A program made the position numbers and the translations under genes. Below, piece after piece: positions 1 to 57,909 of a stretch of DNA of 57,909 nucleotides. The notes under the pieces were generated by a model. The model saw nothing but the letters and a program-made list of their open reading frames with translations, was not told the DNA's origin and did no database searches. The first letter of the stretch is position 1, and every line of letters starts with the position of its first letter. Source of the DNA: a virus (lineage: Duplodnaviria > Caudoviricetes); the IMG/VR virus record IMGVR_UViG_3300030430_001633, positions 1 through 57,909 of that record. One strand, 5' to 3'.

Positions 1-386
1 GTTTTACCGTTTGGTATGGATACGGTGGCTCCGCTACCCTGTTGAATCGTCGCACTGCGACTGCCGGACAGGGAATTTTTAATAACAAAAAACTTAGTGG
101 CTGTGTTTGGGGCGATTGTTACGACGTTTACCCCGCCTAAATCTGAACCACCGTCTTTAAGATTTATGACAGAAAACATGCCAGTCTGTACATTACTTTG
201 TCCAGACGTGGGAGATGCCGCACGAATTGTAAGATCTGTGGTCAAATCAGAGGCAGTTAAATCTGCCGCACCAGTGACTCGGTCAAAAATATCAAAGTTA
301 AAATTAGTGACATCGCCCCAAGTGCCTGAAAGTTCACCTGTGGCGGGTTTTTCTATACCTAAATTTGTGCTGAAAGAACTTGCCAT
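1..386 (-). CDS. Virion structural / tail fibre protein, N-terminal part (truncated by window edge)
   Basis: Read manually: ATG at 386 with upstream GGAG RBS; MASSFSTNLGIEKPATGELSGTWGDVTNFNFDIFD..., an N-terminus typical of podovirus tail proteins; frame open to position 1. Confidence 0.7.
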   Translation of the reverse strand, partial: MASSFSTNLGIEKPATGELSGTWGDVTNFNFDIFDRVTGAADLTASDLTTDLTIRAASPTSGQSNVQTGMFSVINLKDGGSDLGGVNVVTIAPNTATKFFVIKNSLSGSRSATIQQGSGATVSIPNGK

Positions 387-395
387 GTATTGCTC

Positions 396-1088
396 CTACG
401 CCGCTATCTCTGTCCAATCAGGATTCTGCGAGGGTGTCTCTTCAGACCATGATGGAGAAGCTGCTTCTACTTCTGTCCAATTTGGAGTCTGGCTAGGCAC
501 AATACTCGTGTAGATTTGAACTATACCAATATTTCCAGTTCCTGCAACCCCCGTGAAGGCATATGTTGACTCTATGGTGGGGACAGTAGTAGCTTGTCCA
601 GTACCACTTACACCAGTCACAGAAAGTAAAGAAGACCCTGTAATTGTTGCAGAGCCTACTGATCCTGTGCCAGCCGCACCCGTAACAGCTACGGTTGCGC
701 CTGCCGTAACAGACTCATCACCAAAACTGACTGTAGCTGAAACACCAACTCCAGCTACATTTGCAGCACAATTAGTCTGTTCATCACCGACTGCGGTGGT
801 GCCTACAACATTTGTGGGAGATACGAGAGCGGTGCCTGTTAAGGTAGCAGAGCCGACTGCTCCTGTTGCAGCCGCACCCGTTGGGGCGACTACGGCAGAT
901 GCTACAACAGATTCAGAGCCTAAAGCAGAGGTGGCGGCAACGCCTGTTACCGTTACTAATGCAGACGCCGCGACAGATTCAGAGCCTAAAGCTGTGGTTC
1001 CAGCAACACCAGTGACAACGACGGGTATGGCTTGGTTCCAAGCACCTTGACCCCAAGTACCGCGTCCCCAGCCCGTGATGTTTGCCAA
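396..1088 (-). CDS. Virion structural protein (Gly/Thr/Val/Ala-rich beta-repeat)
   Basis: GWGRGTWGQGAW N-terminus, repeated VTGVAGT-like units, tail-module context. Confidence 0.65.
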   Translation of the reverse strand: MANITGWGRGTWGQGAWNQAIPVVVTGVAGTTALGSESVAASALVTVTGVAATSALGSESVVASAVVAPTGAAATGAVGSATLTGTALVSPTNVVGTTAVGDEQTNCAANVAGVGVSATVSFGDESVTAGATVAVTGAAGTGSVGSATITGSSLLSVTGVSGTGQATTVPTIESTYAFTGVAGTGNIGIVQIYTSIVPSQTPNWTEVEAASPSWSEETPSQNPDWTEIAA

Positions 1089-1100
1089 AGTACTACTCCA

Positions 1101-1553
1101 TTATGCTATACGGATAATGGCGTTACTAGCATCTGCTGTGGGGAACTGAACCGTAAAAGTGCCTGAAGTTGATGTTTTATTGGACGTAAAGTCCAGCACA
1201 GCAACAGCTTTGTTACTGTTTGTGCTATTATAAATCAACGCACCCATCGCAGTAATTGTAGCTGTGGTAAAACTCAAATCTGCAAAATCAGTAAATGCTG
1301 TAGTGCCAGATGTTGTCGGTGCTATTTTGGTGAGAGTGCCTCCCCCTGTGGCGTAAGTGCCACTTGAAGCCACCTCTCCCGTGGTAGTAAACGCGGTCGT
1401 AGATGCACCTAATGTTGCAGTGGTGCTTGATTTACCCCCGCTACTTTCCGCATAAAGAGCGAGTTTAAACGCATTCCCGTTAGTCGCAAAATTATGGGTA
1501 CCAAGCATCAACTCTTGTTTAAATGCTGTACACATCGCTTGAGCAATAGCCAT
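1101..1553 (-). CDS. Conserved phage virion structural protein
   Basis: MAIAQAMCTAFKQELMLGTHNF...FPTADASNAIIRIA; tail-module context. Confidence 0.7.
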   Translation of the reverse strand: MAIAQAMCTAFKQELMLGTHNFATNGNAFKLALYAESSGGKSSTTATLGASTTAFTTTGEVASSGTYATGGGTLTKIAPTTSGTTAFTDFADLSFTTATITAMGALIYNSTNSNKAVAVLDFTSNKTSTSGTFTVQFPTADASNAIIRIA

Positions 1554-1840
1554 CATAACCTCCCAATAGCATCAGCCAGTTCATGTTGACCTGCCTCACG
1601 AACCTTGGCGCAAATAGTAGCACGTTCTTCTTTTCTCGCCAACTCTACATAGTATTGCACTAGATTTCTGACCCTATCTTTAAAAACTTCTGCTTGTAGA
1701 CGTATAGGCTCTGGGGCTTCATCGGCGATGTAAATGATTTTATTTGCAGCCATGTCCGCTATTTGATCATTTGATAAACCGCCATTATCAGATGTAATTA
1801 CACTCACTGCGCCTACACTAGCGATATTTACTTCAAACAT
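1553..1840 (-). CDS. Hypothetical phage protein
   Basis: Coupled to neighbours; probable start MFEVNIAS. Confidence 0.6.
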   Translation of the reverse strand: MFEVNIASVGAVSVITSDNGGLSNDQIADMAANKIIYIADEAPEPIRLQAEVFKDRVRNLVQYYVELARKEERATICAKVREAGQHELADAIGRL

Positions 1841-2510
1841 TGTCATGCCTCCCAAAAACAATAGGGTCAGATTCTAGCGGCTCAGGAGGTTCATACTCTG
1901 ATTGTTTAGTAATCAACAAGCTACCATTTTCCACAGTCTGTACCAGAGGATCCTCTAATCTGTGGTAACCATACAATTTTTCATTGTCTGGCACATTCGT
2001 ATCTAAAAGACTAGACCTGCTCGCCACCTCTATTTTTATGCCCTTACATACTGCGATAGCACACCAAAACTCTACACAAGCTCGCCCTGCCTCAGCCATG
2101 CTCACGTTTTTATAAGTGTAGTCTATGCCATACATACAAATCTTTGTGGCTTTTTGCCATATCGCGTAAGCGACGGCATAAGCTACAGTGTTATTGAAAT
2201 AACAAAAACCTAAATCTGTAGCTATTTCTTTTAGCGGGTATAATTCTAAATTTTTTACTCGCTTGTCGAGTTGACAAGTAATAATCGGTTTCTTATTTTC
2301 TTTTAAAAACTTACGAGCTATTCCTGTTTGTGTTCCCGCATTTTCAGTATCTAAAAACCTAGAGACTGGATCCATCATAAACGTCTTATCAACGTGAATG
2401 ATGCCTCCGATACAATTAATACCCCACACTTCATCAAACTCGTGAGAAGCAACCCGAGCAGCTATATAGTCAGAATAACTACCACCAAGCCCAACAATCG
2501 CAATGTTCAT
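1833..2510 (-). CDS. Putative sialyltransferase/Maf-like (Rossmann-type) glycosyltransferase-fold protein
   Basis: IAIVGLGGS, VWGIN, T(V)AYAVAYA and I.MYGID motifs resemble the CstII/Maf/DUF115-like fold. Confidence 0.45.
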   Translation of the reverse strand: MNIAIVGLGGSYSDYIAARVASHEFDEVWGINCIGGIIHVDKTFMMDPVSRFLDTENAGTQTGIARKFLKENKKPIITCQLDKRVKNLELYPLKEIATDLGFCYFNNTVAYAVAYAIWQKATKICMYGIDYTYKNVSMAEAGRACVEFWCAIAVCKGIKIEVASRSSLLDTNVPDNEKLYGYHRLEDPLVQTVENGSLLITKQSEYEPPEPLESDPIVFGRHDNV

Positions 2511-3358
2511 GTGCGAGGTCTCGTAGGTAAACCTGTTCTATACGCATCTGTGTTTTCCCTAGCCTCAGCTAAATCTTTAATTCGGCCAAGTGACTCTATA
2601 AATCGGCCGTTATATAAATCCATAATATCTTTTTCGCCCTTCATATAAGTGTATGCTTCAACAAGACACCCATAGAGCATAGTATTCGGAGCATTTTCAC
2701 TAAGGAATGTTTTTCGAGTATCTGCGCTAGTAGAAACCACCGTGCCAGTGGCAGAGCTAGTGGCTCCTGTTACTGTTTCGCCAACAGTAAAATCTGCGCT
2801 AGGAATCACCACAGTTAATACAGAACCACCACCCCCTGAATTTATCGTTGTAGTTGCACCGCTAGTCCCACCAGTGATCGTTTCTGTATTTGCAAAGGTC
2901 CCACTTACACTCGACAAAGTAAGCTCAAAAGTGCTGGCTGTGAGACTTTCAGGGCGATAATAGTAATGTAGTTCAGAACTAAAAGCTGCGTTTGGCACAG
3001 GCGACAATATGAAATTTTCATAATCAAAAACAGCGTAGTATCTTGGTATACCTGTGCTGTTATCAGGATTAAATTCTTGTAAATAATTCACATCTTTTTG
3101 CTGAAGAAATACTTTGTTGCTTGAGTTTGTGATAGACAAGCTAAACGCGGCAAGGAAATCAGTAGGCATAGCTAAAAATTGATTACCCGTACTGGTATTT
3201 CCAGTCACGTTTTTACGAAAAAATTCTAAATCTACTGTGGTGAAAATGCGTTGCTCTGTTGATTTAATAAAATCTGACAAATGAGAAACAAAGCTAGACT
3301 CTTGGTTCTCGGTATAATCTTTAATAGAGTTTTTTAATTCTGTGTAAGTATAGCTCAT
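2507..3358 (-). CDS. Tail/head-tail adaptor-like protein with inserted beta-rich domain
   Basis: MSYTYTELKNSIKDYTEN..., G.PRYYA...LSPVP...YYYRP, LYGCLVEAY; inserted GTF...ETITGGTSGAT repeats. Confidence 0.6.
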   Translation of the reverse strand: MSYTYTELKNSIKDYTENQESSFVSHLSDFIKSTEQRIFTTVDLEFFRKNVTGNTSTGNQFLAMPTDFLAAFSLSITNSSNKVFLQQKDVNYLQEFNPDNSTGIPRYYAVFDYENFILSPVPNAAFSSELHYYYRPESLTASTFELTLSSVSGTFANTETITGGTSGATTTINSGGGGSVLTVVIPSADFTVGETVTGATSSATGTVVSTSADTRKTFLSENAPNTMLYGCLVEAYTYMKGEKDIMDLYNGRFIESLGRIKDLAEARENTDAYRTGLPTRPRT

Positions 3359-3669
3359 GACGTGCTCACCGTAACCGTGCCTACACTTCCAGTGGCTTCG
3401 AAAGAAGTCAGCTTAGTTCCAATTAAACCTAGACCCACATTTGTATAAACCGTAAAAGGTATATTGTCTTCTTTAACATCAATGCGCGGCTCATGCAAAA
3501 CTTGTGGCTCAAAAGGTGGTGAGCTAGGCTCTAATTGAGGATGCTTTGGCTCAAAACAATCTGGACAAGTTTTAAGACCAGTCCACTCTTTACGCAACTT
3601 AAGGTATCGGTACCTTTGTCCACATCTATCGCATATCGCTAAAGATTTTCTGCCTGTCGCATACTTCAT
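3355..3669 (-). CDS. Small Zn-finger protein
   Basis: CDRC...CPDC. Confidence 0.65.
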   Translation of the reverse strand: MKYATGRKSLAICDRCGQRYRYLKLRKEWTGLKTCPDCFEPKHPQLEPSSPPFEPQVLHEPRIDVKEDNIPFTVYTNVGLGLIGTKLTSFEATGSVGTVTVSTS

Positions 3670-4352
3670 GAGATAAACGTATAATAATCTCTGCTAGGGG
3701 TCAGACTGAGTGTGGCTCTGTCTCTATCTTCTGAGGCTGCTCTTTCAAACTCTTCTTCGTAAACAGCTTTTAATATTTGCACTCTTTGTGGAGCTTTCTT
3801 CAAAGCAATATAATAAGCCAACCCAGCAGCCAGACACGGATAAAATCGGAACGGCACATCTAAAGTATTTAACGAACTATCTGCATCATCCATTCTAGTT
3901 AGTCTATCAAAAACTAAAGTATAGGTTTCCACACTGTCCGGAGTAGGCCATAGCTTTACAATTGGGTTGATTTGTCTATCAACATAAAACTGCGTAGGTT
4001 TACCAGTGGTGTTTTTGTTAGTGATACTCAAATATCCATCGCGGCTCAATCGACTCAATGAAATATCTGACTGGTTGGTTCCTGTGCCTGTGCGAATGAC
4101 AGCACTGAGGATATCTATTGTATCGATGCCCAAATTGTAGTTTGCAGTGCCAGCCGTCAAAGTAGTTGACGTTTGAGTCATTGTCCAACGATTTAAGCCC
4201 CTATTAGCCCAATCAGCTAACATGAGGTTGAGGGAGCGGGTGGCTGTTTTAAGGTCATACCCTGTACGAACCTCTAAGCCACACCGCTCAAAAGCCTCTT
4301 CGACGTAATCAGCTACATCGAGCTCAAAATCATTTGAACCTGATAGAGCCAT
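3666..4352 (-). CDS. Head-tail adaptor / tail tubular protein A-like
   Basis: EEAFERCG...SLNLMLADWANRGLN, GKPTQFY, LWPTPD, VPFRFYPCL; position downstream of capsid genes. Confidence 0.65.
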   Translation of the reverse strand: MALSGSNDFELDVADYVEEAFERCGLEVRTGYDLKTATRSLNLMLADWANRGLNRWTMTQTSTTLTAGTANYNLGIDTIDILSAVIRTGTGTNQSDISLSRLSRDGYLSITNKNTTGKPTQFYVDRQINPIVKLWPTPDSVETYTLVFDRLTRMDDADSSLNTLDVPFRFYPCLAAGLAYYIALKKAPQRVQILKAVYEEEFERAASEDRDRATLSLTPSRDYYTFIS

Positions 4353-4634
4353 TTAGCTGTATGGCCCTTTGATCATTTTTGAGCTTACTTTGCCACCGAC
4401 TGCGCCGCCTTTGTTCATCATTCTACGTTTGCCGCCCATTGCGCCACCCTTGGACTTCATCATGCGCTTACCGCCCATAGCACCGCCTTTGGACTTCATC
4501 ATGCGTTTTTTGCCGCCCATTGCGCCACCCTTAGACTTCATCATGCGCTTTTTGCCGCCCATGGATCCACCTTTGGACTTCATCATGCGCTTCTTCTTAC
4601 CGCCATTGGCGTTACCCTTCTTCTTCATCGCCAT
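4353..4634 (-). CDS. Small basic repeat protein (MMKSKGGAMGGKKR repeats)
   Basis: Probable start MAMKKK at 4634 with upstream GAGGA; tandem peptide repeats. Confidence 0.65.
   Translation of the reverse strand: MAMKKKGNANGGKKKRMMKSKGGSMGGKKRMMKSKGGAMGGKKRMMKSKGGAMGGKRMMKSKGGAMGGKRRMMNKGGAVGGKVSSKMIKGPYS
4390..4600. repeat. Coding tandem repeat, about five 39-42 bp units
   Basis: Unit about ttgccgcccattgcgccacccttggacttcatcatgcgct; unit lengths are multiples of 3. Confidence 0.85.
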
Positions 4635-5316
4635 CTTCGTTTTCCTCTTCCGCGTAGAGATTATCAAAAATCTGATTTACGTCCATTGTATAATCTAAAT
4701 CAGACTTTGAATAGTGTATGTGTTGAGAAGGCTTGAAATCAGGTGCGCCTTCGCCTGTTTCAAACCAAGCAGGATGCGTGACTCTTACACGATTATTAGG
4801 CAAAGCCACGATATTTCCAGTCCACTGACCAGCGTCTAGTAGCTCTAACACATGGCTTTGTTTGTGTTGAGCCGGATCATCTGCTATCTCACTCTCAGTG
4901 TAGTCCACTGTAAAGTAATACTTCGCGGGGAAAAATTCTCCGTCAATTTTAGCAATCCATGGGCAGGGCGTAGCCCTGTTAATCTTGTACACAGCATGCG
5001 TGTGAGACATACAGTCCCACGGTTGAGCCGCGTGTACCGGCATGGGGTCAGGCCACTCCTCGTAGGGGGTATCCCCCACTAAAGCTGTTATGGGCATCCT
5101 AGCCCACATGGCCCCGCCATGAACGTTCGGCTCATCGTTAATTTCAGCCTCACAACCTGTAAAAATCACCTGAAAACTCAAACATCTGTTTGGCATTGTA
5201 GTTACTGCTACAGCCATTGCATGAAGGAACTCGCCGTGGTGGTCTTCATGATTGCAAGTATATTCCTTCCTTACCCAACATTTGAAGTAAGGGATATTAC
5301 TTGTTAGATAACTCAT
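4612..5316 (-). CDS. Conserved hypothetical phage protein
   Basis: 234 aa ORF, HGGAMWARMPITAL motif, coupled to neighbours. Confidence 0.75.
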   Translation of the reverse strand: MSYLTSNIPYFKCWVRKEYTCNHEDHHGEFLHAMAVAVTTMPNRCLSFQVIFTGCEAEINDEPNVHGGAMWARMPITALVGDTPYEEWPDPMPVHAAQPWDCMSHTHAVYKINRATPCPWIAKIDGEFFPAKYYFTVDYTESEIADDPAQHKQSHVLELLDAGQWTGNIVALPNNRVRVTHPAWFETGEGAPDFKPSQHIHYSKSDLDYTMDVNQIFDNLYAEEENEDGDEEEG

Positions 5317-5597
5317 GCTTTACTTTTTTTCTTTGCCTTTGATTTTGGCTTCGGTTTTTTGCCTTTGCCAAAAATGTGAGCGTCAACTTTTGCTGCCTTA
5401 CCTCCGGTGAGGACGCTGTTTACTCTTGCCATAGCCCACTGATTAGGGGAAGTTCCCGGACGGTGGCCTGTTCGATAAGCAGCTAGACCTTTGTTATAAA
5501 CTCTTTTTAGCTGCCCCGTTGTCACTTTTTTTCCTTTTTTACGAGCAGCTTCAGCTTTCTTTTCCAGAGACTTCACAACCGACGCGCTAAGTGCCAT
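5313..5597 (-). CDS. Small basic protein
   Basis: VYNKGLAAYRTGHRPG...QWAMARVNS; Lys-rich. Confidence 0.65.
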   Translation of the reverse strand: MALSASVVKSLEKKAEAARKKGKKVTTGQLKRVYNKGLAAYRTGHRPGTSPNQWAMARVNSVLTGGKAAKVDAHIFGKGKKPKPKSKAKKKSKA

Positions 5598-5884
5598 CAC
5601 TTTCCCCTTTCTTTTCTCAAGGCCTCTTTGCCCTTTTTGAAAATATCAACTACTTTATCTTTACCCATAACCTTAGCTCGTTGTTCACCAACAGTTAAGA
5701 TTTGTATTTTTCTTGCAAAAGGCTTTCTAATTTTCTTAACTTTTGCGACTGTCGCTCGAGCATCTGCTGGAGTAGCGAATTTAATTCTAACTGTGTCTTT
5801 AGGGTTCTCATCAGTGTAGAGCCTACGTCCTGATCCTTTTGGTTTTTTCCCTGTGCCAACTTTAGGATCTTTTTTTCTTGCCAC
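5597..5884 (-). CDS. Small basic protein
   Basis: Probable GTG start (MARKKDPKVGTGKKPKGSGRRLYTDENP) inside the 119 aa ORF. Confidence 0.6.
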   Translation of the reverse strand: MARKKDPKVGTGKKPKGSGRRLYTDENPKDTVRIKFATPADARATVAKVKKIRKPFARKIQILTVGEQRAKVMGKDKVVDIFKKGKEALRKERGK

Positions 5885-6164
5885 GAGTAGAGCCTCCAAA
5901 TACTTTTTTAAATTTCTTGGTATATTTAGACTCTTTAGTCTTTCTTCTAGCTCCACTGCTTGTGAAGTCTGTAGAAAATTTATACGCGGAAGGATCCCTA
6001 GGCGATTTCTTTCTATTACGCTCTATCTCTTTTTTACGTTTAGCTTTCTCAGCAGAGCTAAGACCAGCTAAATACTTAGCTGGCACTTTCGGCTTTTTAC
6101 GCTTTTTCCTAGAAGCAGGGGCTTTTTTAATTTGTTGCGCCATATTGCCTCTCGTCATAGCCAT
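5862..6164 (-). CDS. Small basic protein
   Basis: Probable start MAMTRGNM; Lys/Arg-rich. Confidence 0.6.
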   Translation of the reverse strand: MAMTRGNMAQQIKKAPASRKKRKKPKVPAKYLAGLSSAEKAKRKKEIERNRKKSPRDPSAYKFSTDFTSSGARRKTKESKYTKKFKKVFGGSTRGKKKRS

Positions 6165-6322
6165 TAGAATAACCTCGGGATTGCAGCCGCTGCTATAATC
6201 AAAACAGCTATGCCCCACAGTCTCATATCTAATTTATCAAGCTGTTTTTGTATTTCTGCATATCGCTCGCTGCAATCTGCTTCATGTTTTTCCAACAGCT
6301 TTAGAACATCATCTGCTTTCAT
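6164..6322 (-). CDS. Small coiled-coil + transmembrane protein (52 aa; not in ORF track)
   Basis: Manual translation MKADDVLKLLEKHEADCSERYAEIQKQLDKLDMRLWGIAVLIIAAAAIPRLF; TAATG coupling at both ends. Confidence 0.65.
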   Translation of the reverse strand: MKADDVLKLLEKHEADCSERYAEIQKQLDKLDMRLWGIAVLIIAAAAIPRLF

Positions 6323-6606
6323 TACCAAGCCTTACAGGACCAGTATCGTGCGCTGAATTTATCCTTAGCGGTATCACATCTATGCCTTGCACGGAAAGAC
6401 TTTCTCCTTCCGGGTTGGTCTTTTTTGATGGACATATTCGGATCACCAAAACGCACCAGTTTTACCTGATTGCCTTTTTTAGCTAGAACAGCAGACTTCT
6501 TAGGCCCATTTGGGGTTTTTTTAGGTTTGTTATATCCAGAAAAAGTCTCCCCTCTGTAAGACAATCTTCCAGAGGGGCTCCTTTTTACATCTTTGGTGGT
6601 CGCCAT
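6322..6606 (-). CDS. Conserved small basic phage protein
   Basis: KLVRFGDPNM...RRKSFRARH.C...SARYWSCK.W. Confidence 0.7.
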   Translation of the reverse strand: MATTKDVKRSPSGRLSYRGETFSGYNKPKKTPNGPKKSAVLAKKGNQVKLVRFGDPNMSIKKDQPGRRKSFRARHRCDTAKDKFSARYWSCKAW

Positions 6607-7010
6607 TAGTTATATTCCTTACGCACCTGTAGGATAATCGTATAACTGTCAGCAGAACTGTGGCCTACAGTGGTAAACAAAATATCTCCTGTCTTACCAG
6701 ACCCAGCGTTGTTGATTATGCCACCGAAGCTAGTGTAGTCATGATAACCACTTTGATTCTCACCGAGTTCAATAGCTATCACATTTGAGGTCGCATCAAA
6801 AAGTAGCTGCACCTTCATGCCATTGCACTGCCACCATATTTTTTCTATAGAAGCACCCGTGCAGGTTTTACCTACATCATTAGCAGAAAGAGAGCTTACA
6901 TCTACTTTTGCTACCGCACTTTCTCCGGAACCATCAGAGATGTTAGTAAACTTCAAGACGGCGGTTTTAACACCGTCTATTAAAGTTTGTGAAGTGACTG
7001 CATCAGCCAT
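6606..7010 (-). CDS. Virion structural protein
   Basis: MADAVTSQTL...KFTNISDGSGES; downstream of capsid genes; GGAG RBS. Confidence 0.7.
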   Translation of the reverse strand: MADAVTSQTLIDGVKTAVLKFTNISDGSGESAVAKVDVSSLSANDVGKTCTGASIEKIWWQCNGMKVQLLFDATSNVIAIELGENQSGYHDYTSFGGIINNAGSGKTGDILFTTVGHSSADSYTIILQVRKEYN

Positions 7011-7022
7011 AACAATCTCCTA

Positions 7023-7643
7023 TTAGTAAACGGAGTATTCCAGCTCTACTGTGAACCTTCCTGCTGTGACATCCGCGTTTACAGTGGTCGTGGCTCTGGC
7101 ATACAGATGCACGTTTGCAACGGCTGCGGTAATGTTCGGAACAAAGATATGGTAATTACCAGCAGTGTCATTAAAGTTGATATCAATCTCAGTAATAGAC
7201 TGAGTTGCGCTCAACTGCTCGTTAAATGAGGTAACACCCGCACCAACAATCTCAGTGCCTGAAACAGCGGCATTTGTTGCGGTTCCACTCGTAGAACTCA
7301 AAGCAAGGTTACCTGCAAGAGTTTGACCAGCAGCGGTTGTAATCCCAATAAGAGCACGATGAATAAAAATCTTGCTAGGTGTAACAAGATCATCAGGTGC
7401 ATCTACATTCAGGGTTCCTAGTTCTACAAGACAATCGCCGTCGGCATACGCGGTTGAAGCTGCATTAGTTGCTGCAAGCGTACCTGCAAAAGATTGAATT
7501 TTGCGAGTACCCATAGAAATGAGCTGACCCGTGGCATTTACAGAAAAACCCGTTTCTGTAATCGCACCTGTAGTCGCACTTTCATTGATAACTTTAAAAC
7601 CGCTTTTGGAACGCACTGGTCCCGAAAAGGTAGTAGTAGCCAT
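7023..7643 (-). CDS. Capsid-associated / decoration protein
   Basis: MATTTFSGPVRS N-terminus, immediately after the major capsid gene. Confidence 0.6.
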   Translation of the reverse strand: MATTTFSGPVRSKSGFKVINESATTGAITETGFSVNATGQLISMGTRKIQSFAGTLAATNAASTAYADGDCLVELGTLNVDAPDDLVTPSKIFIHRALIGITTAAGQTLAGNLALSSTSGTATNAAVSGTEIVGAGVTSFNEQLSATQSITEIDINFNDTAGNYHIFVPNITAAVANVHLYARATTTVNADVTAGRFTVELEYSVY

Positions 7644-7710
7644 GTTTCTCTCCTGTCGTGGCTAATGTCAGATCTACTTCAGATCTGTCAGGGATATAAA
7701 GACTATAAAC

Positions 7711-7737
7711 AAAAAAAGGGCGGCTCGCAAGCCGCCC
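7711..7737 (-). terminator. Intrinsic terminator after major capsid gene
   Basis: 8-bp stem gggcggct/agccgccc, 4-nt loop, T7 tail on minus strand. Confidence 0.85.
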
Positions 7738-7754
7738 CTCGGAGGTTTTTGAGT

Positions 7755-8663
7755 TTAGGCTCCAGGAGAACCAAACACACAACGGGGATCCGAAACACCG
7801 AAGCTATAACGCTCACGAGCCTTATAGCGGACGTTACCCGTATCGAAGTCGCCTTCCATAGAAGTCCTGATAGCTGCTCGCTCAAAGTGCTTGAAGCCAT
7901 TGGGTGCATCTGTCTTGATAAAGAACGCATCTGTATCAGTCAGGAAGTTGTTTACAACATAACCCTCAGGCAACATACCCATGTTGCGGAGAGCGTTGAT
8001 GTCGTTATCTGCGGTACCGACACGCATCGTTGATGCCATCAGACGCTCAGCAACGAACTGAAGCGCAGAAGGAATAATCAACTTACGACCCTGCACAGCG
8101 ATTTTCAGACCACGCTCATCAATGAACGCCGCGATATCAATCAACGACTGCTCAAGTGATGTTTCGTTAAGGTCTGCTGCGGTGCTGAGCTCATTACGGA
8201 ACGTGCCACCACCATTTGTGGGGTGGTCAGTAGCGCAGAGCTCTTTGCCGTCACCGATAGCAAAGGTGCTATCAAATGCGTTGTTAAGAACAGCAGCGGC
8301 CTTCACCTGCTTAGTGTTAGACATCGAACGAGCAAGCGCACGAGTATAACGAGAGCTCAGGCGGTCATAAAGGTTATCCTCTACAGCCTCCTCAGTAATC
8401 GCAAACGCGAGTGCAATAGTCTCGTGTGTATAACGAGCAGTAAACGATTCGTTCGCAGTATCGAATGAAACTGCTTGGCCTTCACCCTTGACAGGTGCAG
8501 CCCCGAATCCTGAAAGCATTACTTCCTCTTCAAAAGCCCGATCCGAAGTTTCGGTTTCAAAGATTTCAGTATGCTGGTTTTCGTAACGGTCATACTCCAT
8601 ACCGAAAAGAGCGTTCAATCCTGGCTCTAGTTCTTTGAGGAGTTGGGATCTTGCAATAGCCAT
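7755..8663 (-). CDS. Major capsid protein
   Basis: MAIARSQLLKELEPGLNALFG..., DFDTGNVRYKARERYSFG.SDPR; downstream of scaffold; followed by terminator. Confidence 0.85.
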   Translation of the reverse strand: MAIARSQLLKELEPGLNALFGMEYDRYENQHTEIFETETSDRAFEEEVMLSGFGAAPVKGEGQAVSFDTANESFTARYTHETIALAFAITEEAVEDNLYDRLSSRYTRALARSMSNTKQVKAAAVLNNAFDSTFAIGDGKELCATDHPTNGGGTFRNELSTAADLNETSLEQSLIDIAAFIDERGLKIAVQGRKLIIPSALQFVAERLMASTMRVGTADNDINALRNMGMLPEGYVVNNFLTDTDAFFIKTDAPNGFKHFERAAIRTSMEGDFDTGNVRYKARERYSFGVSDPRCVFGSPGA

Positions 8664-8675
8664 CTCTAGTCCTCC

Positions 8676-9290
8676 TTAAGCGATGCCAGTGGTTGAAGTA
8701 TGATGCGGGATATTCAGCTTCACTAGGAGGATCACTCCTGCTGAAGCATAGTCAATCCCAGGAACATCCTTGATACCCACAATCCGGAAATTATCCGAAG
8801 TAGTGGTGGCTCCTGCGGTAGAAACAGAAATCTCACCTGCGGAGATACCATTTGCAGTTTCAGAACCAAAGCCAGTGCCTTCTGCATTTGAGTGGATCAA
8901 AGCAGTTGCGGTTGCAAGGTCAGTCAGACTTGCATCAGCTTGGCACTCGTATACTTGATGAGGATCATCGTATACAAACACAGTTGCTTCTGTGCCAGAC
9001 TTCAAAGAAGCCGTTCCAGGATATTTATTATCGAAGGTTGGCGTACCGTCGAGTGCAGTGTATTCACACCCTGCCATAACACCTAGGATCGCTACCGAAC
9101 CACCATCTGCCGCACTTACATCCACGAGACCGTTAGAGAGGGGAATCACCATATCACCTTGATGGATCGCTGATGAGGAACCTGCTACACCCGGAATCTG
9201 TACTTTGTAAGGCGTCAAACCCATGGAATTGGCGTTCGAGCCTAGTTTGTTATGAGGACGCAAACCAAACGGCGAATCAGTATTTGCCAT
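8676..9290 (-). CDS. Capsid cement / decoration protein
   Basis: MANTDSPFGLRP..., VYDDP; directly upstream of major capsid gene. Confidence 0.6.
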   Translation of the reverse strand: MANTDSPFGLRPHNKLGSNANSMGLTPYKVQIPGVAGSSSAIHQGDMVIPLSNGLVDVSAADGGSVAILGVMAGCEYTALDGTPTFDNKYPGTASLKSGTEATVFVYDDPHQVYECQADASLTDLATATALIHSNAEGTGFGSETANGISAGEISVSTAGATTTSDNFRIVGIKDVPGIDYASAGVILLVKLNIPHHTSTTGIA

Positions 9291-9309
9291 GATTTTAGTC
9301 TCCTAACAA

Positions 9310-9768
9310 TTATTCGGAGTTGTTTCCGCTTCCGAAAGTTACACGAGATTGCCGCTCAGGTTTACTGATCGGCATGGATGGATGTTGTTCCCGCATAAGG
9401 TCATTGTCAACGGCAGTCATTTGATCACGCGTTTGACCGCGATAATAAGCATTGCGCTGTTCTCTAGACTCTACGGGGAACCTTGCGAGCACCAAACCGC
9501 CTACCCCAATCACTCCGGCGTGTTTGCCATCTTGAACAGTAGGGGCTTCAAAGTCTGGGTACTCTTCGGCGCGAACAAGATCAAAGCCTTCGCGTAGGCG
9601 AGCAGATAAGTTTTTCTTATCATCGTAACCCATGACTGATTCACGGATCCAACGATGAACAAATCCCTCTGGAGGATCTGGAGCGTCTAGTTGAGACGGT
9701 GGACGCCACGGTGTAGCGCGGCTAGTTTTTTCCCTAGTCTGGGAAGTGCGTGGGGTTCTTTCGGTCAT
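9310..9768 (-). CDS. Conserved head-module protein
   Basis: WRPPSQLDAP.PP.GF.HRWIR motif; between scaffold and capsid genes. Confidence 0.7.
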   Translation of the reverse strand: MTERTPRTSQTREKTSRATPWRPPSQLDAPDPPEGFVHRWIRESVMGYDDKKNLSARLREGFDLVRAEEYPDFEAPTVQDGKHAGVIGVGGLVLARFPVESREQRNAYYRGQTRDQMTAVDNDLMREQHPSMPISKPERQSRVTFGSGNNSE

Positions 9769-9776
9769 CACCTTCC

Positions 9777-10670
9777 TCACGATTCTTGCAGACGCAAAAG
9801 CTGTCTTGCATATTGTTCATTAGTTATACCAAGTTTACGAGCGATTGCAACTTGAGATTCTGTTAGCTTTACAGATTTTTTATTTGACCTTTGTGCATTA
9901 CGATTAGCACCGGCTACTACCGGCCCAGAGCTTCTGGCTTGTTTAGCCCCGAACTTGTGTGGAAACTCGCTGCGTATCCGTGTATCGAGCTCTTGGTAGT
10001 ACTCATCACTCTGTGGGTCAAAACCCTCAGTTTCTATCAAACTTTTGTGGATACTAAAAGCTGTCAGAGTCATCGGTTCATCTGTACCAAACCATTCATT
10101 CTTATCAGCCCACGCCTGCGCTTTAGGGTCAATCTGAGCTGGTGCCTGTGGCTGTGCTACCTGAGGCTGCTCTGCGACTTGTTGCGCTTGTGCCTCGCGT
10201 TGTCGCTTAACATAAGCAAGCCGCTCGTTATCTTGCGCTAATTTTGCTAAAGCTGTTTGTGCTTCTACCTGTGCGTCAATATCTCCACGATCAATTGCTT
10301 CACGCAAACCATTGCGTAAAGATTGTTCCTGATAAGCTACACGGTTCTCAAACTCAGTAACAAAAGACTCATCTAATGATTGAGTTTTCTTGGATGAATC
10401 ATCGAGTTGTTTTTGTACAGACTGAGCGTATTCTAGTGCAGCTTTTTCTCGTCTTTCAGCTTCACGCATTTTTGCTGTGAGCTTACTAATCCGTTTCTGC
10501 ACACTTTCGCTATACGACTCTAATTCATCATCAGAGGCTTTTGCTTGTTCTTCTACAACCTCAGCTTCTACAGATTCTTCTTGAGGTTTTTCTTCTTTCT
10601 CAACCTCAACTTCTACTGTGTCTTCTTCAAAGAGCTCGTCTTGGGCTTCTTTTTGCATGGTAGACTCCAT
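9777..10670 (-). CDS. Capsid scaffolding protein
   Basis: Acidic coiled coil, DPKAQAWA..N.WFG, C-terminal VKLTESQVAIARKLG. Confidence 0.7.
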   Translation of the reverse strand: MESTMQKEAQDELFEEDTVEVEVEKEEKPQEESVEAEVVEEQAKASDDELESYSESVQKRISKLTAKMREAERREKAALEYAQSVQKQLDDSSKKTQSLDESFVTEFENRVAYQEQSLRNGLREAIDRGDIDAQVEAQTALAKLAQDNERLAYVKRQREAQAQQVAEQPQVAQPQAPAQIDPKAQAWADKNEWFGTDEPMTLTAFSIHKSLIETEGFDPQSDEYYQELDTRIRSEFPHKFGAKQARSSGPVVAGANRNAQRSNKKSVKLTESQVAIARKLGITNEQYARQLLRLQES

Positions 10671-10673
10671 GGT

Positions 10674-11108
10674 TTAAACGTGCAAAATATCTTCGGGGTC
10701 ATTGATAGTGGCAAGGATCTCGTCATCATTAAGAAGACGCACCTCACCACCTTCAATCTTAAAACGACTTCCTGCGTATCTACCAAAAATCACCCAGTCA
10801 CCTTCTTCACACCAAGGTTTCCAGTTCTTAGTAGGATCCACAGGGTCACCAAATTTTTGGGGATCTTTGTATGCAAGGGGGCCGACTTTGAGCACAAAGC
10901 CACAAACTGTAGCAAGTGCCTCGCGTTCTATCGCTTGGTCGGGTAGGATAACGCCGCCGTCTGTTTTCTTTTTACCCTTAAAAGGTAATATCAAAATACG
11001 CCAGCCTGTCGGTTGCGGCAGTTTTTCTAAGGCAGGGGTTTCGGGGGTTTTTGCTTCTTTAGCTTTTTGTTTAGCAATATAATCTGGTACGAGAAGTGTT
11101 TTACTCAT
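10674..11108 (-). CDS. groES: Co-chaperonin GroES-like protein
   Basis: PTGWRILI...TDGGVILP...VLKVGP...GDWVIFGRYAG...LLNDDEILA. Confidence 0.85.
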   Translation of the reverse strand: MSKTLLVPDYIAKQKAKEAKTPETPALEKLPQPTGWRILILPFKGKKKTDGGVILPDQAIEREALATVCGFVLKVGPLAYKDPQKFGDPVDPTKNWKPWCEEGDWVIFGRYAGSRFKIEGGEVRLLNDDEILATINDPEDILHV

Positions 11109-11301
11109 CTATATCTGACACCTTTTTTAGCAGGTCTTTAAGATCCTGTTCAGTTTGTGCAAGTTCACCGAGACGAGCTCGGAGTTCCTTGAAAGCAGTA
11201 AAGTCCGCTACAGCACCATGACAAATGGTTTCTTGTATTGAACTTTTCCGTTCGCGCATCATCTTAAGCATATTTTCATATATGTAAAGATCATTCGACA
11301 T
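11101..11301 (-). CDS. Hypothetical protein
   Basis: 66 aa, coupled ORF. Confidence 0.6.
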   Translation of the reverse strand: MSNDLYIYENMLKMMRERKSSIQETICHGAVADFTAFKELRARLGELAQTEQDLKDLLKKVSDIDE

Positions 11302-11743
11302 CAGTCAACGCTCTCATGCGTTTTACGAGCCGTTTAGCTCTATTCGGCACTTGATCGTGCCAGCGGCTATCTACCATCTCATCAGCAGCGCGATTCCAAT
11401 CCCGTGCATCCACACCAGCTTTCATACCTTTAAATTTAGATAAGCGTGGTCGCCCCATGTTGAACATCATATTCGCGATGATAAGTTGGCACTCTTCTGG
11501 CAGCTCATCAAAATCATCATACAAAACTTTGCACTCATCTAGAGTTGAAGCGATGTCGAGACTAAATACTTGGCGTACTCGCTCTTCATCTACAGGGGTG
11601 CCTACCGCCTGACCATACTCAGGGTCTTGTTCTACTACGAGGTGGCCGATGCCGAACGTCGGCAACCCTAAATGATCAAGATACACTTCAAACTTACAGC
11701 CTTCATCCTCTGCAAGTTCTTCACGCAATTTGTCTTTGTTCAT
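11291..11743 (-). CDS. Lysozyme / endolysin (GH24, T4-lysozyme-like)
   Basis: EDEG...YLDHLG.PT.GIGH catalytic E-D-T pattern; NM.FNMG; SRW..QVPNRA. Confidence 0.9.
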   Translation of the reverse strand: MNKDKLREELAEDEGCKFEVYLDHLGLPTFGIGHLVVEQDPEYGQAVGTPVDEERVRQVFSLDIASTLDECKVLYDDFDELPEECQLIIANMMFNMGRPRLSKFKGMKAGVDARDWNRAADEMVDSRWHDQVPNRAKRLVKRMRALTDVE

Positions 11744-11892
11744 TTTTTCCTCTTACTCGCCGCACCACCACGTTTTTTAGCAGTTCGTGCAGCAGCCTTA
11801 AAATCTGCTGCGCTTGGTGCGCCCTTCTCTCCGGGTTTCCGCATACGCTTACCGCTTTTTCTGCGTTTGTGTATGTTTCTGTACAAACTCAT
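11740..11892 (-). CDS. Small basic protein (50 aa; not in ORF track)
   Basis: Manual translation MSLYRNIHKRRKSGKRMRKPGEKGAPSAADFKAAARTAKKRGGAASKRKK; ATGA overlaps. Confidence 0.6.
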   Translation of the reverse strand: MSLYRNIHKRRKSGKRMRKPGEKGAPSAADFKAAARTAKKRGGAASKRKK

Positions 11893-12293
11893 TTTGTTAA
11901 CCCTTTCGCTTTCTCATATGTCCGCATACCACCTAGCCCCAACATACCCATCAGCACTGTAAGTAAACTGCCCATATCAAACTCTGGGAGTTGTTCTGGT
12001 GTTACAGGTATTTCGGGGAAGGTCATCATCGCAAACACCACTATCGGGTGTAGGATAAAATGATAAGCAAGAGCAACACCACAAGTCCAGCCGATAAAAG
12101 GTCTCCAACCCGCAACGAATATACTTCTATGCTGAGCTTCTGCTTTATTGACTTCCACTTGAGCCATCGCTGACTCATGTGCATGTTTTTCAGCCATTGT
12201 AGCAATTTCATGAGCTAACTTCGCCTTCTGATCTTTGTCTTCAACAAACTTATCTAGCAGCCCTGTAACGGGGCCAATCAACGCTTGAATCAT
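11889..12293 (-). CDS. Holin (GTA 3-TM holin-like)
   Basis: FVAGWRPFIGW.CG...LMGMLGLGGMRTYEK; next to lysozyme. Confidence 0.8.
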   Translation of the reverse strand: MIQALIGPVTGLLDKFVEDKDQKAKLAHEIATMAEKHAHESAMAQVEVNKAEAQHRSIFVAGWRPFIGWTCGVALAYHFILHPIVVFAMMTFPEIPVTPEQLPEFDMGSLLTVLMGMLGLGGMRTYEKAKGLTK

Positions 12294-12526
12294 CTGTCAT
12301 ATATCCTTACTGTTTTAGGGTCTACGGTACGGGGTACACAATAAGCCGTAACTCTATCCTTTGGGTCTAAATACGCGCTGTATTGATAATTACCATACCG
12401 CTTCACTACTTGACTCGCATACCAGTTGCAATCTGTAATAGATCTCCAATACATATTTCCAGATTCTAGTTTGCGAAACTCACCCGTGCCTAAATACACA
12501 AGTAACAAAAACACATCCACGGTCAT
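12290..12526 (-). CDS. Hypothetical protein
   Basis: 78 aa, hydrophobic N-terminus, AYCVP. Confidence 0.55.
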   Translation of the reverse strand: MTVDVFLLLVYLGTGEFRKLESGNMYWRSITDCNWYASQVVKRYGNYQYSAYLDPKDRVTAYCVPRTVDPKTVRIYDR

Positions 12527-12528
12527 GC

Positions 12529-12735
12529 TTATTCGCCTTTGTGTTCATGCCCCATCCATATCCCAAAAACACCAGTCATGACACCCATCACAACAGAAAC
12601 AAAAGCAGACTGTGAAGCTGTTGGCTCTGGTAAAGACATAAACCATTCAGCACACCGCCAAGACATAGCTGTGCTTACCAACATCATAAAACGTGGCAGA
12701 ACCTTCCATTTAAGGAACTGCTCAACAGTTATCAC
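12529..12735 (-). CDS. Small 2-TM membrane protein
   Basis: LPRFMM...WF...Q.AFVSVVMG. Confidence 0.6.
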   Translation of the reverse strand: MITVEQFLKWKVLPRFMMLVSTAMSWRCAEWFMSLPEPTASQSAFVSVVMGVMTGVFGIWMGHEHKGE

Positions 12736-13088
12736 TTAACACCCCTAAATTTTATTCCCCGTAGCGCAGCACCAGCTCCCCGTGAGATACCAGCATTTGT
12801 AGCTCGATTGCTAGTAGCATCCATCACAGCTTCGCCGCCTGAGGCGAGCTTGACGCCCCTGCCTTTGAGAATATCTGCCCGAGTGACTTTACCATCGCCT
12901 GTAAGGTCAGGGAATCCACCTTTTTTCATTTTCACTCTACCGCCTCCTGCTTTCTTTTTCCTCCCTGTTTTAGCATCATAGCCAAACTCGAGGAACATCA
13001 TTTGCTCAATCTCTTGTACCTTATCATCATCGCCAGCGGCAATGGCATCATTAAGCTGGTCTTTAAGTTGTGCTACTCGTTCTGACAT
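12732..13088 (-). CDS. Small virion-associated protein with xxGG motifs
   Basis: KAGGG, MKKGG, LASGG, PDLTGDGKVT, RGAGAALRG. Confidence 0.6.
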   Translation of the reverse strand: MSERVAQLKDQLNDAIAAGDDDKVQEIEQMMFLEFGYDAKTGRKKKAGGGRVKMKKGGFPDLTGDGKVTRADILKGRGVKLASGGEAVMDATSNRATNAGISRGAGAALRGIKFRGVK

Positions 13089-13098
13089 TTAGGCCTCC

Positions 13099-14136
13099 TT
13101 AAATACCCACTTTGGGTGTTTGCGAACCAAGCATCTGCTCACTATAAAATTCAAGCAAAGTTTTATCAGTGAGCGGGTCGGCAAACCCACCCATAGGCTT
13201 ATCGCCCACTCTTTCCGGCATCGGGTTGTCGCCAAACATAGTAATAAGTGGCCTTGTATCAACGCCTTCAAATACTGATCGTGTAGGTGGAGTGAACACC
13301 CCAACATCTGATTGACTCTGCAGATAATTATCTATCTTGGCACGATTAAGATCTCTTGCTTTATCGCGCTCATACTGCTCCCCAAACATCCTATCCATGC
13401 GAGCATCAAACTCTGCATCAGTCTCTGCGGCATAATCAGGAGGAACAGATGTTGGTCTTGCTGCTATTCTAGTAAAACCACTCGGTGCGATAGTATTAGG
13501 TGTAAACTCTATTTCTGGTATTGGCGCATCATCTGGGCGACCTGTAAACTCGATGGAGGGTATCGTCTCGTTTACCGGAGATGCTGGCTCTGTGGCTGCT
13601 TGATTAGCTGCGAGACGGTTCGCAATAGTTACAGCTAATTGCGATGCCTGAGGCAAGCCAAGAGCTGTTGGCACTGCACTCAATATACCTAATGGGGTTT
13701 TTCTTCCTGGAACCACATTATCATAAACATTTTTTAAAAACGGTTTAGAAGTATCATACCCTATGGCTTTAAGTGCTTTGTCACCCACACTCGGTGAAGT
13801 AATACCAAAGGCCTCTTGTTTATCGCCATAACGATTCGCTAAAATATCTTGGGCATTTTGATTTGTATAGCTGTCCGCAAAAACATTTACGCCAGCATCA
13901 ATATCACGATTAATTTTTTCTACGAGTGCTTCAATGCCTGAAGGCTGGTTACCCTCTGTACGGCTTCCAGGACCGTCTTGCCGACCTCTACCCGCACTAG
14001 ACCTGCTGCTCCTACCTGCGCTGGCGCGGCCTCCCCCTCTACCACCACGGGGTCCTCCCCCACCACGCGAGCTGCTTCTGCCAGAAGGGTCTCTCGCCCT
14101 AGAAGATTCCCTTTCCCCCGCAAAACCGCGTGGCAT
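13099..14136 (-). CDS. Hypothetical protein (disordered RG-rich N-terminus), probably virion
   Basis: 345 aa, coupled to portal stop. Confidence 0.6.
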   Translation of the reverse strand: MPRGFAGERESSRARDPSGRSSSRGGGGPRGGRGGGRASAGRSSRSSAGRGRQDGPGSRTEGNQPSGIEALVEKINRDIDAGVNVFADSYTNQNAQDILANRYGDKQEAFGITSPSVGDKALKAIGYDTSKPFLKNVYDNVVPGRKTPLGILSAVPTALGLPQASQLAVTIANRLAANQAATEPASPVNETIPSIEFTGRPDDAPIPEIEFTPNTIAPSGFTRIAARPTSVPPDYAAETDAEFDARMDRMFGEQYERDKARDLNRAKIDNYLQSQSDVGVFTPPTRSVFEGVDTRPLITMFGDNPMPERVGDKPMGGFADPLTDKTLLEFYSEQMLGSQTPKVGI

Positions 14137-16520
14137 TATTGTCCCCTCTGGTTTTGTTGCTGCCGTTGAATAGCGATCTGCGCTCGCATATTGGCAATAT
14201 CCTCTGTTGAAGCTATGCGCTCACGGGCGATATCAGCATTTTCTTGGCGAGCTTGTGCATCAAGCTGAAGTTTTTGTTGGTCGTTCTGGTTATCCATTTG
14301 CATTTCACGTTCGCGCAATGCCAACTCTTGTTTCTTAATTTCTACCAGCGGGTCACTCTGTGGCTGCGGCGGCTGCTGTTGCTGGAACTCTGCCATAAGC
14401 TGCGCTTGGATTTGTGCAATAGCTGCGGCCTGTGCTTCAGGTGGCTGTTGCTGCATCTGCGGGTTAGTAGCCATTTGTTGTTGATAAACAACTTGCGCCT
14501 TCATACCAATATGCTCGTAGATATGTTTTTCTAACGTCAGCAATATCGGCGGCTGCATTTGCGCTACCCGCGATTGCATATAAGCTAAATGCACAGCGAT
14601 ATGTGCATCATGGTCTTGGTCTGGGAATGCTTGCATTTTACCCTGCCCACCAGCCGCCTGACTGGCAAACTGGTTTTCAGCAGCAGGATCCATCGGCTGT
14701 GGTTGTGGCTCAGGTTTCAAAACCTGCTCAACATTATCTACACCTAATGCTTCGTATACTCGGCGATATGCCTCACGCAAATTGTGCATCTCTGGTGCAG
14801 CGGTAGCTAATTTGAGTTGTTCCTGTGCTAAAACTACCCTTTGTGACATACTGAAGATATTTGGGTCACTCACGGGGATAATATCTACCCGTGCGTCAAA
14901 ATCAGTAGCCTTAATCTGCACATCGGGGCGAACTTCGTATGGATACGGGGTAGGGTCTTCAGCAAATAACCGTGCAAGCATCTTTAATTCTTGTTTCAGG
15001 CTCGTATGCAGCCTTTTATGCACCGCACTTATGATTTTTGCGCCACGTTCTAGTAGTGCGATGGTAGTGCCAACCGGCATCTCTTGTCTGCTATCACCAA
15101 CACCAATATCTGTAGTGCCAATAAATCGTTGGGCAGACTCAATTACAAAACCCATTAGCTGAAACAGTGTGCCAGACGGCTCTTTGTAGGGCAAAGCCAT
15201 CAAACTTGTGCGAATATCGCCTCCAGGGATGTCAATATCCCTAAATTCTCCCGGATGGAGAGGCATTTGTTCATCGGCAATCCGCAACCCGCGAGCTTTA
15301 AATCCTGCTGGCATATTACTCAGCGTTCCAGAGTCAATAAGCTGCCGTAAATTGGCCGTAGCTGTCCTACTCAAGTTTCCAAGCAGGTGAATTAGGCCAA
15401 AACCATAAAAACCAAGTCCTGGAGTGAACTTATATTGAACAAAATGAGGTATTTTCTTCTTCATTTTATCATTTTGTGCAAAATTTCGCCGCACAGACAA
15501 AACTTCGTCACTATCTGCGCTCACTGTGGCGATATAAGGCAGTTTTATGCCTGTTTCTTCATTATCCTCGCCTACATCGGGATATTCTTCAAGGTCTAGA
15601 TAACAATGGCACTCATACAAAGTTACTTCTTCGCTATCACCAGCAGCTTCACGGCCTGATAATTCATCATAAGCCTCGCGCACATCGTCAGTTTCGGTAG
15701 TATTATCGCCTTTTACCTCTAAATCGCGGTAAAAACCGTTTACTTGGAGTTTACGAAGTTCATTTTTTGACATCCGAATGATGTGAGTCACACGTTCTGC
15801 TGATGCCAAATCAGTTGCCGTGTACGGTGCAACAATATCTTCAGCCGGAACAAACTTACTTACCGGCCTACCGAGCACATCATCACGGTAAATTTTCTTA
15901 AAAGCACTGCCACTCAAGCCCAAATAGTAAAGCATCTGGTCATATTCAGGCTCGTATTCTTCCATCTCATACATAATTTGGTAATTCATGTAATCTTGGA
16001 CGCGTTTTGCCTGTGCTTCTACTTCTGGAGTAGCTTCACCAACAATATTTCCGCGCACTGGCCCACCACTGGGCAACATCTCTTTATATGCACCAGCTTG
16101 AAACTGCGTTACAGCTTCATTTAATATGGGGTGGATAACACCAGTAGCACCATCAAACGGTTCAGTACGGTTCTCATACTTCAAACCGAGTAATTCTAAA
16201 CCGTTTGTATAAGTTTCTACCCATTCATCACGGCTAGTCTTATCATCATCAACACTTTGACTCACATAACTAGCAATATCAGCTAATGTATCATCACTCA
16301 GTGAATCTACCAGATTGCCATAAAAATCATCTGGCTCTTCACCCACTGGGCTATCTTTACCAAAAACTACCTCTACACCACCTTCTTCAGACGGCTCAAC
16401 TGTAATTTCTAAAAAATCTGCTTCTTTCTCAAGCAGGGCATCTTCTACACCACTAAAGGTATCATCAGGGGCTTGGATTAAAGAACGGTCAATGTTACTC
16501 GGGCGCGGGTTTGTTGCCAT
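14136..16520 (-). CDS. Portal protein
   Basis: 794 aa directly after TerL; LPSGGPV, LSGSAFKK, PGLGFYGFGL, LRQLIDSGTL; Gln-rich coiled-coil C-terminus. Confidence 0.85.
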   Translation of the reverse strand: MATNPRPSNIDRSLIQAPDDTFSGVEDALLEKEADFLEITVEPSEEGGVEVVFGKDSPVGEEPDDFYGNLVDSLSDDTLADIASYVSQSVDDDKTSRDEWVETYTNGLELLGLKYENRTEPFDGATGVIHPILNEAVTQFQAGAYKEMLPSGGPVRGNIVGEATPEVEAQAKRVQDYMNYQIMYEMEEYEPEYDQMLYYLGLSGSAFKKIYRDDVLGRPVSKFVPAEDIVAPYTATDLASAERVTHIIRMSKNELRKLQVNGFYRDLEVKGDNTTETDDVREAYDELSGREAAGDSEEVTLYECHCYLDLEEYPDVGEDNEETGIKLPYIATVSADSDEVLSVRRNFAQNDKMKKKIPHFVQYKFTPGLGFYGFGLIHLLGNLSRTATANLRQLIDSGTLSNMPAGFKARGLRIADEQMPLHPGEFRDIDIPGGDIRTSLMALPYKEPSGTLFQLMGFVIESAQRFIGTTDIGVGDSRQEMPVGTTIALLERGAKIISAVHKRLHTSLKQELKMLARLFAEDPTPYPYEVRPDVQIKATDFDARVDIIPVSDPNIFSMSQRVVLAQEQLKLATAAPEMHNLREAYRRVYEALGVDNVEQVLKPEPQPQPMDPAAENQFASQAAGGQGKMQAFPDQDHDAHIAVHLAYMQSRVAQMQPPILLTLEKHIYEHIGMKAQVVYQQQMATNPQMQQQPPEAQAAAIAQIQAQLMAEFQQQQPPQPQSDPLVEIKKQELALREREMQMDNQNDQQKLQLDAQARQENADIARERIASTEDIANMRAQIAIQRQQQNQRGQ

Positions 16521-17983
16521 CAGTAATATATCCTTTGCACAGGAACAGCTTCATCTTCTTCATAATCTTCGGGGTGCTGTATAAATCCACCCTCTCTAAA
16601 TCTGCGTAAGGCTTGGGTAACTGTGTCAACGTAATCGTCGTGCTCTCCCGCAGGAAACGCCGCACACTCTTCTACGACTTCTTCTGCCCAACGTGTATCC
16701 GGAGCCCATACTAAACCACTTTCAAACAACGGCGCAATAGAGTTGACTCTTGTAAACTTATCGTTACCTCTACTCGGCGTATAATTCATCACAGGTATAC
16801 CCATATTGCGTAATTCTTGAGTAAGCGGCATACCACTGGCTTTTGCTTCAATCAATACACACTCTGGTTCCCAATACTTATACTCATCTAAAGCTAATCG
16901 CCGTAGCTCGGGGAAGTCCCACCTACCACGTTTAGCATCAACTAGAATAATGTTTGGTGGTCCACCTTCCTCTGGGTGGAAAACACCCCATGTGGTAATC
17001 GCACTGTAATCAGCAGTCTCTTTTTTACTAAACGCTGTATCATAAGACTGCATCACATATTCTAAACGTGGGATATCTTCTTTCTGCCACACCTGCCACC
17101 AATCACGTTTCAGTATCGCGGCAACATCGCCAGTAGGGTTCTGCTGCCATTGGGCTTCCCATTTACCTACTGACAAACTTCCCTTAACAGAAAGCAAATC
17201 TTCCTTTTTCCAAAACTCAGGCCAGAGGGGGTCATCACTCTCAGGCATCAAAGCAGGAAACTCTACTACTTCCCACTTATCTGCCAGTATATCTCTACCC
17301 TGCTGCTTTATCAATTTGCCCGTTAAATCATTCTCTGCCCAACGGGTCATAATTATTACGATAGCACCTCCCGGCTGCAAACGCTGGCGCGGCCCTGATG
17401 TATACCATTCATAAGCATGTTCTAATGCTGTGGGGCTAAGTGCATCTTGTTCACTGTGCGGGTCATCAATAATCAACAAATCCGCTCCACGACCCGTCAC
17501 CGCACCACCTACACCAGCCGCAAAATACTCTCCACCCTTACTAGTCTCCCATCGGCCAGCAGCTTGGCTGTCAGCGCGTAACTCTACTCCACTAAAAATT
17601 TTTGTATATTCTGCAGAGTTCATCAAATTACGCACCTTACGACCAAACCTAAAAGCCAACTCAGCCGTGTGCGTTGTCTGCATTATCTTTAAACGTGGGT
17701 TCTTACCCATCAACCAACTCGGCAATAAGTAACTGCCAAATTCACTCTTAGTATGGCGCGGGGGCATATTCACAATTAACCGCTTTAAATCCCCACTGGC
17801 TATGCGGTTAAACTTCTCAGCCATAATCTTATGGTGGCGGCCATTTATAAACTCAGGCCAAACCATTTTTACATACTGCATAAAATCATTCTGGCTGGCC
17901 TCTGCTTGGCTAATCTCTTTTGCACGGTCTAATAAATGGGCGTACTTCTTTAATTGCTCTTCAGGGACTAGCTGAATGTCCAT
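16520..17983 (-). CDS. terL: Terminase large subunit
   Basis: NMPPRHTKS Walker A, LLIIDDP Walker B, MTRW, SYDTA nuclease, HDDYVD. Confidence 0.95.
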   Translation of the reverse strand: MDIQLVPEEQLKKYAHLLDRAKEISQAEASQNDFMQYVKMVWPEFINGRHHKIMAEKFNRIASGDLKRLIVNMPPRHTKSEFGSYLLPSWLMGKNPRLKIMQTTHTAELAFRFGRKVRNLMNSAEYTKIFSGVELRADSQAAGRWETSKGGEYFAAGVGGAVTGRGADLLIIDDPHSEQDALSPTALEHAYEWYTSGPRQRLQPGGAIVIIMTRWAENDLTGKLIKQQGRDILADKWEVVEFPALMPESDDPLWPEFWKKEDLLSVKGSLSVGKWEAQWQQNPTGDVAAILKRDWWQVWQKEDIPRLEYVMQSYDTAFSKKETADYSAITTWGVFHPEEGGPPNIILVDAKRGRWDFPELRRLALDEYKYWEPECVLIEAKASGMPLTQELRNMGIPVMNYTPSRGNDKFTRVNSIAPLFESGLVWAPDTRWAEEVVEECAAFPAGEHDDYVDTVTQALRRFREGGFIQHPEDYEEDEAVPVQRIYY

Positions 17984-18200
17984 AAACTAAGGTTCCTCAA
18001 TAAAGCGAATATTTTATAAATATATCGAAAATTTTTCAAGGGCAATGAACCTATGACGTTTCAGCATCAACAGGGGTACGTCATCTCGGCTTTTGATCGA
18101 GTAGGGTCAATATCCTGAAACTTTTTTGTTATCACACGATTTGTCCAAAACTTGGCTATACACCGAGGTACAGCCAAGGGGACGGTCTCGCGGGGGCCAC

Positions 18201-18226
18201 AAAAAAAGCCCCGCGCTAGGCGGGGC
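18201..18226 (-). terminator. Intrinsic terminator of GA/TC-free gene
   Basis: gccccgc/gcggggc stem, T7 tail on minus strand. Confidence 0.85.
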
Positions 18227-18265
18227 CAAGGTGGCGGGGGTACCCTAGGCACCCCCGCGCTGCGG

Positions 18266-18709
18266 TTACTTGGTAGGCTGGGGCTGCGCTACCAGTTTAA
18301 CGTAGCCAGTGCCCCATACCGCGCTGCTAGGGCTGTAGCCGCCGTTAAGCAAAGCCAGCAGGCAAATTGGCTTTTTGCTGCTGTGGCCTAGCGGCTTAGC
18401 TGCGGCCAATATTGCGGCAAGGCTATTATTGCCGTTAACACCGTTAAGCAGCCAGCCCTGTATTGTGGCGCGCACGCCACCGGCCTTGCCGTTAAAGCCA
18501 AACGGTACAGGCTGCGGCTGGTCAAGCTGCACGTTTGGCAGCGGCACAACTTGCACATTATGCAGGTTGCCGCCCGCGTGCTGCTGCACAAACTGCCAAA
18601 TGCAAGCGTAGGTTAACTCGTTACCTGTGTGTTGCAGGGTTGCAGCCTTAACGGTGGCTGCTTTAACCGTGGCCTTTTGGGTGGCCTTACCCTTTTTAGC
18701 GTTTTGCAT
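18266..18709 (-). CDS. Hypothetical basic protein, paralogue A (GA/TC-depleted gene; only 1 Asp + 1 Glu)
   Basis: Own promoter, AGAAAGG RBS and terminator; clearly homologous to 19138-19557. Confidence 0.8.
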   Translation of the reverse strand: MQNAKKGKATQKATVKAATVKAATLQHTGNELTYACIWQFVQQHAGGNLHNVQVVPLPNVQLDQPQPVPFGFNGKAGGVRATIQGWLLNGVNGNNSLAAILAAAKPLGHSSKKPICLLALLNGGYSPSSAVWGTGYVKLVAQPQPTK

Positions 18710-18763
18710 TTTACAAGCCTTTCTTTGCTGTAATGCAGGTAAGCGTTATTGCTTACAATTTTT

Positions 18764-18791
18764 ATTATAAGCATTTAAAAGTCAATAACAA
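18764..18791 (-). promoter_or_regulatory. Sigma70-like promoter of paralogue A
   Basis: TTGTTA-N16-TATAAT on minus strand, AT-rich upstream. Confidence 0.55.
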
Positions 18792-19104
18792 CCCCCTAAC
18801 CTAACTTTTTTTAATTTTTATTAACGAGAAAATGCCAAGACATATTAGCATCAGTATCAGTATCCACATCGCGCTGCTCCTTTGTTTGCGTTGCTATTTC
18901 TGTGGCAGTTCAGAACATTCCTGACCAATCCTATTTTGTTCGCCAAAATCCTCTAAAATCTTCACGCTGCGCGACGATGATTGATGACGACCGATGATAC
19001 ATCTAGAGGGACATTGATTGATATATATAGACTTAGGCCTATATATATCGGTCTTCGTCTAGGATGGGAGTCATCATCCTTCCTCCTCAACGATGGTCCT
19101 CGGT

Positions 19105-19130
19105 GAAAGGGGACGCCCGTGGACGTCCCC
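19105..19130 (-). terminator. Probable terminator of paralogue B
   Basis: ggggacg/cgtcccc stem followed by short TTTC on minus strand. Confidence 0.5.
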
Positions 19131-19137
19131 CCGATTG

Positions 19138-19557
19138 TTAACCTTTGACTACCAGCTTGACGAACGGAGTCATCCAGTATTTGCTAGACGGTGAATATCC
19201 ACCGTGCATCAAGGCGTGTAGGCAGACTGGCTTTTTGCGCGAGTGTCCTAATGGTGCTGCCTTATTGAGTGCTGCCTTTAGCGACGTGTCGCCGTCTACA
19301 CCAAACAACATCCAATCTTGGATGGTCTGGCGTACACCACCCGGACGTCCACCATAACCAAAGGGGACGGGCTGCACGGACTCCTTGTCAACATTGTCTA
19401 GCGGCACAATGTGGACGTTCGCCTCGTTACCGCCAGCGTGCTCTTGGACGAATTGCCAGATCTGGTCGTACGAGATCTCTGCATCGGTGACAAGGAGCTC
19501 AGCTGATTTAACGACAGCTTTGGCGGTGGACTTTTTAACAGATTTTTTAGCAGTCAT
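19138..19557 (-). CDS. Hypothetical basic protein, paralogue B (normal Asp/Glu)
   Basis: IWQFVQEHAGGN, QPVPFG, GGVR.TIQ.W, PLGHS.KKP.CL, GGYSPSS shared with paralogue A; AGAAAGGA RBS. Confidence 0.8.
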   Translation of the reverse strand: MTAKKSVKKSTAKAVVKSAELLVTDAEISYDQIWQFVQEHAGGNEANVHIVPLDNVDKESVQPVPFGYGGRPGGVRQTIQDWMLFGVDGDTSLKAALNKAAPLGHSRKKPVCLHALMHGGYSPSSKYWMTPFVKLVVKG

Positions 19558-19606
19558 GACATGTCCTTTCTACGACATCTCTATAAGCACCATTGCTTAT
19601 GAGTAT

Positions 19607-19649
19607 AGAGTAGCACCTAGGATTTTTATTGACAAGTCATTAATTGTCA
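19607..19649 (-). promoter_or_regulatory. Promoter with GAYAA-N8-TTRTC palindrome
   Basis: TGACAA-gtcattaa-TTGTCA at 19630-19649; -10-like TACTCT 17 bp downstream on minus strand. Confidence 0.6.
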
Positions 19650-19769
19650 AAAAACATCAGCGTCATCATCTATCATCATCAGGTCTGCGAATCCTCGTAA
19701 ATCGTCAGCCGACAATGATTGAGGAAGATTGATGAGTTGACTCTGGACAGAAGATGATTGATGACAAAA

Positions 19770-20210
19770 CTAGACTTCGTCCTCCCTTGTGATGGGAGAT
19801 GAGGATGATAAAATATGATTGATGGCCCCCGCCCAATCGTAAGGAATCCCTGAGCTCCAGTCAGGGGACAATGGTCCGTCTTTCTCTGTCTGTCCTGCTA
19901 TCTCCATGGCCCTAGAACCGTGAAATATATTTATAGTTCGGGAAGAAGGATGACCAACCAAGTTCCAGACATTACCAGATTGTCCGCTATATCTTATCTG
20001 CCAAGCAATTTGATGAGGACGAAGTGCGATCTTGTTTAGTGAGTTTAACCTATGGACCTTCAGCTCAAGCCAAAAAGCATAGCCGTCAAGTATGCCGTGC
20101 AAGTCAGGTACTCCAGGACTAGACCAAGACTCTAGGCGCGTCCAAAACACGCCTAGCTCCTTAGTTCCCTCACGGAGATTTTTCCACAATGTGGACTCTG
20201 GTTTACTCAC
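19770..20210 (-). CDS. VRR-NUC / Holliday junction resolvase-like PD-(D/E)XK nuclease
   Basis: E...GVPDL...WLELK...LRPHQIAW. Confidence 0.8.
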   Translation of the reverse strand: MSKPESTLWKNLREGTKELGVFWTRLESWSSPGVPDLHGILDGYAFWLELKVHRLNSLNKIALRPHQIAWQIRYSGQSGNVWNLVGHPSSRTINIFHGSRAMEIAGQTEKDGPLSPDWSSGIPYDWAGAINHILSSSSPITREDEV

Positions 20211-20416
20211 CGCAAACCAAGCCGACGCTGCTCTGCTTTGCTCATCGGAAACGACTCACAGATCTGTTCGCCGTCGCGCGTGATACGGATGTAGTGCTTG
20301 TAGAGATTTGTCTCAGCATACTCAAAAGCCTTTCCCTCATCCTTAAATCCAGCCACATACGCCCAGTCATCTGTAGACGCGTGGTATTTCTCAATGGTGT
20401 AAAATCCTGGTTGCAT
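20207..20416 (-). CDS. Hypothetical early protein
   Basis: CTCGTAGAAAGGAG RBS. Confidence 0.7.
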   Translation of the reverse strand: MQPGFYTIEKYHASTDDWAYVAGFKDEGKAFEYAETNLYKHYIRITRDGEQICESFPMSKAEQRRLGLR

Positions 20417-20452
20417 CTGTCTGCTCCTTTCTACGAGCGTTGTTACAATAAT

Positions 20453-20495
20453 AAAGTAACAAAGGGGACAATCAATGACACCCCCTTTGTTGTCT
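20453..20495 (-). promoter_or_regulatory. Promoter with palindromic box
   Basis: TGACAC-N8-TTGTCT at 20476-20495; TACTTT 17 bp downstream. Confidence 0.5.
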
Positions 20496-20502
20496 TGTTG
20501 TG

Positions 20503-20718
20503 TCAGCTATAAATGCTGTCGGCTACAGACTTACGCATAAACCCGATAATCTCTAGGTTGTCAACGAAGTTGTCCCATCCTTGGTTCCAGTCATCCTTGG
20601 TGTAGGGTGTCCAGTCTGCTGATCTGTCTCGGTTTATTTCTTCCAAGACCTGAGTAAGATCCCAGACAAACCTTTCGCCTGTCTGGGTATCCCGCACAAT
20701 GTAGCGCATATCACTCAT
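20503..20718 (-). CDS. Hypothetical early protein
   Basis: Probable start MSDMRYIV; EEINRDRS..WT.Y motif. Confidence 0.6.
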   Translation of the reverse strand: MSDMRYIVRDTQTGERFVWDLTQVLEEINRDRSADWTPYTKDDWNQGWDNFVDNLEIIGFMRKSVADSIYS

Positions 20719-20902
20719 GTTCATCCAACCTGAACATCTGGATCTGGTTTTGGCACTGGGGACAAGGGGTTTTGTCCTCATCGGTTAGGTGTCTGGCATA
20801 ATTATTGCCGAGCATCGGCATCCCACACAAGGTAGTCGGCTCATTGGGTATCTGCCAATGCTGCTGGCCGAGACGTTTAGTCCACTCATACAACTGTGTC
20901 AT
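20711..20902 (-). CDS. Small Cys/His (Zn-binding) protein
   Basis: H..., TLCG.PMLG, CPQC. Confidence 0.6.
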   Translation of the reverse strand: MTQLYEWTKRLGQQHWQIPNEPTTLCGMPMLGNNYARHLTDEDKTPCPQCQNQIQMFRLDEHE

Positions 20903-21210
20903 TGGAACCTCCCCTGCTCAAGTGCTGCCTCGTTGTTCCAGATAGCTTCGTCAGACTCGTCGTAGCTGTCTTGGTCAACCTGCTCATCCTCGAGAGCGTC
21001 CATGAATTGTATGGCAGCCACGCGGTTGTCGTAATCGCGCTTGGCCTCGTCGTAGCTGTTGTAGATGCGTATGTTACCAGAGATACGCTTGGGAGTAGCA
21101 AGGCCATCCTCGCGGAAAACCATCCAGCCTATGTTGATAGGCGCGTAACGCAGGACTGTTTGTGAGCGTCCCTCGTTAAACACATAAGTAAGGTCTTTGG
21201 GCATCTTCAT
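20899..21210 (-). CDS. Hypothetical early protein
   Basis: Start MKMPKD after AGAAAGGAG RBS. Confidence 0.65.
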   Translation of the reverse strand: MKMPKDLTYVFNEGRSQTVLRYAPINIGWMVFREDGLATPKRISGNIRIYNSYDEAKRDYDNRVAAIQFMDALEDEQVDQDSYDESDEAIWNNEAALEQGRFQ

Positions 21211-21245
21211 TGTGAGCTCCTTTCTGTGAGCGTTGCAATAATTAT

Positions 21246-21297
21246 AAGGTAATACAAGTGACGGCAAGTGATAAGTCTTTTATGCTCACTTGCCGTC
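21246..21297 (-). promoter_or_regulatory. Promoter box embedded in 12-bp inverted repeat
   Basis: TGATAA-N8-TGCTCA at 21269-21288 within gacggcaagtga/tcacttgccgtc. Confidence 0.55.
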
Positions 21298-21304
21298 CTA
21301 TTAA

Positions 21305-21577
21305 TTAGTAGTCACGCAAAAACTGCTTGAGCTCAAACAGGTGGGCGTCCTCGGCAACGGTAGTTGCGTAGGTGCAGTCAACCTTGCAGTCATCATTGTT
21401 AGTGTTTGTAATGGTGACGTGCGTCTCATGCTCAAAACCAACTATGCTTATTTGCCTCAAATCATCAAGGCAGCATAGCACCCTGTCATCAGTGACCTCA
21501 AGGTGTGTTGGCTGTATTGCGTGATAGTCAACCCAGTGGTGCAACACTGCGTCTCGGGTTTGTTCAAAGTAGTTCAT
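21305..21577 (-). CDS. Hypothetical early protein
   Basis: AGAAAGGA RBS, own promoter. Confidence 0.65.
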   Translation of the reverse strand: MNYFEQTRDAVLHHWVDYHAIQPTHLEVTDDRVLCCLDDLRQISIVGFEHETHVTITNTNNDDCKVDCTYATTVAEDAHLFELKQFLRDY

Positions 21578-21609
21578 CGTAACGTGTCCTTTCTTTGACT
21601 GTTGTTACA

Positions 21610-21657
21610 ATTATACTATGCCATAGTTGAGTAAAAATGATAACTCTTTATTTGTCG
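21610..21657 (-). promoter_or_regulatory. Promoter with palindromic box
   Basis: TGATAA-N8-TTGTCG at 21638-21657; TATAAT at 21610-21615 on minus strand. Confidence 0.55.
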
Positions 21658-22184
21658 CTATCTTCATGCTCAATAATCATGTTCCCGTCTGCGACGACAG
21701 CCAGCGCGGGGAACTCTTCCTGAATCTTTTTAATTTCTCGCATCACTTCATCGCGGCTCATCTGGTCAATCTTCCCATGGAGGATTTCTTTACGATCTAT
21801 ATAGATCCCAGCAGCCTGTCCTCTAGACTTCTCGGCAGCGACGGCAGCAGCAAAATTTCCTCCCGTCATGGCAGCGTCACGGATCTCTGCAAGTTTTTTG
21901 ACATGACCTTCAAAGCTCACCTCATACTTACGAGCCAGCTCTTGCTTCAGTTCACGGATCCTCTCCACGACATGGGGATACCGCTGCCCATTGAGTAATT
22001 GTGAGGCAATGGCATGGGCAGACTTCACAGAATATCCAGCGCGGACTGCTGCCTCAGTCTGGGAAATATCCTCACAGACGTAGAGTCGTGCAAATTCTTC
22101 TTGTTTCGGCGTGATGGATTTTTCTTTGCGCGGATTTGCGACGACATCGAGTGTGGGTTTATGAGTCGCTTTTGCCAGAGCCAT
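21648..22184 (-). CDS. terS: Terminase small subunit
   Basis: ITPKQEEFARLY...TEAAVRAGYS...A..IASQLL HTH typical of TerS. Confidence 0.75.
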   Translation of the reverse strand: MALAKATHKPTLDVVANPRKEKSITPKQEEFARLYVCEDISQTEAAVRAGYSVKSAHAIASQLLNGQRYPHVVERIRELKQELARKYEVSFEGHVKKLAEIRDAAMTGGNFAAAVAAEKSRGQAAGIYIDRKEILHGKIDQMSRDEVMREIKKIQEEFPALAVVADGNMIIEHEDSDK

Positions 22185-22220
22185 GTGACCCCTCTCCTCT
22201 TAGCGATGGGATACTTTGCA

Positions 22221-22286
22221 TAATAGGACCAAAACAGAATTTTGTTAAATTCAAATTTATCGCAGATTCAACCGCGCGGACGGAAA
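22221..22286. repeat. Bipartite dispersed repeat, copy 1 (origin candidate)
   Basis: taataggaccaaaac...cgcgcggacggaaa; second copy at 40382-40446. Confidence 0.7.
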
Positions 22287-22589
22287 TACTTTCGTTGAGA
22301 TATTGGTTATTGAACCATCAACCTACCCACAACTCATTGAATATATGTGGATACCCATATATCGTATATTTTCAATTCATAAAAAACAAATTTACTCCCA
22401 TCCATCATTCACCCCTATATACCAAACTGACCAATTTAGGGGGTTACCTACCTACCACCCCCTGCCTTTGAGACGATCGAGCGGCGTCGAGAAGCGGTCT
22501 TTTTTGCCTCGCGAACCAAGTTTAGTGGGTAAAAGACCCCCAGCCGTTACCGACTGAGGGCAAGTTTAGGGAGGAATTATGAAGCAAGG

Positions 22590-22880
22590 TTACTTCTTCA
22601 CGTCCCACCCTAACATAGATTTCACACGTTGCCACATATCAATCCAAACATTTTGCGACGGAGGTGCGGAACCCAGAGCTTTTTGGCTCTTGTTATTAAA
22701 CTGGTCTACGGAGATGATTGGGTTAGGCATGGTCTCGGTTGGCACTCGACTATAGAGCACATACGTTAGTTGATTCATAGTCAGGTTATGATTGCGGCTC
22801 AACTCGCGGAGGGTATCCCCCGCGAGCTTATCTGCATGAACCTCATCAATCAACCGTTGAGTGTACTTTTTACGCGGCAT
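22590..22880 (-). CDS. HTH-containing protein
   Basis: Probable start MPRKKYT; GDTLRELSRNHNLTMNQLTYVL. Confidence 0.55.
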   Translation of the reverse strand: MPRKKYTQRLIDEVHADKLAGDTLRELSRNHNLTMNQLTYVLYSRVPTETMPNPIISVDQFNNKSQKALGSAPPSQNVWIDMWQRVKSMLGWDVKK

Positions 22881-23334
22881 CGTTTTCCCTCCTGCGAATA
22901 ATCTCACGGGCTTTAGCCGTCCCCTGCGCCGTGATGTGGTACTTATGGGGCTTATCATCGCCTAACCGCTGGGCGTCACCACGCCTTGCCAGATTGTAGA
23001 GCGCACCCGAAGGGTCTTCAATCTCTGCAATATCCATAAAGTCACGGGCTGTCAGGGTAGCATTAGTTTCGTACAACCTCAGTAGGATCTCAGCGGTGCC
23101 ACCGTAGCTAATCAGCTTGCCTCCCCTTTTACTCCGCTTGACTTTAATCTTACTCGTAGGAGCCGCGACGGTAGGGGCTGGCATAGTCTGGCTTGTAGGG
23201 GTGACCATGCCATTCTTTATCATCCAGCGGATCTGCATACCAACGGTGCGGCACTCAGCATCGGCTACGGTCTTCAACAGGTTGTACGTATCAATGTCAA
23301 CCGAGATAGACTTATACTGTTCGGGATCGGCCAT
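22870..23334 (-). CDS. Putative transcription regulator (ribbon-helix-helix N-terminus, winged-helix C-terminus)
   Basis: YKSISVDIDTYNLLKTVA...RT...QIRWMI; C-terminal LTARDF...ALYNLARRG...YHITAQG. Confidence 0.55.
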   Translation of the reverse strand: MADPEQYKSISVDIDTYNLLKTVADAECRTVGMQIRWMIKNGMVTPTSQTMPAPTVAAPTSKIKVKRSKRGGKLISYGGTAEILLRLYETNATLTARDFMDIAEIEDPSGALYNLARRGDAQRLGDDKPHKYHITAQGTAKAREIIRRRENDAA

Positions 23335-23569
23335 TTTTCTTGGTCCTTTCTTCCAATAGGGCTACTTCTCTAGCCTTGTTTGCAATCATGCTTTCTAAGA
23401 TTGCTCTGGCCTCTGGACTACGAAAGCACACCGTAGCCAGAGTGTATGAGAGTAGACCGCACTCACGGTCTACCTCGTAATTTTTGTTACCTTGCTCCAG
23501 AGTATACTGGAACTCATCTAGGTTACGGAGGTGTTTAATCGCACCCCGCACCTCACTGTAAGTAGTCAT
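23312..23569 (-). CDS. Hypothetical protein
   Basis: Coupled ORF. Confidence 0.55.
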   Translation of the reverse strand: MTTYSEVRGAIKHLRNLDEFQYTLEQGNKNYEVDRECGLLSYTLATVCFRSPEARAILESMIANKAREVALLEERTKKNGRSRTV

Positions 23570-24036
23570 GAGATGTCGATATCTACATTGAAAGTAACCT
23601 TATCACGCAGTATTTCTAACACGCGGTCTTCAAGGTCACAGTCAGCAACGTAGTTATCAAGATCGTCTCGTGTAGCAACCTCATCACGAGCACCCTCTAC
23701 CTCATCATCTAACTCTTGTAGCTTGGTTTCTAGGTCAATCACACGAGCGTAGATATCATCTACTGTTTTACCAGCAGCATCTAAGTTTTGCTGGCCTATA
23801 GACATATCTTTCAACTTGTAAAGTAAACCCATGATGTGCTGCATATCAGCACCAAGGTTCTCAAACCTGCTACGCACATCACTTATGCGTTGAGCCTGTG
23901 CATTGATTGGGTTAACCTCATCACGAGCGGCAATGTCTGTACACACAGCATTGTCTACTTCACTACTCTCAGGCACAGCAGTAGCAGCACCAGACAAACC
24001 AGATACAACAGCATTAGCTTCAACTTTCTCAGTCAT
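23566..24036 (-). CDS. Coiled-coil acidic hypothetical protein
   Basis: AGAAAGGAG RBS. Confidence 0.65.
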   Translation of the reverse strand: MTEKVEANAVVSGLSGAATAVPESSEVDNAVCTDIAARDEVNPINAQAQRISDVRSRFENLGADMQHIMGLLYKLKDMSIGQQNLDAAGKTVDDIYARVIDLETKLQELDDEVEGARDEVATRDDLDNYVADCDLEDRVLEILRDKVTFNVDIDIS

Positions 24037-24099
24037 AACCTACTCCTTTCTTGAGCGGTCGGTGGTTACATGATAGAGAGGCTCTCTACCACTAAATAT

Positions 24100-24143
24100 A
24101 GTATGCCACAACAGATATTAGGTGATAACTCGTTTGTTATCAC
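24100..24143 (-). promoter_or_regulatory. Promoter with perfect palindromic box
   Basis: GTGATAAC-tcgttt-GTTATCAC at 24122-24143. Confidence 0.6.
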
Positions 24144-24397
24144 TAAAACCGTGGCTCATCTTTCCAATACAGATTGCCATACTCATCTACAATACAATCA
24201 CGTTCGGGGTCAAGTTCTACTTCTCCAGAACCTTCACATTTATCGCACTCATCCATGTAACCTTCTAAGTATCCACCATTCATATAGTCAATGACGGGAC
24301 GTTCATACTCGCAAGTCCCCTCACCACCACACTGGGGGCAAGATACATGGGTGACATTATCATCTACAGGTACTAGATTGTGCATAGGTGACCCCAC
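24143..24397 (-). CDS. DnaJ-type CxxCxGxG Zn-finger protein
   Basis: CPQCGGEG...CDKCEGSG. Confidence 0.65.
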   Translation of the reverse strand: MGSPMHNLVPVDDNVTHVSCPQCGGEGTCEYERPVIDYMNGGYLEGYMDECDKCEGSGEVELDPERDCIVDEYGNLYWKDEPRF

Positions 24398-24595
24398 TTA
24401 TTTTAAGGAATAAGAAATACTACGACGAGCATGATTACGGTCATAAGGTCCATTTCCATAACGCTGTGTCTCCTTTCTAGAGAGTTTCATGTACTCATTT
24501 AACCAGCAGGAATAGCAGAGATAACCGATTGGCTCAGCTACCTCCGCTGGATCATTGCACTTATCACACTTCCGTTTTTTCATCACGGGCCTCAA
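24398..24595 (-). CDS. Small Zn-finger protein
   Basis: CDKC...CYSC. Confidence 0.55.
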   Translation of the reverse strand: MRPVMKKRKCDKCNDPAEVAEPIGYLCYSCWLNEYMKLSRKETQRYGNGPYDRNHARRSISYSLK

Positions 24596-24785
24596 ACAGC
24601 GGTTTGAAAGCTACGTTAACCGAGCGCAGTGGTAGATGGTCAGATATAATACAGTCTAGCTCAAAAGAGTCAATGCCAAGACCTGACATTCCCTTTTTGA
24701 ACTCATCATCATCTATATTCCCTTGCGTCCAGTCGTGGATCAGTTCATCATAAGTGCCTAACCACAAGTCTCCCATTCTACCCAT
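24564..24785 (-). CDS. Hypothetical protein
   Basis: Coupled ORF. Confidence 0.5.
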   Translation of the reverse strand: MGRMGDLWLGTYDELIHDWTQGNIDDDEFKKGMSGLGIDSFELDCIISDHLPLRSVNVAFKPLFEARDEKTEV

Positions 24786-25046
24786 TTAATCCCCCAATCC
24801 GTGAAAGATGTTGTGAAACCACACCGGCTTACTCTTGTCGAGTTTTAGCTTACCGTTGACCCAGTCATAATAGCCATGGATTTTTGGCTTACGTCTCCCT
24901 TTCAAGACCACAATCTCTTTAACATCGGTGGTGGCTTTGGGAGATCTCTGTAGATGAGCCTGTACCAGACTTATCTTAGAATAGATAGGCGTGAGAGAAA
25001 CCCCCTCACGCGAGTTGTGGTAAACAAGAGCAGAGTACATCACCAC
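24786..25046 (-). CDS. Hypothetical protein
   Basis: Coupled ORF. Confidence 0.55.
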   Translation of the reverse strand: MVMYSALVYHNSREGVSLTPIYSKISLVQAHLQRSPKATTDVKEIVVLKGRRKPKIHGYYDWVNGKLKLDKSKPVWFHNIFHGLGD

Positions 25047-25049
25047 CCC

Positions 25050-25262
25050 CTATTGAAACAAAAGGTTGTAGTCGTGAGCGTACAAGAAGTCGTCAAAGCT
25101 ACCATCACATGTTGTTAGCTTCCAGATTTCCCATTCGTACAAGAAAACCTGAGCAGCCTCACCCTGTAAGAAGAATGACCAGCCAGCCTCATGCTGTTTA
25201 ACAGTGACGCAGCGTTCACCGTTAAACTGCTCATCCTGCATTGAATAACCACCAATAATCAT
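25050..25262 (-). CDS. Hypothetical early protein
   Basis: CTCGTAGAAAGGAG RBS; FFLQGEAA.VF..EW. Confidence 0.65.
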   Translation of the reverse strand: MIIGGYSMQDEQFNGERCVTVKQHEAGWSFFLQGEAAQVFLYEWEIWKLTTCDGSFDDFLYAHDYNLLFQ

Positions 25263-25480
25263 GGCTCACTCCTTTCTACGAGTTTAAGTTACAGTTTAAT
25301 TCTAAAGCATTACCTATTGAAGACAATAACAAATTACTCAAAAGAGAGCAGTTTTGCCTCATGCTCAGGAGTCTTTGGTCATAGGTTGTTCAACTCTGTT
25401 TTTTCGGATCCCTAGTACCAGAGTTATGGAGCTCCTAGGTTAACGTCCCTAAACTTGCATCGGCGTAGGGCGGCCTGACC

Positions 25481-25870
25481 TTAGTATTCAGTTGGCAACA
25501 TCAAGATACCACTTCCCGAAACATGACGGCCAGTAGTCAAGATAAACTTAAACTCAGACGGCGCAGGTAAATCCGTATACTCAATATTACGAGTATGCAG
25601 CGTTATCGGACCATCACCTTTATCACCGTCGGTACCTACAATCACGGCAGAGTTATCATCATTTACCGTTACCTCAATAAAGATAATATACTCTTCTTCA
25701 CTGAGCAATGGCACAAACTCGGTAGCCACGATATCCATAAGCCAGTAAGCTCCGGCTTTTTCGGCGAAATACTTAGTCCCATCAGTAAGCAACAGGTCGC
25801 GGACCATAGGCAGTTTATGATGGTAGTAATGCTCAGTTCCGTGGAACCCAGATAAATCAACAGCTTGCAT
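25481..25870 (-). CDS. Conserved hypothetical protein (DUF6876-like)
   Basis: F.GTE.YY.H, LTDG.KY.AE..GAYWL.DI, IEYTD.P, LMLP.EY. Confidence 0.65.
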   Translation of the reverse strand: MQAVDLSGFHGTEHYYHHKLPMVRDLLLTDGTKYFAEKAGAYWLMDIVATEFVPLLSEEEYIIFIEVTVNDDNSAVIVGTDGDKGDGPITLHTRNIEYTDLPAPSEFKFILTTGRHVSGSGILMLPTEY

Positions 25871-25956
25871 ATCTAACTCCTTTCTACGAGTGTTGGTTGC
25901 TGTTAGCTAATATATAGGTATAGATATTTTGATAGACAAAAATTATATTCTCACGT

Positions 25957-26202
25957 TTAGTCTTCATTTGGAGCAGTCCATTTAGCTCCCACTAGATATC
26001 CGCACTCTCCACAACTGATTTGACCCTCCATGTGAGAAATGAGATTGAACGAGCTAGATCCACAGAGCGAGCAGAGTAGAACCTCTACCTCATGCTCAGT
26101 GACCACTAAATTCTTCTCCTCTATGATGGGGACTTTTTCTCGTCGGATGAAAGGGATGACATTGTCTCTCTCATGAATGGGGGAGTTGGCCTTCTGCGCC
26201 AT
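25957..26202 (-). CDS. Small Zn-ribbon protein (start uncertain)
   Basis: CSLCG...CGECG. Confidence 0.5.
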   Translation of the reverse strand: MAQKANSPIHERDNVIPFIRREKVPIIEEKNLVVTEHEVEVLLCSLCGSSSFNLISHMEGQISCGECGYLVGAKWTAPNED

Positions 26203-26627
26203 ACACTAAACCTCGCTTTTTCATAGATGTAATAATTTTGGTACGCCGTGATTGTATCAGAATGTTTATATTCATCGGGCATAGCTTGATAAGGTTTAGT
26301 AAACCCTCTAGCGTCTAGCCCTATTGGTGGACATCGTAACATTGCGAGAATCCTCCCACAATCATGGTATTTGTCAAAACGATAAGTGTATTCTTTACAA
26401 AGAGCTACACCTAGTTTCCACAACCACCGATAATTTTCTACTGTTTGACCTGCCCAAAGAGTGCAGCCATGTTTCGGGCTGAAGGGTTTATAGGGCGCGT
26501 CACCTTGGTAGCGGTGATGCACACTACTTAACATCTGGCAGGTTTCTAGTGGCATCTTTATAACGTGCTTATCATTGTGCCACTGAGCGCAGATTACTTG
26601 GTCCCAATCGATAATAAATATATTCAT
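26121..26627 (-). CDS. Pyrimidine-dimer DNA glycosylase (T4 endonuclease V-like)
   Basis: MNIF.........A..H.DKHV.KM.LE..QMLS, H.CTLW, L..EY..RF.K.H, QAMPDEYK...AYQNYY. Confidence 0.75.
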   Translation of the reverse strand: MNIFIIDWDQVICAQWHNDKHVIKMPLETCQMLSSVHHRYQGDAPYKPFSPKHGCTLWAGQTVENYRWLWKLGVALCKEYTYRFDKYHDCGRILAMLRCPPIGLDARGFTKPYQAMPDEYKHSDTITAYQNYYIYEKARFSVWRRRPTPPFMRETMSSLSSDEKKSPS

Positions 26628-26730
26628 CCACACCTCACATCAACCCCCTGCACCACAAACTCATTCCGTGCTCGAGCCTGTGGTGCAGAGTTATATAAGG
26701 TATAGCTTACAAGCGGAACGAAGACTGCTC

Positions 26731-26907
26731 CTATTTGTTCACTAACTTCGTACTTATGTTACTTAGATAAAACAAAGTTTCCTCTGAGTAATCTTTCAAG
26801 GCTTCACGGATTGCTTCTCTGTGGTCTGAGGTGTTTACAACAAATGTATCCGTAAACTCTACCGGATTAAACAGAGAAACATTTACCTCACAACATACTT
26901 CATTCAT
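26731..26907 (-). CDS. Hypothetical protein
   Basis: GGAGG RBS before MNEV. Confidence 0.5.
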   Translation of the reverse strand: MNEVCCEVNVSLFNPVEFTDTFVVNTSDHREAIREALKDYSEETLFYLSNISTKLVNK

Positions 26908-26990
26908 AAGAACCTCCAAGGTTAGGTGTTGCAGTACGTTAACGCCGGAATACCTGCAACATTTATGCCCTGAACGTTCTTATGATATCA

Positions 26991-27281
26991 TTAGACGTAA
27001 TCACCACTGTGGATTGCTGCCTCAATTTCTTCATCAGTCATCTGATCAAAATCTAAATCTTCTATTCTTTTCGTCGGTCTGCGATATTTCCTTCTATTTA
27101 TTTTCGGCGGCTTGGTTTCTACTACTTTTTTCTTGACGACAGTTTCTTTTTCAGGTTTTAATACTTCTATTGTGTAATATCGGGTTTTACATTTCTTACA
27201 TTCTCGTCGCCTCATGATGGTATCCTCAAAAGGTCGACTATCATAAACTCCGCTTTTACCTCCACACTTGATACAGTTCAT
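26991..27281 (-). CDS. NrdR-like N-terminal Zn-ribbon protein (no ATP cone)
   Basis: MNC.KCG....V.DSR......RRRECKKC..R..T.E. Confidence 0.7.
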   Translation of the reverse strand: MNCIKCGGKSGVYDSRPFEDTIMRRRECKKCKTRYYTIEVLKPEKETVVKKKVVETKPPKINRRKYRRPTKRIEDLDFDQMTDEEIEAAIHSGDYV

Positions 27282-27290
27282 AATCAACTC

Positions 27291-27815
27291 CTATGGTGTT
27301 AAACTATTATGATTCAGCACCGCCTCTACTGGTTTAAATTCTTCATCACCAGAAAACTTTTCGTAAAGATATTCAACTCCAGTTTCCATAATCCTTTTCA
27401 TCTGTGGGTTGCCCCCAGAGTGACGTTTAGTGTAGAGCACGAGCTCTAACATATCTGCCATTTTAAGTCTTCGTTGCTCTTCTAGGGTGAGCACGAACAC
27501 CAAACCTAACTCTTCTAATACTTTTTGTTCTGCTTTTTCAAAGGCTTGTTTTATTTCAGGGTAATCCCACTTAGCAGTGGCAGGTGTATCACCCAAAATT
27601 AATTCTGGTACGTCGTGATACAACGCAGCCATTATTAATTGCTTGCTGCTATCAGGCCATAGTTGATCTATCAAAACACTTACTGCATATGAATGTGCTC
27701 CCACGGTTTGCCTTTCTGATTGCATCGCAACCGTATGATATCGTAATAAAAACTGTGCATCCCAAACAGCGGATATAGTCTTAATTTTTTGTATTGTGTT
27801 GCATTTCTGTGCCAC
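27291..27815 (-). CDS. HD-domain deoxynucleotide hydrolase (YfbR-like)
   Basis: RYH...QTVGAHSY...ALYHD.PE...GD.P...K...KMADMLE. Confidence 0.8.
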   Translation of the reverse strand: MAQKCNTIQKIKTISAVWDAQFLLRYHTVAMQSERQTVGAHSYAVSVLIDQLWPDSSKQLIMAALYHDVPELILGDTPATAKWDYPEIKQAFEKAEQKVLEELGLVFVLTLEEQRRLKMADMLELVLYTKRHSGGNPQMKRIMETGVEYLYEKFSGDEEFKPVEAVLNHNSLTP

Positions 27816-29721
27816 CGTCTTTTACTCCTCTGAGCCAAGGTTTTTCTGCGAATGTTTGTTTAGCCTCTCCCCAGTTAGGGCCGAACTCTGCATCTACAAT
27901 AGAAGGCACCTCTAGCTTTACGCAGTTCTCCATAATTTCAGTAATCTGTTTTGCCTGAGCTTCACTTTCAACAGAGATGTCCAGCTCATCGTGAACTTGA
28001 ATCATGGGTAATATGCCTTCGTCAGCTAGAGCAACCATCGCTGCTTTTGTTTGATCTGCCGCACTGCCCTGTATGAGTTTATTAAGAGCCTTATATGTAA
28101 ACGCCCTTTTGATTCCTGGGCCATGCTCAGCGTAGGCTTCTTGGTAAGTCATAGGCTTCCAGCTTCCGTATTTGTTTGGCTCCCACTTATCAAAGCGGCA
28201 TCTACGGCCTAACAAGGTACGGATTACACCACGGTTATTGGCACGATTAGTGCTGTACTCACTGAGCTCGCGTACAAAGGGGACTTTGTCATGGTAAGTA
28301 GCAAACAAATCCTGAGCATCTTCAAACTCTAGGCCAAGACTCGCCGCCAGTTTTTTACTCCCCATCCCATAAAACAAACCAAGGTTGATATCTTTAGCCT
28401 GTTTGCGTGGCACACCCACAATATCAGCAGCCATCTGATGGAAATCTGTACGGGGGTCGGTATTATATTGTTCAGCAAAGTCTGAAGCCCCTCTGAAGCC
28501 CATCAGTTTGGCATAATGCACAACTATGCGCGGTTCTTGGCTGGAGTAGTCGAACGCGCCCCACTGACAGTCTTGTTCGGGTATGAATAAGCTACGGATC
28601 ATTGGCCCTATTTCGCCATGCCGTGCTGGGATTTGTTGAAGATTCGGGTTGCTGTAGCTGAATCTACCTGTAACGGTGCCGCCATCATCACTGCGGAGTG
28701 GGTGCAGTTCAGCGTGTATCCTACCATCTACCTGATGTTTGAGTATAGTATCTACAAATGTTGATCTAGCCTTTTGGTACTCTCGGGCCTGAACTATCAT
28801 TTGTGGTACTTCATGTGGGTGGTGGCTCAAGAAACCTTTAGTAAAGCTCGGTGCGCCCGTCTTTTCTGTTTTATTGTACGGTAAGTCTAAGGCATCAAAT
28901 GCTTTAGCAACACTTTCAGCCGCCCATATCTCTACTTCTACACCTGTTTGTCGTTTTACATGGCCGAGAAGTTTCTGTTCTTTTGCAAGCAACTCTTCTT
29001 TGATGCGCTCACATTTATCTAAATCTACTCTTACGCCGCGTTCTCGCATGGGGATTATTGTTTTAAGAACATTGAGTTCAAGGTTAAAGATATCTTGTAT
29101 ATCTTCTTTTATTATTAAAGTCTTAAAATGCTGCCATAGTCTCAATGTCAGGGCGGCATCTTGCTCTGCATATTTACCCACATGATGTGCGGGTAACCGA
29201 TACATCTCACTCTTGGCATTTACACCAAATGCGTCTGCGGCTTCTCGCAACTCAGCTTCGCTTTTACGCTCTTGTAAGTAATCCCGCCCGATAGCGTTTA
29301 GGGCATAGCTGAACCTGTTTTCGTCGAGCAAAGGTGCCACGACCATTGTGTCAATGATTCTGCCGTAGGTCCGCAGACGGGGCCAAACATTCTCTGCGAG
29401 CAACCAGCCAACATCATAAGGAGCGTTATGGAAAATATAATCTCTATCTTTTTGAACAACATCGCGCAACCAACCTAAAGTTTTCTTAACATCAAAGTTA
29501 GGGCCGATCTCGTGACGAATGGGGAAGTACCATTGGTCACCTTCAACAGCCACCGCAATGCCGATAATGTGGCCGTCTCTCCTAGCCCAACCACTACCCA
29601 TAGTGATTAGATTAGGGTCGCGTGTTTCTAAGTCAATAGCAACCTCTTTCGCCCCTGATATATCGGGGTAGCCATCAGGCATGACCCACTCAGTCGGCGG
29701 TTGAAATAGGGGGTACTGCAT
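27781..29721 (-). CDS. polA: DNA polymerase family A with 3'-5' exonuclease
   Basis: IDLET, HNAPYD, YAEQDA, TGRFS..PNLQQIP, DYSSQEPR, KDINLGLFYG, QVHDEL. Confidence 0.95.
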   Translation of the reverse strand: MQYPLFQPPTEWVMPDGYPDISGAKEVAIDLETRDPNLITMGSGWARRDGHIIGIAVAVEGDQWYFPIRHEIGPNFDVKKTLGWLRDVVQKDRDYIFHNAPYDVGWLLAENVWPRLRTYGRIIDTMVVAPLLDENRFSYALNAIGRDYLQERKSEAELREAADAFGVNAKSEMYRLPAHHVGKYAEQDAALTLRLWQHFKTLIIKEDIQDIFNLELNVLKTIIPMRERGVRVDLDKCERIKEELLAKEQKLLGHVKRQTGVEVEIWAAESVAKAFDALDLPYNKTEKTGAPSFTKGFLSHHPHEVPQMIVQAREYQKARSTFVDTILKHQVDGRIHAELHPLRSDDGGTVTGRFSYSNPNLQQIPARHGEIGPMIRSLFIPEQDCQWGAFDYSSQEPRIVVHYAKLMGFRGASDFAEQYNTDPRTDFHQMAADIVGVPRKQAKDINLGLFYGMGSKKLAASLGLEFEDAQDLFATYHDKVPFVRELSEYSTNRANNRGVIRTLLGRRCRFDKWEPNKYGSWKPMTYQEAYAEHGPGIKRAFTYKALNKLIQGSAADQTKAAMVALADEGILPMIQVHDELDISVESEAQAKQITEIMENCVKLEVPSIVDAEFGPNWGEAKQTFAEKPWLRGVKDGGTEMQHNTKN

Positions 29722-29866
29722 TGCCTTTTACTTTCATCGGTTGCTTACATCTGGCACAAACGGGCCACCTGTTTTTTAAATTACGAAAAGTGACTGTGCG
29801 TGTTGCACCACACTCGCAGGATGCTTCTACTTGTTTATCTAAGTTACTTTCTTTTTCCTGACTCAT
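29690..29866 (-). CDS. Small Zn-ribbon protein (58 aa; not in ORF track)
   Basis: Manual translation MSQEKESNLDKQVEASCECGATRTVTFRNLKNRWPVCARCKQPMKVKGNAVPPISTAD; fills the gap between neighbours. Confidence 0.55.
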   Translation of the reverse strand: MSQEKESNLDKQVEASCECGATRTVTFRNLKNRWPVCARCKQPMKVKGNAVPPISTAD

Positions 29867-30200
29867 TCTTTACCCTCAGCGACATCTCAGCTTCTACGAG
29901 GAAAAGATACCTGCGTAAATCCCGTATGTCGTCTAGTATACCTTCTTCACGGGTATCTTTAGATATAGCAGCAAACACATCGTAATGGTGTTCGTTTACT
30001 TGCTTTTCTAGCCTGTCCCACTTACGCGCCAGCATCATAAACGCACCCACACCGCCGCGCTGTTTCCAGCTATCGCCGTAAGATTGCTCAGCTTCTTGGA
30101 GCTTTACTGTATCCAAACTAGCAAGAACATCTACTTGCCGGATAATTTCACTGGGTTGGTCTTTCATTTTATCTTTCATGTATTGCTCGTGCCTTTTCAC
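29844..30200 (-). CDS. MazG-like all-alpha nucleotide-modification-associated protein
   Basis: K......YGDSW..RG..G......RKWDRL, D...DL..YL.L; next to the TS homologue. Confidence 0.6.
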   Translation of the reverse strand: MKRHEQYMKDKMKDQPSEIIRQVDVLASLDTVKLQEAEQSYGDSWKQRGGVGAFMMLARKWDRLEKQVNEHHYDVFAAISKDTREEGILDDIRDLRRYLFLVEAEMSLRVKNESGKRK

Positions 30201-31174
30201 CTCAATCTCCTATCTAGCCATTCCATACAAGCCTTACGCCATGCACGGTCACCTATAGAATGAGCATGGTAATATGCGCTTGTATAATTTTTTGCTTTCC
30301 AGCAACGCCAAGATAATCTCATCTGGGCGCAGGTATCACCTAAGTAAGTGTTCTCATATTCCAGCCTATCTATATCTTCAAACCATTCTAGTAATTCTTT
30401 GTCAAAGGTAGAAGGCTCATCAATCAAAGCAGGTGGCGTATATTTCAAGCCGTCTTCACTCAAAGTAAGGTAAGGCTCATATTGCGGCTGCATACCGTCT
30501 AGTTTTTTAAGCACATCTACATATGCGTGTAGATTATTACTGAACTGATAATAGTTACCTATGCCGTATCCAAGCATCCCTGCCATGTATTCTAACAAGA
30601 CAGACATATGCACAGCATTTGCACCAAACGCTCCCCAGATCATATCGTTACTGCGATTGCACACAGTCATATGCAAATCTTCATCGCGCTCCCAAAACAT
30701 AATCTGCGTATTACAGGGATAATCTTTACCATCGTTAGTTTCAACTAAGTCTTGGCGTGGATCCCACATACCAACCACAACTCTGCGATCATTAGGATAA
30801 GTGCTCAACCTAAACAATGCTTTTTGTAACTGATCTTTGCCGAACCAGTTACGCCACCTATATCCATATGCACCGTGAAAAGTCACCCCATCATCGCTGT
30901 AGGTGTTCATCCTGCCGTTAAACTGGCTAATCCAATCCACATCGTTACGCCCTGCCAACATCCACAAGCTCTCCATCAAGTGGAAATACGGGTTAGCATC
31001 GCGCTCATGGTAAAACAGCACTCGCTCACGGCTGTGGGTGTAAGTAGTTGTCACAGGTGTAGGGAACTCTAAGGCAGCACCGTTACGAGTTTGCACCTCT
31101 ACACCACTGCTTTCAATACCTTGCTTGGCTAGATAAAGGGCCTCACTTACCCCACGAGCATTAATTGATTGCAT
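30197..31174 (-). CDS. Thymidylate synthase homologue, probable dUMP hydroxymethylase
   Basis: NPYFHLMESLWMLAGRND, GAYG.R, D.PC (catalytic Cys), RSND..WG..GAN (Asn favours dUMP), NLHAY. Confidence 0.8.
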   Translation of the reverse strand: MQSINARGVSEALYLAKQGIESSGVEVQTRNGAALEFPTPVTTTYTHSRERVLFYHERDANPYFHLMESLWMLAGRNDVDWISQFNGRMNTYSDDGVTFHGAYGYRWRNWFGKDQLQKALFRLSTYPNDRRVVVGMWDPRQDLVETNDGKDYPCNTQIMFWERDEDLHMTVCNRSNDMIWGAFGANAVHMSVLLEYMAGMLGYGIGNYYQFSNNLHAYVDVLKKLDGMQPQYEPYLTLSEDGLKYTPPALIDEPSTFDKELLEWFEDIDRLEYENTYLGDTCAQMRLSWRCWKAKNYTSAYYHAHSIGDRAWRKACMEWLDRRLR

Positions 31175-31232
31175 ATAACGCCTCCTCGACGTGCTAAAAG
31201 GTTATGGGCGGGGGTAAGGTACCCTAGCACCC

Positions 31233-32507
31233 CTAAGATGCTCGAGCGGGGTCTGCAGACCTAATGCCGAAAAACTCGAGGTTCTTGTGGCACCTTTGCA
31301 TAGCCAATGTGTCAGGAGTACCTACGCTTAATCCATTCGTATCCATTACTAAGTCAACATACTCTTGTGCTACATTCCGCATATCAAAACGCTTTAGGAG
31401 TTCTAGGTTGTTTTCCTTTATCCTGAGCCACTGGTTCTTATCATGTATGGCTTTATCAATAATATCAGCAAACAGGAAAGGCTGAGCTTCAGCAGGTATT
31501 TGGATGAAGTTTTGCCCTGCCTTAAATATCTCACTGTTTTTCATGCCCCAATCTGTAGCGACAGGTACCGCACCACAGATGATTGCTTCTACAGTAGTCC
31601 GGTTAAAATGTGCGCCGAACTTAGAATACTTTTTACTGTAACTCGGGTCAATCTGTAGCTTGACTGTTTTTAGTATCTCAAACACTTTGTCATTAGTTAC
31701 CGTACCTAAATGCTCCATACCAAAACGCTTGGCTCTGTCCCATATGCGGTCGCCAGTTTCATCAAAGTATTTTGGTTTGCACTTATCTGGGCTAGTCATG
31801 TAGCGGTACTCAATGCCTTCTCCACCAATGAGCTTGCGCTCACTGTTGGTCATATATCTTATGGCACGAACTAATGTGTCTACACGCTTCCAAGCCTTAA
31901 ATACTTGGATAGCTGCAAACCCATCACGTTTTTCAAAGTCAGTCCAACCATCGGCACCGCTTATATCAAAAGGGTTAACAATCAACTTGCGCGGTATGGG
32001 CAGCATGTCGCCAGAGTGCATGGCAGATTCATGAACGCAGACTGCCGCATGAAAGTTGTGCTTTTGGTAGATCAAATGCGGGTAAAGCTCAGGCAGGTTA
32101 CCATCATGAATGATGGCTATGTTTTTACTGCCGTGGTCGTACAAATCTAGCCAATCTTGGACATCCTTATTTTCCTTATTCAAGGTTGGCACAGGGATGT
32201 GCCACAGCACGGCGTCATACTTGCTGCACTTCTGCTTAAACATATCCCTTTGGTATTTTGATTTGTACGGAACTTTAGGCATTCCTACCCAACCCCTAGC
32301 TTGATGGTGGGGGTATCCGGTGCCTACCTTACGGTATTGATCAAAGTTTTTAGGAGGTGTAAACCTACCGATTATTTTTTCTTTAGGCACGAGCATGGTA
32401 AAGTCAACCTCGTGGCCTAATTCTTTTAAACCTTTTGCAAGATACTCTGCGTGGTTAATTATCCCACCATAATCCTGTATCTGATACATTGTCATAAGAA
32501 ACTTCAT
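31233..32507 (-). CDS. GT-B fold glycosyltransferase
   Basis: GGIINH...LAKGLKELGHEV, IIHD, WKRVD.LVRA, DPS...FN.T.VEAI..G.VPV.TD. Confidence 0.8.
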   Translation of the reverse strand: MKFLMTMYQIQDYGGIINHAEYLAKGLKELGHEVDFTMLVPKEKIIGRFTPPKNFDQYRKVGTGYPHHQARGWVGMPKVPYKSKYQRDMFKQKCSKYDAVLWHIPVPTLNKENKDVQDWLDLYDHGSKNIAIIHDGNLPELYPHLIYQKHNFHAAVCVHESAMHSGDMLPIPRKLIVNPFDISGADGWTDFEKRDGFAAIQVFKAWKRVDTLVRAIRYMTNSERKLIGGEGIEYRYMTSPDKCKPKYFDETGDRIWDRAKRFGMEHLGTVTNDKVFEILKTVKLQIDPSYSKKYSKFGAHFNRTTVEAIICGAVPVATDWGMKNSEIFKAGQNFIQIPAEAQPFLFADIIDKAIHDKNQWLRIKENNLELLKRFDMRNVAQEYVDLVMDTNGLSVGTPDTLAMQRCHKNLEFFGIRSADPARAS

Positions 32508-33400
32508 TCTACGGCTCCTTGTGGTACTTCATTAAATAAGTCTGGCTTGTAGACGCTACGCGGTCGCCCTTGGCCTAACCTTACACGTTCGTACTTGTCC
32601 CATTCGCATAAGCTATGTTCAATAGTACGCATATCCACTTGATCAAGTGGCACATGGGGCATGATGTAAAACGGGGCCGTTGATAACAACTTACGCATGA
32701 AGTCATTTGCCACAGCTTGCGTCATACCTTTTTTAAGAGGGTTACCTAATATTCGGTTTAGTCCTCGTATAGCTCCCGGCCCAGCGTTCGCCCAGCTATT
32801 ACGGTCTTTTGCCGATGATAGTACAGGCGTGTAATTGAGGTCCGTAACGACCTCGTATGACATAAAACCTCCCCCTCCCCATCCCCGATAGGCACCCATC
32901 GCCTCATGTAAGGCTTGGAGCGACTGCGTGGTTTGGGCAATCTGCGCCAACGCTTCTTTGTTTTCCCAGATAGGGGCAAGAAAATGGTCAACCACTACCT
33001 CTGACTTTGGTAACTTGAGTCCTTGGTTAGTGATTATATATGCACCAGTAAACGTCCGTAAGCCCTGTTCAATGCGAGAGTTTATCAGGTCTTTAGTAAA
33101 TGTCGGGTTAAACTCTTGCGACCAGCCGTGTTGCTCGGCAAACTCACTGGTGCCAATCATACGAAACAAACAACAATTAAATATAATCTCACCGTGGGGA
33201 CGGTTGTGGTTAGGGTCTGTCCAGTTTTCCCGCATCCACACAGTAACCCTATCGTTCTCACGGAACGGGTTTGTAAATTTAAACTCTTGTAAGATGGGGT
33301 CATCTGTCCATGGAGCAGAAGCACCCGACCTCCTGCGTAGGTAGATCGAGTGCCTCTCATTAATCCACCCGAAGTAACTTTCTATAGCTTCGGTGAGCAT
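32504..33400 (-). CDS. 5-hmdU DNA kinase-like protein (aGPT-Pplase1 family)
   Basis: ERH.IY.RR..G...PWTDDPILQ.FKFTN.FRE.DR.T, FTGAY, FM.YE...DL.Y, GPGA.RGL, IEH.LCE.DKY.R. Confidence 0.8.
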   Translation of the reverse strand: MLTEAIESYFGWINERHSIYLRRRSGASAPWTDDPILQEFKFTNPFRENDRVTVWMRENWTDPNHNRPHGEIIFNCCLFRMIGTSEFAEQHGWSQEFNPTFTKDLINSRIEQGLRTFTGAYIITNQGLKLPKSEVVVDHFLAPIWENKEALAQIAQTTQSLQALHEAMGAYRGWGGGGFMSYEVVTDLNYTPVLSSAKDRNSWANAGPGAIRGLNRILGNPLKKGMTQAVANDFMRKLLSTAPFYIMPHVPLDQVDMRTIEHSLCEWDKYERVRLGQGRPRSVYKPDLFNEVPQGAVE

Positions 33401-33403
33401 ACG

Positions 33404-33985
33404 TTACTCCTCTAGCTCAATAACACCAGCTTTCAAAGCCAGCTTAATATCTACACCGCATCCTGGAGCAGGTGTCAGTGCGCGAAGTTTAGCCATCGCT
33501 TCACCAACAGTGGCACTCTCCATAATAACTTTCATATTACGGTAACGATTAGTGCCTTCACGGGCGGTGGGTGCATCCATCAGCACCTTAATCTTGGCCT
33601 CGTTATTAAAACGTGGGCGTGTCTGCTTTTTCTTCTCAGTAACTACAGGGGCAGGAGCTTCATTCACTACCTGTGCAACTTCAGACATACTTGTCTCCTC
33701 TTGGGGTTTCCATAGTTTGGCCTTTTTCACTACCACTGTGTGAACATAGTCGGCCGCTTGCTGGTGGGAAACGAATGTAACGTCCCCACATAAACAGGTA
33801 GCTATCTCATATAACTCTTCTAACGAGCAAAAATCAACTAGCTGCCTGTGGGAATCACCATTGTAAATAATGCTATACTCATTTACAGCGTCACACGGCT
33901 TCATAGATTCCAGTGTGTGAAACTTATAAATCGTGTAAGCAGGGCCAGCACTTCCTGGGATACCCTCACAAATAGCATAGAACAT
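33404..33985 (-). CDS. Hypothetical protein, basic C-terminal domain
   Basis: AGAAAGGGAG RBS; first gene of the operon containing the modification genes. Confidence 0.65.
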   Translation of the reverse strand: MFYAICEGIPGSAGPAYTIYKFHTLESMKPCDAVNEYSIIYNGDSHRQLVDFCSLEELYEIATCLCGDVTFVSHQQAADYVHTVVVKKAKLWKPQEETSMSEVAQVVNEAPAPVVTEKKKQTRPRFNNEAKIKVLMDAPTAREGTNRYRNMKVIMESATVGEAMAKLRALTPAPGCGVDIKLALKAGVIELEE

Positions 33986-34003
33986 TTACGTCTCCCTTTC
34001 TAT

Positions 34004-34063
34004 GGAAAATGGCATGGTTCATTCTACTTAATGAACCATGCCACGACAAGAACTACTTTGTCA
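34004..34063 (-). promoter_or_regulatory. Overlapping terminator hairpin and boxed promoter
   Basis: 14-bp perfect inverted repeat 34010-34043 plus TTTT; CGACAA-N8-TTGTCA at 34044-34063; TAGAAT 17 bp downstream. Confidence 0.6.
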
Positions 34064-34064
34064 A

Positions 34065-35093
34065 TTAGGCAGCTTTGGCATACTCCAAAGCCTTTGTCAG
34101 TGCCTTGCGTTTAGTATTGGCACCCTGCCCGAACCAAGCGGAATGCAACGCATTACCCTCAGCTTGCGAACGCTTTTGGTGATCCACCACATACGTTACC
34201 GCATTGAGCGCACCCCACCATGTCCCTTTAGCAGAACTCATGCTGGCTCCTGGACTGGTGTGCAGGGCGTCATTTACAAGTTCGGCCGTGCGCTTGAACT
34301 CATCGCGCAGGGGTGGCAGGTCATCGCTGTTGCCAGCTTTGGCTCGCTCAATCAGCAGTTTTGGTTGGAACAACTCAGCAATGAAGTTATCTACATCAAA
34401 CTCCTTTGCTCGCTTTTTAGCCAAGAACTCAGACTGCTCCTTGAACTGCTGCATTTGCTGACCGCTAATACCCAAAGCCTCTTCAGCAGCCTTGTGTATT
34501 TCCTCATCAAACATTTGCAGGTGCAGCACACGGAAGCGGTTGCCATCCATGTTCATAGCTTGGGTGAGAGTGTTGTTACACACAACACGGATGGGGGTAA
34601 ACATAATAGTCATTGCTTTACCCACTTGGTGACTGTTGTTCAAGAGTAGGTAACCCTTAACCTCATCATCACCACCGAGGCTAAACTTATCGGTGAGCTT
34701 TGCCAGCCCCCAAATATCTTTACCCTCTTTTAAACTACCCGCTGTTTCCATGGTCATCTGACCTGCATCGGTGAACTTTTTAAAGAAGTCCATAACCTCA
34801 GCATTTTGGAACGGGACGTAACCCTCACCGCAATGTGAGAGCACTTTGTTATCGCTGTCGCGTACCAAGAAGTATGCGTCAGGTGCGCGTATAAACCCTG
34901 CTTCACCAGTGGGGTCCACAATGTTCCAGCAATCAGGCTTGTCAACTGTATACGCTGGACGCTTGCTAACATCCCAATCAAGGCCAGCAGCTACCAGCAT
35001 TTCTTGGGGGGACATATTGCCGTCAACAGGTGTTCCTACGCTGTGCCAAGGAACCTCTCCAGCATATGCCATAGTCTCAACCATATGTGCCAT
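34065..35093 (-). CDS. DUF932 / phage-plasmid LGT family protein
   Basis: MAH.VETMAY.GE.PWH..G, AGLDW.V, Y.P.QN, ETAGSL..G, TPIRVVCNNTL, GT.WGA.NAVT. Confidence 0.85.
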   Translation of the reverse strand: MAHMVETMAYAGEVPWHSVGTPVDGNMSPQEMLVAAGLDWDVSKRPAYTVDKPDCWNIVDPTGEAGFIRAPDAYFLVRDSDNKVLSHCGEGYVPFQNAEVMDFFKKFTDAGQMTMETAGSLKEGKDIWGLAKLTDKFSLGGDDEVKGYLLLNNSHQVGKAMTIMFTPIRVVCNNTLTQAMNMDGNRFRVLHLQMFDEEIHKAAEEALGISGQQMQQFKEQSEFLAKKRAKEFDVDNFIAELFQPKLLIERAKAGNSDDLPPLRDEFKRTAELVNDALHTSPGASMSSAKGTWWGALNAVTYVVDHQKRSQAEGNALHSAWFGQGANTKRKALTKALEYAKAA

Positions 35094-35114
35094 AATATTA
35101 CTCCTTTCTATGAG

Positions 35115-35396
35115 CTACTGTGTAGGCATGGTTACAGATGGCAGGTCATTGAAAGTTTCGTAAGAAACATCAAGCCATACCTTTTTGGTTGGAGCCACCA
35201 TTAGCTCCAGCCGAACTTCCTGTTCGTTGTGGTCCATAGAAAACACAACAGGAAATTTAGTGTCGTCATCGAGTGACGTAATGAAATCGTTGTTGAGCGA
35301 ACGGTTGCGGTTGTTTAGTATCGCATCATTGTTAGCTTCAATCAACGACTGTTTAGTAAAGTAACTTACTATCACGGCAAACTCCTTTCTGTGCAT
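35115..35396 (-). CDS. Hypothetical protein (start uncertain)
   Basis: ORF with AGAAAGGAG RBS near 35385. Confidence 0.55.
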   Translation of the reverse strand: MHRKEFAVIVSYFTKQSLIEANNDAILNNRNRSLNNDFITSLDDDTKFPVVFSMDHNEQEVRLELMVAPTKKVWLDVSYETFNDLPSVTMPTQ

Positions 35397-35408
35397 TACC
35401 GTTACCTA

Positions 35409-35451
35409 AACTTACCCCCCACCATTTACATTGATAACTCTTTTGTTATCC
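35409..35451 (-). promoter_or_regulatory. Promoter with palindromic box
   Basis: TGATAA-ctcttttg-TTATCC at 35432-35451; TAAGTT 17 bp downstream. Confidence 0.55.
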
Positions 35452-36966
35452 ACTGGGTAGAGCATAACCCTGACTAAACATAGGGTGTATCAAATGCAGG
35501 GTATCGGTAGCTCTAGTCAAGCCAACGTAAAACACTCTAGCTTCATCATCTGTATGGGTGTCTATTTTACGCCACATACTATATGGCCTACGCATAGTAT
35601 CAGTTAAGAGCATCACGTTAGTTGCTTGCGCCCCTTTAGCTGAGTGGATAGTAGATATCCTTATGCGGGGTGTTGCTGTCAGGCTTTCACCTTTTCTTAA
35701 ACAAGCCTTTATGTAAGTGCGGTCTCTTTCATTTATCTTGCCTAGCCCAATATCCCAAGGCTGACTGTGCAATAATCCATGGTCTCTTTGTAATTCTTCA
35801 AGGCTGTAAAAACTAGAATCATCACCATTCGGCATAGTTTTAAATCCGTATGCCACCTGTGAGTTTAGCAGCATATGCTTGTAGACTAACCTCACTTGCT
35901 CAGAACTCAGGCGGTTGCCATCTCGCAAATGTTCCCAATACCGCACAGCTTCTAAGACTTTACTGTCTATACTTGTTGAACCATTATAAATGTACAGGTG
36001 TCCTCGGCGGCGCACCTCTTCTTCTATTTGTTGCGCCCCACGAGTAGTGCGGCTCATCAACAACCAGTCACCTGAACTGAGGTCAACCTCTTCGGAGTGG
36101 CGATGCCAAAAGATATAACCATCACCTTTTTTGGGTTCAAAAATTTTGTCCCGCCTTCCTACGATTCTTTTTATAACTTTGTGGCTAAGTGCGTGATGCA
36201 AGGAGGGGATGCGGTAGGACTTATCCAAGAGGGTAACTTCCCCCTGCAATCCTACAAAATGGTCTACGTCTGCGCCAGCATAACGGAATATGGCTTGGTC
36301 ATCATCTCCCGCCACATAGCATTCACGGCTATTTTTCTCTAGCAGATTCACCATTTCCCATTGCAGGGGTGATAAATCCTGTGCTTCATCTATAAATACT
36401 ACTTCTAAACGTGGGCAGAGTTCTTGGTCTACAAAAGTTTCTAACATCCCTGCGTAATCTTGTAAGCCATAGGCTTTTTTCCAGTGCCGTAATCCTCGGT
36501 CTACATACTCAACGCGTGACCAATCTGTTTTGAGTGGCACATTACTCTGGTTATAAACTTGACGTAACGGCTGTCTCATAATACGAGACACATTTATAAT
36601 CTCTAAAAACTTATCCCCATATCCAAAGTCCTTGTACGGCCCCTGCTCTGTTGGGGTGCCGCCATAAAACTTTCCTATCTTTAACCAATCAGCGACCTCT
36701 TGGTATTTTTCTGAGGTCATTACCTGTGAGTGGTTTAAGCCAGACATTAGGAACCCCAAGCTATGCAGGGTGCGAAAGTATGGGAGCTCTTTTTTAGTTA
36801 AGTTGAACTTTTCACAGGCACGGTCTATGGCTTCCATAGCTGCCCTACGGGTAAAGGCAAAGTAACCGATGCGGTCTGGTGGCACTCCAGATTGCATATA
36901 TTGTTCAACTAAATGAAGGAGCCTAGTTGTTTTGCCTGTTCCCGGAGGTCCTAGTACGATATGCAC
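35446..36966 (-). CDS. UvrD/RecB-like SF1 DNA helicase
   Basis: GPPGTGKT, FTRRAA, TLHS, IDEAQD, GDDDQAIF, STIHSAKG, YVGLTRA. Confidence 0.9.
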   Translation of the reverse strand: MHIVLGPPGTGKTTRLLHLVEQYMQSGVPPDRIGYFAFTRRAAMEAIDRACEKFNLTKKELPYFRTLHSLGFLMSGLNHSQVMTSEKYQEVADWLKIGKFYGGTPTEQGPYKDFGYGDKFLEIINVSRIMRQPLRQVYNQSNVPLKTDWSRVEYVDRGLRHWKKAYGLQDYAGMLETFVDQELCPRLEVVFIDEAQDLSPLQWEMVNLLEKNSRECYVAGDDDQAIFRYAGADVDHFVGLQGEVTLLDKSYRIPSLHHALSHKVIKRIVGRRDKIFEPKKGDGYIFWHRHSEEVDLSSGDWLLMSRTTRGAQQIEEEVRRRGHLYIYNGSTSIDSKVLEAVRYWEHLRDGNRLSSEQVRLVYKHMLLNSQVAYGFKTMPNGDDSSFYSLEELQRDHGLLHSQPWDIGLGKINERDRTYIKACLRKGESLTATPRIRISTIHSAKGAQATNVMLLTDTMRRPYSMWRKIDTHTDDEARVFYVGLTRATDTLHLIHPMFSQGYALPSG

Positions 36967-38501
36967 TAAATGATGCCCTCCGCTGCTGGCAAGTCTGGTA
37001 ACGGTATATCGGTATCTTCACCTTGGAAAAACTCCTGCGGCAAAGACCAAACATGAACACCTTTTCCTCTCACACGCCAGAACATCTTTTCTGCTTGTAT
37101 GTTCTGTAATCGCAATGTGATCTTGTTAGAAGTGTAGTGGTTAAAGTCATTTACCGACAAGTGCTTTTTCACATCCTTTACTTGGAAGAATACCCTGCCA
37201 TCTACCCAAACAGCCACGCCTTGAAGTATGTCTTCGCGTTCCTCACCCTTGGCACGTTCACAACAAAAAGCGTGAAGCAGATCTTCAAACTCGCCTTTTA
37301 TGGTAGCGTCGGGTGGCACCTCCACTATAGTCAGATTATCCAAGAGTAACTGAATACGAGTCTGCCATGCTCGTTGGTTTACGGTCACAGGAAACTTATT
37401 TATTTGGGCCACACATTCTTTTTGAAACTGTGACTGGCTGGTAAGCCCATTGGTAGATAACTCTAAGCGTTCGCCATCTACATCTAATATCCATATTGGT
37501 GGGTCACCATCAATCTTCGTAAGGCTGGACATATCGTTACCGATACCTGTTGGCCCTACTCCATACTTCCTGCCTTTACATATTTCTTTATCGCAAAAAG
37601 GTTTGATGGGTTGGTCTTCACATTTGTAGAAGTAATCCTTTTTCTTTAGCTGGCGTATAACCACACCGACTTCGTTATGGCTGAGCGGTGGGTGTAAGTA
37701 ATCCATGTTGTATCTCTGAACAAGAACTTCCCAGTTCTCCTCATCAAACATACGAGCATACACACCTAGATTAAACAGGGCGTTATTTCTAGAACCCTCT
37801 CCAAAACCCTTACTGCAAAGATGCTGCAAACATGGTGGGCCTTCTTCTAAGATACCCTCTTTAGTTCCAAAGCTCATGTTTAGCTTACGGAACTTAGCGG
37901 GTGTCATCACAAACCCACTTGCATACTCTAAGAATGCTTCAGTGTCTAGCGCATCCCCATTATCATCAAACCCATATCGTGTGGAATTATCGCCGCCGTG
38001 ATAAGGCATATTCAAAAAGTTACCTGTATCGCCACGGTCTATCAGAATAGTGGTTTGTTTGGGGAATATCTCACTCCCCGAATAACCAAGGGCCGCGCTT
38101 AATTCTGTCATGCGCCGCTGCACTTCTTCAGCTTCTACAAGTTCACTTAGAAAAACCCAAACGTGCGCCCCGCCAGACTTAGTCCTACCCACTATGGCAG
38201 GGATATTATTTTCGCGTAGGGTGGTTACTAATTCTTTATGGCTGACATCGTATTGATCTATATCAATGGCACCCCACTGACATAAGTTATCGCTCCTGAT
38301 AGGTATGATACCAAGCCCTGTGCCGCCTTTTAAATGTTCCTCCCACATTTCAAGAGTGGTTGGTTCGCGGATAACTTTAGCTTGTCCTTGTTTCTTACCA
38401 TCAGTAGACCGGCTGGTCTTTACAACGTATGTGCCATGAGCAATATCGCTGCCTTTAAATAAATCATTAAACTTCTGTGCAAGTGACATCAATCCCTCCA
38501 A
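36966..38501 (-). CDS. DNA primase (AEP / prim-pol type with C-terminal PriCT-like domain)
   Basis: WGAIDID, TKSGGAH, EIFPKQ, GNFLNMPY, GPPC, EGSRNNALF. Confidence 0.75.
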   Translation of the reverse strand: MEGLMSLAQKFNDLFKGSDIAHGTYVVKTSRSTDGKKQGQAKVIREPTTLEMWEEHLKGGTGLGIIPIRSDNLCQWGAIDIDQYDVSHKELVTTLRENNIPAIVGRTKSGGAHVWVFLSELVEAEEVQRRMTELSAALGYSGSEIFPKQTTILIDRGDTGNFLNMPYHGGDNSTRYGFDDNGDALDTEAFLEYASGFVMTPAKFRKLNMSFGTKEGILEEGPPCLQHLCSKGFGEGSRNNALFNLGVYARMFDEENWEVLVQRYNMDYLHPPLSHNEVGVVIRQLKKKDYFYKCEDQPIKPFCDKEICKGRKYGVGPTGIGNDMSSLTKIDGDPPIWILDVDGERLELSTNGLTSQSQFQKECVAQINKFPVTVNQRAWQTRIQLLLDNLTIVEVPPDATIKGEFEDLLHAFCCERAKGEEREDILQGVAVWVDGRVFFQVKDVKKHLSVNDFNHYTSNKITLRLQNIQAEKMFWRVRGKGVHVWSLPQEFFQGEDTDIPLPDLPAAEGII

Positions 38502-38580
38502 ATAAGGTGGGACGGTGTACCCGCCATGTCAGGAAGTACACCGTCCCGCAACCGTGGGGCGATCAACCCCCACAGTTGAA

Positions 38581-39384
38581 CTACATTATGCCGTCACCAG
38601 CATCGTCTTGCATTTTGGCAGATTTATCTTCTTTGACCTGCACTTCACCTGCTTGGATAGATTCAGCAAACTTCATAGCAGTTTCAAACAGGGTGGCATC
38701 GTTAGGATCTTCTGGGTTAAGGCCACGCTCCCGCGTAACATCGTACCCAAACCACGAACCTTTATCGTTTTGCTCTGGCACGGTAACCAGCCGATATACT
38801 TGCGACATTAGCGGCAACACATACAAACCGTTCTCGCCTTGCGCGGTTAGCGACTGCGCTTGGGTCATCCACTTACGCGCCTTTTTAAGTTGCGTAGAAG
38901 ACATCGTAATCAGAGCACGTTGCCAGCCCATATCTGGGTGCGCGAACAGCACGAAAAACTGCGCGGTATTACTCAGTAGGTTACCATTGGGTAATACATC
39001 CTGCCCTACGTCATTCCGCGTAGTGGTGCCTACAATAGGATTAGTGGTCTCATAGGATTCTACATATCCCCCGCCTTGCTCCCGTGGAGTCCACTCAACG
39101 AACCTACGGTTATAGTGGCAAGGTATCACCAACAAACCCTGTTCTCCGTCGTACACCTCGTTTAGCACGGTATTAAACAGCATCCCCGCTTCGGCACCCT
39201 CTACATACTTACCGTCACGCTTATTTACTTGCGGACTAAGCTGGGCCAATACGCGGATAAACGGGATTGACAGGTCTTCGGATGTTACCTCGCTAAACCC
39301 TTTATTACCGAACTGCTCAAAACCACCGAACACGGCGGGTGCGTTGTTTTCTTTAACAACGACTTCTTTCTTTGCTTCTGCCAT
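38581..39384 (-). CDS. Putative ssDNA-binding protein
   Basis: DL.IP....LQ..SPQV, EW.PR, M.STQLKK.RKW, N.KG.W.G; acidic tail; replication context. Confidence 0.55.
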   Translation of the reverse strand: MAEAKKEVVVKENNAPAVFGGFEQFGNKGFSEVTSEDLSIPFIRVLAQLSPQVNKRDGKYVEGAEAGMLFNTVLNEVYDGEQGLLVIPCHYNRRFVEWTPREQGGGYVESYETTNPIVGTTTRNDVGQDVLPNGNLLSNTAQFFVLFAHPDMGWQRALITMSSTQLKKARKWMTQAQSLTAQGENGLYVLPLMSQVYRLVTVPEQNDKGSWFGYDVTRERGLNPEDPNDATLFETAMKFAESIQAGEVQVKEDKSAKMQDDAGDGIM

Positions 39385-39386
39385 GA

Positions 39387-39944
39387 TTATTTCCTCTTCT
39401 GTATCTTGGCTTTTTCACCGATGAATATACCGAACAAGTCATGTGGGATATTCAAACCCTGTTCAGTTTTTTCACGCACCCATGCTTTCAGGGTCATAGG
39501 CTCTACCCACTTTTTTGTATTGACGGGCATACCTCGGCCAGCCAACTCACTTGCAAACTGTTCAGCTTGCTCTTCCTGACCACGCACAAAATTAGTGGCT
39601 ACTTGGTTTTTAATCAGGTCGCCAAAATCGTTATCAACCAACCAAGTAAACGCCTCATCAGCTCTGTCTTTTGGTATGGACGCGCTGTAAAACGTGCTTA
39701 CACTAATGCTTGAACCATCATCCAGTTTGAGTTCTGAGATGTTGTGCTCAGCCATTGCCGCTGGGAGTTGATCTTCAGCAATAGCCTTTAGATCACTCTT
39801 TGCAGTTTTCAGTTCTGCCTCTAAGTCAGCTACCCTTTGCTCAACCTGCAACTGCATTTGAGCTAGTTTACTAACCTGTGACAAACCTGTTTCGTTTACA
39901 GTGCTGAGCTTTTTAGCAGCACTTTCAAAGTCAACCATCACCAC
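39387..39944 (-). CDS. Conserved replication-module protein
   Basis: LP.AM.E, AF.WL..N..GDLIKN, V.P.TLKAWVRE. Confidence 0.65.
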   Translation of the reverse strand: MVMVDFESAAKKLSTVNETGLSQVSKLAQMQLQVEQRVADLEAELKTAKSDLKAIAEDQLPAAMAEHNISELKLDDGSSISVSTFYSASIPKDRADEAFTWLVDNDFGDLIKNQVATNFVRGQEEQAEQFASELAGRGMPVNTKKWVEPMTLKAWVREKTEQGLNIPHDLFGIFIGEKAKIQKRK

Positions 39945-40260
39945 CTCCTGGACGGAAATTAAGGTCAGCAGACAATGGGAAATATTTACCCTCTTGCCTG
40001 TCCCACTTCAGCATTTTAAACCGCCCACCATTGGCACGAGAGGCCATAGCAGCAGCTAAAGCAATAGCCGCTGGATCCCCTGCCAGTAGAAGGTAGTCAT
40101 CATCGGTGAACTTACCGAGCTTTCTACCCATACGCCTTATAGTAGGCTGGGTAGAATAACTGGCTTGTTCCCCTGCGGGAAGCAGTATTTCTATATCGCC
40201 GAAGCTCGTAGCATCTGTGATGTCACGGCCCCGCATCTCCTGTGTTATAAATACAGTCAT
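39931..40260 (-). CDS. Hypothetical protein
   Basis: Probable start MTVFITQE after AGAAAGG; DYLLL.GDP, LKWDR. Confidence 0.65.
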   Translation of the reverse strand: MTVFITQEMRGRDITDATSFGDIEILLPAGEQASYSTQPTIRRMGRKLGKFTDDDYLLLAGDPAAIALAAAMASRANGGRFKMLKWDRQEGKYFPLSADLNFRPGGGDG

Positions 40261-40381
40261 CTCATGCCTTTCTCCACATGGGTTGTAGTATGAAACTAGG
40301 TTTAACATATAGCGGCGTAGATTGCTTGTCTAGTTTGGTCAGTAATTTATCCGCTATATCCAATATATTTTCTACTTTGTT

Positions 40382-40446
40382 TAATAGGCCCAAAACCTAT
40401 TGTAAGATAATAAAAAGTTTTTCTAAACAAGTCGCGCGGACGGAAA
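40382..40446. repeat. Bipartite dispersed repeat, copy 2 (origin candidate)
   Basis: taataggcccaaaac...cgcgcggacggaaa in the AT-rich divergent intergenic region. Confidence 0.7.
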
Positions 40447-40534
40447 AAGTAGCATATATCGTAACGGTGATATCGGAAAATGTTAAAAAACAAAATAACG
40501 GTTGCACGTCATCCTGTCCTATATAGCAAAGTAA

Positions 40535-40579
40535 TAAGACAAAACTGTTCTTGTCTTAGTTACATAGGTTTGGCAGAAT
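40535..40579 (+). promoter_or_regulatory. Boxed promoter for SNF2 helicase
   Basis: TAAGACAA-N8-TTGTCTTA at 40535-40558; TGG-CAGAAT 17 bp downstream. Confidence 0.55.
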
Positions 40580-40607
40580 AAGTATGTTCCAGTAGAAAGA
40601 GGAAACG

Positions 40608-42053
40608 ATGAGGTACAAATTTAAATACAAGCCCTACGAGCATCAGCTCGAGGCTTTGAAAAAATCTTGGAATAAACCGTATTACGCCCTGTTTATGGAC
40701 ATGGGTACAGGTAAGTCCAAAGTTCTTATCGACACTATAGCCATGCTCTATGATAAGGGTGAGATTGATAGTGCTTTGATTATTGCGCCTAAAGGTGTGT
40801 ATAGAAACTGGGAGCGCAAAGAGCTACCCACACATATGCCTGACCACATTAAGATGAACATCGTTACATGGTCACCGGAACAAACACAAAAGAAACAAAA
40901 AGAACTTGATACCCTGAAACAAGTTACTGAAGATTTACAGATATTTCTTATGAATGTAGAGGCTTTGTCCACTAAACGTGGCCTCGAACAAGCAGATAAG
41001 TTTTTGTTTACTCATAGGGCTATGCTGGCAGTGGATGAAAGCACCACTATTAAAAGCCGCACAGCTCAGAGAACTAAGAACCTCATTAAGCTGGGTAAAA
41101 ACGCACCTTACAGACGCATACTCACAGGCTCCCCTGTAACTAAATCACCACTTGATTTGTTTACGCAGTGTGAGTTTCTTGAGCATTACGTTCTCGGGCA
41201 AGGTAGTTTTTGGACTTTTCAAAACAGATATGCCAAGATGGTGCGTAGGACTATGGGAGCGCACAGTTTCAATCAGATTGTCGGCTACCAAAATTTAGAT
41301 GAGCTGAACGGTATTATCGAGCCGTTTAGTTTTAGAGTCCGCAAAGAAGAATGCTTAGACTTACCTGACAAAGTATATACACGGCGCACGGTTGAGCTCA
41401 CTTCTGAGCAAAAAAGGCTGTATGAGCAGATGAAAAGTATGGCCCTAGCCATTGTCGAAGGTGAGGATGGTGGCATGATTTCTGCCCCAACAGTGCTGAC
41501 TCAAATACTTAGACTGCAACAGGTATGTTCTGGGTTTGCTAAGTTTGAAGATGGTAGAACGGTAGAAGTTCCAAGTAATAAACTCAATGAGTTAATGTCA
41601 TCTTTGGAAGAAATAGATGGCAAAGTTATTATCTGGGGTAACTTCACACATGATTTGTTGTTGATAGAAAAAGCTCTGGTAAAGGAATACGGACAAGAAA
41701 GTGTAGAGCTATTCTATGGTGATACACCTGCTGATGAACGCCAGCTTATCGTAGAGCGGTTCCAAGACCCACAAGACCCATTGCGGTTTTTTGTAGGCCA
41801 GCCACGCACAGGCGGGTATGGGCTGACCCTAACAGAAGCTAAGACAGTTATATATTACAGCAACGGTTATGATTTAGAAGTGCGCCTGCAAAGTGAAGAT
41901 AGAGCGCACCGCATAGGTCAAACAAACAAAGTCACATACATAGATATTGTGGCAGAAAAAACTGTAGATGAAAAAGTAATCCGTGCTTTGCGTGATAAAA
42001 TAGACATCAGCAGCAGAGTGTTAGCTGAAGGTTATAAAGAATGGATTATTTAG
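40608..42053 (+). CDS. SNF2-family SF2 helicase
   Basis: DMGTGKS, VDEST.IK, LTGSP, GGYGLTLT, QSEDRAHRIGQ; AGAAAGAGG RBS. Confidence 0.9.
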   Translation: MRYKFKYKPYEHQLEALKKSWNKPYYALFMDMGTGKSKVLIDTIAMLYDKGEIDSALIIAPKGVYRNWERKELPTHMPDHIKMNIVTWSPEQTQKKQKELDTLKQVTEDLQIFLMNVEALSTKRGLEQADKFLFTHRAMLAVDESTTIKSRTAQRTKNLIKLGKNAPYRRILTGSPVTKSPLDLFTQCEFLEHYVLGQGSFWTFQNRYAKMVRRTMGAHSFNQIVGYQNLDELNGIIEPFSFRVRKEECLDLPDKVYTRRTVELTSEQKRLYEQMKSMALAIVEGEDGGMISAPTVLTQILRLQQVCSGFAKFEDGRTVEVPSNKLNELMSSLEEIDGKVIIWGNFTHDLLLIEKALVKEYGQESVELFYGDTPADERQLIVERFQDPQDPLRFFVGQPRTGGYGLTLTEAKTVIYYSNGYDLEVRLQSEDRAHRIGQTNKVTYIDIVAEKTVDEKVIRALRDKIDISSRVLAEGYKEWII

Positions 42054-42751
42054 TTTTGTGAATCGCGTATACCTTTTAATACTTCATATACATCTGGGGG
42101 AGGTGGTTGGTCTAAATCCCACTGACAAAGGTATTCTCTAGGTTTCCACTCACCATACTCAAAGAAATTAGTCTCTTGCGTATTGTAAGCACCCCTGTAG
42201 ACACAAGCCTCTTTATTTTTATCTATCTTCATACACTTTACTAATCGGCAAGTAGTCAAATCATTTGCTGCTTGTGCGTTTGCTGAGTGAGCTTTGAGCA
42301 GTAAAACAAAAGCTGTTAGCACGGCTGCTCCCGCACCGGAAACAATAATCCACGCGACAATCTCTACAAACTTGCGCCGACGTTCTCTTTGACGGTACAG
42401 GGTTTCTTGTCTACGTTTACGGATCTGTCCTTCCATGCGTACAAGCTCATCCCATTTGGATTTACCCATAGTCAGGCTAATCCACTGCTTCAGCTCGTAT
42501 CTTTGTTGTTCCGCTTTTTGTTTGTTTGCAAAAGCTGTGATCGCCTCTTGCTCTACACTCTGACCACCGAATAGTTTTTTAAAGATAGGTGGGTTTTTAG
42601 CTTCTTTCTCCATCTGATCAAGGTCAGATAAAGCACCCATCCAACGTGAGAGGTCAGAGGCCATAGACTCAATGTCACGGCCTATTGCAAACCCTTTCTT
42701 TAGAGCTCCGAACGCCGCAGAAGCAGTAGCCATTGCGGTGACGGGATCCAT
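42050..42751 (-). CDS. Conserved membrane-anchored phage protein
   Basis: MDPVTAMATA..., one TM segment, Cys-containing C-terminus. Confidence 0.65.
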   Translation of the reverse strand: MDPVTAMATASAAFGALKKGFAIGRDIESMASDLSRWMGALSDLDQMEKEAKNPPIFKKLFGGQSVEQEAITAFANKQKAEQQRYELKQWISLTMGKSKWDELVRMEGQIRKRRQETLYRQRERRRKFVEIVAWIIVSGAGAAVLTAFVLLLKAHSANAQAANDLTTCRLVKCMKIDKNKEACVYRGAYNTQETNFFEYGEWKPREYLCQWDLDQPPPPDVYEVLKGIRDSQN

Positions 42752-45700
42752 TAGACTATTCCTGCTGATGCTTGCCCTGCTGCTCTACGTTTAGCGATAG
42801 CTATAGAAGTGGGGTCATTAGGAAATAATGTTTCTATACCCACACTCGCTGTAGAACCGGCAGGTGGTCGTGGTGGTTTAGGTTTAGGAGTAGGCGTCGT
42901 AATTCCTGGAGTGGGCGCATATATAAATGGTTGAGGGTCAGGCACCACAGGCGCAGGAGGTGGCGGCGTTTCTGTAACTGGTTGCTCGGGCATCTGTGGT
43001 TCAAGGATCAGTTCTTGTGTGGCACCCTCACCAGTAATGCCTTCACCGTAATCAACACCAATATTGAAAAGGAAAGCGTTTATTTTTCTTTTATTTGGCT
43101 CACTTGCTCCAAGCGGTGCGACAGATTCCCCACCCTCAGTAGTAAGTAATTTAGCAATATTTGGATCAAACATCGCTTCACGGAACAAAGCATCAGAGCG
43201 CACCCCTGATTGTTGCCTGATAGCTCGGCTGATTATGTAACCGACCATCGCTTTAGAACCAAGTCGGCCTTCTTGCACAGCGATAAAACGGTTAGAGATA
43301 CCCGCTGGGGTAGTGCCTAACGCACCTGTAAACCGACTGATAATGTCTTCATCTGTTACACCTTTGCCTCTAGAAATACCTGTTATGAGAACTCTTTCAG
43401 CAGCATCAGCTATCAAATAAAGGTTATCTACATGGCTTTTATCAAAAGCGGCATCTAAAACTTCCTCGTTTTTTACCATCCACTGTTTAAAAGCAGTAGG
43501 GCTTCCCAAAGCATCGGGTGCTTTTGCCAACATCTTTTCAGTTATCGCAGCACGGAAAGCCTGAGCACCTTGTTCAGCAGTATAACTATCTGTTGCCACC
43601 GAGGCGACTTCTCGTAACTGGCGCATTTTAGCGGGGTTTGTTAGAGCTTCTTTAAACAATTGATCAGGGCTTTCATTTCCTACCGCCCTTCCAACAGCTC
43701 CTATTAAAGTGTTACCTTGTATGGCTCTTCTTCTGGCAGTTAATTCAGATTGACGAGCTACTTGATCCTCAATCAGTTTTTGTGTGTCAAGTAAATCATC
43801 CAGCAAACCAAGCTCACTTAAAACTTCGCGGTTTTTATTTAGATAAGAATTAATCTTATCAGGGTTAAACACACCTTTATTATAATTATACGCGGTATCT
43901 CTAATCTGATCCAGCACAACAGCTTTCATAGCTCTCATATCGGCAGGTTTATCTGCAAACAATTTCATAAACTGTCGTGCAGTATTTGTATCGCTTAAGA
44001 ATGCTTTGACTACTTGTTCATCTGGCAAGTAATACTGTGGCTGCTCACCAGTAGATCCTGGTCCTTTAGCGGTAACTCTTATCACACCGCTACGCTCAAA
44101 AGGAGCCACTACGTTTTTATCGTATACTAAACGGAACTGTTCAAACTTTTCATTTGTTCTGCCATATGAAGTAGCCATGTTATCGAGTTGTTCGCTCAGT
44201 ATGGCAAGCGGCCTTACAGAAGAGTTATCGCCTTTAGCAAGAGCTACACCAATCGCACTACCAACTTGATCACGGAATGACTTCCAATCTTGGAAAGACA
44301 TTTTACCATCTTTAAATTTAAACTCTACAAACTTACGAACCAGTGGCGGTAAGCCTTCGTAACTGATAGCTTCCTTACCTGCCCTTGTCGTTAGGGCATC
44401 TCGCACAGCGGCTTGCGCCCCAGCCGTGGCATCACGGTTACCAACTGGATCAGCATCATTAATTTTGAGTTTTTTAGCTAATGCAGCAGCATCATCTTTA
44501 GCAGATTGTTGAGCATCAACAATCGTAGTGCGGATGTTATCTCCGATAGAAGCACGGTCACTTAATTTAGGGTATACCCCTGTATCAGCAGCGGTGACTA
44601 ATGCCCAAGAAGAAGTTATATCGTCTTCCTCTGCATTAATTCTGGCGTAAGTAGCCTCGTAAGCGTCTCTTGCTTGGTTATAAACATACAGGGGAGCATC
44701 ATCAATGGGACTACCTGTAAGTTCACCATCAATAAATTTTTGAGCCGCATTTAAAACATTATTTTTACGAGCGTTATTTGCACGAGTAAAAGCAGCGTCA
44801 CCAGTGCCTTCCATTCTAGCTTGAGTCGCCAGTAATGGTAAATCTAACGTGGCCTCTGCAGGACTGAGTGTAATTGGTGCATCTGCATACCCACCAAGGG
44901 TTGCTTCAATGTCAGCAGCTTTTCTTAAATTGTCTTGTGCTTCTGGAAAAGCAGCCGCTTCTTTTACTTCATCACCTAACTTAGCAAGAGCAGCTTGGCC
45001 TTCTGCACCCTCAGCAGGATCTACTTTTCCTGTAAGAACTTTAGCATCATCTATACCGCCTCTTATTTTAGATCCAGCCCAACTAAAACCTTTGCTAACA
45101 AATTTAGCTCCAGGAGTTTTCTTAGCACCGTAATATATACCCGCAGGAGCTAGAGGAACTAGACCGCCAAGCCCTGTATTTGTACCGAAGAGCTGTGTTT
45201 CTGCTTCAGCACCTGCACCAGAGGCCGCACCAAGAGCAGTTTCCGCAGCAACGGCAGTTCCGGGACTTGCCCTAAAAGGTGCGATCATAGTTTCTGCTAC
45301 ACGTTGAGCGGTGGTAGAAGCGGAAGGTGTTACAGCTCCCTTTGCTAAAACGTCAGTTCCTAAAAACGGTATTTTAGATCCAAGTCTAGTAACTTCAGTG
45401 GCTGGGATAGCAGCAGCTCTTGTTTGTAAACCGACCACAGGTACAGTCGCAGCGGTGGCTTGCCCTGCGCCACGAGCTATAGCAGCTAATTTACCTTCTT
45501 GTTCAGCTTGCCCTGCAAACCTGCCTGTTCCGTAATGAACCAAATAAGGGATAATAACTCTTTGGCTTTCATAATCTGAGCTATTAAAAACTCTTGATAA
45601 AAAGTTTCTATCAACAGTGCCTTCTTCTACAACACCCGCTGCTTCAAGCCCCCCAGCAACAGCATTTATGGCTGCATCAGGTAAATATAAAATAAGGTCA

Positions 45701-45972
45701 TTAAACCCACGAGTAAAATCACTAATTAGCCCAAGATCTACACCTGTGTAATCTTCTGGTGTTTCGCCGATAAAGGTTTCATCTGTTTCTGCTTGCCCTG
45801 TCACGCGGCTAGGCAATACATCTGCAGAGACACCTATTTCTGCTTGAGCAGGGGTTACTCCAGGATCCAGGGTCGGGTCACGGGGGTCACTCAACATTAA
45901 GTTAGGAGCTTTGTTCCGTTGGTAATCTTGTTGACCTTGTTGTGTAGGAGGCCCTATTTTAATAGCTGACAT
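42751..45972 (-). CDS. Large internal virion (ejection) protein
   Basis: 1073 aa Ala-rich helical protein, last of a series after tail genes; SIGIETLFPNDP-like C-terminus. Confidence 0.6.
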   Translation of the reverse strand: MSAIKIGPPTQQGQQDYQRNKAPNLMLSDPRDPTLDPGVTPAQAEIGVSADVLPSRVTGQAETDETFIGETPEDYTGVDLGLISDFTRGFNDLILYLPDAAINAVAGGLEAAGVVEEGTVDRNFLSRVFNSSDYESQRVIIPYLVHYGTGRFAGQAEQEGKLAAIARGAGQATAATVPVVGLQTRAAAIPATEVTRLGSKIPFLGTDVLAKGAVTPSASTTAQRVAETMIAPFRASPGTAVAAETALGAASGAGAEAETQLFGTNTGLGGLVPLAPAGIYYGAKKTPGAKFVSKGFSWAGSKIRGGIDDAKVLTGKVDPAEGAEGQAALAKLGDEVKEAAAFPEAQDNLRKAADIEATLGGYADAPITLSPAEATLDLPLLATQARMEGTGDAAFTRANNARKNNVLNAAQKFIDGELTGSPIDDAPLYVYNQARDAYEATYARINAEEDDITSSWALVTAADTGVYPKLSDRASIGDNIRTTIVDAQQSAKDDAAALAKKLKINDADPVGNRDATAGAQAAVRDALTTRAGKEAISYEGLPPLVRKFVEFKFKDGKMSFQDWKSFRDQVGSAIGVALAKGDNSSVRPLAILSEQLDNMATSYGRTNEKFEQFRLVYDKNVVAPFERSGVIRVTAKGPGSTGEQPQYYLPDEQVVKAFLSDTNTARQFMKLFADKPADMRAMKAVVLDQIRDTAYNYNKGVFNPDKINSYLNKNREVLSELGLLDDLLDTQKLIEDQVARQSELTARRRAIQGNTLIGAVGRAVGNESPDQLFKEALTNPAKMRQLREVASVATDSYTAEQGAQAFRAAITEKMLAKAPDALGSPTAFKQWMVKNEEVLDAAFDKSHVDNLYLIADAAERVLITGISRGKGVTDEDIISRFTGALGTTPAGISNRFIAVQEGRLGSKAMVGYIISRAIRQQSGVRSDALFREAMFDPNIAKLLTTEGGESVAPLGASEPNKRKINAFLFNIGVDYGEGITGEGATQELILEPQMPEQPVTETPPPPAPVVPDPQPFIYAPTPGITTPTPKPKPPRPPAGSTASVGIETLFPNDPTSIAIAKRRAAGQASAGIV

Positions 45973-45981
45973 TTAAACCCC

Positions 45982-48537
45982 CTAGAAAGTTATATCTTTA
46001 CCGATTTCCAACAGAACTGGTGAGCCATCTCCTGGAATCAAGCTCGGTGAAATACCTTGCCGCGCTGCTTCTTCAGGAGTCATCTCTATAAATAGCCCAT
46101 TAAGTTTGTCTTTACCACCAGCAGTTGCTGCTGTGATGGTGAGTGCTTCATACTGTCCAGGAGCCTCAAAAATGATTGGGTCATTTTTGCCGCCTGTTGG
46201 AATCTCACGCAAGATAGGTATCTTTTCTTGATCACTGATAATACCACGGGCAAACGTAAGTTCGTTCTGCAAAATACGCATAAGCTCTTGGAATCGCACA
46301 GTAGACATATCTGGGTTTTTGAAGAAACCTGCGGGGTCTTCGTTCAGAGCCGCAATGAGCTCTTGTTCCCTGACGGCGTACCTATCTGAAAGTGCCAAAG
46401 CACGAGCTAGGTTACGAGAGAACAACTCCATACGTCTCCTACCCCGCTCGGTAGCAGCAAACTCCACCATATTATCCCATGAGTCAGGAGCAACTGAACC
46501 AACCACATTAGAAGTCCATGCTTTAACCGTATTTAGCGGACCAACTGCATCTGGGATAGAACCAAGGACTTCATTAGCAGAGTTGAGGGCGTTGGAAATA
46601 GAAATAACTTTGTTTTGGTTAGTTCTTATCGTAGACTCTGGTAGTGTCGCGGCGGCTATTCCAGGATTATCAACTGTTTCAACCAATGGGTTACCAGAAA
46701 CCAAAGCCCCCTTAGCATCGCGGACGGCTGGTTCAAGGGCATATGCTGCACCACCAAACTGCACTCCGTTGACTTGAGAAACAAAGCTCTCCCCCGCACG
46801 AGGACCTGCTTTAACAGTTACTTTTATACGGCCTACAGAATCTGGAGCGGAAACTTCAAGCACATCGGCTTCGTTACCTTCAATAAATCCTTGCGGTGCT
46901 TTTATCGCATCTTTTGCTTCACCTGTTGGTGAATAATAGTAATTACCCCCAAGGAAAAATCCAGCAAATTGGTTGAAACCAGATTTAGAACCCCTAGCTG
47001 GGATTATGTTACCATCTGCATCTGTTGATGCGATATCAGGAATAAGTAGATTTACCTTTTTAGCTTTGGAAAAATCTATTTCCCCTGTGCCATGAGCAGC
47101 AGCAAACGCATCTTTACTGTACGGGGCATAACCCTCAGGCACATCAATTAATCTGCCATTGTTGCCATCAATATATTTAACGCCATCAGCGGTGCGTCTT
47201 ACACCGATAATGTCAACCTTTTTAGTCTTCGGGTCATATTTACCCCATGTTTCAGTAGCCGTCACACCGTACTGATTAGCGGCTGACCAGTTTCTTACAG
47301 CAGTATCATTTACAGCTTTTACTGCATCGCCTTCTAACTTCAAGCCATAATTCACAGCTTCTTTTTGTGCAGATAATATTGCGTTTTCAAGGGTTGCACT
47401 TGCTGCCGCTGCTCTACCAAGAGCTGCATTCGCTACATTAAGTTGAGCAGAACGCAGTGCATCATCACGGCTTACAGATTCTTTACGGGCTGCGAGTTTA
47501 ATCGCGCGGTCTTGTTCTGCCTTTGCAGCGGCGATTTTACTAAGGTCAGGCGCAACCTCACCAGCAGCATCAATCGCTGCCCCTAACAAGGGTTTATCTG
47601 ACCCAGCAATGCTTTGACCAGCTTTTACGAGAGCGAGATATGCTTGTGTCTTAGCTGCATCATCTGCATCAGAACCTAACAAATCTCGATACTCTTTTAA
47701 TATTTCATCAGATGTTTTAGTTTTAGGCAGGAAGGGAGCCAGTTCTTTCATACTTCCTTGAATATCTAAACCGGCACCTCCAGTCATTTGATCTAGATAT
47801 GGTTTCATAATCCCCATATAATCACTGGCGTACCCACGCACTCTATTTTGATCAATACTTTGTAGAGGAGGTAAACTTTGCCCACCAAGATTAGGCAGGG
47901 TCATTGTAATCGGTTGTCGATTAACATTGAGGTTTACTCCCGGAACAATATTTGGGCGTGTAACGAGAGTGTTTTCTGCCTGTGGGCCAGAGCCAAACTG
48001 CCTCTTTACGGGTGTCTCGCCAGCTTGCATACGCGCTATCGCCTCACCCATTCCCGGAGCTTGTACAGGTGAGGCTACATTAAAATTTCCGGCGGGAGAT
48101 CCACCTCCCATCATGGGCATGGCATCTGCTATGCCTCCAGAGGGTGATTCTTCGCGAACCATATCCATCATGGTAAAGGTTGGTTGTACAAGGGCCAAGA
48201 CTGATTCAGGTGTTTTCTTAGCATCTGCTTGGCCTACAAACTCAGCCAGCTCACTGTAGCGTTCTTGTATACTGGCATCATCACCGCGCATGGCATTGAT
48301 TACTTCTTCTGTCGACTCTGCTGAGTCTATTTGGTTAAGCATATCTTGCATCCCGCCAGCCATCGCAGCAAAGCCAGCCTCGGCGGTCTGTTGCTCTGTG
48401 GCTGGGTCTACCAACCCAGAAGTAATTCCTGTCCCTACAGAAGTAGGGGGAGCCATAGGCTGTTGCATCATAGGCGGTTGTGCTTGCACCGCACCACCAT
48501 TTGCAAACATCCTCCTCTGCAATACGCGATTATACAT
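45982..48537 (-). CDS. Internal virion protein
   Basis: 851 aa, RRMFANGG N-terminus, GTGITSGL. Confidence 0.6.
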   Translation of the reverse strand: MYNRVLQRRMFANGGAVQAQPPMMQQPMAPPTSVGTGITSGLVDPATEQQTAEAGFAAMAGGMQDMLNQIDSAESTEEVINAMRGDDASIQERYSELAEFVGQADAKKTPESVLALVQPTFTMMDMVREESPSGGIADAMPMMGGGSPAGNFNVASPVQAPGMGEAIARMQAGETPVKRQFGSGPQAENTLVTRPNIVPGVNLNVNRQPITMTLPNLGGQSLPPLQSIDQNRVRGYASDYMGIMKPYLDQMTGGAGLDIQGSMKELAPFLPKTKTSDEILKEYRDLLGSDADDAAKTQAYLALVKAGQSIAGSDKPLLGAAIDAAGEVAPDLSKIAAAKAEQDRAIKLAARKESVSRDDALRSAQLNVANAALGRAAAASATLENAILSAQKEAVNYGLKLEGDAVKAVNDTAVRNWSAANQYGVTATETWGKYDPKTKKVDIIGVRRTADGVKYIDGNNGRLIDVPEGYAPYSKDAFAAAHGTGEIDFSKAKKVNLLIPDIASTDADGNIIPARGSKSGFNQFAGFFLGGNYYYSPTGEAKDAIKAPQGFIEGNEADVLEVSAPDSVGRIKVTVKAGPRAGESFVSQVNGVQFGGAAYALEPAVRDAKGALVSGNPLVETVDNPGIAAATLPESTIRTNQNKVISISNALNSANEVLGSIPDAVGPLNTVKAWTSNVVGSVAPDSWDNMVEFAATERGRRRMELFSRNLARALALSDRYAVREQELIAALNEDPAGFFKNPDMSTVRFQELMRILQNELTFARGIISDQEKIPILREIPTGGKNDPIIFEAPGQYEALTITAATAGGKDKLNGLFIEMTPEEAARQGISPSLIPGDGSPVLLEIGKDITF

Positions 48538-49601
48538 TATATCAACCCCGTTTTATTTGCTGCGCCATACAAACCTAATCCTGTTGCTGCACCACCAACA
48601 ATTTGATTTAACAAGCTCGGATTAGCTGTAGCAGACTGAGTAATAGTTTGTTGAGTAGTCGGCGCACCACGCAAGATATCACTATAAAAACCGAGCCGTT
48701 GATAAGGCTCGAAAATTCTTTGCATTTGCGTTTGTCTTCCTGCCTCGAGCTGAGCTTGATTGATTTGCCTTTGTTGTTCACCCAGAGTAGCAAGCCTATT
48801 AATATCCTCGCCCCTCAACTTAGAACCTAACTCACCCAGAGCTGCTTGCTGCACCCCTAATGAGCCAATACCCTGACCTAATTGTCCTAATGAAGCACCT
48901 AACTGACCTGCTGAAACACCTGCTTGCCTGAGGGCATCCTGTTGAGTTAACCCTAATTGACCAAGGGTTTGTCCTGCTTGCATTTGCCTAGCTTGTTGAT
49001 TACTAAAATCAGCTCTAGCAGCTTGTTGGGCTTGTAAAAAATTATCTGCTTGGGCTTTTGCTAAGGCACTAGCACGGTTTCTATCTATTTCTCTTGCCGC
49101 TATTTCTGCTCTACTACCACCAAAAGCTCCTGCGCCTACAGCTTGCCCCGCTGCTTGACGCTGCTGGATATCATAAGCACGGTTAATTTCATCAGCAACT
49201 GCTTGCTGGTATGGATTCATATAAGCAGCAGCACCTGTGGTTGGGTCAAAAGCCTGAGCTGAACTTTCAACCATTCTTCGTGCCGCTGCTGTAGGGTCTT
49301 GTCCTGCGGCAGCGTAAATGTTACTCAACCCTGCTTGGATAGCTCCTTGGCCTGTACCAAAAGCGCCTAGACCTGTGCCAATAGTCCCAGCAGCTTGATC
49401 AATAAATGGTTGAAAACTACCAACCCCTCGCTGAGCTAATTGCTGAGCTCTTTGTCCTAATTGTTCTGTACCCGCCGCCGTTATATTAGGTAATCCACCC
49501 GTCGGAGGTCTCGCTACTAAATCTTTGGCTTGTTTCATTAAGCCAAGTTTATAAGCCTCTATTTCGGGGGCTTCTCTTTGAATAATGGTTTCTGTAGCCA
49601 T
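48537..49601 (-). CDS. Internal virion / DNA-transfer protein
   Basis: Gln/Gly/Ala-rich, YMNPYQQ.V, GAFGGSR, PYQRLGF.SDI. Confidence 0.6.
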   Translation of the reverse strand: MATETIIQREAPEIEAYKLGLMKQAKDLVARPPTGGLPNITAAGTEQLGQRAQQLAQRGVGSFQPFIDQAAGTIGTGLGAFGTGQGAIQAGLSNIYAAAGQDPTAAARRMVESSAQAFDPTTGAAAYMNPYQQAVADEINRAYDIQQRQAAGQAVGAGAFGGSRAEIAAREIDRNRASALAKAQADNFLQAQQAARADFSNQQARQMQAGQTLGQLGLTQQDALRQAGVSAGQLGASLGQLGQGIGSLGVQQAALGELGSKLRGEDINRLATLGEQQRQINQAQLEAGRQTQMQRIFEPYQRLGFYSDILRGAPTTQQTITQSATANPSLLNQIVGGAATGLGLYGAANKTGLI

Positions 49602-51079
49602 TACGCCCTCCGCTCAAAATCACGCATCATAGCGTACATTCGTTTAGCACCCTCTTTCCTATCACCACCTCCAGCACCGCGCACAGCAGCAGCATTCATC
49701 ACAAACTCACCATCACTCAACAGAGCGGGTATTGAATCACTGGTTGGTGTTCCGGGACCAACTATTTCGCCGCCTTGTGCAACAGTTGCAATATCTCCAA
49801 CAACAGGCAAAGTTGTGACAGGTTGGTCCCGATAATAGGGGTTATTCCCATAAAATTCTTCTGGGTCAAAAAAGGCCTCTGGGAACATTTGTTGATATTC
49901 TTCTGATGTATAACCAGTAGTATCATCAAGCCCATCGCCATCACTATCTGTAAATATTCCTAAGATAGCACCACCTGTAGCTGCATCAGCAGCAACCGCA
50001 CCCGCTGTGCCGAGTGCCGTGGCTGGACCAAATTTTTCTATAAAGCTAGGTGCGAGGTTTGCTCTGGCTGCTTTAGTAGCATCCGCAACAATCGCTGTTG
50101 TATCAATAGTTGGGGCGGGTAATCCTGCTGCCTCTAATGCACTTTTTGTTGCTTCTGCCGCTGCAATATCGCCTTGAGCTATTCTTGCTGCCTCTTGACC
50201 TACCGCTTCAGCGGAAGGTTGGATACTTGGTCTATTAGGACTAAAAGTCTCTGTAAATTTATCTTTTGCTTTTTCAAACAGGCTGCGCTCATCACCGACC
50301 CTGTCACTCAGGTTCTGTGAATCAGGGAACTCTATCTTTTCGCCTGTGAAATCTATGCCAGTTCCTCCCGCTTGTTGAGCTGCTTGCGTTCTAAGAGCTG
50401 CGAGTTGCGCCTGACCAGCTTGGCTCAATGGGTTTACAGGAGTGACCGCTTGTTTAAAGCTAAATGTACCTAGTCCTTGACTTGGGGCAGCGCGGCTTCC
50501 AAAGAAGCTGCCACTACCAAAACCCTCAGTGCCTCCAAACGCTAAATTACCTAACCCAGCCAAACCACCTGTAATCACTGCATTTCTAGCGGCTGTTTTA
50601 AAATCTTGCCCTGCTATTAGACCACCGGCCAAACTACCGATGCCTGTAGCAAAAGCCAGAGGCATTGCAGGGAGCAGGAACGGTGCCACAATGGGCAGTA
50701 CAATCGGGGCAATCTTTTTAGCTACTTTAGCTACTTTTTTGACTGCTTTTTTTACTTTCTTAAATATTTTTTTAAAGAAAAACTCTGCTTGCCCTGTAAT
50801 CGGGTTGATGCTGTTTAGTTCGTTACCAACGATGTAACGCTCTGGCTCAATACCCATCTCTTCCATCTGGGCAAACAGCATATCTTTAAGGCGTGGATTA
50901 TTTTCCAACACCTCCATAGGCACCATTGTTTCGCCTTCAGCGGCATGAACAATGTAAGTATCACCATTGCGTCCAAACTCAGCGAGCAGGTTTGCAGCGT
51001 GTTCATATTCTTGGATCCCGCCTTCAGGAACCAAGGGTAGCTCTTGAACTTCATAACCGAGTGCTGCAATACCTTGCAT
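49601..51079 (-). CDS. Internal virion protein
   Basis: GR.GDT..VH...GE, INP.TG..EFF, GPGT.TSDSIPA.LSDGEFV..A.AV. Confidence 0.6.
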   Translation of the reverse strand: MQGIAALGYEVQELPLVPEGGIQEYEHAANLLAEFGRNGDTYIVHAAEGETMVPMEVLENNPRLKDMLFAQMEEMGIEPERYIVGNELNSINPITGQAEFFFKKIFKKVKKAVKKVAKVAKKIAPIVLPIVAPFLLPAMPLAFATGIGSLAGGLIAGQDFKTAARNAVITGGLAGLGNLAFGGTEGFGSGSFFGSRAAPSQGLGTFSFKQAVTPVNPLSQAGQAQLAALRTQAAQQAGGTGIDFTGEKIEFPDSQNLSDRVGDERSLFEKAKDKFTETFSPNRPSIQPSAEAVGQEAARIAQGDIAAAEATKSALEAAGLPAPTIDTTAIVADATKAARANLAPSFIEKFGPATALGTAGAVAADAATGGAILGIFTDSDGDGLDDTTGYTSEEYQQMFPEAFFDPEEFYGNNPYYRDQPVTTLPVVGDIATVAQGGEIVGPGTPTSDSIPALLSDGEFVMNAAAVRGAGGGDRKEGAKRMYAMMRDFERRA

Positions 51080-51165
51080 CTTAGTTTCTCCACAAGTTAG
51101 ATGCAGGGTAGCAATGCCTGAGATTTGCTATTTGCATCATAAACATAATTCTATCTTGGCGCAAC

Positions 51166-51453
51166 TTATGAAACACTTATCGTCACCGTGCCTACCGCAC
51201 CTGTCGCTTGAACACTTCCTGAATAAAAATCTTCAGCAACAATTACTTTTATAAACCCACCATCAGCTATAAAAAAATCACCACGTTCTAGAGCATTCGC
51301 AGCACCAGAACCTGGAATCCCTTGAAAATTAATCTTAGCATCGCGTACTTCATCTATCAAAAACTCTAGTGCTCTTGCTAATTGGTTTATGTAAACCTGA
51401 TCATATTGATTAGGCGCAACTGGTAAGATAGGCCGTACGACTTTTTTTGTCAT
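51166..51453 (-). CDS. Small tail-associated protein
   Basis: LP.AP..YD..Y.NQL; C-terminal ATGAVGTVT. Confidence 0.6.
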   Translation of the reverse strand: MTKKVVRPILPVAPNQYDQVYINQLARALEFLIDEVRDAKINFQGIPGSGAANALERGDFFIADGGFIKVIVAEDFYSGSVQATGAVGTVTISVS

Positions 51454-53318
51454 CGCCTACCATCCGGCCTCGCGTCTAGTCTAGGTGCTCCTAGTCGCCA
51501 TTTTACACCAGTGGCAGTGTTTTCTATTTTAATTGCCATTTGTCGACCACGGGCGCGTAAATCTATTTGATCTGTATATTGCTCAACTGGAGATGTAGCA
51601 GTGCGCGTAGCAGACCCTGAAGGAGATTCTGTAAAAGCGTCACCACCAAAATCACGACTCCTAACAGTGAACACCGCTGCTGGATTAGAAGCAGTTGATC
51701 CGTTAAATGTAAGATCGGGTAGAATACGGTTTACCAGCATAAATTGTTGCCCATCACCAATATCAAAGTCAGATGATTGAACAAACGCATTTACAGCCAC
51801 AGTGCTGTCACCACTTCTGTCATCTAAACCATCCTCATGATTTAGTAGATACCCATCTGTAGTTGTAGCTTGTGGGAAACTACGCAGTCCTGAAGCTCGA
51901 TCATTCCATGTAGTGCGAACCAAATTTCCGTAGTACCAAATCTGCTGCCCATAATTATAAATTACATAGCGGTCAATCTCAGTAGACCCTGATGAACAGT
52001 AAAACCACCAGATCTCAGTTTGGCTACCAATAGAACCAGCGTGAAATTTAAACGATTGCTGATTATTCATATCATTAAAAACATAATCACGAACACTGCA
52101 AGGCAGTGTTTGTATGCGACCATCGTAAACATAGAAATTTTCTTGGCCCATCCAGAACACAACATCATTTACTGCAATCGCTGTATTTGGGCCAGATATG
52201 CGGATGTTATCGCCAAGTAAAGATACTCCAAAAGTAAACGGAGCGCCTAAAAATTGCATGGAGTATAGCGATTGGTCTGTAAACACCAGTATTTGTCTAC
52301 TGGTTTGCACCGCAGTAATAATCTCACTGCCTTTAGATAAACGAATATCACCTGCTGTATTAGTTGCCGTGGGTGTAAAATCGGTTAAAGATTCTTGACT
52401 ACCAAAACGTATGAGGAGTGGATCTTGTGTATTAGTACCGATTATATTTGCACCAAATGCAATTACATGACGGTCAACGTCAGATACCAAAACTTTACGA
52501 GCGATTGTGGGTGTGTCACTTGCACCCGCTAAAGAAGAAAGTTCTACTGCTCTGGTGCTTACTCCATTTGTAGCATCCCAGTAGTAAATAGAACCATTCA
52601 TTACATTGAAAATTAAATCTTCGCCAAAATTATCCACTGCCCATAGCCGTAGTGTAATGCCCGACAACGCACCAGATGCAGAGCCCCATTCAAAACGACC
52701 CCATGTTCCCGCGCTCCAGCCTGATCCAAGAACAGTAGTATTAATACCTACGTTAATTTGAAAAGCTGCTGTTCCAGATGAGCCGCCGCCTGCTGTGCTA
52801 CCTGATGAGGCCGAGCCACCAGTATCTACTGTAAAAGTAGTGGTGCTAGGGACTGATGCTATAGTTTGTTCTTTATTAAGTTGAGCGGTAGTAATACCGT
52901 CTGTTGCAGTCAGGTTAGCTAGAGTAACGAAGTCACCCGCCTCTGCCCCATGTGCAGCTTGTGTGGTGATAGTTACCACACCACTCCCTGCCCCTCCAGT
53001 TGTATTTACTGGGTTACTTCCTAAACTGACAGTAGAGCGGATAGGTGTAATATCGTTAAATACACCTGCATCTTCCAAAAACACTTTTTTCTCAGTGCCT
53101 ACAAACAATAAGTTCTGAGATGCGAGTGTAACAAAATCAAATACCTTACGAGCGGTGCCAGTAAACTGGTTGTTAGATACCCTTGCCCAACCGCCTATGC
53201 GTTCAACATAACCATTACGAAACCGGATTTTATCACCATCAAACCAGCCGCCTTCATTAGAGTAGTTTGTTCCCTCCCTATTTATTCCGGGTTTAAATTG
53301 CAATTTGCTGAGAGGCAA
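51450..53318 (-). CDS. Tail tubular protein B / head-stabilisation (nozzle) protein
   Basis: 622 aa beta-propeller-like; FKPGIN.E.T, DNFGEDL, N.AG..RL..GS.I, WRLG..RLD..PDGRR. Confidence 0.7.
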   Translation of the reverse strand: MPLSKLQFKPGINREGTNYSNEGGWFDGDKIRFRNGYVERIGGWARVSNNQFTGTARKVFDFVTLASQNLLFVGTEKKVFLEDAGVFNDITPIRSTVSLGSNPVNTTGGAGSGVVTITTQAAHGAEAGDFVTLANLTATDGITTAQLNKEQTIASVPSTTTFTVDTGGSASSGSTAGGGSSGTAAFQINVGINTTVLGSGWSAGTWGRFEWGSASGALSGITLRLWAVDNFGEDLIFNVMNGSIYYWDATNGVSTRAVELSSLAGASDTPTIARKVLVSDVDRHVIAFGANIIGTNTQDPLLIRFGSQESLTDFTPTATNTAGDIRLSKGSEIITAVQTSRQILVFTDQSLYSMQFLGAPFTFGVSLLGDNIRISGPNTAIAVNDVVFWMGQENFYVYDGRIQTLPCSVRDYVFNDMNNQQSFKFHAGSIGSQTEIWWFYCSSGSTEIDRYVIYNYGQQIWYYGNLVRTTWNDRASGLRSFPQATTTDGYLLNHEDGLDDRSGDSTVAVNAFVQSSDFDIGDGQQFMLVNRILPDLTFNGSTASNPAAVFTVRSRDFGGDAFTESPSGSATRTATSPVEQYTDQIDLRARGRQMAIKIENTATGVKWRLGAPRLDARPDGRR

Positions 53319-53327
53319 AACAGACTC

Positions 53328-54917
53328 CTATCCTTCCAATGCCGTCACACGAGCCTCAAGAGATTCAATCTTGGCAACGGCCTCTTTTAGAGCAGCGGTC
53401 AACAGAGGAACCAGCTTGCTATGGTCTATTCCTTGCATGATAGGAATTGTATTACCATCATCATCCAGCTTGTTATCACCAACCTTTACCCCATCAGGTA
53501 GTTTTTCTTCCTTCCCCCAAATAGCGACCTCATCCTTCACACCACTGATTGCTTCTGGAACGATGCTAGATACTTCATGTGCCAAGAAGCCATCGACGGT
53601 GGTATCGGGGCTTACAATAAAATTGAACCTTTTCGGTGCCAGTGCCTTCACACGGTCAATGGCTCCTGTCATATCAGCTACGTTTTCTTTTAACCGATAG
53701 TCTGAAGATGTGTTGAAAGCTGTTGCACTGTCGTTACTTTGTATAGAACCTACACGACTTGTGCCGGTGCCAACAAAAAAGTCAATCATGCGTCTAGTGC
53801 CGCTTGTGGTTCCATTAACAACACAGAAAGGTGAGTTGTTTGCTCCTCCTGCGTGTCGTGTGAACAAGCCGCCATCGGAATAATTTCCCCCCGTGGTATC
53901 ACCAACCATTACTTGGCCGCCACTAGCCACACGCATCCTTTCTACTCCTGACGACATAAACGCTAAGGTTGTGCTTCCAGCTTCAGTGCCAAAAGTGCCT
54001 ACATTGCTTCCATCTGTTTTGAAGGTGAAATTAGTTGCAACGCCGTCAGTAAAAGTAACTAATGTTCCTGTTGCACCATTGTTCAATTCTAATTTTCTTG
54101 ATGGTGATGAAGTTCCAATGCCTACGTTGCCACTGCTGTCCAAAACCATTTTAGCATCAGCAGAAAGACTAGCCTGTGAATTTGCATCAAATGCAAACAC
54201 TAACTTGTTTTCAGAATCATCAACACCAATTGCATAATAGTTACCGCCAGATTGACTTCCGCTCTGATAATTGTGGGCAAAACAAATCTGATGGTCTGCT
54301 GAAGTGCCATTACGATCCAGAATAATTATACCATCAGATGTGGTGTCTTGGATGTGCAGCTTCTTCTTTGGTGTGCCAGTTCCTATGCCAATAAAATCGT
54401 CTGAACCCTGCACAAAAAGTGCATTGGCATTGCCGTTGCCCTCGACACGGAAGTCGAGGTCTATGCTACCATTATTAAAAACTGTCTCTGATACCAAAAA
54501 ATCTGCTCTACTAACAAGAGAGCCAGCATTCATAGCTTTTATTTGTAATGCAGAACTTTCAGTTCCGTTAGAAGCATCTCCGATTTGAGTTGAAATGGAG
54601 GCAAATGTAGTTTCGTTCCCGCCGTCATCATCAGCAATAAATTTAATAGAACCAAGAAGGTCAGAGTCAGCAGGACTACCAGAGTCTCTTACCAAATCTA
54701 AAACAGGCCCAACACTTGCATCTGCATCTGTCGATGTCAGTGTTAATTGCGCGGTATTGTCAGAGGTAGTGATTGTTGCGCCAGCAGATGATGTGATTGC
54801 ACCAGTGACATCTAGCGTACCCGCTGCCGTTGCGTTGCCCGTGAGTGCGGTGGTGCCTGTAGCAGTGAGATCCGATATGGTCGTAATGGTTTTTGGTTCT
54901 TTACCTATGTATGGCAT
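53328..54917 (-). CDS. Tail fibre with C-terminal intramolecular chaperone (peptidase S74-like)
   Basis: GNVGIGTSSP repeats; SSDYRLKEN...GFLAHEV...P.A..G...KLVPLLT.A..E. Confidence 0.85.
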   Translation of the reverse strand: MPYIGKEPKTITTISDLTATGTTALTGNATAAGTLDVTGAITSSAGATITTSDNTAQLTLTSTDADASVGPVLDLVRDSGSPADSDLLGSIKFIADDDGGNETTFASISTQIGDASNGTESSALQIKAMNAGSLVSRADFLVSETVFNNGSIDLDFRVEGNGNANALFVQGSDDFIGIGTGTPKKKLHIQDTTSDGIIILDRNGTSADHQICFAHNYQSGSQSGGNYYAIGVDDSENKLVFAFDANSQASLSADAKMVLDSSGNVGIGTSSPSRKLELNNGATGTLVTFTDGVATNFTFKTDGSNVGTFGTEAGSTTLAFMSSGVERMRVASGGQVMVGDTTGGNYSDGGLFTRHAGGANNSPFCVVNGTTSGTRRMIDFFVGTGTSRVGSIQSNDSATAFNTSSDYRLKENVADMTGAIDRVKALAPKRFNFIVSPDTTVDGFLAHEVSSIVPEAISGVKDEVAIWGKEEKLPDGVKVGDNKLDDDGNTIPIMQGIDHSKLVPLLTAALKEAVAKIESLEARVTALEG

Positions 54918-54932
54918 ACTCGTTCTCCTATA

Positions 54933-55181
54933 TCAAGACAACGAATTGTCAGAAGGGTCAAAAGTTTTTCCCTTAACATCAAACTGCGCAGCCCACTTAT
55001 CAATCGCAGCCTTTGAGGCATCGTATGCTTGTTTGACATAACTTTCATTGCTTGTGCCATCTACGAGTTTGATGCGTTTGTCGGTAATGAAAGCATTCCC
55101 GTCAGCATCTGTGCAAAGCAATCCCACTACTTTGTCACCATCTTCATCATAAAATTTATCCACGGTGTATGTGATGGACAT
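54933..55181 (-). CDS. Small tail-fibre-associated protein
   Basis: Between fibre genes, GGAG RBS. Confidence 0.55.
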   Translation of the reverse strand: MSITYTVDKFYDEDGDKVVGLLCTDADGNAFITDKRIKLVDGTSNESYVKQAYDASKAAIDKWAAQFDVKGKTFDPSDNSLS

Positions 55182-55191
55182 GTCTTTCTCC

Positions 55192-56505
55192 TTAGGTAAT
55201 GCCAGCGCCTATAAATTGAATATGAAAGGCTCTGGATGAACCAATCCTGTTTTTGAAAGTAATCTCGTGTCCACTTACGATTACACAAAAATTATTGTCA
55301 GTATCTCCCACAACAAAGTCTGCACCTGTTCCAAAATAGTTCGTTGTGTTCAGTAGAGTGGCAGAATTAAATCCTGCGGTGAATGTACCTCCAGAGCCAC
55401 CAGATGTTTCATAAATCAATAACATTCCACGCCCAGCTATTTGTGATGCAGAAGCATCGACAATGGTAACTGACGAGTCATCATCTACTGTAATACTTGT
55501 TTTGCTGCTTATAATTCCCGCAGAATTACGGCCATTGAAGTTGCCTAAAACACCATCGTTAGTAAGTTGGAGCCTTGTAGTGTTGTTACTAAATAAATTT
55601 AAACCATGATTGGTTGCCGCACCCACAACGGCAGTGCCACCGTCGTTGCCGATATTTACAGCAATACTATTACTTTCCGCGCGTAAGCTGTGATTGCTTT
55701 CAATAGGACCAGCAGCTTGAACACCTGTGTTTGCCGACAAAGCGGCAGAGGTGACGCCTACAAGCAAGTTTCCATTGTCATCTATTCTAGCCCTTTCACT
55801 GTTACCCGTGTAAAGCTGAAGAATGTCTGAACCATTTGCCCCAAGTGCCAACCCTGTATCTGTGTCTCCAAGACCAAATATTTGGTCTATAGACAAAATG
55901 CCAAGATGGCTGAGACGCATCTTTTCAACTGAACCATCAGAACCATCTGTGTTGGTTTCAAAAACTAAATCGGTATCATTACCCCCCAGCCGGTCAGCGA
56001 CGATTGCCGCTACCTCACGGTCTGAACCGGCGTCTGTAGTTCGCTTAAAACGAATACGGCTTTCGTTGCCGCTTGTGTTGTCAGCTTGACTGATTGTAAG
56101 AGCGTTGAACTCACCAGACGATGACGAAGATAAAGTTGCACCACCGCTCGCTGTAACTGCGCCAGTAAGAGTGGAGGTGCCAGTAACACTCAGATTACCA
56201 CCCACAGAGAAATCACTATCCACATCGCCGCTAAACACACTAAACGTATCGTAGACAATGATCTCTACTTGGTCGTTTGCAGTCAGTGCAGACAAACCAG
56301 CAATCGTGTTAGCGGTGTTGGTGTTGTAATCTGTACCAGCAACCAGTGCTACACCGTTTACTGACACATCTACAAAGTTGCCATCCGTAAAGGTAAGCGT
56401 ACCACCAACCGTCATGCTGCCAGATATCGAGGTTTCACCCCCGCTGGCAGTGAGATAATACCTAGCTCTAGTAGCTTGTGATGGTGTCTTACCTATGTAT
56501 GGCAT
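55192..56505 (-). CDS. Tail fibre / spike protein
   Basis: MPYIGK N-terminus, VDV.VNGV.L..G.DY, ERARID..GNLLVG. Confidence 0.75.
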   Translation of the reverse strand: MPYIGKTPSQATRARYYLTASGGETSISGSMTVGGTLTFTDGNFVDVSVNGVALVAGTDYNTNTANTIAGLSALTANDQVEIIVYDTFSVFSGDVDSDFSVGGNLSVTGTSTLTGAVTASGGATLSSSSSGEFNALTISQADNTSGNESRIRFKRTTDAGSDREVAAIVADRLGGNDTDLVFETNTDGSDGSVEKMRLSHLGILSIDQIFGLGDTDTGLALGANGSDILQLYTGNSERARIDDNGNLLVGVTSAALSANTGVQAAGPIESNHSLRAESNSIAVNIGNDGGTAVVGAATNHGLNLFSNNTTRLQLTNDGVLGNFNGRNSAGIISSKTSITVDDDSSVTIVDASASQIAGRGMLLIYETSGGSGGTFTAGFNSATLLNTTNYFGTGADFVVGDTDNNFCVIVSGHEITFKNRIGSSRAFHIQFIGAGIT

Positions 56506-56514
56506 TTACTTCTC

Positions 56515-57723
56515 CTAACAGGCCATCAAAACGCATGGTACGAGATAGCTGCCGTCATCGTAAGTGTGTGATTTATTAGTGCTAGTGACCTTCGCAATCG
56601 TCTTGCTGCGAACGATATCATCATCTTGCGGCTTGGCAGTGCCATCACCGGCTGACATCAGCAAGTCGCCTCGTGCTACTGTCGTACCCTGTGCAATGCG
56701 GATGACCATATCGCCGGTCATGGCGATGTTCATGTCGGCTGTGTAGTCCTCATCATCGTCGTCCCAGTTAACAAACACACCAGCCACGTTCACGTCACCC
56801 TCAACAGACGACACGGCCATACAGTTTAGCTGCTCGTTGTCCTCGGTCACGCCATCCTTTGTCCACTCAGCCATCTGGTCGAGATTAGTCATCACTGTAC
56901 CTTTGACAAGGCCGTCGATGCGGTTGCCGTCTGTGGCTTGTGACCAGCGGGAAAGGTGACCACCGTTGTATGAAACAGTGCTGCCAGACACGACAATGCT
57001 GCCCTCTGTAGTGTCAGCGTGCCTAAGTTGCACTAAAGTGCCGTCGCTTGTTTGACGATTAAGAATTAAGTTTATGCCACTTGTTGAAGTCATATGACAC
57101 TGCGCTTGGTTTCCCGGCTCAAATGCAAACCCCGACACTGTTTTGTCGGTGCTTGTCTTACCCATTAAAACAGCGCCACCTGTTTCGATTAAAAACCTGT
57201 TTGCACCGCCCGTCTCGTCACGAATTACGAAAGCGTTACTCTGGTCAGGTCGCACCTGCATAGAAAAACTTCTTGTGCCATTCGTTGTTGTAAGTGTCGC
57301 ATAATTAGACGAACCGGCTGTTATCGCAGATATTTGTGCGTTAGAGCCATCAGCGACGTTGGATTTGATGTCTCCATTCACTTCCAGTTTTACACTGGGG
57401 GAAGTCGTCCCGATACCGACATTGCCTTCATGCCGTATACGCATAACCTCGCTAATCGTTGGTGTGCCACTGCCTGTTGAAGCACCTGCTAAAAACGCTA
57501 TGCCACTACTGTCGCCGTTATCCTCATACACGCCTTTTATTCGAGCCTGTGTACCAGCGGAGCCTGTCGAACTATCTGAACTTACGAAGTCAATTTGTCC
57601 AAGCAATTCTGTGTCAGCACCAGTTGTGTCTGTGCTTGTAAGTTTAAGTGTTGCACCAGAAGAGTTTTCAACTTCTACATCAGTGTCAAATTTTCCGTCT
57701 GCTAAATCTCTTGCGCGTGTCAT
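56515..57723 (-). CDS. Tail fibre protein with chaperone-like C-terminal domain
   Basis: MTRARDLAD, GNVGIGTTSP, C-terminal GDLLMS..DGTA..QDDD...T.AKV. Confidence 0.75.
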   Translation of the reverse strand: MTRARDLADGKFDTDVEVENSSGATLKLTSTDTTGADTELLGQIDFVSSDSSTGSAGTQARIKGVYEDNGDSSGIAFLAGASTGSGTPTISEVMRIRHEGNVGIGTTSPSVKLEVNGDIKSNVADGSNAQISAITAGSSNYATLTTTNGTRSFSMQVRPDQSNAFVIRDETGGANRFLIETGGAVLMGKTSTDKTVSGFAFEPGNQAQCHMTSTSGINLILNRQTSDGTLVQLRHADTTEGSIVVSGSTVSYNGGHLSRWSQATDGNRIDGLVKGTVMTNLDQMAEWTKDGVTEDNEQLNCMAVSSVEGDVNVAGVFVNWDDDDEDYTADMNIAMTGDMVIRIAQGTTVARGDLLMSAGDGTAKPQDDDIVRSKTIAKVTSTNKSHTYDDGSYLVPCVLMAC

Positions 57724-57909
57724 TAAGTAATCTCCATGATACTCGCCACAGTATCTAGACTACTGGCAACGCTGGATTGCACAATCAAGCTATGACCTGT
57801 TTCCATAACGATTTTGTTTCCAGACATGTACTCAAAGCTAGATCCAACAGGTATAGGAATGTCTTTAGCCAAAAACACCATATCACCAGCGTTCAGCTTG
57901 ATATCTGCC
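57723..57909 (-). CDS. Virion protein, C-terminal part (truncated by window edge)
   Basis: Manual translation ...LAKDIPIPVGSSFEYMSGNKIVMETGHSLIVQSSVASSLDTVASIMEIT*. Confidence 0.7.
   Translation of the reverse strand, partial: ADIKLNAGDMVFLAKDIPIPVGSSFEYMSGNKIVMETGHSLIVQSSVASSLDTVASIMEIT

What the first reader, a model, noticed from the sequence alone, without database searches (positions are those of the whole stretch)
18190..18825. An entire transcription unit almost free of the GA/TC dinucleotide
Seen: in about 636 nt covering promoter, leader, ORF and terminator I count 0 GA and only 4 TC on the + strand (18522, 18618, 18722, 18782). Naive expectation is roughly 1/16 per dinucleotide, i.e. 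several tens. Three of the four survivors coincide with constrained positions (the single Asp codon, the single Glu codon and the AGAAAGG RBS); the fourth is a TTGAC in the promoter region. Ser is coded only by AGY. TT, CT, AG and CG are common, so the bias is specific. Inference: strong selection to keep this locus invisible to something recognising TC/GA: the phage's own thymine hypermodification, or a host defence such as DarT-type ADP-ribosylation of TNTC or GA/TC-containing restriction sites.
Basis: partly seen in the sequence, partly recalled or inferred. Interest (0 to 1): 0.92.

Follow-up and report, generated by a model that had tools for sequence, protein, structure and literature searches.

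The report
Phage gene cassette purged of GA/TC
A marine phage that carries thymine-modification genes keeps one small self-contained gene almost free of the DNA steps GA and TC, giving up nearly all acidic amino acids in its protein, most likely so that an enzyme acting at that step cannot touch it.

Summary
Window 18189-18825 holds 0 GA and 4 TC on the + strand, against about 70-79 expected. The longest GA/TC-free gap is 334 nt; elsewhere in the window the longest is 50 nt. Amino-acid and codon composition do not explain it (0 of 20,000 resamples).

The island is a promoter-to-terminator cassette for gene A (147 aa, minus strand). A is a paralogue of the compositionally normal neighbour B.

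The B-then-A pair recurs in more than 100 uncultured marine phage contigs. Of 102 distinct A sequences:
- 65 are depleted in both GA and TC
- 14 in GA only
- 7 in TC only
- 16 in neither

B is normal in 80 of 85.

Every long relative carries a 5-hmdU DNA kinase. This scan has noted similar islands on other phage DNA before.

My best reading, at 0.4: the cassette avoids the TC target of the phage's own thymidine hypermodification and so stays unmarked DNA.

Three results argue against that reading and keep host single-strand-targeting immunity as a live rival, for example CmdT-type ADP-ribosylation of mRNA at GA:
- depletion can affect one strand only
- cassettes are swapped between near-identical phages
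- near-identical kinases occur with undepleted alleles

The function of A/B is unknown.

The parts
18189..18825 (.). GA/TC-depleted island: 0 GA and 4 TC on the + strand
   Evidence: counts and gaps; nulls
18266..18709 (-). Gene A, 147 aa. Paralogue of B (59% identity). It has 1 Asp and 1 Glu. On the coding strand GA = 2 and TC = 0.
   Evidence: AlphaFold model pLDDT 85.7. No family or fold match.
18764..18791 (-). Sigma-70-like promoter, TTGTTA-16-TATAAT (10 of 12 matches). The surviving TTGAC 'GA' lies in its spacer.
   Evidence: a consensus scan only
18739..18756 (-). Palindrome GTAAGC-N6-GCTTAC directly after the -10 hexamer. Read as a 5'-terminal mRNA stem-loop. The stem covaries in relatives, with G-U pairs.
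   Evidence: 89% of cells paired, 3 of 7 pairs changed on both sides, covariation score 0.317 against a shuffled mean of 0.200 (2 of 500 shuffles reach it).
18718..18726 (-). Ribosome-binding site AAAGAAAGG, holding one of the three sense-strand GA in the predicted transcript. In GA = 0 alleles of relatives it reads AGTAAAGGGG.
18200..18227 (-). Intrinsic terminator: 8-bp stem (7 G-C pairs) followed by a T run. The island ends about 11 nt beyond it, at a conserved GAGAC.
18234..18258 (-). GC-rich hairpin between the stop codon and the terminator (GCGGGGG...CCCCCGC)
   Evidence: read; the same element appears in relatives
19138..19557 (-). Gene B, 139 aa. The compositionally normal paralogue (24 GA, 26 TC, 12 Asp+Glu), with its own promoter-like site and the same kind of 5' palindrome (19584-19599).
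32504..33400 (-). 5-hmdU DNA kinase (PF18723, E = 5.8e-50)
   Evidence: Homologues found in 13 of 15 related records searched.
31233..32507 (-). GT-B/GT1-like protein beside the kinase; candidate transferase of the modification
   Evidence: PF00534, E = 1e-6. Homologue found in 4 of 5 relatives.
30197..31174 (-). Thymidylate-synthase-like protein; candidate dUMP hydroxymethylase
27291..27815 (-). HD-domain YfbR-like nucleotidase or dNTPase

Best explanation
The phage replaces thymine with 5-hydroxymethyluracil during replication and then hypermodifies a subset of these bases, chosen by dinucleotide context. I infer that the context here is the T of 5'-TC-3'.

Gene A is a duplicate of gene B. 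Its whole transcribed unit has been rewritten by selection so that neither strand offers a TC. This meant Ser coded by AGY only, no NTC codons, no T|C or G|A codon junctions, and almost no Asp or Glu. As a result this roughly 600-bp unit stays ordinary, unmarked DNA inside an otherwise marked genome.

The likely benefits are two:
- Host RNA polymerase can read the unit freely from the incoming genome.
- Readers or nucleases that depend on the modification have nothing to act on within it.

A, a basic and probably DNA-binding protein, would then be made early and reliably.

What is shown: the purge itself, its conservation, the paralogy, and the presence of modification genes.

What is inferred: that the DNA is modified at all, that TC is the context, that the island is unmodified, and what the benefit is.
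For: 1. The purge acts at nucleotide level and is specific to GA/TC.

2. The two avoided dinucleotides are reverse complements of each other, as expected for one mark read on either DNA strand. Of 102 distinct A alleles, 65 are depleted in both. Eleven or more alleles reach 0/0, with GA/TC-free gaps of 610-626 nt.

3. In GA-low alleles, 205 of 251 remaining GA are Asp or Glu codons. Only unavoidable sites survive.

4. The window encodes a TS-like enzyme, a 5-hmdU DNA kinase, a GT-B-like protein and an HD nucleotidase next to a family A DNA polymerase.

5. The kinase was found in 13 of 15 related records that carry the A/B pair (3 of 5, 5 of 5 and 5 of 5). The two records without it are fragments, 48% and 33% complete.

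6. Literature:
- 5-hmdU is converted 'in sequence-specific contexts' (PMC8989533, passages).
- Restriction-resistant sites of M6, ViI and phiW-14 contain TG or TC (PMC6449724, abstract and passages).
- A strict dinucleotide target for a phage DNA modification has been shown for iggy DpdA, at GA (PMC10484667, abstract).
- Host nucleases that sense hypermodified DNA exist, and hypermodified phages encode inhibitors of them (PMC12191111, abstract and passages).

7. One distant homologue, P0199, fuses an A/B-like domain (hhalign probability 97.9%) to an HNH_2 nuclease domain. This fits a DNA-directed role for the domain.
Against: 1. The depletion is separable by strand. Fourteen of 102 alleles are GA-low only (for example 0 GA with 16-23 TC) and 7 are TC-low only. 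A mark with symmetric effects on duplex DNA does not predict this.

2. Relatives with the same modification genes carry undepleted alleles: G006, G007 and G008. The kinase of G004 (A allele 2 GA / 5 TC) is 93% identical to those of G006 and G007 (11/23 and 10/26).

3. L010 and L016 are 95-100% identical in their flanks but only 62-73% identical across the roughly 750-nt cassette. The state is swapped between near-identical phages, which suggests a variable external pressure.

4. In several independent depleted alleles (L047, L086, L103, L106, L114), GA or TC occurs inside the promoter although the roughly 600 transcribed nt have none or almost none.

5. TG/CA is not avoided, although the published inference for M6, ViI and phiW-14 is TG or TC.

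6. The two cultured kinase-bearing phages I scanned, M6 and PhiJL001, have no such island (0 of 2).

7. terL and the next gene avoid TC on the coding strand only, with GA normal. This reading does not explain that.

8. No chemical or sequencing evidence of modification was available.
Confidence: 0.4

Rival explanations
1. A stealth message. Selection acts on the mRNA, not on the DNA. The A transcript has been purged of GA and of UC so that host immunity enzymes with dinucleotide specificity for single-stranded RNA cannot disable it. One known example is the CmdT-type ADP-ribosyltransferase, which modifies A in GA and blocks translation; a second, unknown activity would act at UC. A, an anti-defence or back-up copy of B, could then still be translated when all other messages are blocked.
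For: - The depleted zone matches the predicted transcript, from the 5' hairpin just after the -10 hexamer to the terminator. The promoter is often not depleted.
- GA and TC depletion are separable (14 GA-only and 7 TC-only alleles of 102). Sense-strand GA avoidance is the more general of the two (79 of 102 alleles).
- In GA = 0 alleles even the ribosome-binding site has lost its GA.
- The transcript carries a covarying 5' stem-loop and 3' hairpins, typical of a stabilised message.
- The cassette is swapped between near-identical phages, and its state is independent of the kinase clade.
- CmdT modifies N6 of A in GA within ssRNA, does not act on dsRNA, and blocks translation (PMC11618068, abstract and sections).
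Against: - It needs a second, unknown agent for UC whose specificity happens to be the reverse complement of GA. My search for one found none.
- A single immune message helps only if its product neutralises or bypasses the defence, and this is unshown.
- It does not predict the association with kinase-bearing phages (13 of 15 records).
- The window's own allele keeps a GA in its ribosome-binding site.
- In some alleles (L048-L056) the purge extends about 190 nt upstream, through the mini-ORF and the promoter.
Confidence: 0.25
2. Evasion of a host enzyme that acts on DNA at TC when a strand is single-stranded, during transcription or replication. Candidates are a DarT-like thymidine ADP-ribosyltransferase, a TC-specific cytosine deaminase, or a TC-specific ssDNA nuclease.
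For: - A single specificity read on either strand explains the reverse-complement pair, and it allows strand-specific alleles.
- A strand-specific avoidance of coding-strand TC extends through terL and the next gene and fades with distance.
- DarT modifies T in TNTC (Thermus) or in TCT/TTT (EPEC) on ssDNA (PMC5179494 and PMC7003065, passages).
Against: - TNTC is not preferentially avoided among surviving TC sites.
- TTT is abundant in the island (TT = 70).
- No enzyme with plain TC specificity is known from my searches.
- The island is GC-richer than the genome (53-60% against 45%), and Ser has switched from TCN to AGY. Neither is the signature of simple C-to-T hypermutation.
- Why only this cassette is fully purged would still need a special role for A.
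Confidence: 0.1
3. Self-site avoidance. A and B are DNA-binding proteins that recognise the phage's modified TC sites and coat or silence the DNA. Gene A lacks those sites so that its own product and B cannot occlude it.
For: - A Lys/Ala-rich N-terminal tail and weak winged-helix-like structural resemblance (Z up to 5.1).
- Fusion of an A/B-like domain to an HNH nuclease in P0199.
- Co-occurrence of the A/B pair with the kinase.
Against: - DNA binding is not shown. Fold matches are below the level the tool calls meaningful.
- It faces the same problems of strand separability and allele polymorphism as the best explanation.
Confidence: 0.08
4. The bias is a by-product. Either the function requires an acid-free, basic protein, or the region has an unusual local base or codon composition or foreign origin.
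For: - Forty-two of 93 representatives of the wider family have at most 1.2% Asp+Glu.
- The island is GC-richer than its flanks.
Against: - Given the actual acid-poor protein, 27.4 GA+TC are still expected and 2 are seen (0 of 20,000 resamples).
- Junctions and non-coding flanks are purged too.
- Ser, Ile, Phe, Val and Leu all avoid TC-containing codons, while C-ending codons are otherwise preferred.
Confidence: 0.02

Closest known systems
Context-dependent thymidine hypermodification from 5-hmdU (Pseudomonas phage M6, Salmonella phage ViI, Delftia phage phiW-14, PaMx11)
   Same: The gene set is similar: a TS-like hydroxymethylase, a 5-hmdU DNA kinase (35% identical to that of M6), an HD hydrolase and a family A polymerase. 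In those phages only part of the T is modified, in a sequence-dependent way.
   Different: No modification-free island has been described for them, and I found none in M6 or PhiJL001. Their inferred context is TG or TC, whereas here only TC/GA is avoided. The partner of the kinase here is GT1-like and did not match an amino-acid:DNA transferase family.
Avoidance of short motifs by phages (restriction-site avoidance; PAM depletion, e.g. PMC12174588, seen in a search listing only)
   Same: The sequence is rewritten so that a nucleic-acid-directed enzyme finds no site.
   Different: Those cases are genome-wide, partial and concern 3-6-nt motifs. This one is local (a single transcription unit), complete, concerns a dinucleotide, and is paid for with the loss of two amino acids and a dedicated gene duplicate.
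CmdTAC (mRNA ADP-ribosylation at GA; PMC11618068)
   Same: It is a defence whose target is exactly the dinucleotide GA in single-stranded RNA. Sense-strand GA is the component most generally avoided in A alleles.
   Different: No phage message lacking GA is described there (the terms 'GA-free' and 'lacking GA' have 0 occurrences). CmdT does not account for UC/TC avoidance. The host of this phage is unknown.
DarTG (ssDNA thymidine ADP-ribosylation at TNTC or TCT/TTT; PMC5179494, PMC7003065)
   Same: It is a defence that acts on a T next to a C in single-stranded DNA.
   Different: A preference for avoiding TNTC was tested here and not seen. TTT is not avoided.
Dinucleotide-specific phage DNA modification: iggy DpdA, dPreQ0 at GA (PMC10484667)
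   Same: It shows that a phage DNA-modifying enzyme can have a strict two-base target that involves GA/TC.
   Different: It is a guanine modification made by a transglycosylase. I found no deazaguanine genes among the ORFs I scanned, but the scan was not exhaustive.
Modification-dependent nucleases and their phage inhibitors (END nucleases and anti-END; PMC12191111)
   Same: They give a reason why a hypermodified phage might need a gene that such nucleases cannot touch and that is expressed at once.
   Different: A and B show no detected similarity to anti-END proteins. This was not tested directly, and no such role is shown.

Membership tests
5-hmdU-derived thymidine hypermodification system | dUMP hydroxymethylase (a thymidylate-synthase homologue) | tested here: met
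   30197-31174: PF00303 E = 9.9e-21; phrog_5131 E = 1.6e-103. Hydroxymethylase as opposed to methylase activity is not distinguishable by these tools.
5-hmdU-derived thymidine hypermodification system | 5-hmdU DNA kinase | tested here: met
   32504-33400: PF18723 E = 5.8e-50, above the cut-off.
5-hmdU-derived thymidine hypermodification system | Transferase that displaces the phosphate (amino-acid:DNA transferase / aGPT-Pplase) | tested here: inconclusive
   The neighbour 31233-32507 matches only Glycos_transf_1 (E = 1e-6) and no PHROG. One relative, G010, lacks a homologue.
5-hmdU-derived thymidine hypermodification system | Modified base present in virion DNA, and its sequence context | not testable with these tools
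   Only Logan contigs of DNA runs were available. No raw reads, no native-DNA signal.
Motif avoidance against a nucleic-acid-directed enzyme | The motif is significantly under-represented against composition- and codon-preserving nulls | tested here: met
   0 of 20,000 resamples; 86 of 102 alleles are depleted in GA, TC or both.
Motif avoidance against a nucleic-acid-directed enzyme | A cognate enzyme with that specificity exists in the phage or its host | not testable with these tools
   The host is unknown, and the specificity of the kinase is unknown.
Evasion of CmdT-type mRNA ADP-ribosylation | No GA in the single-stranded parts of the message | tested here: inconclusive
   The window allele keeps 3 sense GA in its predicted transcript (RBS, E31, D63). 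At least 24 alleles have 0 GA in the coding sequence, and several of them have a GA-free RBS.
Evasion of DarT (TNTC) | Avoidance concentrated on TC sites preceded by TN | tested here: not met
   T at -2 in 23% of 77 surviving TC sites in TC-low alleles, against 16% of 831 sites in undepleted alleles. In terL plus the next gene, ATC, CTC, GTC and TTC are all reduced (ratios 0.45-0.64).
Any curated protein family, for A and B | A match to a Pfam, PHROG or PDB-sequence profile | tested here: not met
   0 families in Pfam and PHROGs. 0 PDB sequences at E <= 10. No match in cultured phages or in genome contigs.
Winged-helix DNA-binding domains | Fold similarity | tested here: inconclusive
   VIA-align best Z = 5.1. 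Fur, PerR, BlaI and RRE-type winged helices score Z = 3.1-3.7. Foldseek E > 4 in both the PDB and BFVD libraries.

The most novel reading that the evidence does not exclude
Gene A is a 'pioneer' unit that the phage deliberately keeps free of its own DNA mark. The A/B domain is a reader of hypermodified thymine. The phage uses it to shield its marked DNA from host modification-dependent nucleases that are built on the same domain (the P0199-type HNH fusion).

The unmarked, self-contained cassette guarantees that this shield is made first, from DNA that those nucleases and readers cannot see. The strand-specific and swapped alleles record an arms race with different host sensors.

If this is right, dinucleotide-free islands would be a general sequence-only marker. 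They would reveal both the existence and the target context of a phage DNA modification.
Probability: 0.15. Interest if true: 0.95.

Novelty: new variant of a known kind. Interest (0 to 1): 0.85.

Why it matters
A gene has been rewritten so thoroughly that a dinucleotide disappears from both strands of its whole transcription unit, and two of the twenty amino acids disappear from its protein. This state is kept across more than 80 diverged alleles, which makes it an unusually clean natural signature of selection on the nucleic acid itself.

If the avoided step is the target of the phage's own thymine modification, such islands would let one read the sequence context of an unmeasured DNA modification from sequence alone. 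They would also point to the gene the phage most needs expressed from unmarked DNA.

If instead the agent is host immunity acting on single strands, the alleles (GA-only, TC-only, both) are a natural catalogue of dinucleotide-specific defences. A would then be a candidate counter-defence protein.

Either way, the B (normal) and A (purged) pair is a ready-made experimental contrast.

My four literature searches on this point returned no paper that describes such a cassette.

Tried and rejected
- DNA similarity to cultured phages: none for 17000-20500 or for the island. tblastn with B: none.
- Families for A and B: none in Pfam or PHROGs. PDB profile search: 0 hits.
- Fold searches: Foldseek on PDB and BFVD gave nothing at E <= 0.001. 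VIA-align wide gave Z <= 5.1.
- ESM Atlas: only unnamed viral clusters. DUF3489 at 0.75 is chance level.
- Genome-contig scan: 7 pattern matches, none of them a relative.
- RNAalifold on the 23-sequence leader alignment predicted no pairs, because several rows were misaligned. I then counted my own named hairpin on a 13-sequence subset of those 23, chosen because they aligned in register. The 10 dropped rows have hairpins of other lengths.
- Codon- or tRNA-level explanation: rejected, because junctions and non-coding flanks are purged too.
- Simple TC-to-TT hypermutation: considered unlikely. The island is GC-rich and Ser has switched from TCN to AGY.
- Sequencing runs: no RNA holder was listed, and all 20 runs are DNA kept as contigs.
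- Laying 4 of the 20 runs gave no usable depth comparison. In X8 the contig over 17234-20188 has word depth 24, against 13.1 and 12.3 for its neighbours. That contig is 2.9 kb long, and collapse of strains could explain the depth. I draw nothing from it.
- Viral scans with the distant acid-free members P0207, P0146 and P0192 found no relatives. Their DNA could therefore not be examined. The nucleotide-level purge is shown only for members reached.
- Rows dropped before the count: ORFs shorter than 400 nt, ORFs without ATG or a stop codon, ORFs containing N, minus-strand hits, and exact duplicates. This reduced 142 A-type ORFs to 102 distinct sequences, and 122 B-type ORFs to 85.
- One of the 93 profile hits, P0204, is a cadherin-repeat protein and probably spurious.
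Full report
**The observation**

On the + strand of 18189-18825 there are 0 GA and 4 TC (18522, 18618, 18722, 18782). The stretch's own base composition predicts 79, and the genome-wide rate about 70. GA/TC-free gaps of 334, 104, 96 and 60 nt lie side by side here. The longest gap elsewhere in the 57,909-nt window is 50 nt. None of the other nine strand-symmetric dinucleotide classes shows an anomalous gap. The island is GC-richer (53-60%) than its flanks (about 42-45%).

**Anatomy**

The island is a self-contained unit on the minus strand. In order it holds:
- a promoter-like site, TTGTTA-16-TATAAT (18791->18764)
- a palindrome, GTAAGC-N6-GCTTAC (18756->18739), directly after the -10 hexamer
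- a ribosome-binding site, AAAGAAAGG
- gene A (18709->18266, 147 aa)
- a GC-rich hairpin
- an intrinsic terminator (stem 18227->18207 plus a T run)

The island ends about 11 nt beyond the T run, at a GAGAC that is conserved in relatives. The four surviving sites are the only Asp codon, the only Glu codon, the RBS and a TTGAC in the promoter spacer.

Gene A is 59% identical to gene B (19557->19138, 139 aa). B has 24 GA, 26 TC and 12 Asp+Glu. Both paralogues are conserved: 44 invariant columns across 25 A and B sequences.

**Chance and composition are excluded**

- Resampling synonymous codons for the actual A protein with genome codon usage gives 27.4 +/- 4.1 GA+TC. Two are observed (0 of 20,000 as low).
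- Permuting A's own codons gives about 18 (0 of 20,000 as low), so codon junctions are purged.
- The two non-coding flanks have 2 against 12.1 and 0 against 7.4 (all).
- A prefers C-ending codons (0.59-0.84) except after T, where the count is 0 of 14. Ser is AGC 6 of 6.

**What the phage is**

The window is a 98%-complete uncultured virus record. It has no DNA match in cultured phages. It encodes a terminase, a family A polymerase, a TS-like enzyme, a 5-hmdU DNA kinase (PF18723), a GT1-like protein, an HD nucleotidase and Pam3-like proteins. Its kinase is about 35% identical to those of M6-like phages and PhiJL001. It therefore belongs with thymidine-hypermodifying siphoviruses. No chemistry is available.

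**Relatives**

A first IMG/VR scan gave 27 loci, all with B upstream and A downstream wherever both ends were present. On the coding strand of A:
- 13 of 27 have TC = 0 with GA 0-5. Four of these have no GA/TC for 610-626 nt.
- 3 are intermediate.
- 1 has 0 GA but 17 TC.
- 10 are near normal.

Wider scans added 79 IMG/VR loci and 80 metagenome loci. They reach A-type genes only 45-55% identical to the window's that are still 0/0 or 1/0, each behind a normal B.

After filtering and removing duplicates, I tested 102 distinct A sequences and 85 distinct B sequences against codon resampling based on B codon usage.
- A: 65 are low in both GA and TC, 14 in GA only, 7 in TC only, 16 in neither.
- B: 80 are low in neither.

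In depleted alleles the GA count equals the Asp+Glu count almost everywhere. In GA-low alleles, 205 of 251 remaining GA are Asp or Glu codons.

A tree rooted with B shows undepleted alleles both at the base of the A clade and nested inside depleted clades.

**The cassette is exchanged**

L010 (2 GA / 5 TC) and L016 (9/22) are 95-100% identical on both sides. They are only 62-73% identical over about 750 nt covering the promoter and A.

**Limits of the purge**

In independent depleted alleles the transcribed part (5' hairpin to terminator) has none, or only the RBS GA. GA or TC does occur inside the promoter spacers of L047, L086, L103, L106 and L114. In another group (L048-L056) the purge extends about 190 nt further upstream, through a small ORF.

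The 5' palindrome is an RNA-type hairpin. Its stem sequences differ between alleles and include G-U pairs. On 13 aligned leaders, 89% of cells pair, 3 of 7 pairs change on both sides, and the covariation score is 0.317 against a shuffled mean of 0.200 (2 of 500 shuffles reach it). Slid controls score at most 0.123.

**Link to the modification genes**

The kinase was found in 13 of 15 related records searched. The two misses are fragments. But:
- Records with undepleted A (G006-G008) have the kinase as well.
- G004's kinase (depleted A) is 93% identical to those of G006 and G007 (undepleted A).
- M6 and PhiJL001 have a kinase but neither an A/B homologue nor an island.

**The protein**

The AlphaFold model is confident (pLDDT 85.7), but no fold or sequence relative with a known function was found. 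Only weak winged-helix-like resemblance appears (Z <= 5.1).

A profile search found 93 representative clusters. Of these, 42 have at most 1.2% Asp+Glu, so acid-free members make up almost half of a wider family.

One member, P0199, joins an A/B-like domain (hhalign probability 97.9%) to an HNH_2 nuclease domain. It is a single sequence.

**Weighing the readings**

For a DNA-level mark:
- The two avoided steps are reverse complements of each other.
- Most alleles lose both.
- The phage group carries the thymidine-hypermodification genes.
- Published work infers T followed by G or C as the modified context in M6, ViI and phiW-14 and shows a strict GA context for another phage modification.

Against it, and for an agent acting on single strands (RNA or ssDNA):
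- strand separability
- the transcript-shaped boundary
- cassette swapping
- independence from the kinase clade

CmdT shows that a defence aimed at GA in mRNA exists. DarT shows one aimed at T-N-T-C or T-C-T in ssDNA, but I saw no TNTC bias.

I commit to the own-modification reading at 0.4. The mRNA-level reading gets 0.25, the ssDNA-level reading 0.1, and self-site avoidance 0.08.

**Earlier notes of this scan**

Earlier notes report similar GA/TC-free, acid-free cassettes in other thymine-modifying phages. I could not test those notes. They influenced my choice of first-ranked explanation. They also gave me two papers, which I then read.

Noticed in passing
window 14136-17983 (terL 16520-17983 and the next gene, 14136-16520): These two genes avoid TC on the coding strand only. 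terL has 23 TC against 63 expected (z = -6.2) and the next gene 65 against 109 (z = -5.8), while GA is normal. The avoidance is specific to TC: xTC codons make up 0.17 against 0.34 genome-wide, Ser is TCN:AGY 6:18 against 568:408, and T|C junctions number 9 against 30.9 expected. It fades with distance from A, with only 1 TC in the first 300 nt of terL. It is present in relatives whatever the state of A.
   Followed up: partly
window 18801-18869 (minus strand): A 22-codon ORF with its own GGAG, between B and A, encodes a hydrophobic peptide with a basic tail. Similar mini-ORFs occupy the same place in relatives. In some (L048-L056) the GA/TC-free zone includes it.
   Followed up: partly
window 18977-19825 (minus strand): The motif TCATCAATCAT occurs 12 times in the window at up to 1 mismatch, against 1.45 expected. 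Six of these flank gene B on the minus strand, in spacers that are among the GA/TC-richest stretches of the genome (41 GA+TC in 19601-19800, against a mean of about 22 per 200 nt). TC-rich repeats also precede the cassettes of relatives (L087, L091, L103).
   Followed up: partly
window 19584-19599 and 18740-18755: The only two exact TAAGC-N6-GCTTA palindromes in the window sit at the same position in the leaders of B and A. Covariation in relatives points to an RNA hairpin and not a fixed operator.
   Followed up: yes
window 31233-33400; record G010: The kinase is paired with a GT1-like protein, which did not match an amino-acid:DNA transferase family. One relative with the closest kinase (84% identity) lacks a homologue of this protein.
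   Followed up: partly
proteins P0121-P0213: The Asp+Glu content of the wider family is bimodal: 42 of 93 representatives have at most 1.2%, and most others have 4-13%. Arg is also rare in the acid-poor members.
   Followed up: partly
protein P0199: A 420-aa protein joins an A/B-like domain (residues 55-193) to an HNH_2 endonuclease domain (313-366). It is a singleton cluster on a 9.7-kb contig.
   Followed up: partly
loci L063, L073 and relatives, downstream of A: Instead of a T-run terminator, these alleles have long C-rich tracts (runs of CCCC interrupted by A or T) before the conserved GAGAC boundary.
   Followed up: no
window 17234-20188, run X8: The Logan contig covering the 5' part of terL, A, B and the next gene has word depth 24. 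Its two neighbouring contigs have 13.1 and 12.3. This is unexplained; collapse of strains could account for it.
   Followed up: no

What the first reader, a model, noticed from the sequence alone, without database searches (positions are those of the whole stretch)
18190..33400. Integrated hypothesis: TC-directed DNA hypermodification with a modification-free 'boot' gene
Inference joining observations: the phage has no RNA polymerase gene, yet encodes enzymes for a bulky thymine modification. Established: hmU hypermodifications in phages such as M6, ViI and phiW-14 affect only a subset of thymines and are sequence-context dependent. If the target here is the T of TC, paralogue A would be the only unit nearly unmodified in virion DNA and readable by host RNA polymerase at entry. 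Paralogue B's flanks and the GAYAA-N8-TTRTC promoters would be heavily modified. Modification density would then act as an epigenetic timer of gene expression. I am not aware of this being described, but could not search.
Basis: inference. Interest (0 to 1): 0.85.

Follow-up and report, generated by a model that had tools for sequence, protein, structure and literature searches.

The report
Phage gene purged of GA/TC dinucleotides
In an uncultured marine phage, one complete promoter-to-terminator gene unit has lost nearly every GA/TC dinucleotide step and with it almost all acidic amino acids, most likely so that this one gene escapes the phage's own sequence-specific DNA modification.

Summary
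Window 18189-18825 has 4 TC and 0 GA where about 70 are expected. The stretch matches one autonomous minus-strand unit: sigma70-like promoter, 5' hairpin, 147-aa gene A, double terminator. A is 59% identical to its neighbour B, which is GA/TC-dense. Of 68 related viral loci with both genes, 30 have a depleted A, 11 of them essentially site-free, with runs up to 846 bp. Site-free A proteins have no Asp or Glu. Synonymous recoding predicts 28 sites against 2 observed. None of 22 natural polymorphisms creates a site (6.3 expected).

The "kinase" is the PF18723 partner protein; the P-loop 5-hmdU kinase is absent from the whole clade. A TS-like/PF18723/GT-like module is conserved. Hexamer palindromes containing GA/TC escape avoidance genome-wide, and the same test recovers the known TG context in phage M6.

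Against a simple "boot gene": 28 of 68 relatives have a normal A. Close relatives with near-identical modification genes differ, because A is a swapped cassette. No chemistry or expression data exist. A's fold is new and its function unknown.

The parts
18189..18825 (.). GA/TC-depleted island: 4 TC and 0 GA on the + strand in 637 bp
18764..18791 (-). sigma70-like promoter of unit A (TTGTTA, 16-nt spacer, TATAAT)
   Evidence: 10 of 12 consensus matches; equivalent AT-rich promoter-like regions in relatives
18739..18756 (-). 5'-proximal stem-loop of the A transcript (6-bp stem, AATAAC loop)
   Evidence: a hairpin in 21 of 22 diverse relatives, mean z -3.05, with different stem sequences
18266..18709 (-). 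gene A, 147 aa: basic, 1 Asp + 1 Glu, paralogue of B, novel fold
18200..18258 (-). two tandem GC-rich hairpins, the second followed by T7: intrinsic terminator of unit A
   Evidence: -44.9 kcal/mol, z -2.33
18133..18199 (-). conserved element where the island ends: C-rich tract, hairpin, AAGTTTTGGACAAATCG-type box, upstream of terL
   Evidence: conserved in relatives with depleted and with normal A; function unknown
18801..18869 (-). 22-aa hydrophobic mini-ORF upstream of the A promoter; lies inside the island in some relatives (e.g. L014, L017)
19138..19557 (-). gene B, 139 aa, 12 Asp+Glu, GA/TC density 36 per 300 bp
19631..19648 (.). GAYAA-N8-TTRTC palindrome upstream of B; six more at 20545, 21639, 24124, 34045, 35433, 40538
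18976..19826 (.). cluster of 5 GATGATTGATGAC-like repeats flanking B
   Evidence: 8 in the genome against 1.23 expected
30197..31174 (-). divergent thymidylate-synthase-family enzyme, 44% identical to M6 gp58: candidate dUMP hydroxymethylase
31233..32507 (-). GT1-like (GT-B) glycosyltransferase-like protein
32504..33400 (-). PF18723 ('HMUDK helical domain') protein, homologue of M6 gp55; not the P-loop kinase
27291..29721 (-). HD 5'-deoxynucleotidase-like protein (27291-27815) and family A DNA polymerase (27781-29721)
16520..17983 (-). terminase large subunit, immediately downstream of unit A; terS is at 21648-22184

Best explanation
Unit A is a stretch of canonical, unmodified DNA inside a chromosome that is otherwise modified. 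The phage probably replaces T by a 5-hydroxymethyl-U-derived base and adds a bulky group only where the T is followed by C. Selection has removed every 5'-TC-3' from both strands of one complete cassette (promoter, 5' hairpin, gene A, terminator), so the cassette carries no adduct. The likely benefit is that unaided host sigma70 RNA polymerase can read A at once and efficiently on the incoming DNA.

Shown: the depletion, its exact fit to the transcription unit, its recurrence, its cost in amino acids, and ongoing purifying selection against new sites.

Inferred: that a modification exists, that its context is TC, and that the benefit is transcription.
For: 1. The avoidance acts on DNA, not on protein or codons.
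- Both GA and TC are missing on the same strand.
- The depletion covers the promoter, 5' UTR and terminator, and stops at the terminator.
- It crosses codon boundaries and changes the Shine-Dalgarno sequence in relatives.

2. Selection is strong.
- Recoding A synonymously with the phage's codon usage gives 27.7 +/- 4.1 sites (minimum 12 in 3000) against 2 observed. Five zero-site orthologues were recoded: 28-32 expected, 0 observed.
- 13 of 49 distinct A proteins have no Asp or Glu. All 44 distinct B proteins have 8-16.
- 0 of 22 listed polymorphisms inside the island create a site; 6.3 are expected.

3. It recurs.
- 28 of 80 related loci have an island, always at A.
- 30 of 68 loci with both genes have A at 6 or fewer sites per 300 bp.
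- There is one island per genome in 5 whole genomes.

4. Only GA/TC is affected.

5. A modification-type module is conserved: TS-like in 15 of 15 records, PF18723 in 15 of 20 and in 7 of 7 near-complete ones. The TS-like enzyme is 44% identical to that of M6 and shares the catalytic motifs.

6. Evidence from outside the island.
- Hexamer palindromes with GA/TC have o/e 0.79 (n=16); those without have 0.51 (n=48), p=0.002. The 12 most avoided all lack GA/TC.
- Paired by 4-bp core, GA/TC words are less avoided in 7 of 8 cores, p=0.023. The five other junction classes tested are not significant.
- The same test recovers TG for M6, as published (PMC6449724, passages).

7. Precedent. A TG/TC context is inferred for M6, ViI and phiW-14. 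The phage T-dioxygenase 5mYOX97 prefers NTC (PMC13229309, passages). Bulky uracil C5 groups block E. coli RNAP in vitro (PMC6457204, passages).

8. A has a sigma70-like promoter, a conserved 5' hairpin and a strong terminator.
Against: - No chemical or sequencing evidence shows that this phage's DNA is modified at all. The public runs gave contigs only.
- The clade lacks the P-loop kinase PF18748 (0 of 11 records) and this genome lacks the transferase PF18724. These two define the characterised pathway.
- PF18723's role is unknown. M6 gp55 was not needed for the in vitro reaction (PMC8989533, passages).
- 28 of 68 relatives have a non-depleted A with the same architecture.
- G009 and G012/13/15 have 92-94% identical PF18723 proteins but opposite A states.
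- No gene co-varies with the state, although only 5 depleted and 2 normal genomes were compared.
- The 4-mers GATC (o/e 0.69) and TCGA (0.49) are under-represented, which is not what protection predicts.
- The unpaired palindrome test is confounded by GC content. The paired test rests on 8 cores and on related genomes.
- M6 and PhiJL001 have no island.
- From memory: host RNAP transcribes fully substituted hmU or glucosyl-hmC phage DNA, so a modification need not block transcription.
Confidence: 0.5

Rival explanations
1. Same premise (T in TC is modified), different benefit. The canonical-DNA cassette escapes a host defence that recognises the modified base, such as a type IV nuclease or a DNA glycosylase. 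A would then be a counter-defence protein that must be made before the rest of the genome is attacked.
For: - Depletion is equal on both strands, as expected for duplex recognition rather than template reading.
- The state is patchy among close relatives, and A is a sharply bounded, swapped cassette: 51-79% identity inside 92-100% identical flanks. This is typical of arms-race loci.
- Many contigs break in or near A, consistent with microdiversity there.
- No phage gene co-varies with the state, which points to a host factor.
Against: - A and B match no defence or anti-defence model, no Pfam or PHROG family and no known fold.
- Sparing about 640 bp does not save a genome that is cut elsewhere, unless DNA entry is staged, and that is unknown.
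- No such defence against hmU-derived bases is documented in the papers I saw.
Confidence: 0.2
2. The avoided agent is not the phage's own modification. It is a host or competitor enzyme that acts on 5'-TC-3' in incoming DNA, such as a TC-specific cytosine deaminase or a thymidine ADP-ribosyltransferase with a TNTC-type motif (both recalled from memory). The A unit has been made target-free.
For: - The dinucleotide-level, strand-symmetric avoidance fits such enzymes as well as it fits a modification.
- The patchy distribution suits a defence that varies between hosts.
- It needs no assumption about PF18723 or the GT-like protein.
Against: - It does not explain why only one small gene is protected while essential genes keep normal TC density.
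- It does not explain the genome-wide relief of GA/TC-containing palindromes.
- There is no deaminase-type mutational footprint: AA/TT is not enriched and the island is more GC-rich than the genome.
Confidence: 0.15
3. The stretch must stay unmodified for a DNA-protein interaction in packaging or replication, for example a terminase, cos/pac or origin site, rather than for expression of A.
For: - The unit lies between terS and terL and ends at a conserved non-coding element.
- Repeat clusters flank B.
Against: - The depleted span matches the transcription unit, not the conserved non-coding element, which itself contains GA/TC.
- The sequence of the unit is hypervariable, unlike a protein-binding site.
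- Contig ends give no sign of a fixed genome end here; G005 wraps around.
Confidence: 0.05
4. The selection acts on RNA: the A transcript avoids an endoribonuclease that cuts at GA or UC.
For: The terminator and 5' UTR are transcribed and depleted. The conserved 5' hairpin suggests selection on mRNA stability.
Against: - Both GA and its complement TC are absent from the same strand.
- The depletion extends into the promoter (2 sites in 117 bp upstream of the start codon; about 13 expected, my arithmetic).
- In some relatives it extends over the upstream mini-ORF.
Confidence: 0.04
5. It is not an adaptation: chance, foreign origin, or a hypermutation scar.
For: The island is more GC-rich than the genome: 58% over 18190-18720 (my arithmetic from the base counts) against 45% for the window.
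Against: - The chance probability is negligible.
- A is a paralogue of the adjacent B.
- The state is held across A alleles only 43-75% identical to the window's A, and polymorphisms avoid creating sites.
- The products of TC-to-TT mutation are not enriched.
Confidence: 0.02

Closest known systems
Context-dependent thymidine hypermodification in phages M6, ViI and phiW-14 (Lee 2018, PMC5889632; Lee 2021, PMC8989533; Flodman 2019, PMC6449724; passages only)
   Same: TS-family enzyme, PF18723 protein, HD hydrolase and the phage's own PolA in one module. Only part of the T is modified, at the level of a dinucleotide context (TG/TC inferred). PF18723 is 35% identical to M6 gp55 and the TS-like enzyme 44% identical to M6 gp58.
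   Different: No P-loop kinase (PF18748) and no amino acid:DNA transferase (PF18724) here; a GT1-like protein stands in their place. M6 has no dinucleotide-free island, and its inferred context is TG, not TC.
Phage T-dioxygenase 5mYOX97 with NTC preference (PMC13229309, passages)
   Same: A phage enzyme that modifies T in DNA after replication and prefers T followed by C. The authors suggest epigenetic-like regulation.
   Different: A different enzyme class. No dioxygenase was found in the ORFs scanned here, and no motif-free gene is described in the passages I saw.
Restriction-site-poor leading regions that carry anti-restriction genes: T7 gene 0.3, T5 first-step-transfer DNA (recalled from memory, not checked here)
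   Same: A small gene read by host RNAP, kept free of target sites so that it works before the rest of the genome is exposed.
   Different: Those regions avoid specific restriction sites. Here a whole dinucleotide step is removed, at the cost of all acidic residues. First entry of this region is not shown, and A's function is unknown.
Dinucleotide suppression in eukaryotic viruses: TC and APOBEC3, CpG and ZAP (recalled from memory)
   Same: Avoidance of a dinucleotide that an enzyme or sensor reads.
   Different: Those effects are genome-wide, partial and partly mutational. This one is local, nearly absolute, selective and strand-symmetric.
In vitro switching of bacterial RNAP by groups at C5 of uracil (PMC6457204, passages)
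   Same: Shows that bulky or charged groups on 5hmU in a template reduce transcription by E. coli RNAP, while plain 5hmU raises it.
   Different: Synthetic templates with every T substituted. No natural phage, no context dependence.

Membership tests
Kinase-dependent thymidine hypermodification pathway (M6/ViI/phiW-14 type) | TS-family dUMP hydroxymethylase | tested here: met
   PF00303, E=9.9e-21. 44% identical to M6 gp58, with the shared PCN and RSND..GAN motifs. Far below the NCBIfam ThyA cut-offs. Activity not assayed.
Kinase-dependent thymidine hypermodification pathway (M6/ViI/phiW-14 type) | P-loop 5-hmdU DNA kinase (PF18748; M6 gp54) | tested here: not met
   No match in G000 with the M6 gp54 protein or with the profile. 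0 of 10 relatives' records, 0 of 7 near-complete ones.
Kinase-dependent thymidine hypermodification pathway (M6/ViI/phiW-14 type) | Amino acid:DNA transferase (PF18724; M6 gp51) | tested here: not met
   No match in G000 at E<=10.
Kinase-dependent thymidine hypermodification pathway (M6/ViI/phiW-14 type) | PF18723 protein (M6 gp55-like) | tested here: met
   E=5.8e-50. 35% identical to M6 gp55, E=2e-54. Present in 7 of 7 near-complete relatives.
Kinase-dependent thymidine hypermodification pathway (M6/ViI/phiW-14 type) | Part of the T in virion DNA is replaced by a hypermodified base in a sequence context | not testable with these tools
   Only assembled contigs of public runs were available. 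The only evidence is the indirect palindrome test.
Site-free leading region with an anti-restriction gene (T7 0.3 / T5 FST type; recalled) | Lies at the genome end that enters the cell first | tested here: inconclusive
   The record's ends are arbitrary. G005 wraps around. Contig breaks fall inside the variable cassette, not at one fixed point.
Site-free leading region with an anti-restriction gene (T7 0.3 / T5 FST type; recalled) | Promoter for host RNAP | tested here: met
   TTGTTA-16-TATAAT, 10 of 12 consensus matches. Consensus match only; no transcription data.
Site-free leading region with an anti-restriction gene (T7 0.3 / T5 FST type; recalled) | Product inhibits a restriction or defence system | tested here: inconclusive
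   No hit in Pfam, PHROG, NCBIfam or PADLOC. No structural neighbour.
Virus dinucleotide suppression by editing or sensing (APOBEC3/TC, ZAP/CpG; recalled) | Genome-wide depletion with enrichment of the mutation product | tested here: not met
   Genome-wide TC o/e is 0.95 and GA 0.78. Depletion is confined to one unit. AA/TT is not enriched there.
Autonomous bacterial-type transcription unit | Promoter, ribosome-binding site, ORF, intrinsic terminator | tested here: met
   The same architecture is seen in relatives. Expression is not testable: no RNA holder was listed.

The most novel reading that the evidence does not exclude
The phage writes its expression programme into dinucleotide content. 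Its DNA carries a bulky T modification wherever T precedes C. One cassette, purged of TC on both strands, is the only canonical DNA on the incoming chromosome and the only unit that unaided host RNA polymerase reads well. Its product is an acid-free protein of a new fold. That protein then licenses the modified genome, including the palindrome-controlled promoters and its own GA/TC-dense paralogue B. Alleles with and without the purge circulate as swappable cassettes, tuned to the host.
Probability: 0.15. Interest if true: 0.9.

Novelty: new variant of a known kind. Interest (0 to 1): 0.8.

Why it matters
Target-site avoidance is a known viral strategy. I found no report of a gene stripped of a whole dinucleotide step on both strands, to the point of removing every acidic residue from its protein while keeping its fold motifs. 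Six full-text searches found none; these cover open-access papers and bioRxiv only.

If the cause is the phage's own modification, three things follow:
- This would be the first natural case of a virus keeping part of its genome unmodified on purpose.
- The modification context could be read from sequence alone.
- There would be a testable link between DNA hypermodification and transcription.

The palindrome-relief test recovers the known TG context of M6. It could serve as a cheap way to predict modification contexts in uncultured phages.

The clade also appears to have an undescribed hmU-type module: PF18723 plus a GT-like protein, without the P-loop kinase.

The A/B family is an abundant family from marine metagenomes (485 proteins) with a new fold. 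It supplies natural acid-free variants of the same protein.

Tried and rejected
Searches that found nothing.
- Megablast of 17000-33400 against GenBank phages, and tblastn of B: no match. No cultured relative carries A or B.
- Pfam, PHROG, NCBIfam and PADLOC on A and B: nothing.
- Foldseek against PDB and BFVD: best E-values 1.3 and 0.88.
- Protein atlas: only unnamed viral clusters. The nearest cluster with a Pfam family (DUF3489) scores 0.75, a weak lead that I did not use.
- Rfam on 17800-20300: one hit far below threshold.

Tools that gave no usable answer.
- Complex prediction, B homodimer: no verdict. It is not evidence either way.
- The look-up of sequencing runs: no RNA holder listed. 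All 20 holders are DNA runs kept as contigs. Read laying therefore could not show depth, miscalls or expression.
- Supplements of the papers were not opened. The supplementary tables of Flodman 2019 and Lee 2021 may hold context data that bear on the TC/TG question.

Ideas considered and dropped.
- Kinase specificity sets the island. The ORF is not the kinase, and near-identical PF18723 proteins go with both A states.
- Non-depleted A genes avoid another dinucleotide. They do not.
- Another phage gene co-varies with depletion. Only short ORFs did, at least one of them antisense within the GT gene; 5 depleted against 2 normal genomes.
- A is the first-injected terminal gene. Contig ends do not support a fixed end here. 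This stays untested.
- A second island in G005. It is the same unit seen at both ends of a wrapped contig.
- M6 gp002 ('anti-restriction protein') is related to A/B. It is not.
- A hypermutation footprint. Rejected.
- The A/B tree is a quick tree. Shared amino-acid composition could group depleted copies artificially, so I draw no order of events from it.
The correct count is 28 of 80.

Full report
WHAT IS THERE

The window is a 98%-complete viral metagenome record. Almost all genes are on the minus strand. Between terS (21648-22184) and terL (16520-17983) lie two paralogous genes. B is at 19138-19557 and A at 18266-18709. They are 59% identical, E=2e-56.

From 18189 to 18825 the + strand holds 4 TC and no GA. 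The longest gap is 334 bp, against 50 bp anywhere else in the window. GA/TC is the only one of ten strand-symmetric dinucleotides with such a gap: 4.2x the expected maximum, against 1.7x or less for the others.

The depleted span is one autonomous unit:
- a sigma70-like promoter, TTGTTA-16-TATAAT;
- a 5' stem-loop at 18739-18756;
- a ribosome-binding site;
- gene A;
- two GC hairpins, the second followed by T7.

Normal GA/TC density resumes a few bases after the T-run.

Six of the 12 densest 60-bp GA/TC windows lie in or beside B. GAYAA-N8-TTRTC occurs 7 times against 0.27 expected. Each copy sits about 23 nt upstream of a -10-like hexamer of a minus-strand gene, B included but not A.

IT IS SELECTED AND IT RECURS

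A search with B found 80 related viral loci. Sixty-eight of them hold both genes in tandem.
- B always has 29-46 GA+TC per 300 bp.
- A ranges widely: 11 loci at 1 or fewer, 19 at 1-6, 10 at 6-12, and 28 at 16-31.
- By a window rule (5 or fewer sites in 400 bp), 28 of 80 loci have an island, always at A. Site-free runs reach 846 bp.
- No other dinucleotide is depleted in any A.

The purge reaches the protein. Of 49 distinct A proteins, 13 have no Asp or Glu, and 9 of those genes have no site at all. All 44 distinct B proteins have 8-16 acidic residues. The motifs PFG, GGVR, LGHSxKxPxC and GGY stay invariant.

The purge goes beyond amino-acid composition. Recoding A synonymously with the phage's codon usage gives 27.7 +/- 4.1 sites (minimum 12 in 3000) against 2 observed. 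B has 50 against 43 expected.

Selection is ongoing. Contigs from four marine runs, among 20 holders from 10 studies dated 2014-2022, carry variants of this stretch at 90% identity or more. None of the 22 listed substitutions inside the island creates a GA/TC; 6.3 would be expected.

Relatives with a normal A keep the same architecture. A 5' hairpin with different stem sequences is present in 21 of 22 diverse units.

WHAT THE MODIFICATION GENES REALLY ARE

The ORF read as the kinase (32504-33400) belongs to PF18723. It is the homologue of M6 gp55 (35% identity, E=2e-54). Lee et al. 2021 list gp54, a P-loop protein, as the 5-hmdU DNA kinase, and gp51 as the transferase (Table 1, seen). In Pfam these are PF18748 and PF18724.
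- Neither family is found in this genome.
- PF18748 is found in none of 10 relatives' records.

What is conserved:
- a divergent TS-family enzyme, 44% identical to M6 gp58 and sharing its catalytic motifs. It scores well below the thymidylate-synthase cut-offs;
- the PF18723 protein;
- a GT1-like protein. G003/G004 carry an unknown 323-aa ORF in its place;
- an HD deoxynucleotidase-like protein and PolA.

An hmU-type modification is therefore plausible. Its chemistry is unknown, and the module is not the characterised pathway.

DOES THE ISLAND FOLLOW THE MODIFICATION GENES?

No, not by presence or absence.
- PF18723 is in 7 of 7 near-complete relatives, including G010 and G012, which have a normal A.
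- G003/G004 lack the GT-like gene but have a depleted A.
- G009 (depleted A, 7 sites) and G012/13/15 (34-36 sites) share 92-94% identical PF18723 proteins and 94-96% identical B proteins. Their A proteins are only 72-74% identical.
- Along the locus, L045 and L046 are 92-100% identical in the flanks and 51-79% identical exactly across the A unit. A therefore behaves as a swapped cassette.
- No credible gene co-varies with the state (low power).

INDEPENDENT EVIDENCE FOR A GA/TC CONTEXT

If a modification protects sites that contain its context, those sites need not be avoided. I pooled seven genomes and compared hexamer palindromes.
- Those with GA/TC have o/e 0.79 (n=16). Those without have 0.51 (n=48), p=0.002. 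The 12 most avoided all lack GA/TC.
- GC-richness confounds this comparison. I therefore paired words that share a 4-bp core. GA/TC words are less avoided in 7 of 8 cores (+0.83 log2, p=0.023). The five other junction classes tested show nothing significant.
- GTGCAC occurs 0 times against 63 expected, while all eight hexamers on GATC or TCGA cores sit at o/e 0.79-1.15.
- M6 serves as a control. CA/TG words escape avoidance (+2.95 unpaired; +2.05 paired, in 6 of 8 cores) and GA/TC words do not. This matches the published statement that the M6 kinase modifies TG (PMC6449724, passages).

Against this reading: the 4-mers GATC (0.69) and TCGA (0.49) are under-represented. The paired test has only 8 pairs, and the genomes are related.

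WHAT A IS

The predicted fold is confident (pLDDT 88.8, pTM 0.79). It has no neighbour in PDB or BFVD. The family has 485 members at E<=0.001 in metagenomes; every source name in the 120 listed is 'hypothetical protein' or a bare gene call, with Tara among the sources. The N-terminus is Lys/Ala/Thr-rich and disordered. The function is unknown.

READING

The avoidance is at the DNA level, specific to one dinucleotide step, and tied to one expression cassette. I rate that part at about 0.9.

The best candidate for the agent is the phage's own T modification in a TC context (0.5, with prompt reading by host RNAP as the benefit). Support comes from the gene module, the palindrome test, published TG/TC and NTC contexts, and in vitro inhibition of E. 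coli RNAP by bulky uracil C5 groups.

The patchy, cassette-like distribution argues that the purge is conditionally useful and not obligatory. That fits the rival in which the benefit is escape from a modification-dependent defence (0.2). A TC-specific host enzyme unrelated to the modification remains possible (0.15).

GENERALITY AND NOVELTY

M6 and PhiJL001 have no such island. Six full-text searches found no description of a motif-free or modification-free gene in a modified phage.

Noticed in passing
window 19631, 20545, 21639, 24124, 34045, 35433, 40538: The palindrome GAYAA-N8-TTRTC sits about 23 nt upstream of -10-like hexamers, often with a TGGCATA-like box between. It looks like the binding site of a dimeric factor at phage promoters. 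Counts in relatives: G001 4, G003 7, G012 7, G010 3, G005 1, G006 1.
   Followed up: partly
window 18976-19826: GATGATTGATGAC-like repeats: 8 in the genome against 1.23 expected, 5 of them flanking B in both orientations. Similar GATGATGAC boxes lie upstream of B in G001, G003, G005 and G010. Candidate iterons or a packaging site.
   Followed up: partly
window 18739-18756 and the equivalent place in 21 of 22 relatives: A stem-loop at the 5' end of the A transcript is conserved in structure but not in sequence (mean z -3.05). It may stabilise the mRNA or bind a regulator.
   Followed up: yes
window 18133-18199: Conserved non-coding element between the A terminator and terL: C-rich tract, hairpin, AAGTTTTGGACAAATCG-type box. 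It is present in relatives whatever the state of A. It could be a late promoter or leader, or a packaging signal.
   Followed up: partly
window 18801-18869 (minus strand): A 22-aa hydrophobic mini-ORF (MWILIL...) lies just upstream of the A promoter. Similar mini-ORFs occur in relatives and are themselves GA/TC-free in L014 and L017.
   Followed up: partly
window 27291-33400; G001-G016: The whole clade has TS-like + PF18723 + GT1-like genes but no P-loop 5-hmdU kinase (PF18748), and this genome has no PF18724 transferase. This may be an undescribed hmU modification route. In G003/G004 the GT-like gene is replaced by a 323-aa ORF with no Pfam match.
   Followed up: partly
G000, G001, G003, G005, G006, G010, G012 (whole records): Some hexamer palindromes are avoided to an extreme degree: GTGCAC 0 observed against 63 expected, TGGCCA 1/37, GGCGCC 1/33, GCGCGC 1/43, CCGCGG 2/47, ATGCAT 12/79. 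This implies heavy restriction pressure on this clade.
   Followed up: partly
L098+L099 (phage M6): In M6, hexamer palindromes containing CA/TG are not avoided (mean log2 o/e -0.08), while the rest are strongly avoided (-3.03). This sequence-only signature matches the reported TG specificity of its kinase and could be used to predict modification contexts.
   Followed up: partly
G005, first 1.2 kb and last 1.5 kb: The contig ends overlap over 1,099 bp at 93% identity. The assembly wraps around through two strain variants of the depleted A unit, so the record was classed as linear.
   Followed up: yes
window 19020-19049: Perfect 11-nt inverted repeat GATATATATAG / CTATATATATC with an 8-nt spacer, between B and the mini-ORF.
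   Followed up: no
window 40608-42053 (+ strand): The only large plus-strand gene is an SNF2 helicase. Its best PADLOC matches are the helicase parts of ZorD and DpdE (E down to 3.5e-42). This is probably shared helicase domains rather than a defence function.
   Followed up: no
L119+L120 (PhiJL001), about 51408-52758: A 1,351-bp stretch without TA (2.7x the expected maximum) in the tape-measure region of this 62% GC phage.
   Followed up: no

Follow-up and report, generated by a model that had tools for sequence, protein, structure and literature searches.

One member of a pair of twin phage genes, copy A, lies in a transcription unit from which the dinucleotide GA and its complement TC have been almost completely removed. 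The unit forms a 637-bp zone in the 57,909-base stretch of DNA analyzed here (hereafter 'the window'). Both strands are subject to the purge, which operates at the DNA level and is kept up by selection. Our leading explanation, which we hold tentatively and with somewhat less than even confidence, is that the A unit is a TC-free stretch that stays clear of the phage's own thymine hypermodification. No published description of such an island was found in a search of the full-text literature (supplementary files lie outside its scope).

The twin genes and the purged unit

The twin genes and the zone that encloses copy A are located as follows:

18266..18709, minus strand: copy A, 147 aa, with 1 Asp and 1 Glu
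19138..19557, minus strand: copy B, 139 aa, with 7 Asp and 5 Glu (12 in all) and 50 GA/TC, a normal content
18189..18825, no strand assigned: GA/TC-poor zone, 637 bp, with 4 GA/TC (either strand) versus about 70 expected

A preliminary description of the window had reported two open reading frames of these lengths that align over their length, and both the coordinates and the alignment are borne out: the proteins share 79 of 135 aligned positions (59%; E 2e-56 in a pairwise alignment), and by sequence A and B are paralogues of one small gene. Our recount of Asp and Glu (12 in B and 2 in A) agrees with that description, and all the replacements it listed, from B to A, are seen in the alignment (QEH>QQH, NEA>NLH, LDN>LPN, QDW>QGW, and GVDGD>GVNGN). 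The coding sequence of A has two GA, which are its single Asp and single Glu codons, and no TC in any codon phase; its serine codons are AGC in six of six cases, and those of B are mostly TCN. The A protein is thus short of Asp and Glu, and its serine is written only as AGC, because the purge removes GAN and TC codons. Recoding the A protein 5000 times with phage codon usage gave 26.8 ± 4.1 GA/TC (minimum 15), against the 2 observed.

The zone spans the A unit from promoter to terminator, and the elements of both units, together with the sequences that precede them, are:

18764..18791, minus strand: predicted sigma-70-like promoter of the A unit, TTGTTA-16-TATAAT, 10/12 matches, with one GA in the spacer
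18739..18756, minus strand: 5'-leader hairpin of the A unit, GUAAGC..GCUUAC
18719..18727, minus strand: ribosome-binding site of A, AAAGAAAGG, containing one of the four tolerated GA
18234..18258, minus strand: G/C-rich hairpin, the first after the A stop codon, read from the sequence; free of GA/TC and conserved in relatives
18197..18227, minus strand: intrinsic terminator of the A unit, GGCCCCGC..GCGGGGC followed by a T run, with the next GA/TC within about 10-15 bp
18801..18869, minus strand: 22-aa hydrophobic micro-ORF, MWILILMLICLGIFSLIKIKKS, between B and A, conserved in relatives
18973..19088, no strand assigned: TC-rich TCATCAATCATCYTC-type repeats upstream of the micro-ORF and the A unit
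19622..19650, minus strand: predicted sigma-70-like promoter of the B unit, TTGACA-17-AAAAAT
19110..19131, minus strand: hairpin after B, GGGGACG..CGTCCCC, read from the sequence; it has GA/TC
19666..19825, no strand assigned: second set of TC-rich TCATCAATCATCYTC-type repeats, upstream of the B unit

Copy A is best explained as a duplicate of B's complete transcription unit. The stems that follow the two genes differ in the way first described, and the leader hairpin of A keeps its position in relatives with different stem letters.

The four GA/TC left in the zone are at positions 18522, 18618, 18722, and 18782. Its three longest GA/TC-free gaps measure 334, 104, and 96 bp. Outside the zone, no gap in the 57,909 bases exceeds 50 bp, and the gaps there match the prediction from the overall rate and form no further GA/TC-free zone. 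The lowest 400-bp window is 18201-18600, with one GA/TC versus 47.8 expected; over the whole window, the observed/expected ratio is 0.88 (sd 0.16, 400-bp windows). No other dinucleotide has a comparable gap in the window, and the other phage genes, early-looking replication genes included, are normal in GA/TC content.

The purge reaches synonymous sites, codon junctions, and non-coding flanks alike; the flank within the zone amounts to 193 nt with two GA/TC. It starts approximately 70 bp upstream of the predicted A transcription start and ends with the terminator, within about 10-15 bp of the T run, and untranscribed promoter DNA is purged as well. These edges bear on the alternative that selection acts on RNA, such that the A transcript must be free of GA and UC (e.g. 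for escape from an endoribonuclease or for a fold). The 3' edge of the zone is indeed the transcript end, and an upstream purged stretch in several relatives, in which the micro-ORF falls within the zone, could be part of a longer transcript. In the alleles L016, L053, and L090, moreover, the sense strand has no GA and 16-23 TC. The opposite bias also exists, however (10-11 GA versus 4-5 TC in L054 and L102), the purge extends over the predicted promoter and a further 35-80 bp or so upstream, none of which is transcribed, and RNA-level selection needs the avoidance of two dinucleotides, whereas one step of duplex DNA covers both. We consider RNA-level selection quite improbable.

In restriction-site avoidance, a short DNA word is lost by selection as an enzyme acting on DNA reads it. 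The A unit resembles this in that a short word has been purged by selection and is strongly under-represented (4 versus about 70 in 637 bp). It differs in that the word is a non-palindromic dinucleotide, avoided whatever its neighbors and in a single transcription unit of 640 bp, rather than a site of 4-8 bp avoided genome-wide, and in that the purge is strong enough to change the amino-acid composition of the protein.

Alleles of copy A and exchange of the cassette

The preliminary description had raised the question of whether A/B pairs recur among homologues, and they do: in 43 of 43 related contigs long enough to show the arrangement, a normal upstream copy is followed downstream by a second one. 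GA/TC content is normal in each of the 81 B alleles. The 79 distinct A alleles comprise 33 with at most 3 GA/TC, 19 with 4-20, and 27 that are normal; the most purged (≤3 GA/TC) reach down to 43-56% protein identity to the A of the window, and one related contig has 628 bp with zero GA/TC. Purged alleles avoid TC, not TG, and the normal A alleles have no other purged dinucleotide.

Selection is evident at two levels. Among 14 listed natural variants in the A coding sequence, the net gain of GA/TC is nil, against 29-33% of random substitutions that would create one. The dN/dS of A is 0.07-0.17; A therefore still encodes a selected protein, and copy A is, on this sequence evidence, a working gene. 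The view that DNA-level selection acts on A and that B is ordinary is upheld by a purge that persists among alleles whose dS exceeds 1, and by B being the more conserved copy of the pair. The stronger wording, that this selection has overridden the protein sequence of A, is supported as well, for synonymous sites, codon junctions, and the non-coding flank are purged too.

The same data allow a mutational origin to be weighed, namely the footprint of a local TC-specific cytosine deaminase (TC to TT, GA to AA) with no selection on the step. TC-specific cytosine deaminases deplete precisely TC/GA, which is the step depleted here, and Asp to Asn accounts for two of the listed replacements. The replacements are mostly not D to N or E to K, however; in the columns where B is acidic, purged alleles carry T, G, P, A, L, Q, C, and K, with no consistent rise of AA/TT, the edges of the purge are sharp and lie at the transcription unit, and the purge survives dS above 1 with dN/dS near 0.1. 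We regard such a footprint as very improbable.

Acid-free members are common in the family (D+E is 0 or 1 in 29 of 75 cluster representatives), as would suit selection on the protein only, for a product that lacks acidic residues and is more basic, or import from a GA/TC-poor donor genome. Against the former and the latter alike, synonymous sites and non-coding positions are purged as well. Against import, the cassette is the sole GA/TC-poor zone in each of the 8 purged or intermediate related contigs that were fetched, and no GA/TC-poor donor was seen among them. These two possibilities seem to us scarcely credible. Nor are the homologues D/E-poor regardless of DNA context, which the preliminary description had named as the case against it: wherever DNA was fetched, the D/E-poor protein belonged to the downstream twin in a GA/TC-free unit.

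Purged and normal alleles can share near-identical backbones, with the cassette 62-73% identical where the flanks are 95-100% identical. In the same genome pairs, the dS of A is far above that of B (e.g. 1.78 versus 0.19), and in relatives, TCATCAATCATCYTC-type repeats mark the left edge of the exchanged cassette. The A cassette behaves as an exchangeable accessory module, from which the purge appears to have lapsed in some lineages. Purged and normal genomes are not told apart by any gene family (all versus none, in either direction). An 81-aa antisense ORF that was considered as a marker of normal alleles is probably spurious, and presence of the kinase described below was rejected as the determinant of the purge, being found in 5/5 long contigs with normal A and 5/5 with purged A.

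This pattern would suit another DNA factor that reads GA/TC, whether an enzyme of host defence or a nuclease of the phage, with the purged unit as a target-free unit expressible under attack and its product as a counter-measure. Candidates would be short-motif nickases or nucleases, TC-specific ssDNA deaminases, and DarT-type ADP-ribosyltransferases. The exchange between near-identical backbones speaks for this factor, the excess of A dS fits variable, host-dependent selection on such a module, the purge correlates with no phage gene, and the A unit has a predicted strong promoter, leader hairpin, and strong terminator. On the other side, the factor is hypothetical, an intact island of 640 bp is no rescue for a genome with cuts or blocks in other places, except where such damage can be reversed, and the A/B protein has no match to a known anti-defence or enzyme family. 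We consider an attacking factor possible but doubtful, and the thymine-modification genes provide a simpler reader of TC in every near-complete genome that bears the twins.

The twin genes come from an uncultured marine phage. No relative of B was found among 50,697 GenBank phage records (tblastn) or in bacterial and archaeal genome contigs.

Thymine-modification genes and a proposed reader of TC

The kinase and the other genes considered here are:

32504..33400, minus strand: 5-hmdU DNA kinase, PF18723 (E 5.8e-50, 273/281 profile positions)
31233..32507, minus strand: GT1-type glycosyltransferase adjoining the kinase, Pfam-type family match
30197..31174, minus strand: thymidylate-synthase homologue and presumed dUMP hydroxymethylase, PF00303 (E 1e-20) and phrog_5131 (E 1.6e-103)
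27291..27815, minus strand: HD/YfbR-like deoxynucleotidase, family match

The kinase is 35% identical to the kinase region of phage M6 over 95% of its length (E 2e-43, tblastn). Hydroxymethylase and methylase activity are not separable by sequence in the thymidylate-synthase homologue. The PF18723 kinase was found in 17 of the 25 related records searched, including 11 of 11 of those that are at least 90% complete; overall, all 12 near-complete genomes carry it. No aGPT-Pplase or amino-acid:DNA transferase was recognized by Pfam among 30 ORFs scanned, and one ORF (26121-26633) has a below-threshold glycosylase-like match (PF03013, E 0.0012). A six-frame search of the window gave no match to the DNA methyltransferase families PF01555, PF02086, and PF00145 (N6/N4, D12-class, and C5).

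Under the explanation that we favor, the phage's thymidylate-synthase-like hydroxymethylase would lead to the replacement of thymine by 5-hydroxymethyluracil, and, after replication, the 5-hmdU DNA kinase and downstream enzymes would hypermodify the base in 5'-TC-3'. A unit that lacks TC on both strands would thus remain free of the bulky mark. To host RNA polymerase and to any DNA-binding regulators, the A unit would look unmarked regardless of how far the remaining genome is modified. Copy A would thereby be a second supply of the small basic protein that is independent of the modification state. No phage RNA polymerase was recognized among the large ORFs by Pfam or PHROG.

The likeness to phages M6, ViI, phiW-14, and 15599 lies in the PF18723 kinase and the presumed hydroxymethylase. 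For the first three, the available text of one study infers a TG/TC context of thymidine hypermodification (PMC6449724); for Acinetobacter phage SH-Ab 15599, a context of TG and, less so, TC is given in the available part of another (PMC13458397); and gp54 of M6 was shown to be the kinase, according to the portion available of a third (PMC8989533). So far as these partial texts go, the preference of the mark resembles the avoidance of TC in the window, except that TG is not avoided here, and a sequence-encoded exemption from the mark is not described in them (PMC6449724; PMC13458397; PMC8989533). The window also differs from M6-type systems in its downstream enzymes, with a GT1 glycosyltransferase by the kinase and no recognized amino-acid transferase, and the genome of M6, whose kinase is characterized, has no island free of any dinucleotide. 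The DpdA 7-deazaguanine modification of phage CAjan, placed in GA and GGC contexts in the available text (PMC7544227), likewise indicates that a phage DNA-modifying enzyme can use GA as context. Unlike CAjan, the window has no TGT/DpdA homologue (PF01702, six-frame search; 14/14 control genomes gave matches).

Several points temper the hypermodification reading. First, the putative TC specificity of the kinase derives from the purge itself alone, which makes that step circular. Second, 27 of the 79 A alleles are unpurged, and their phages carry the same kinase, glycosyltransferase, and thymidylate-synthase-like genes. For example, the kinases of the related genomes G003 (7 GA/TC in A) and G012 (33 in A) are 93% identical, and the three proteins are 89-96% identical between G003 and G012, G013, and G015, which have normal A. 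Moreover, all other genes are normal in GA/TC; therefore, the mark cannot simply block transcription. The lack of a gene family that distinguishes purged from normal genomes, and the lack of a dinucleotide-free island in M6, also count against this reading.

A variant that we think unlikely is that the twins act as an epigenetic switch written into the sequence, in which the TC mark alters the reading of B and other genes as the DNA matures while A is readable in both states and keeps up the supply of the protein in each. In its boldest form, the A/B protein itself would read or handle the mark and land on the TC-dense TCATCAATCATCYTC repeats that precede each unit, and copy A alone would escape the action of its own product. 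If this logic were true, purged units would reveal the context of an unknown DNA modification from genome sequence. Vertebrate CpG islands offer an analogy only: they are promoter-linked and free of a dinucleotide-targeted DNA mark, with the dinucleotide kept and shielded from the enzyme. The A unit would similarly be a promoter-linked, mark-free stretch, but here the dinucleotide itself is deleted, coding region included.

Keeping the A unit purged costs nearly all Asp/Glu codons and every TCN-Ser codon of a conserved protein, plus a second gene copy. This implies a factor within the infected cell that reads TC/GA on duplex DNA, to the detriment of at least one gene. Phage DNA hypermodification is usually treated as a blanket shield against host nucleases. 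If the reader is the phage's own hypermodification, the purge predicts an enzyme specificity (TC) from sequence alone, the mark burdens the expression or regulation of genes in a way that phages have to work around, and A and B provide a natural isogenic template pair with which to measure that cost.

In G024, the only related contig classed as having direct terminal repeats, the A/B pair lies approximately 18-19 kb in from the start of the contig. That position lends no support to the proposal that the cassette is the first part of the phage DNA to enter the cell, and the G024 A allele is normal.

The protein encoded by the twins

Neither A nor B belongs to a Pfam or PHROG family, and Pfam searches with 52 family members at E ≤ 0.1 returned nothing beyond single chance-level matches. 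No PDB sequence matched the family profile at E ≤ 1. Foldseek, which the preliminary description had suggested, gave nothing at E ≤ 0.001 against PDB and BFVD, and the ESM Atlas yielded unnamed viral clusters only, with the nearest named family, DUF3489, at 0.75, which is chance level. The best Z in a wide VIA-align search was 5.2; many winged-helix proteins (Fur, MecI/BlaI, TFE-alpha, and the winged-helix domains of MCM and ORC) align with residues of about 57-139 at Z 3.0-3.8. None of these family or fold searches speaks to the putative role as an immediate-early regulator or anti-defence protein that the preliminary description had suggested. The predicted models of A (pLDDT 88.6) and B (pLDDT 90.3) have their secondary-structure elements in the same order, and at the level of these models the purged product keeps B's predicted fold.

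Twin genes and a GA/TC-depleted zone

Two paralogous small genes, copy A and copy B, sit between the large and small terminase genes of the window, of which nearly all genes are carried on the minus strand. Their alignment holds 79/135 identities (E 2e-56). Acidic residues number 12 in B (7 Asp, 5 Glu) and 2 in A (1 Asp, 1 Glu). The replacements between the copies quoted in the preliminary description are all present in this alignment, and the twin-gene observation is real and strongly non-random. The region comprises:

16520-17983: large terminase, DNA 64-67% identical to Pelagibacter phages HTVC027P and HTVC023P and two other phages
18227-18207, minus strand: A intrinsic terminator with T run
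18266-18709, minus strand: copy A
18791-18764, minus strand: A sigma-70-like promoter, TTGTTA-16-TATAAT
19138-19557, minus strand: copy B
21648-22184: small terminase

The step GA/TC (the same dinucleotide read on either strand) occurs 4 times in 18189-18825 (both strands) against ~70 predicted from the window rate, and leaves GA/TC-free gaps of 334, 104, and 96 bp where the maximum elsewhere in the window is 50 bp. The four that are left belong to the two acidic codons (one Asp, one Glu), the ribosome-binding site, and the promoter spacer (one GA). TC is absent from every codon phase of the A coding sequence, where GA occurs solely as letters 1-2 of the two acidic codons; ATC, TTC, GTC, CTC, and GGA are missing from its codons, and serine is written AGC in 6/6 cases, versus TCN in 9/10 in B. 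When the A protein was recoded with phage codon usage, 26.8 ± 4.1 GA/TC were obtained (minimum 15 in 5000 trials) versus 2 observed; B, with 50, slightly exceeds its own recoding expectation of 42.5. Additionally, the 193 nt of non-coding flank within the zone hold 2. Taken together, codon phases, serine codons, recoding, and flank indicate that selection acts on the nucleotide sequence and that the loss of Asp/Glu is a consequence. The earlier proposal that DNA-level selection has overridden the protein sequence of A was therefore right, as the codon phases, recoded controls, and purged flank attest. Selection on the protein only, to which the synonymous evidence is contrary, ranks well below readings in which a DNA-acting factor recognizes the dinucleotide, as does a mutational footprint, to which the substitution spectrum is contrary.

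The purged zone begins ~35 bp upstream of the -35 hexamer, ends ~10-15 bp from the T run or less, and is, to judge from these predicted signals, one transcription unit. Selection at the RNA level is likewise placed well below DNA-level reading, the promoter being purged too. The B unit, of ordinary composition, has a TTGACA-17-AAAAAT promoter, a similar leader hairpin, a GTAGAAAGG ribosome-binding site, and a terminal hairpin; because this layout is that of A, the duplication took in the whole unit. The A leader hairpin (18739-18756, minus strand; z = -2.7) lies just past the predicted transcript start and is found at the same place in six related IMG/VR loci (L005, L007, L024, L049, L081, and L098). 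Read from the sequence, its stems vary by lineage (GUAAGC/GCUUAC, GUAGCC/GGCUAC, CCCC/GGGG) with pairing kept. Between B and A, a hydrophobic 22-amino-acid micro-ORF (MWILILMLICLGIFSLIKIKKS; 18801-18869, minus strand) has its own ribosome-binding site; peptides of 18-24 amino acids occupy its place in L005, L024, L027, and L049. It lies mostly outside the purged zone in the window and within it in L005, L007, L009, L022, L024, L028, and L049.

With dN/dS of 0.07-0.17 between A alleles (similar for B, 0.02-0.16), A is still a selected protein. Purged A alleles have T/V, G/K, G/P/A, A/K, C/Q/L, L/I, P/A, N/Q/K, N/G, N/K, and N/S at the 11 alignment columns that are predominantly acidic in B. Natural variants, obtained by mapping contigs of four public marine metagenome runs onto 16500-21500, indicate that this selection continues in nature; 14 fall in the A coding sequence, among the 40 of 543 differing positions that were listed. 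Twelve are neutral for GA/TC, and the other two, adjacent and found together in the same contigs, jointly create none. By comparison, GA/TC would arise from 29% of the transitions, and from 33% of the substitutions of every kind, that the coding sequence could undergo. The chance of 13 independent events creating none is ~0.005-0.012, a probability that is indicative only since the variants are linked haplotype differences.

Recurrence and exchange of the cassette

What recurs is a cassette that spans promoter to terminator, lacks one dinucleotide, is both conserved and exchangeable, and has an ordinary twin. Of 228 candidate database sequences, 222 are homologues of B at E ≤ 0.001, largely marine, and scans of IMG/VR returned 27 loci with A as the query, 80 with B, and 80 with a profile of acid-free relatives. 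Whether A/B pairs recur had been raised as a check, and they do: an A-type copy lies 0.3-2.2 kb downstream of B in 43/43 B-seeded loci with at least 2.5 kb of downstream sequence, and the 11 B-seeded loci lacking one are all truncated. In the tree, A and B form two clades (support 100/100), so the duplication is older than these phages.

Table. Distinct alleles of A and B: number; GA/TC per allele; Asp+Glu
A, purged: 33; 0-3; zero in 20/33
A, intermediate: 19; 4-20; 0-7
A, normal: 27; >20; 0-12
B: 81; 34-72; 8-16

Identity of purged alleles to the A of the window falls as low as 43-56%, and they retain purged flanks (~80-100 bp downstream, 120-200 bp or more upstream). The cassette is the sole GA/TC-poor zone in 8/8 of the related contigs that were retrieved and fell in the purged or intermediate class, one of which (G019) has 628 bp with zero GA/TC; fetched contigs of normal genomes have no GA/TC-free gap >69 bp, and no purge of any other dinucleotide was found in normal A alleles. 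At E ≤ 0.001 the family comprises 75 clusters among 1.84 billion cluster representatives; of these 75 representatives, some of which are fragments, 29 have 0 or 1 Asp+Glu, and most others 5-12%.

Normal alleles L020 and L021 are basal among A, and most alleles of the clade that stands on a long branch are purged. Nested within it are L012 (7 GA/TC), L016 (17; without GA, Asp, or Glu), and L013/L017 (28-32), which look like secondary lapses of the purge, a picture blurred by recombination. Alleles L016, L053, and L090 have zero sense-strand GA and zero Asp/Glu, yet 16-23 TC, which could represent a half-lapsed purge or a template-strand-only constraint; L054 and L102 have the opposite strand bias.

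Exchange is evident between L012 (7 GA/TC in A) and L018 (31), of which both flanks are 95-100% identical (100-bp windows) whereas the cassette, over ~800 bp from just after B to the A terminator, is 62-73% identical. Two TC-dense repeats (TCATCAATCATCCTC type) lie at the left edge of the exchanged block. Synonymous divergence of A far exceeds that of B in the same genome pairs (L012/L013, 1.78 versus 0.19; L005/L007, 1.02 versus 0.49), so the A alleles are older than the backbones. The window has 13 TC-dense repeats versus 3.3 expected, nearly all in two clusters that precede the B unit and the micro-ORF plus A unit. These repeats (TCATCAATCATCYTC) carry five TC per 15 nt on one strand, and the clusters span 19666-19825 (B unit) and 18973-19088 (micro-ORF plus A unit); possible roles of the repeats are operator, recombination site, or landing pad for whatever reads the mark. 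Separately, both ends of the 60,123-bp contig of L064 lie inside near-identical A gene copies; most likely the genome is circularly permuted and its assembly broke at the variable cassette, so that this is not a third copy.

Thymine hypermodification and other candidate readers

The window, a 57,909-bp virus record estimated at 98% completeness, encodes a family-A DNA polymerase, an archaeo-eukaryotic-type (AEP) primase, UvrD and SNF2 helicases, Pam3 gp32-34-like proteins, and a predicted thymine hypermodification kit:

27291-27815: HD/YfbR-like nucleotidase
30197-31174: thymidylate-synthase homologue
31233-32507: GT1 glycosyltransferase
32504-33400: 5-hmdU DNA kinase (PF18723, E 5.8e-50)

The kinase, 35% identical to the M6 kinase region, was found in the window and 17/25 related records searched, including 11/11 of those with a completeness of 90% or more, and the records without it are fragments; the clade hosting the cassette is one of marine phages with 5-hmdU kinase chemistry. 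Excerpts of the published accounts state that M6 gp54 phosphorylates 5hmU in DNA (PMC8989533), that resistance patterns of M6, ViI, and phiW-14 DNA indicate TG or TC as the modified context (PMC6449724), that the diaminopropane mark of phage 15599 is placed mainly at TG and less at TC (PMC13458397), and that preQ0 of phage CAjan occurs in GA and GGC contexts (PMC7544227), likewise a DNA modification with dinucleotide context. As neither TGT/DpdA nor any of three DNA methyltransferase families had a match in the window, the thymine kit is the sole phage-encoded candidate found for reading GA/TC.

From this we infer a mechanism: if the kit were specific for TC, DNA lacking that step would go unmarked, the specificity being deduced from the purge itself. 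Against such avoidance of the phage's own modification, the kinase is present in 5/5 purged and 5/5 normal phages, purge state differs between close relatives whose modification enzymes are 89-96% identical, and no gene family tracking the purge was seen when looked for. GA/TC content is also ordinary in all other genes, so the mark cannot be a general transcription block, and M6, unlike the window phage, has no such dinucleotide-free island. A variable host-side agent that reads TC/GA would account just as well for the exchange of alleles and for purged forms existing beside normal ones. We therefore give own-modification avoidance slightly under an even chance and consider another DNA-acting factor rather unlikely. 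Full-text searches, which covered main texts, found no description of the phenomenon; supplementary files might carry context maps bearing on the TC claim.

Of the 14 genomes compared, 13 have the GT1 glycosyltransferase beside the kinase, and G016 (the contig of L049, 91% complete) has no matching ORF.

The A/B protein and other conserved genes

In the A/B protein a Lys/Ala-rich tail precedes a domain of ~110 residues made up of both helices and strands; Pro65, Phe66, Gly74, Arg76, and Gly119-Gly120 in the LNGGYSPSS motif are near-invariant. AlphaFold models (B, pLDDT 90.3 and pTM 0.82; A, 88.6 and 0.80) have a common helix/strand order behind a disordered basic tail. No match was found among Pfam, PHROG, and PDB sequence families or with Foldseek, and an exhaustive structural aligner gave weak matches (best Z 5.2), many to winged-helix domains over residues ~57-139 (Z 3-3.8). 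A nucleic-acid-binding role is plausible. No relative was found in GenBank phages or prokaryotic genomes, and there is thus no cultured system yet.

Three further loci are each kept in 14/14 genomes compared. Directly upstream of B, a 146-amino-acid ORF (19770-20210, minus strand) has no Pfam family; its PHROG matches are phrog_2165 (annotated 'DNA helicase') and, in part, an endonuclease family, so that it may encode a small nuclease domain next to the terminases. A 170-amino-acid ORF (26121-26633, minus strand) matches phrog_624 (E 5.5e-56) and, below threshold, PF03013 (pyrimidine-dimer DNA glycosylase, E 0.0012), which makes its product a candidate for the step of the modification pathway carried out by a DNA-base transferase or glycosylase. 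At 38581-40308 (minus strand), three successive ORFs match the Pam3 gp34, gp33, and gp32 families (E 7e-69, 7e-32, and 4e-25), the namesake of which is a Pseudanabaena cyanophage.
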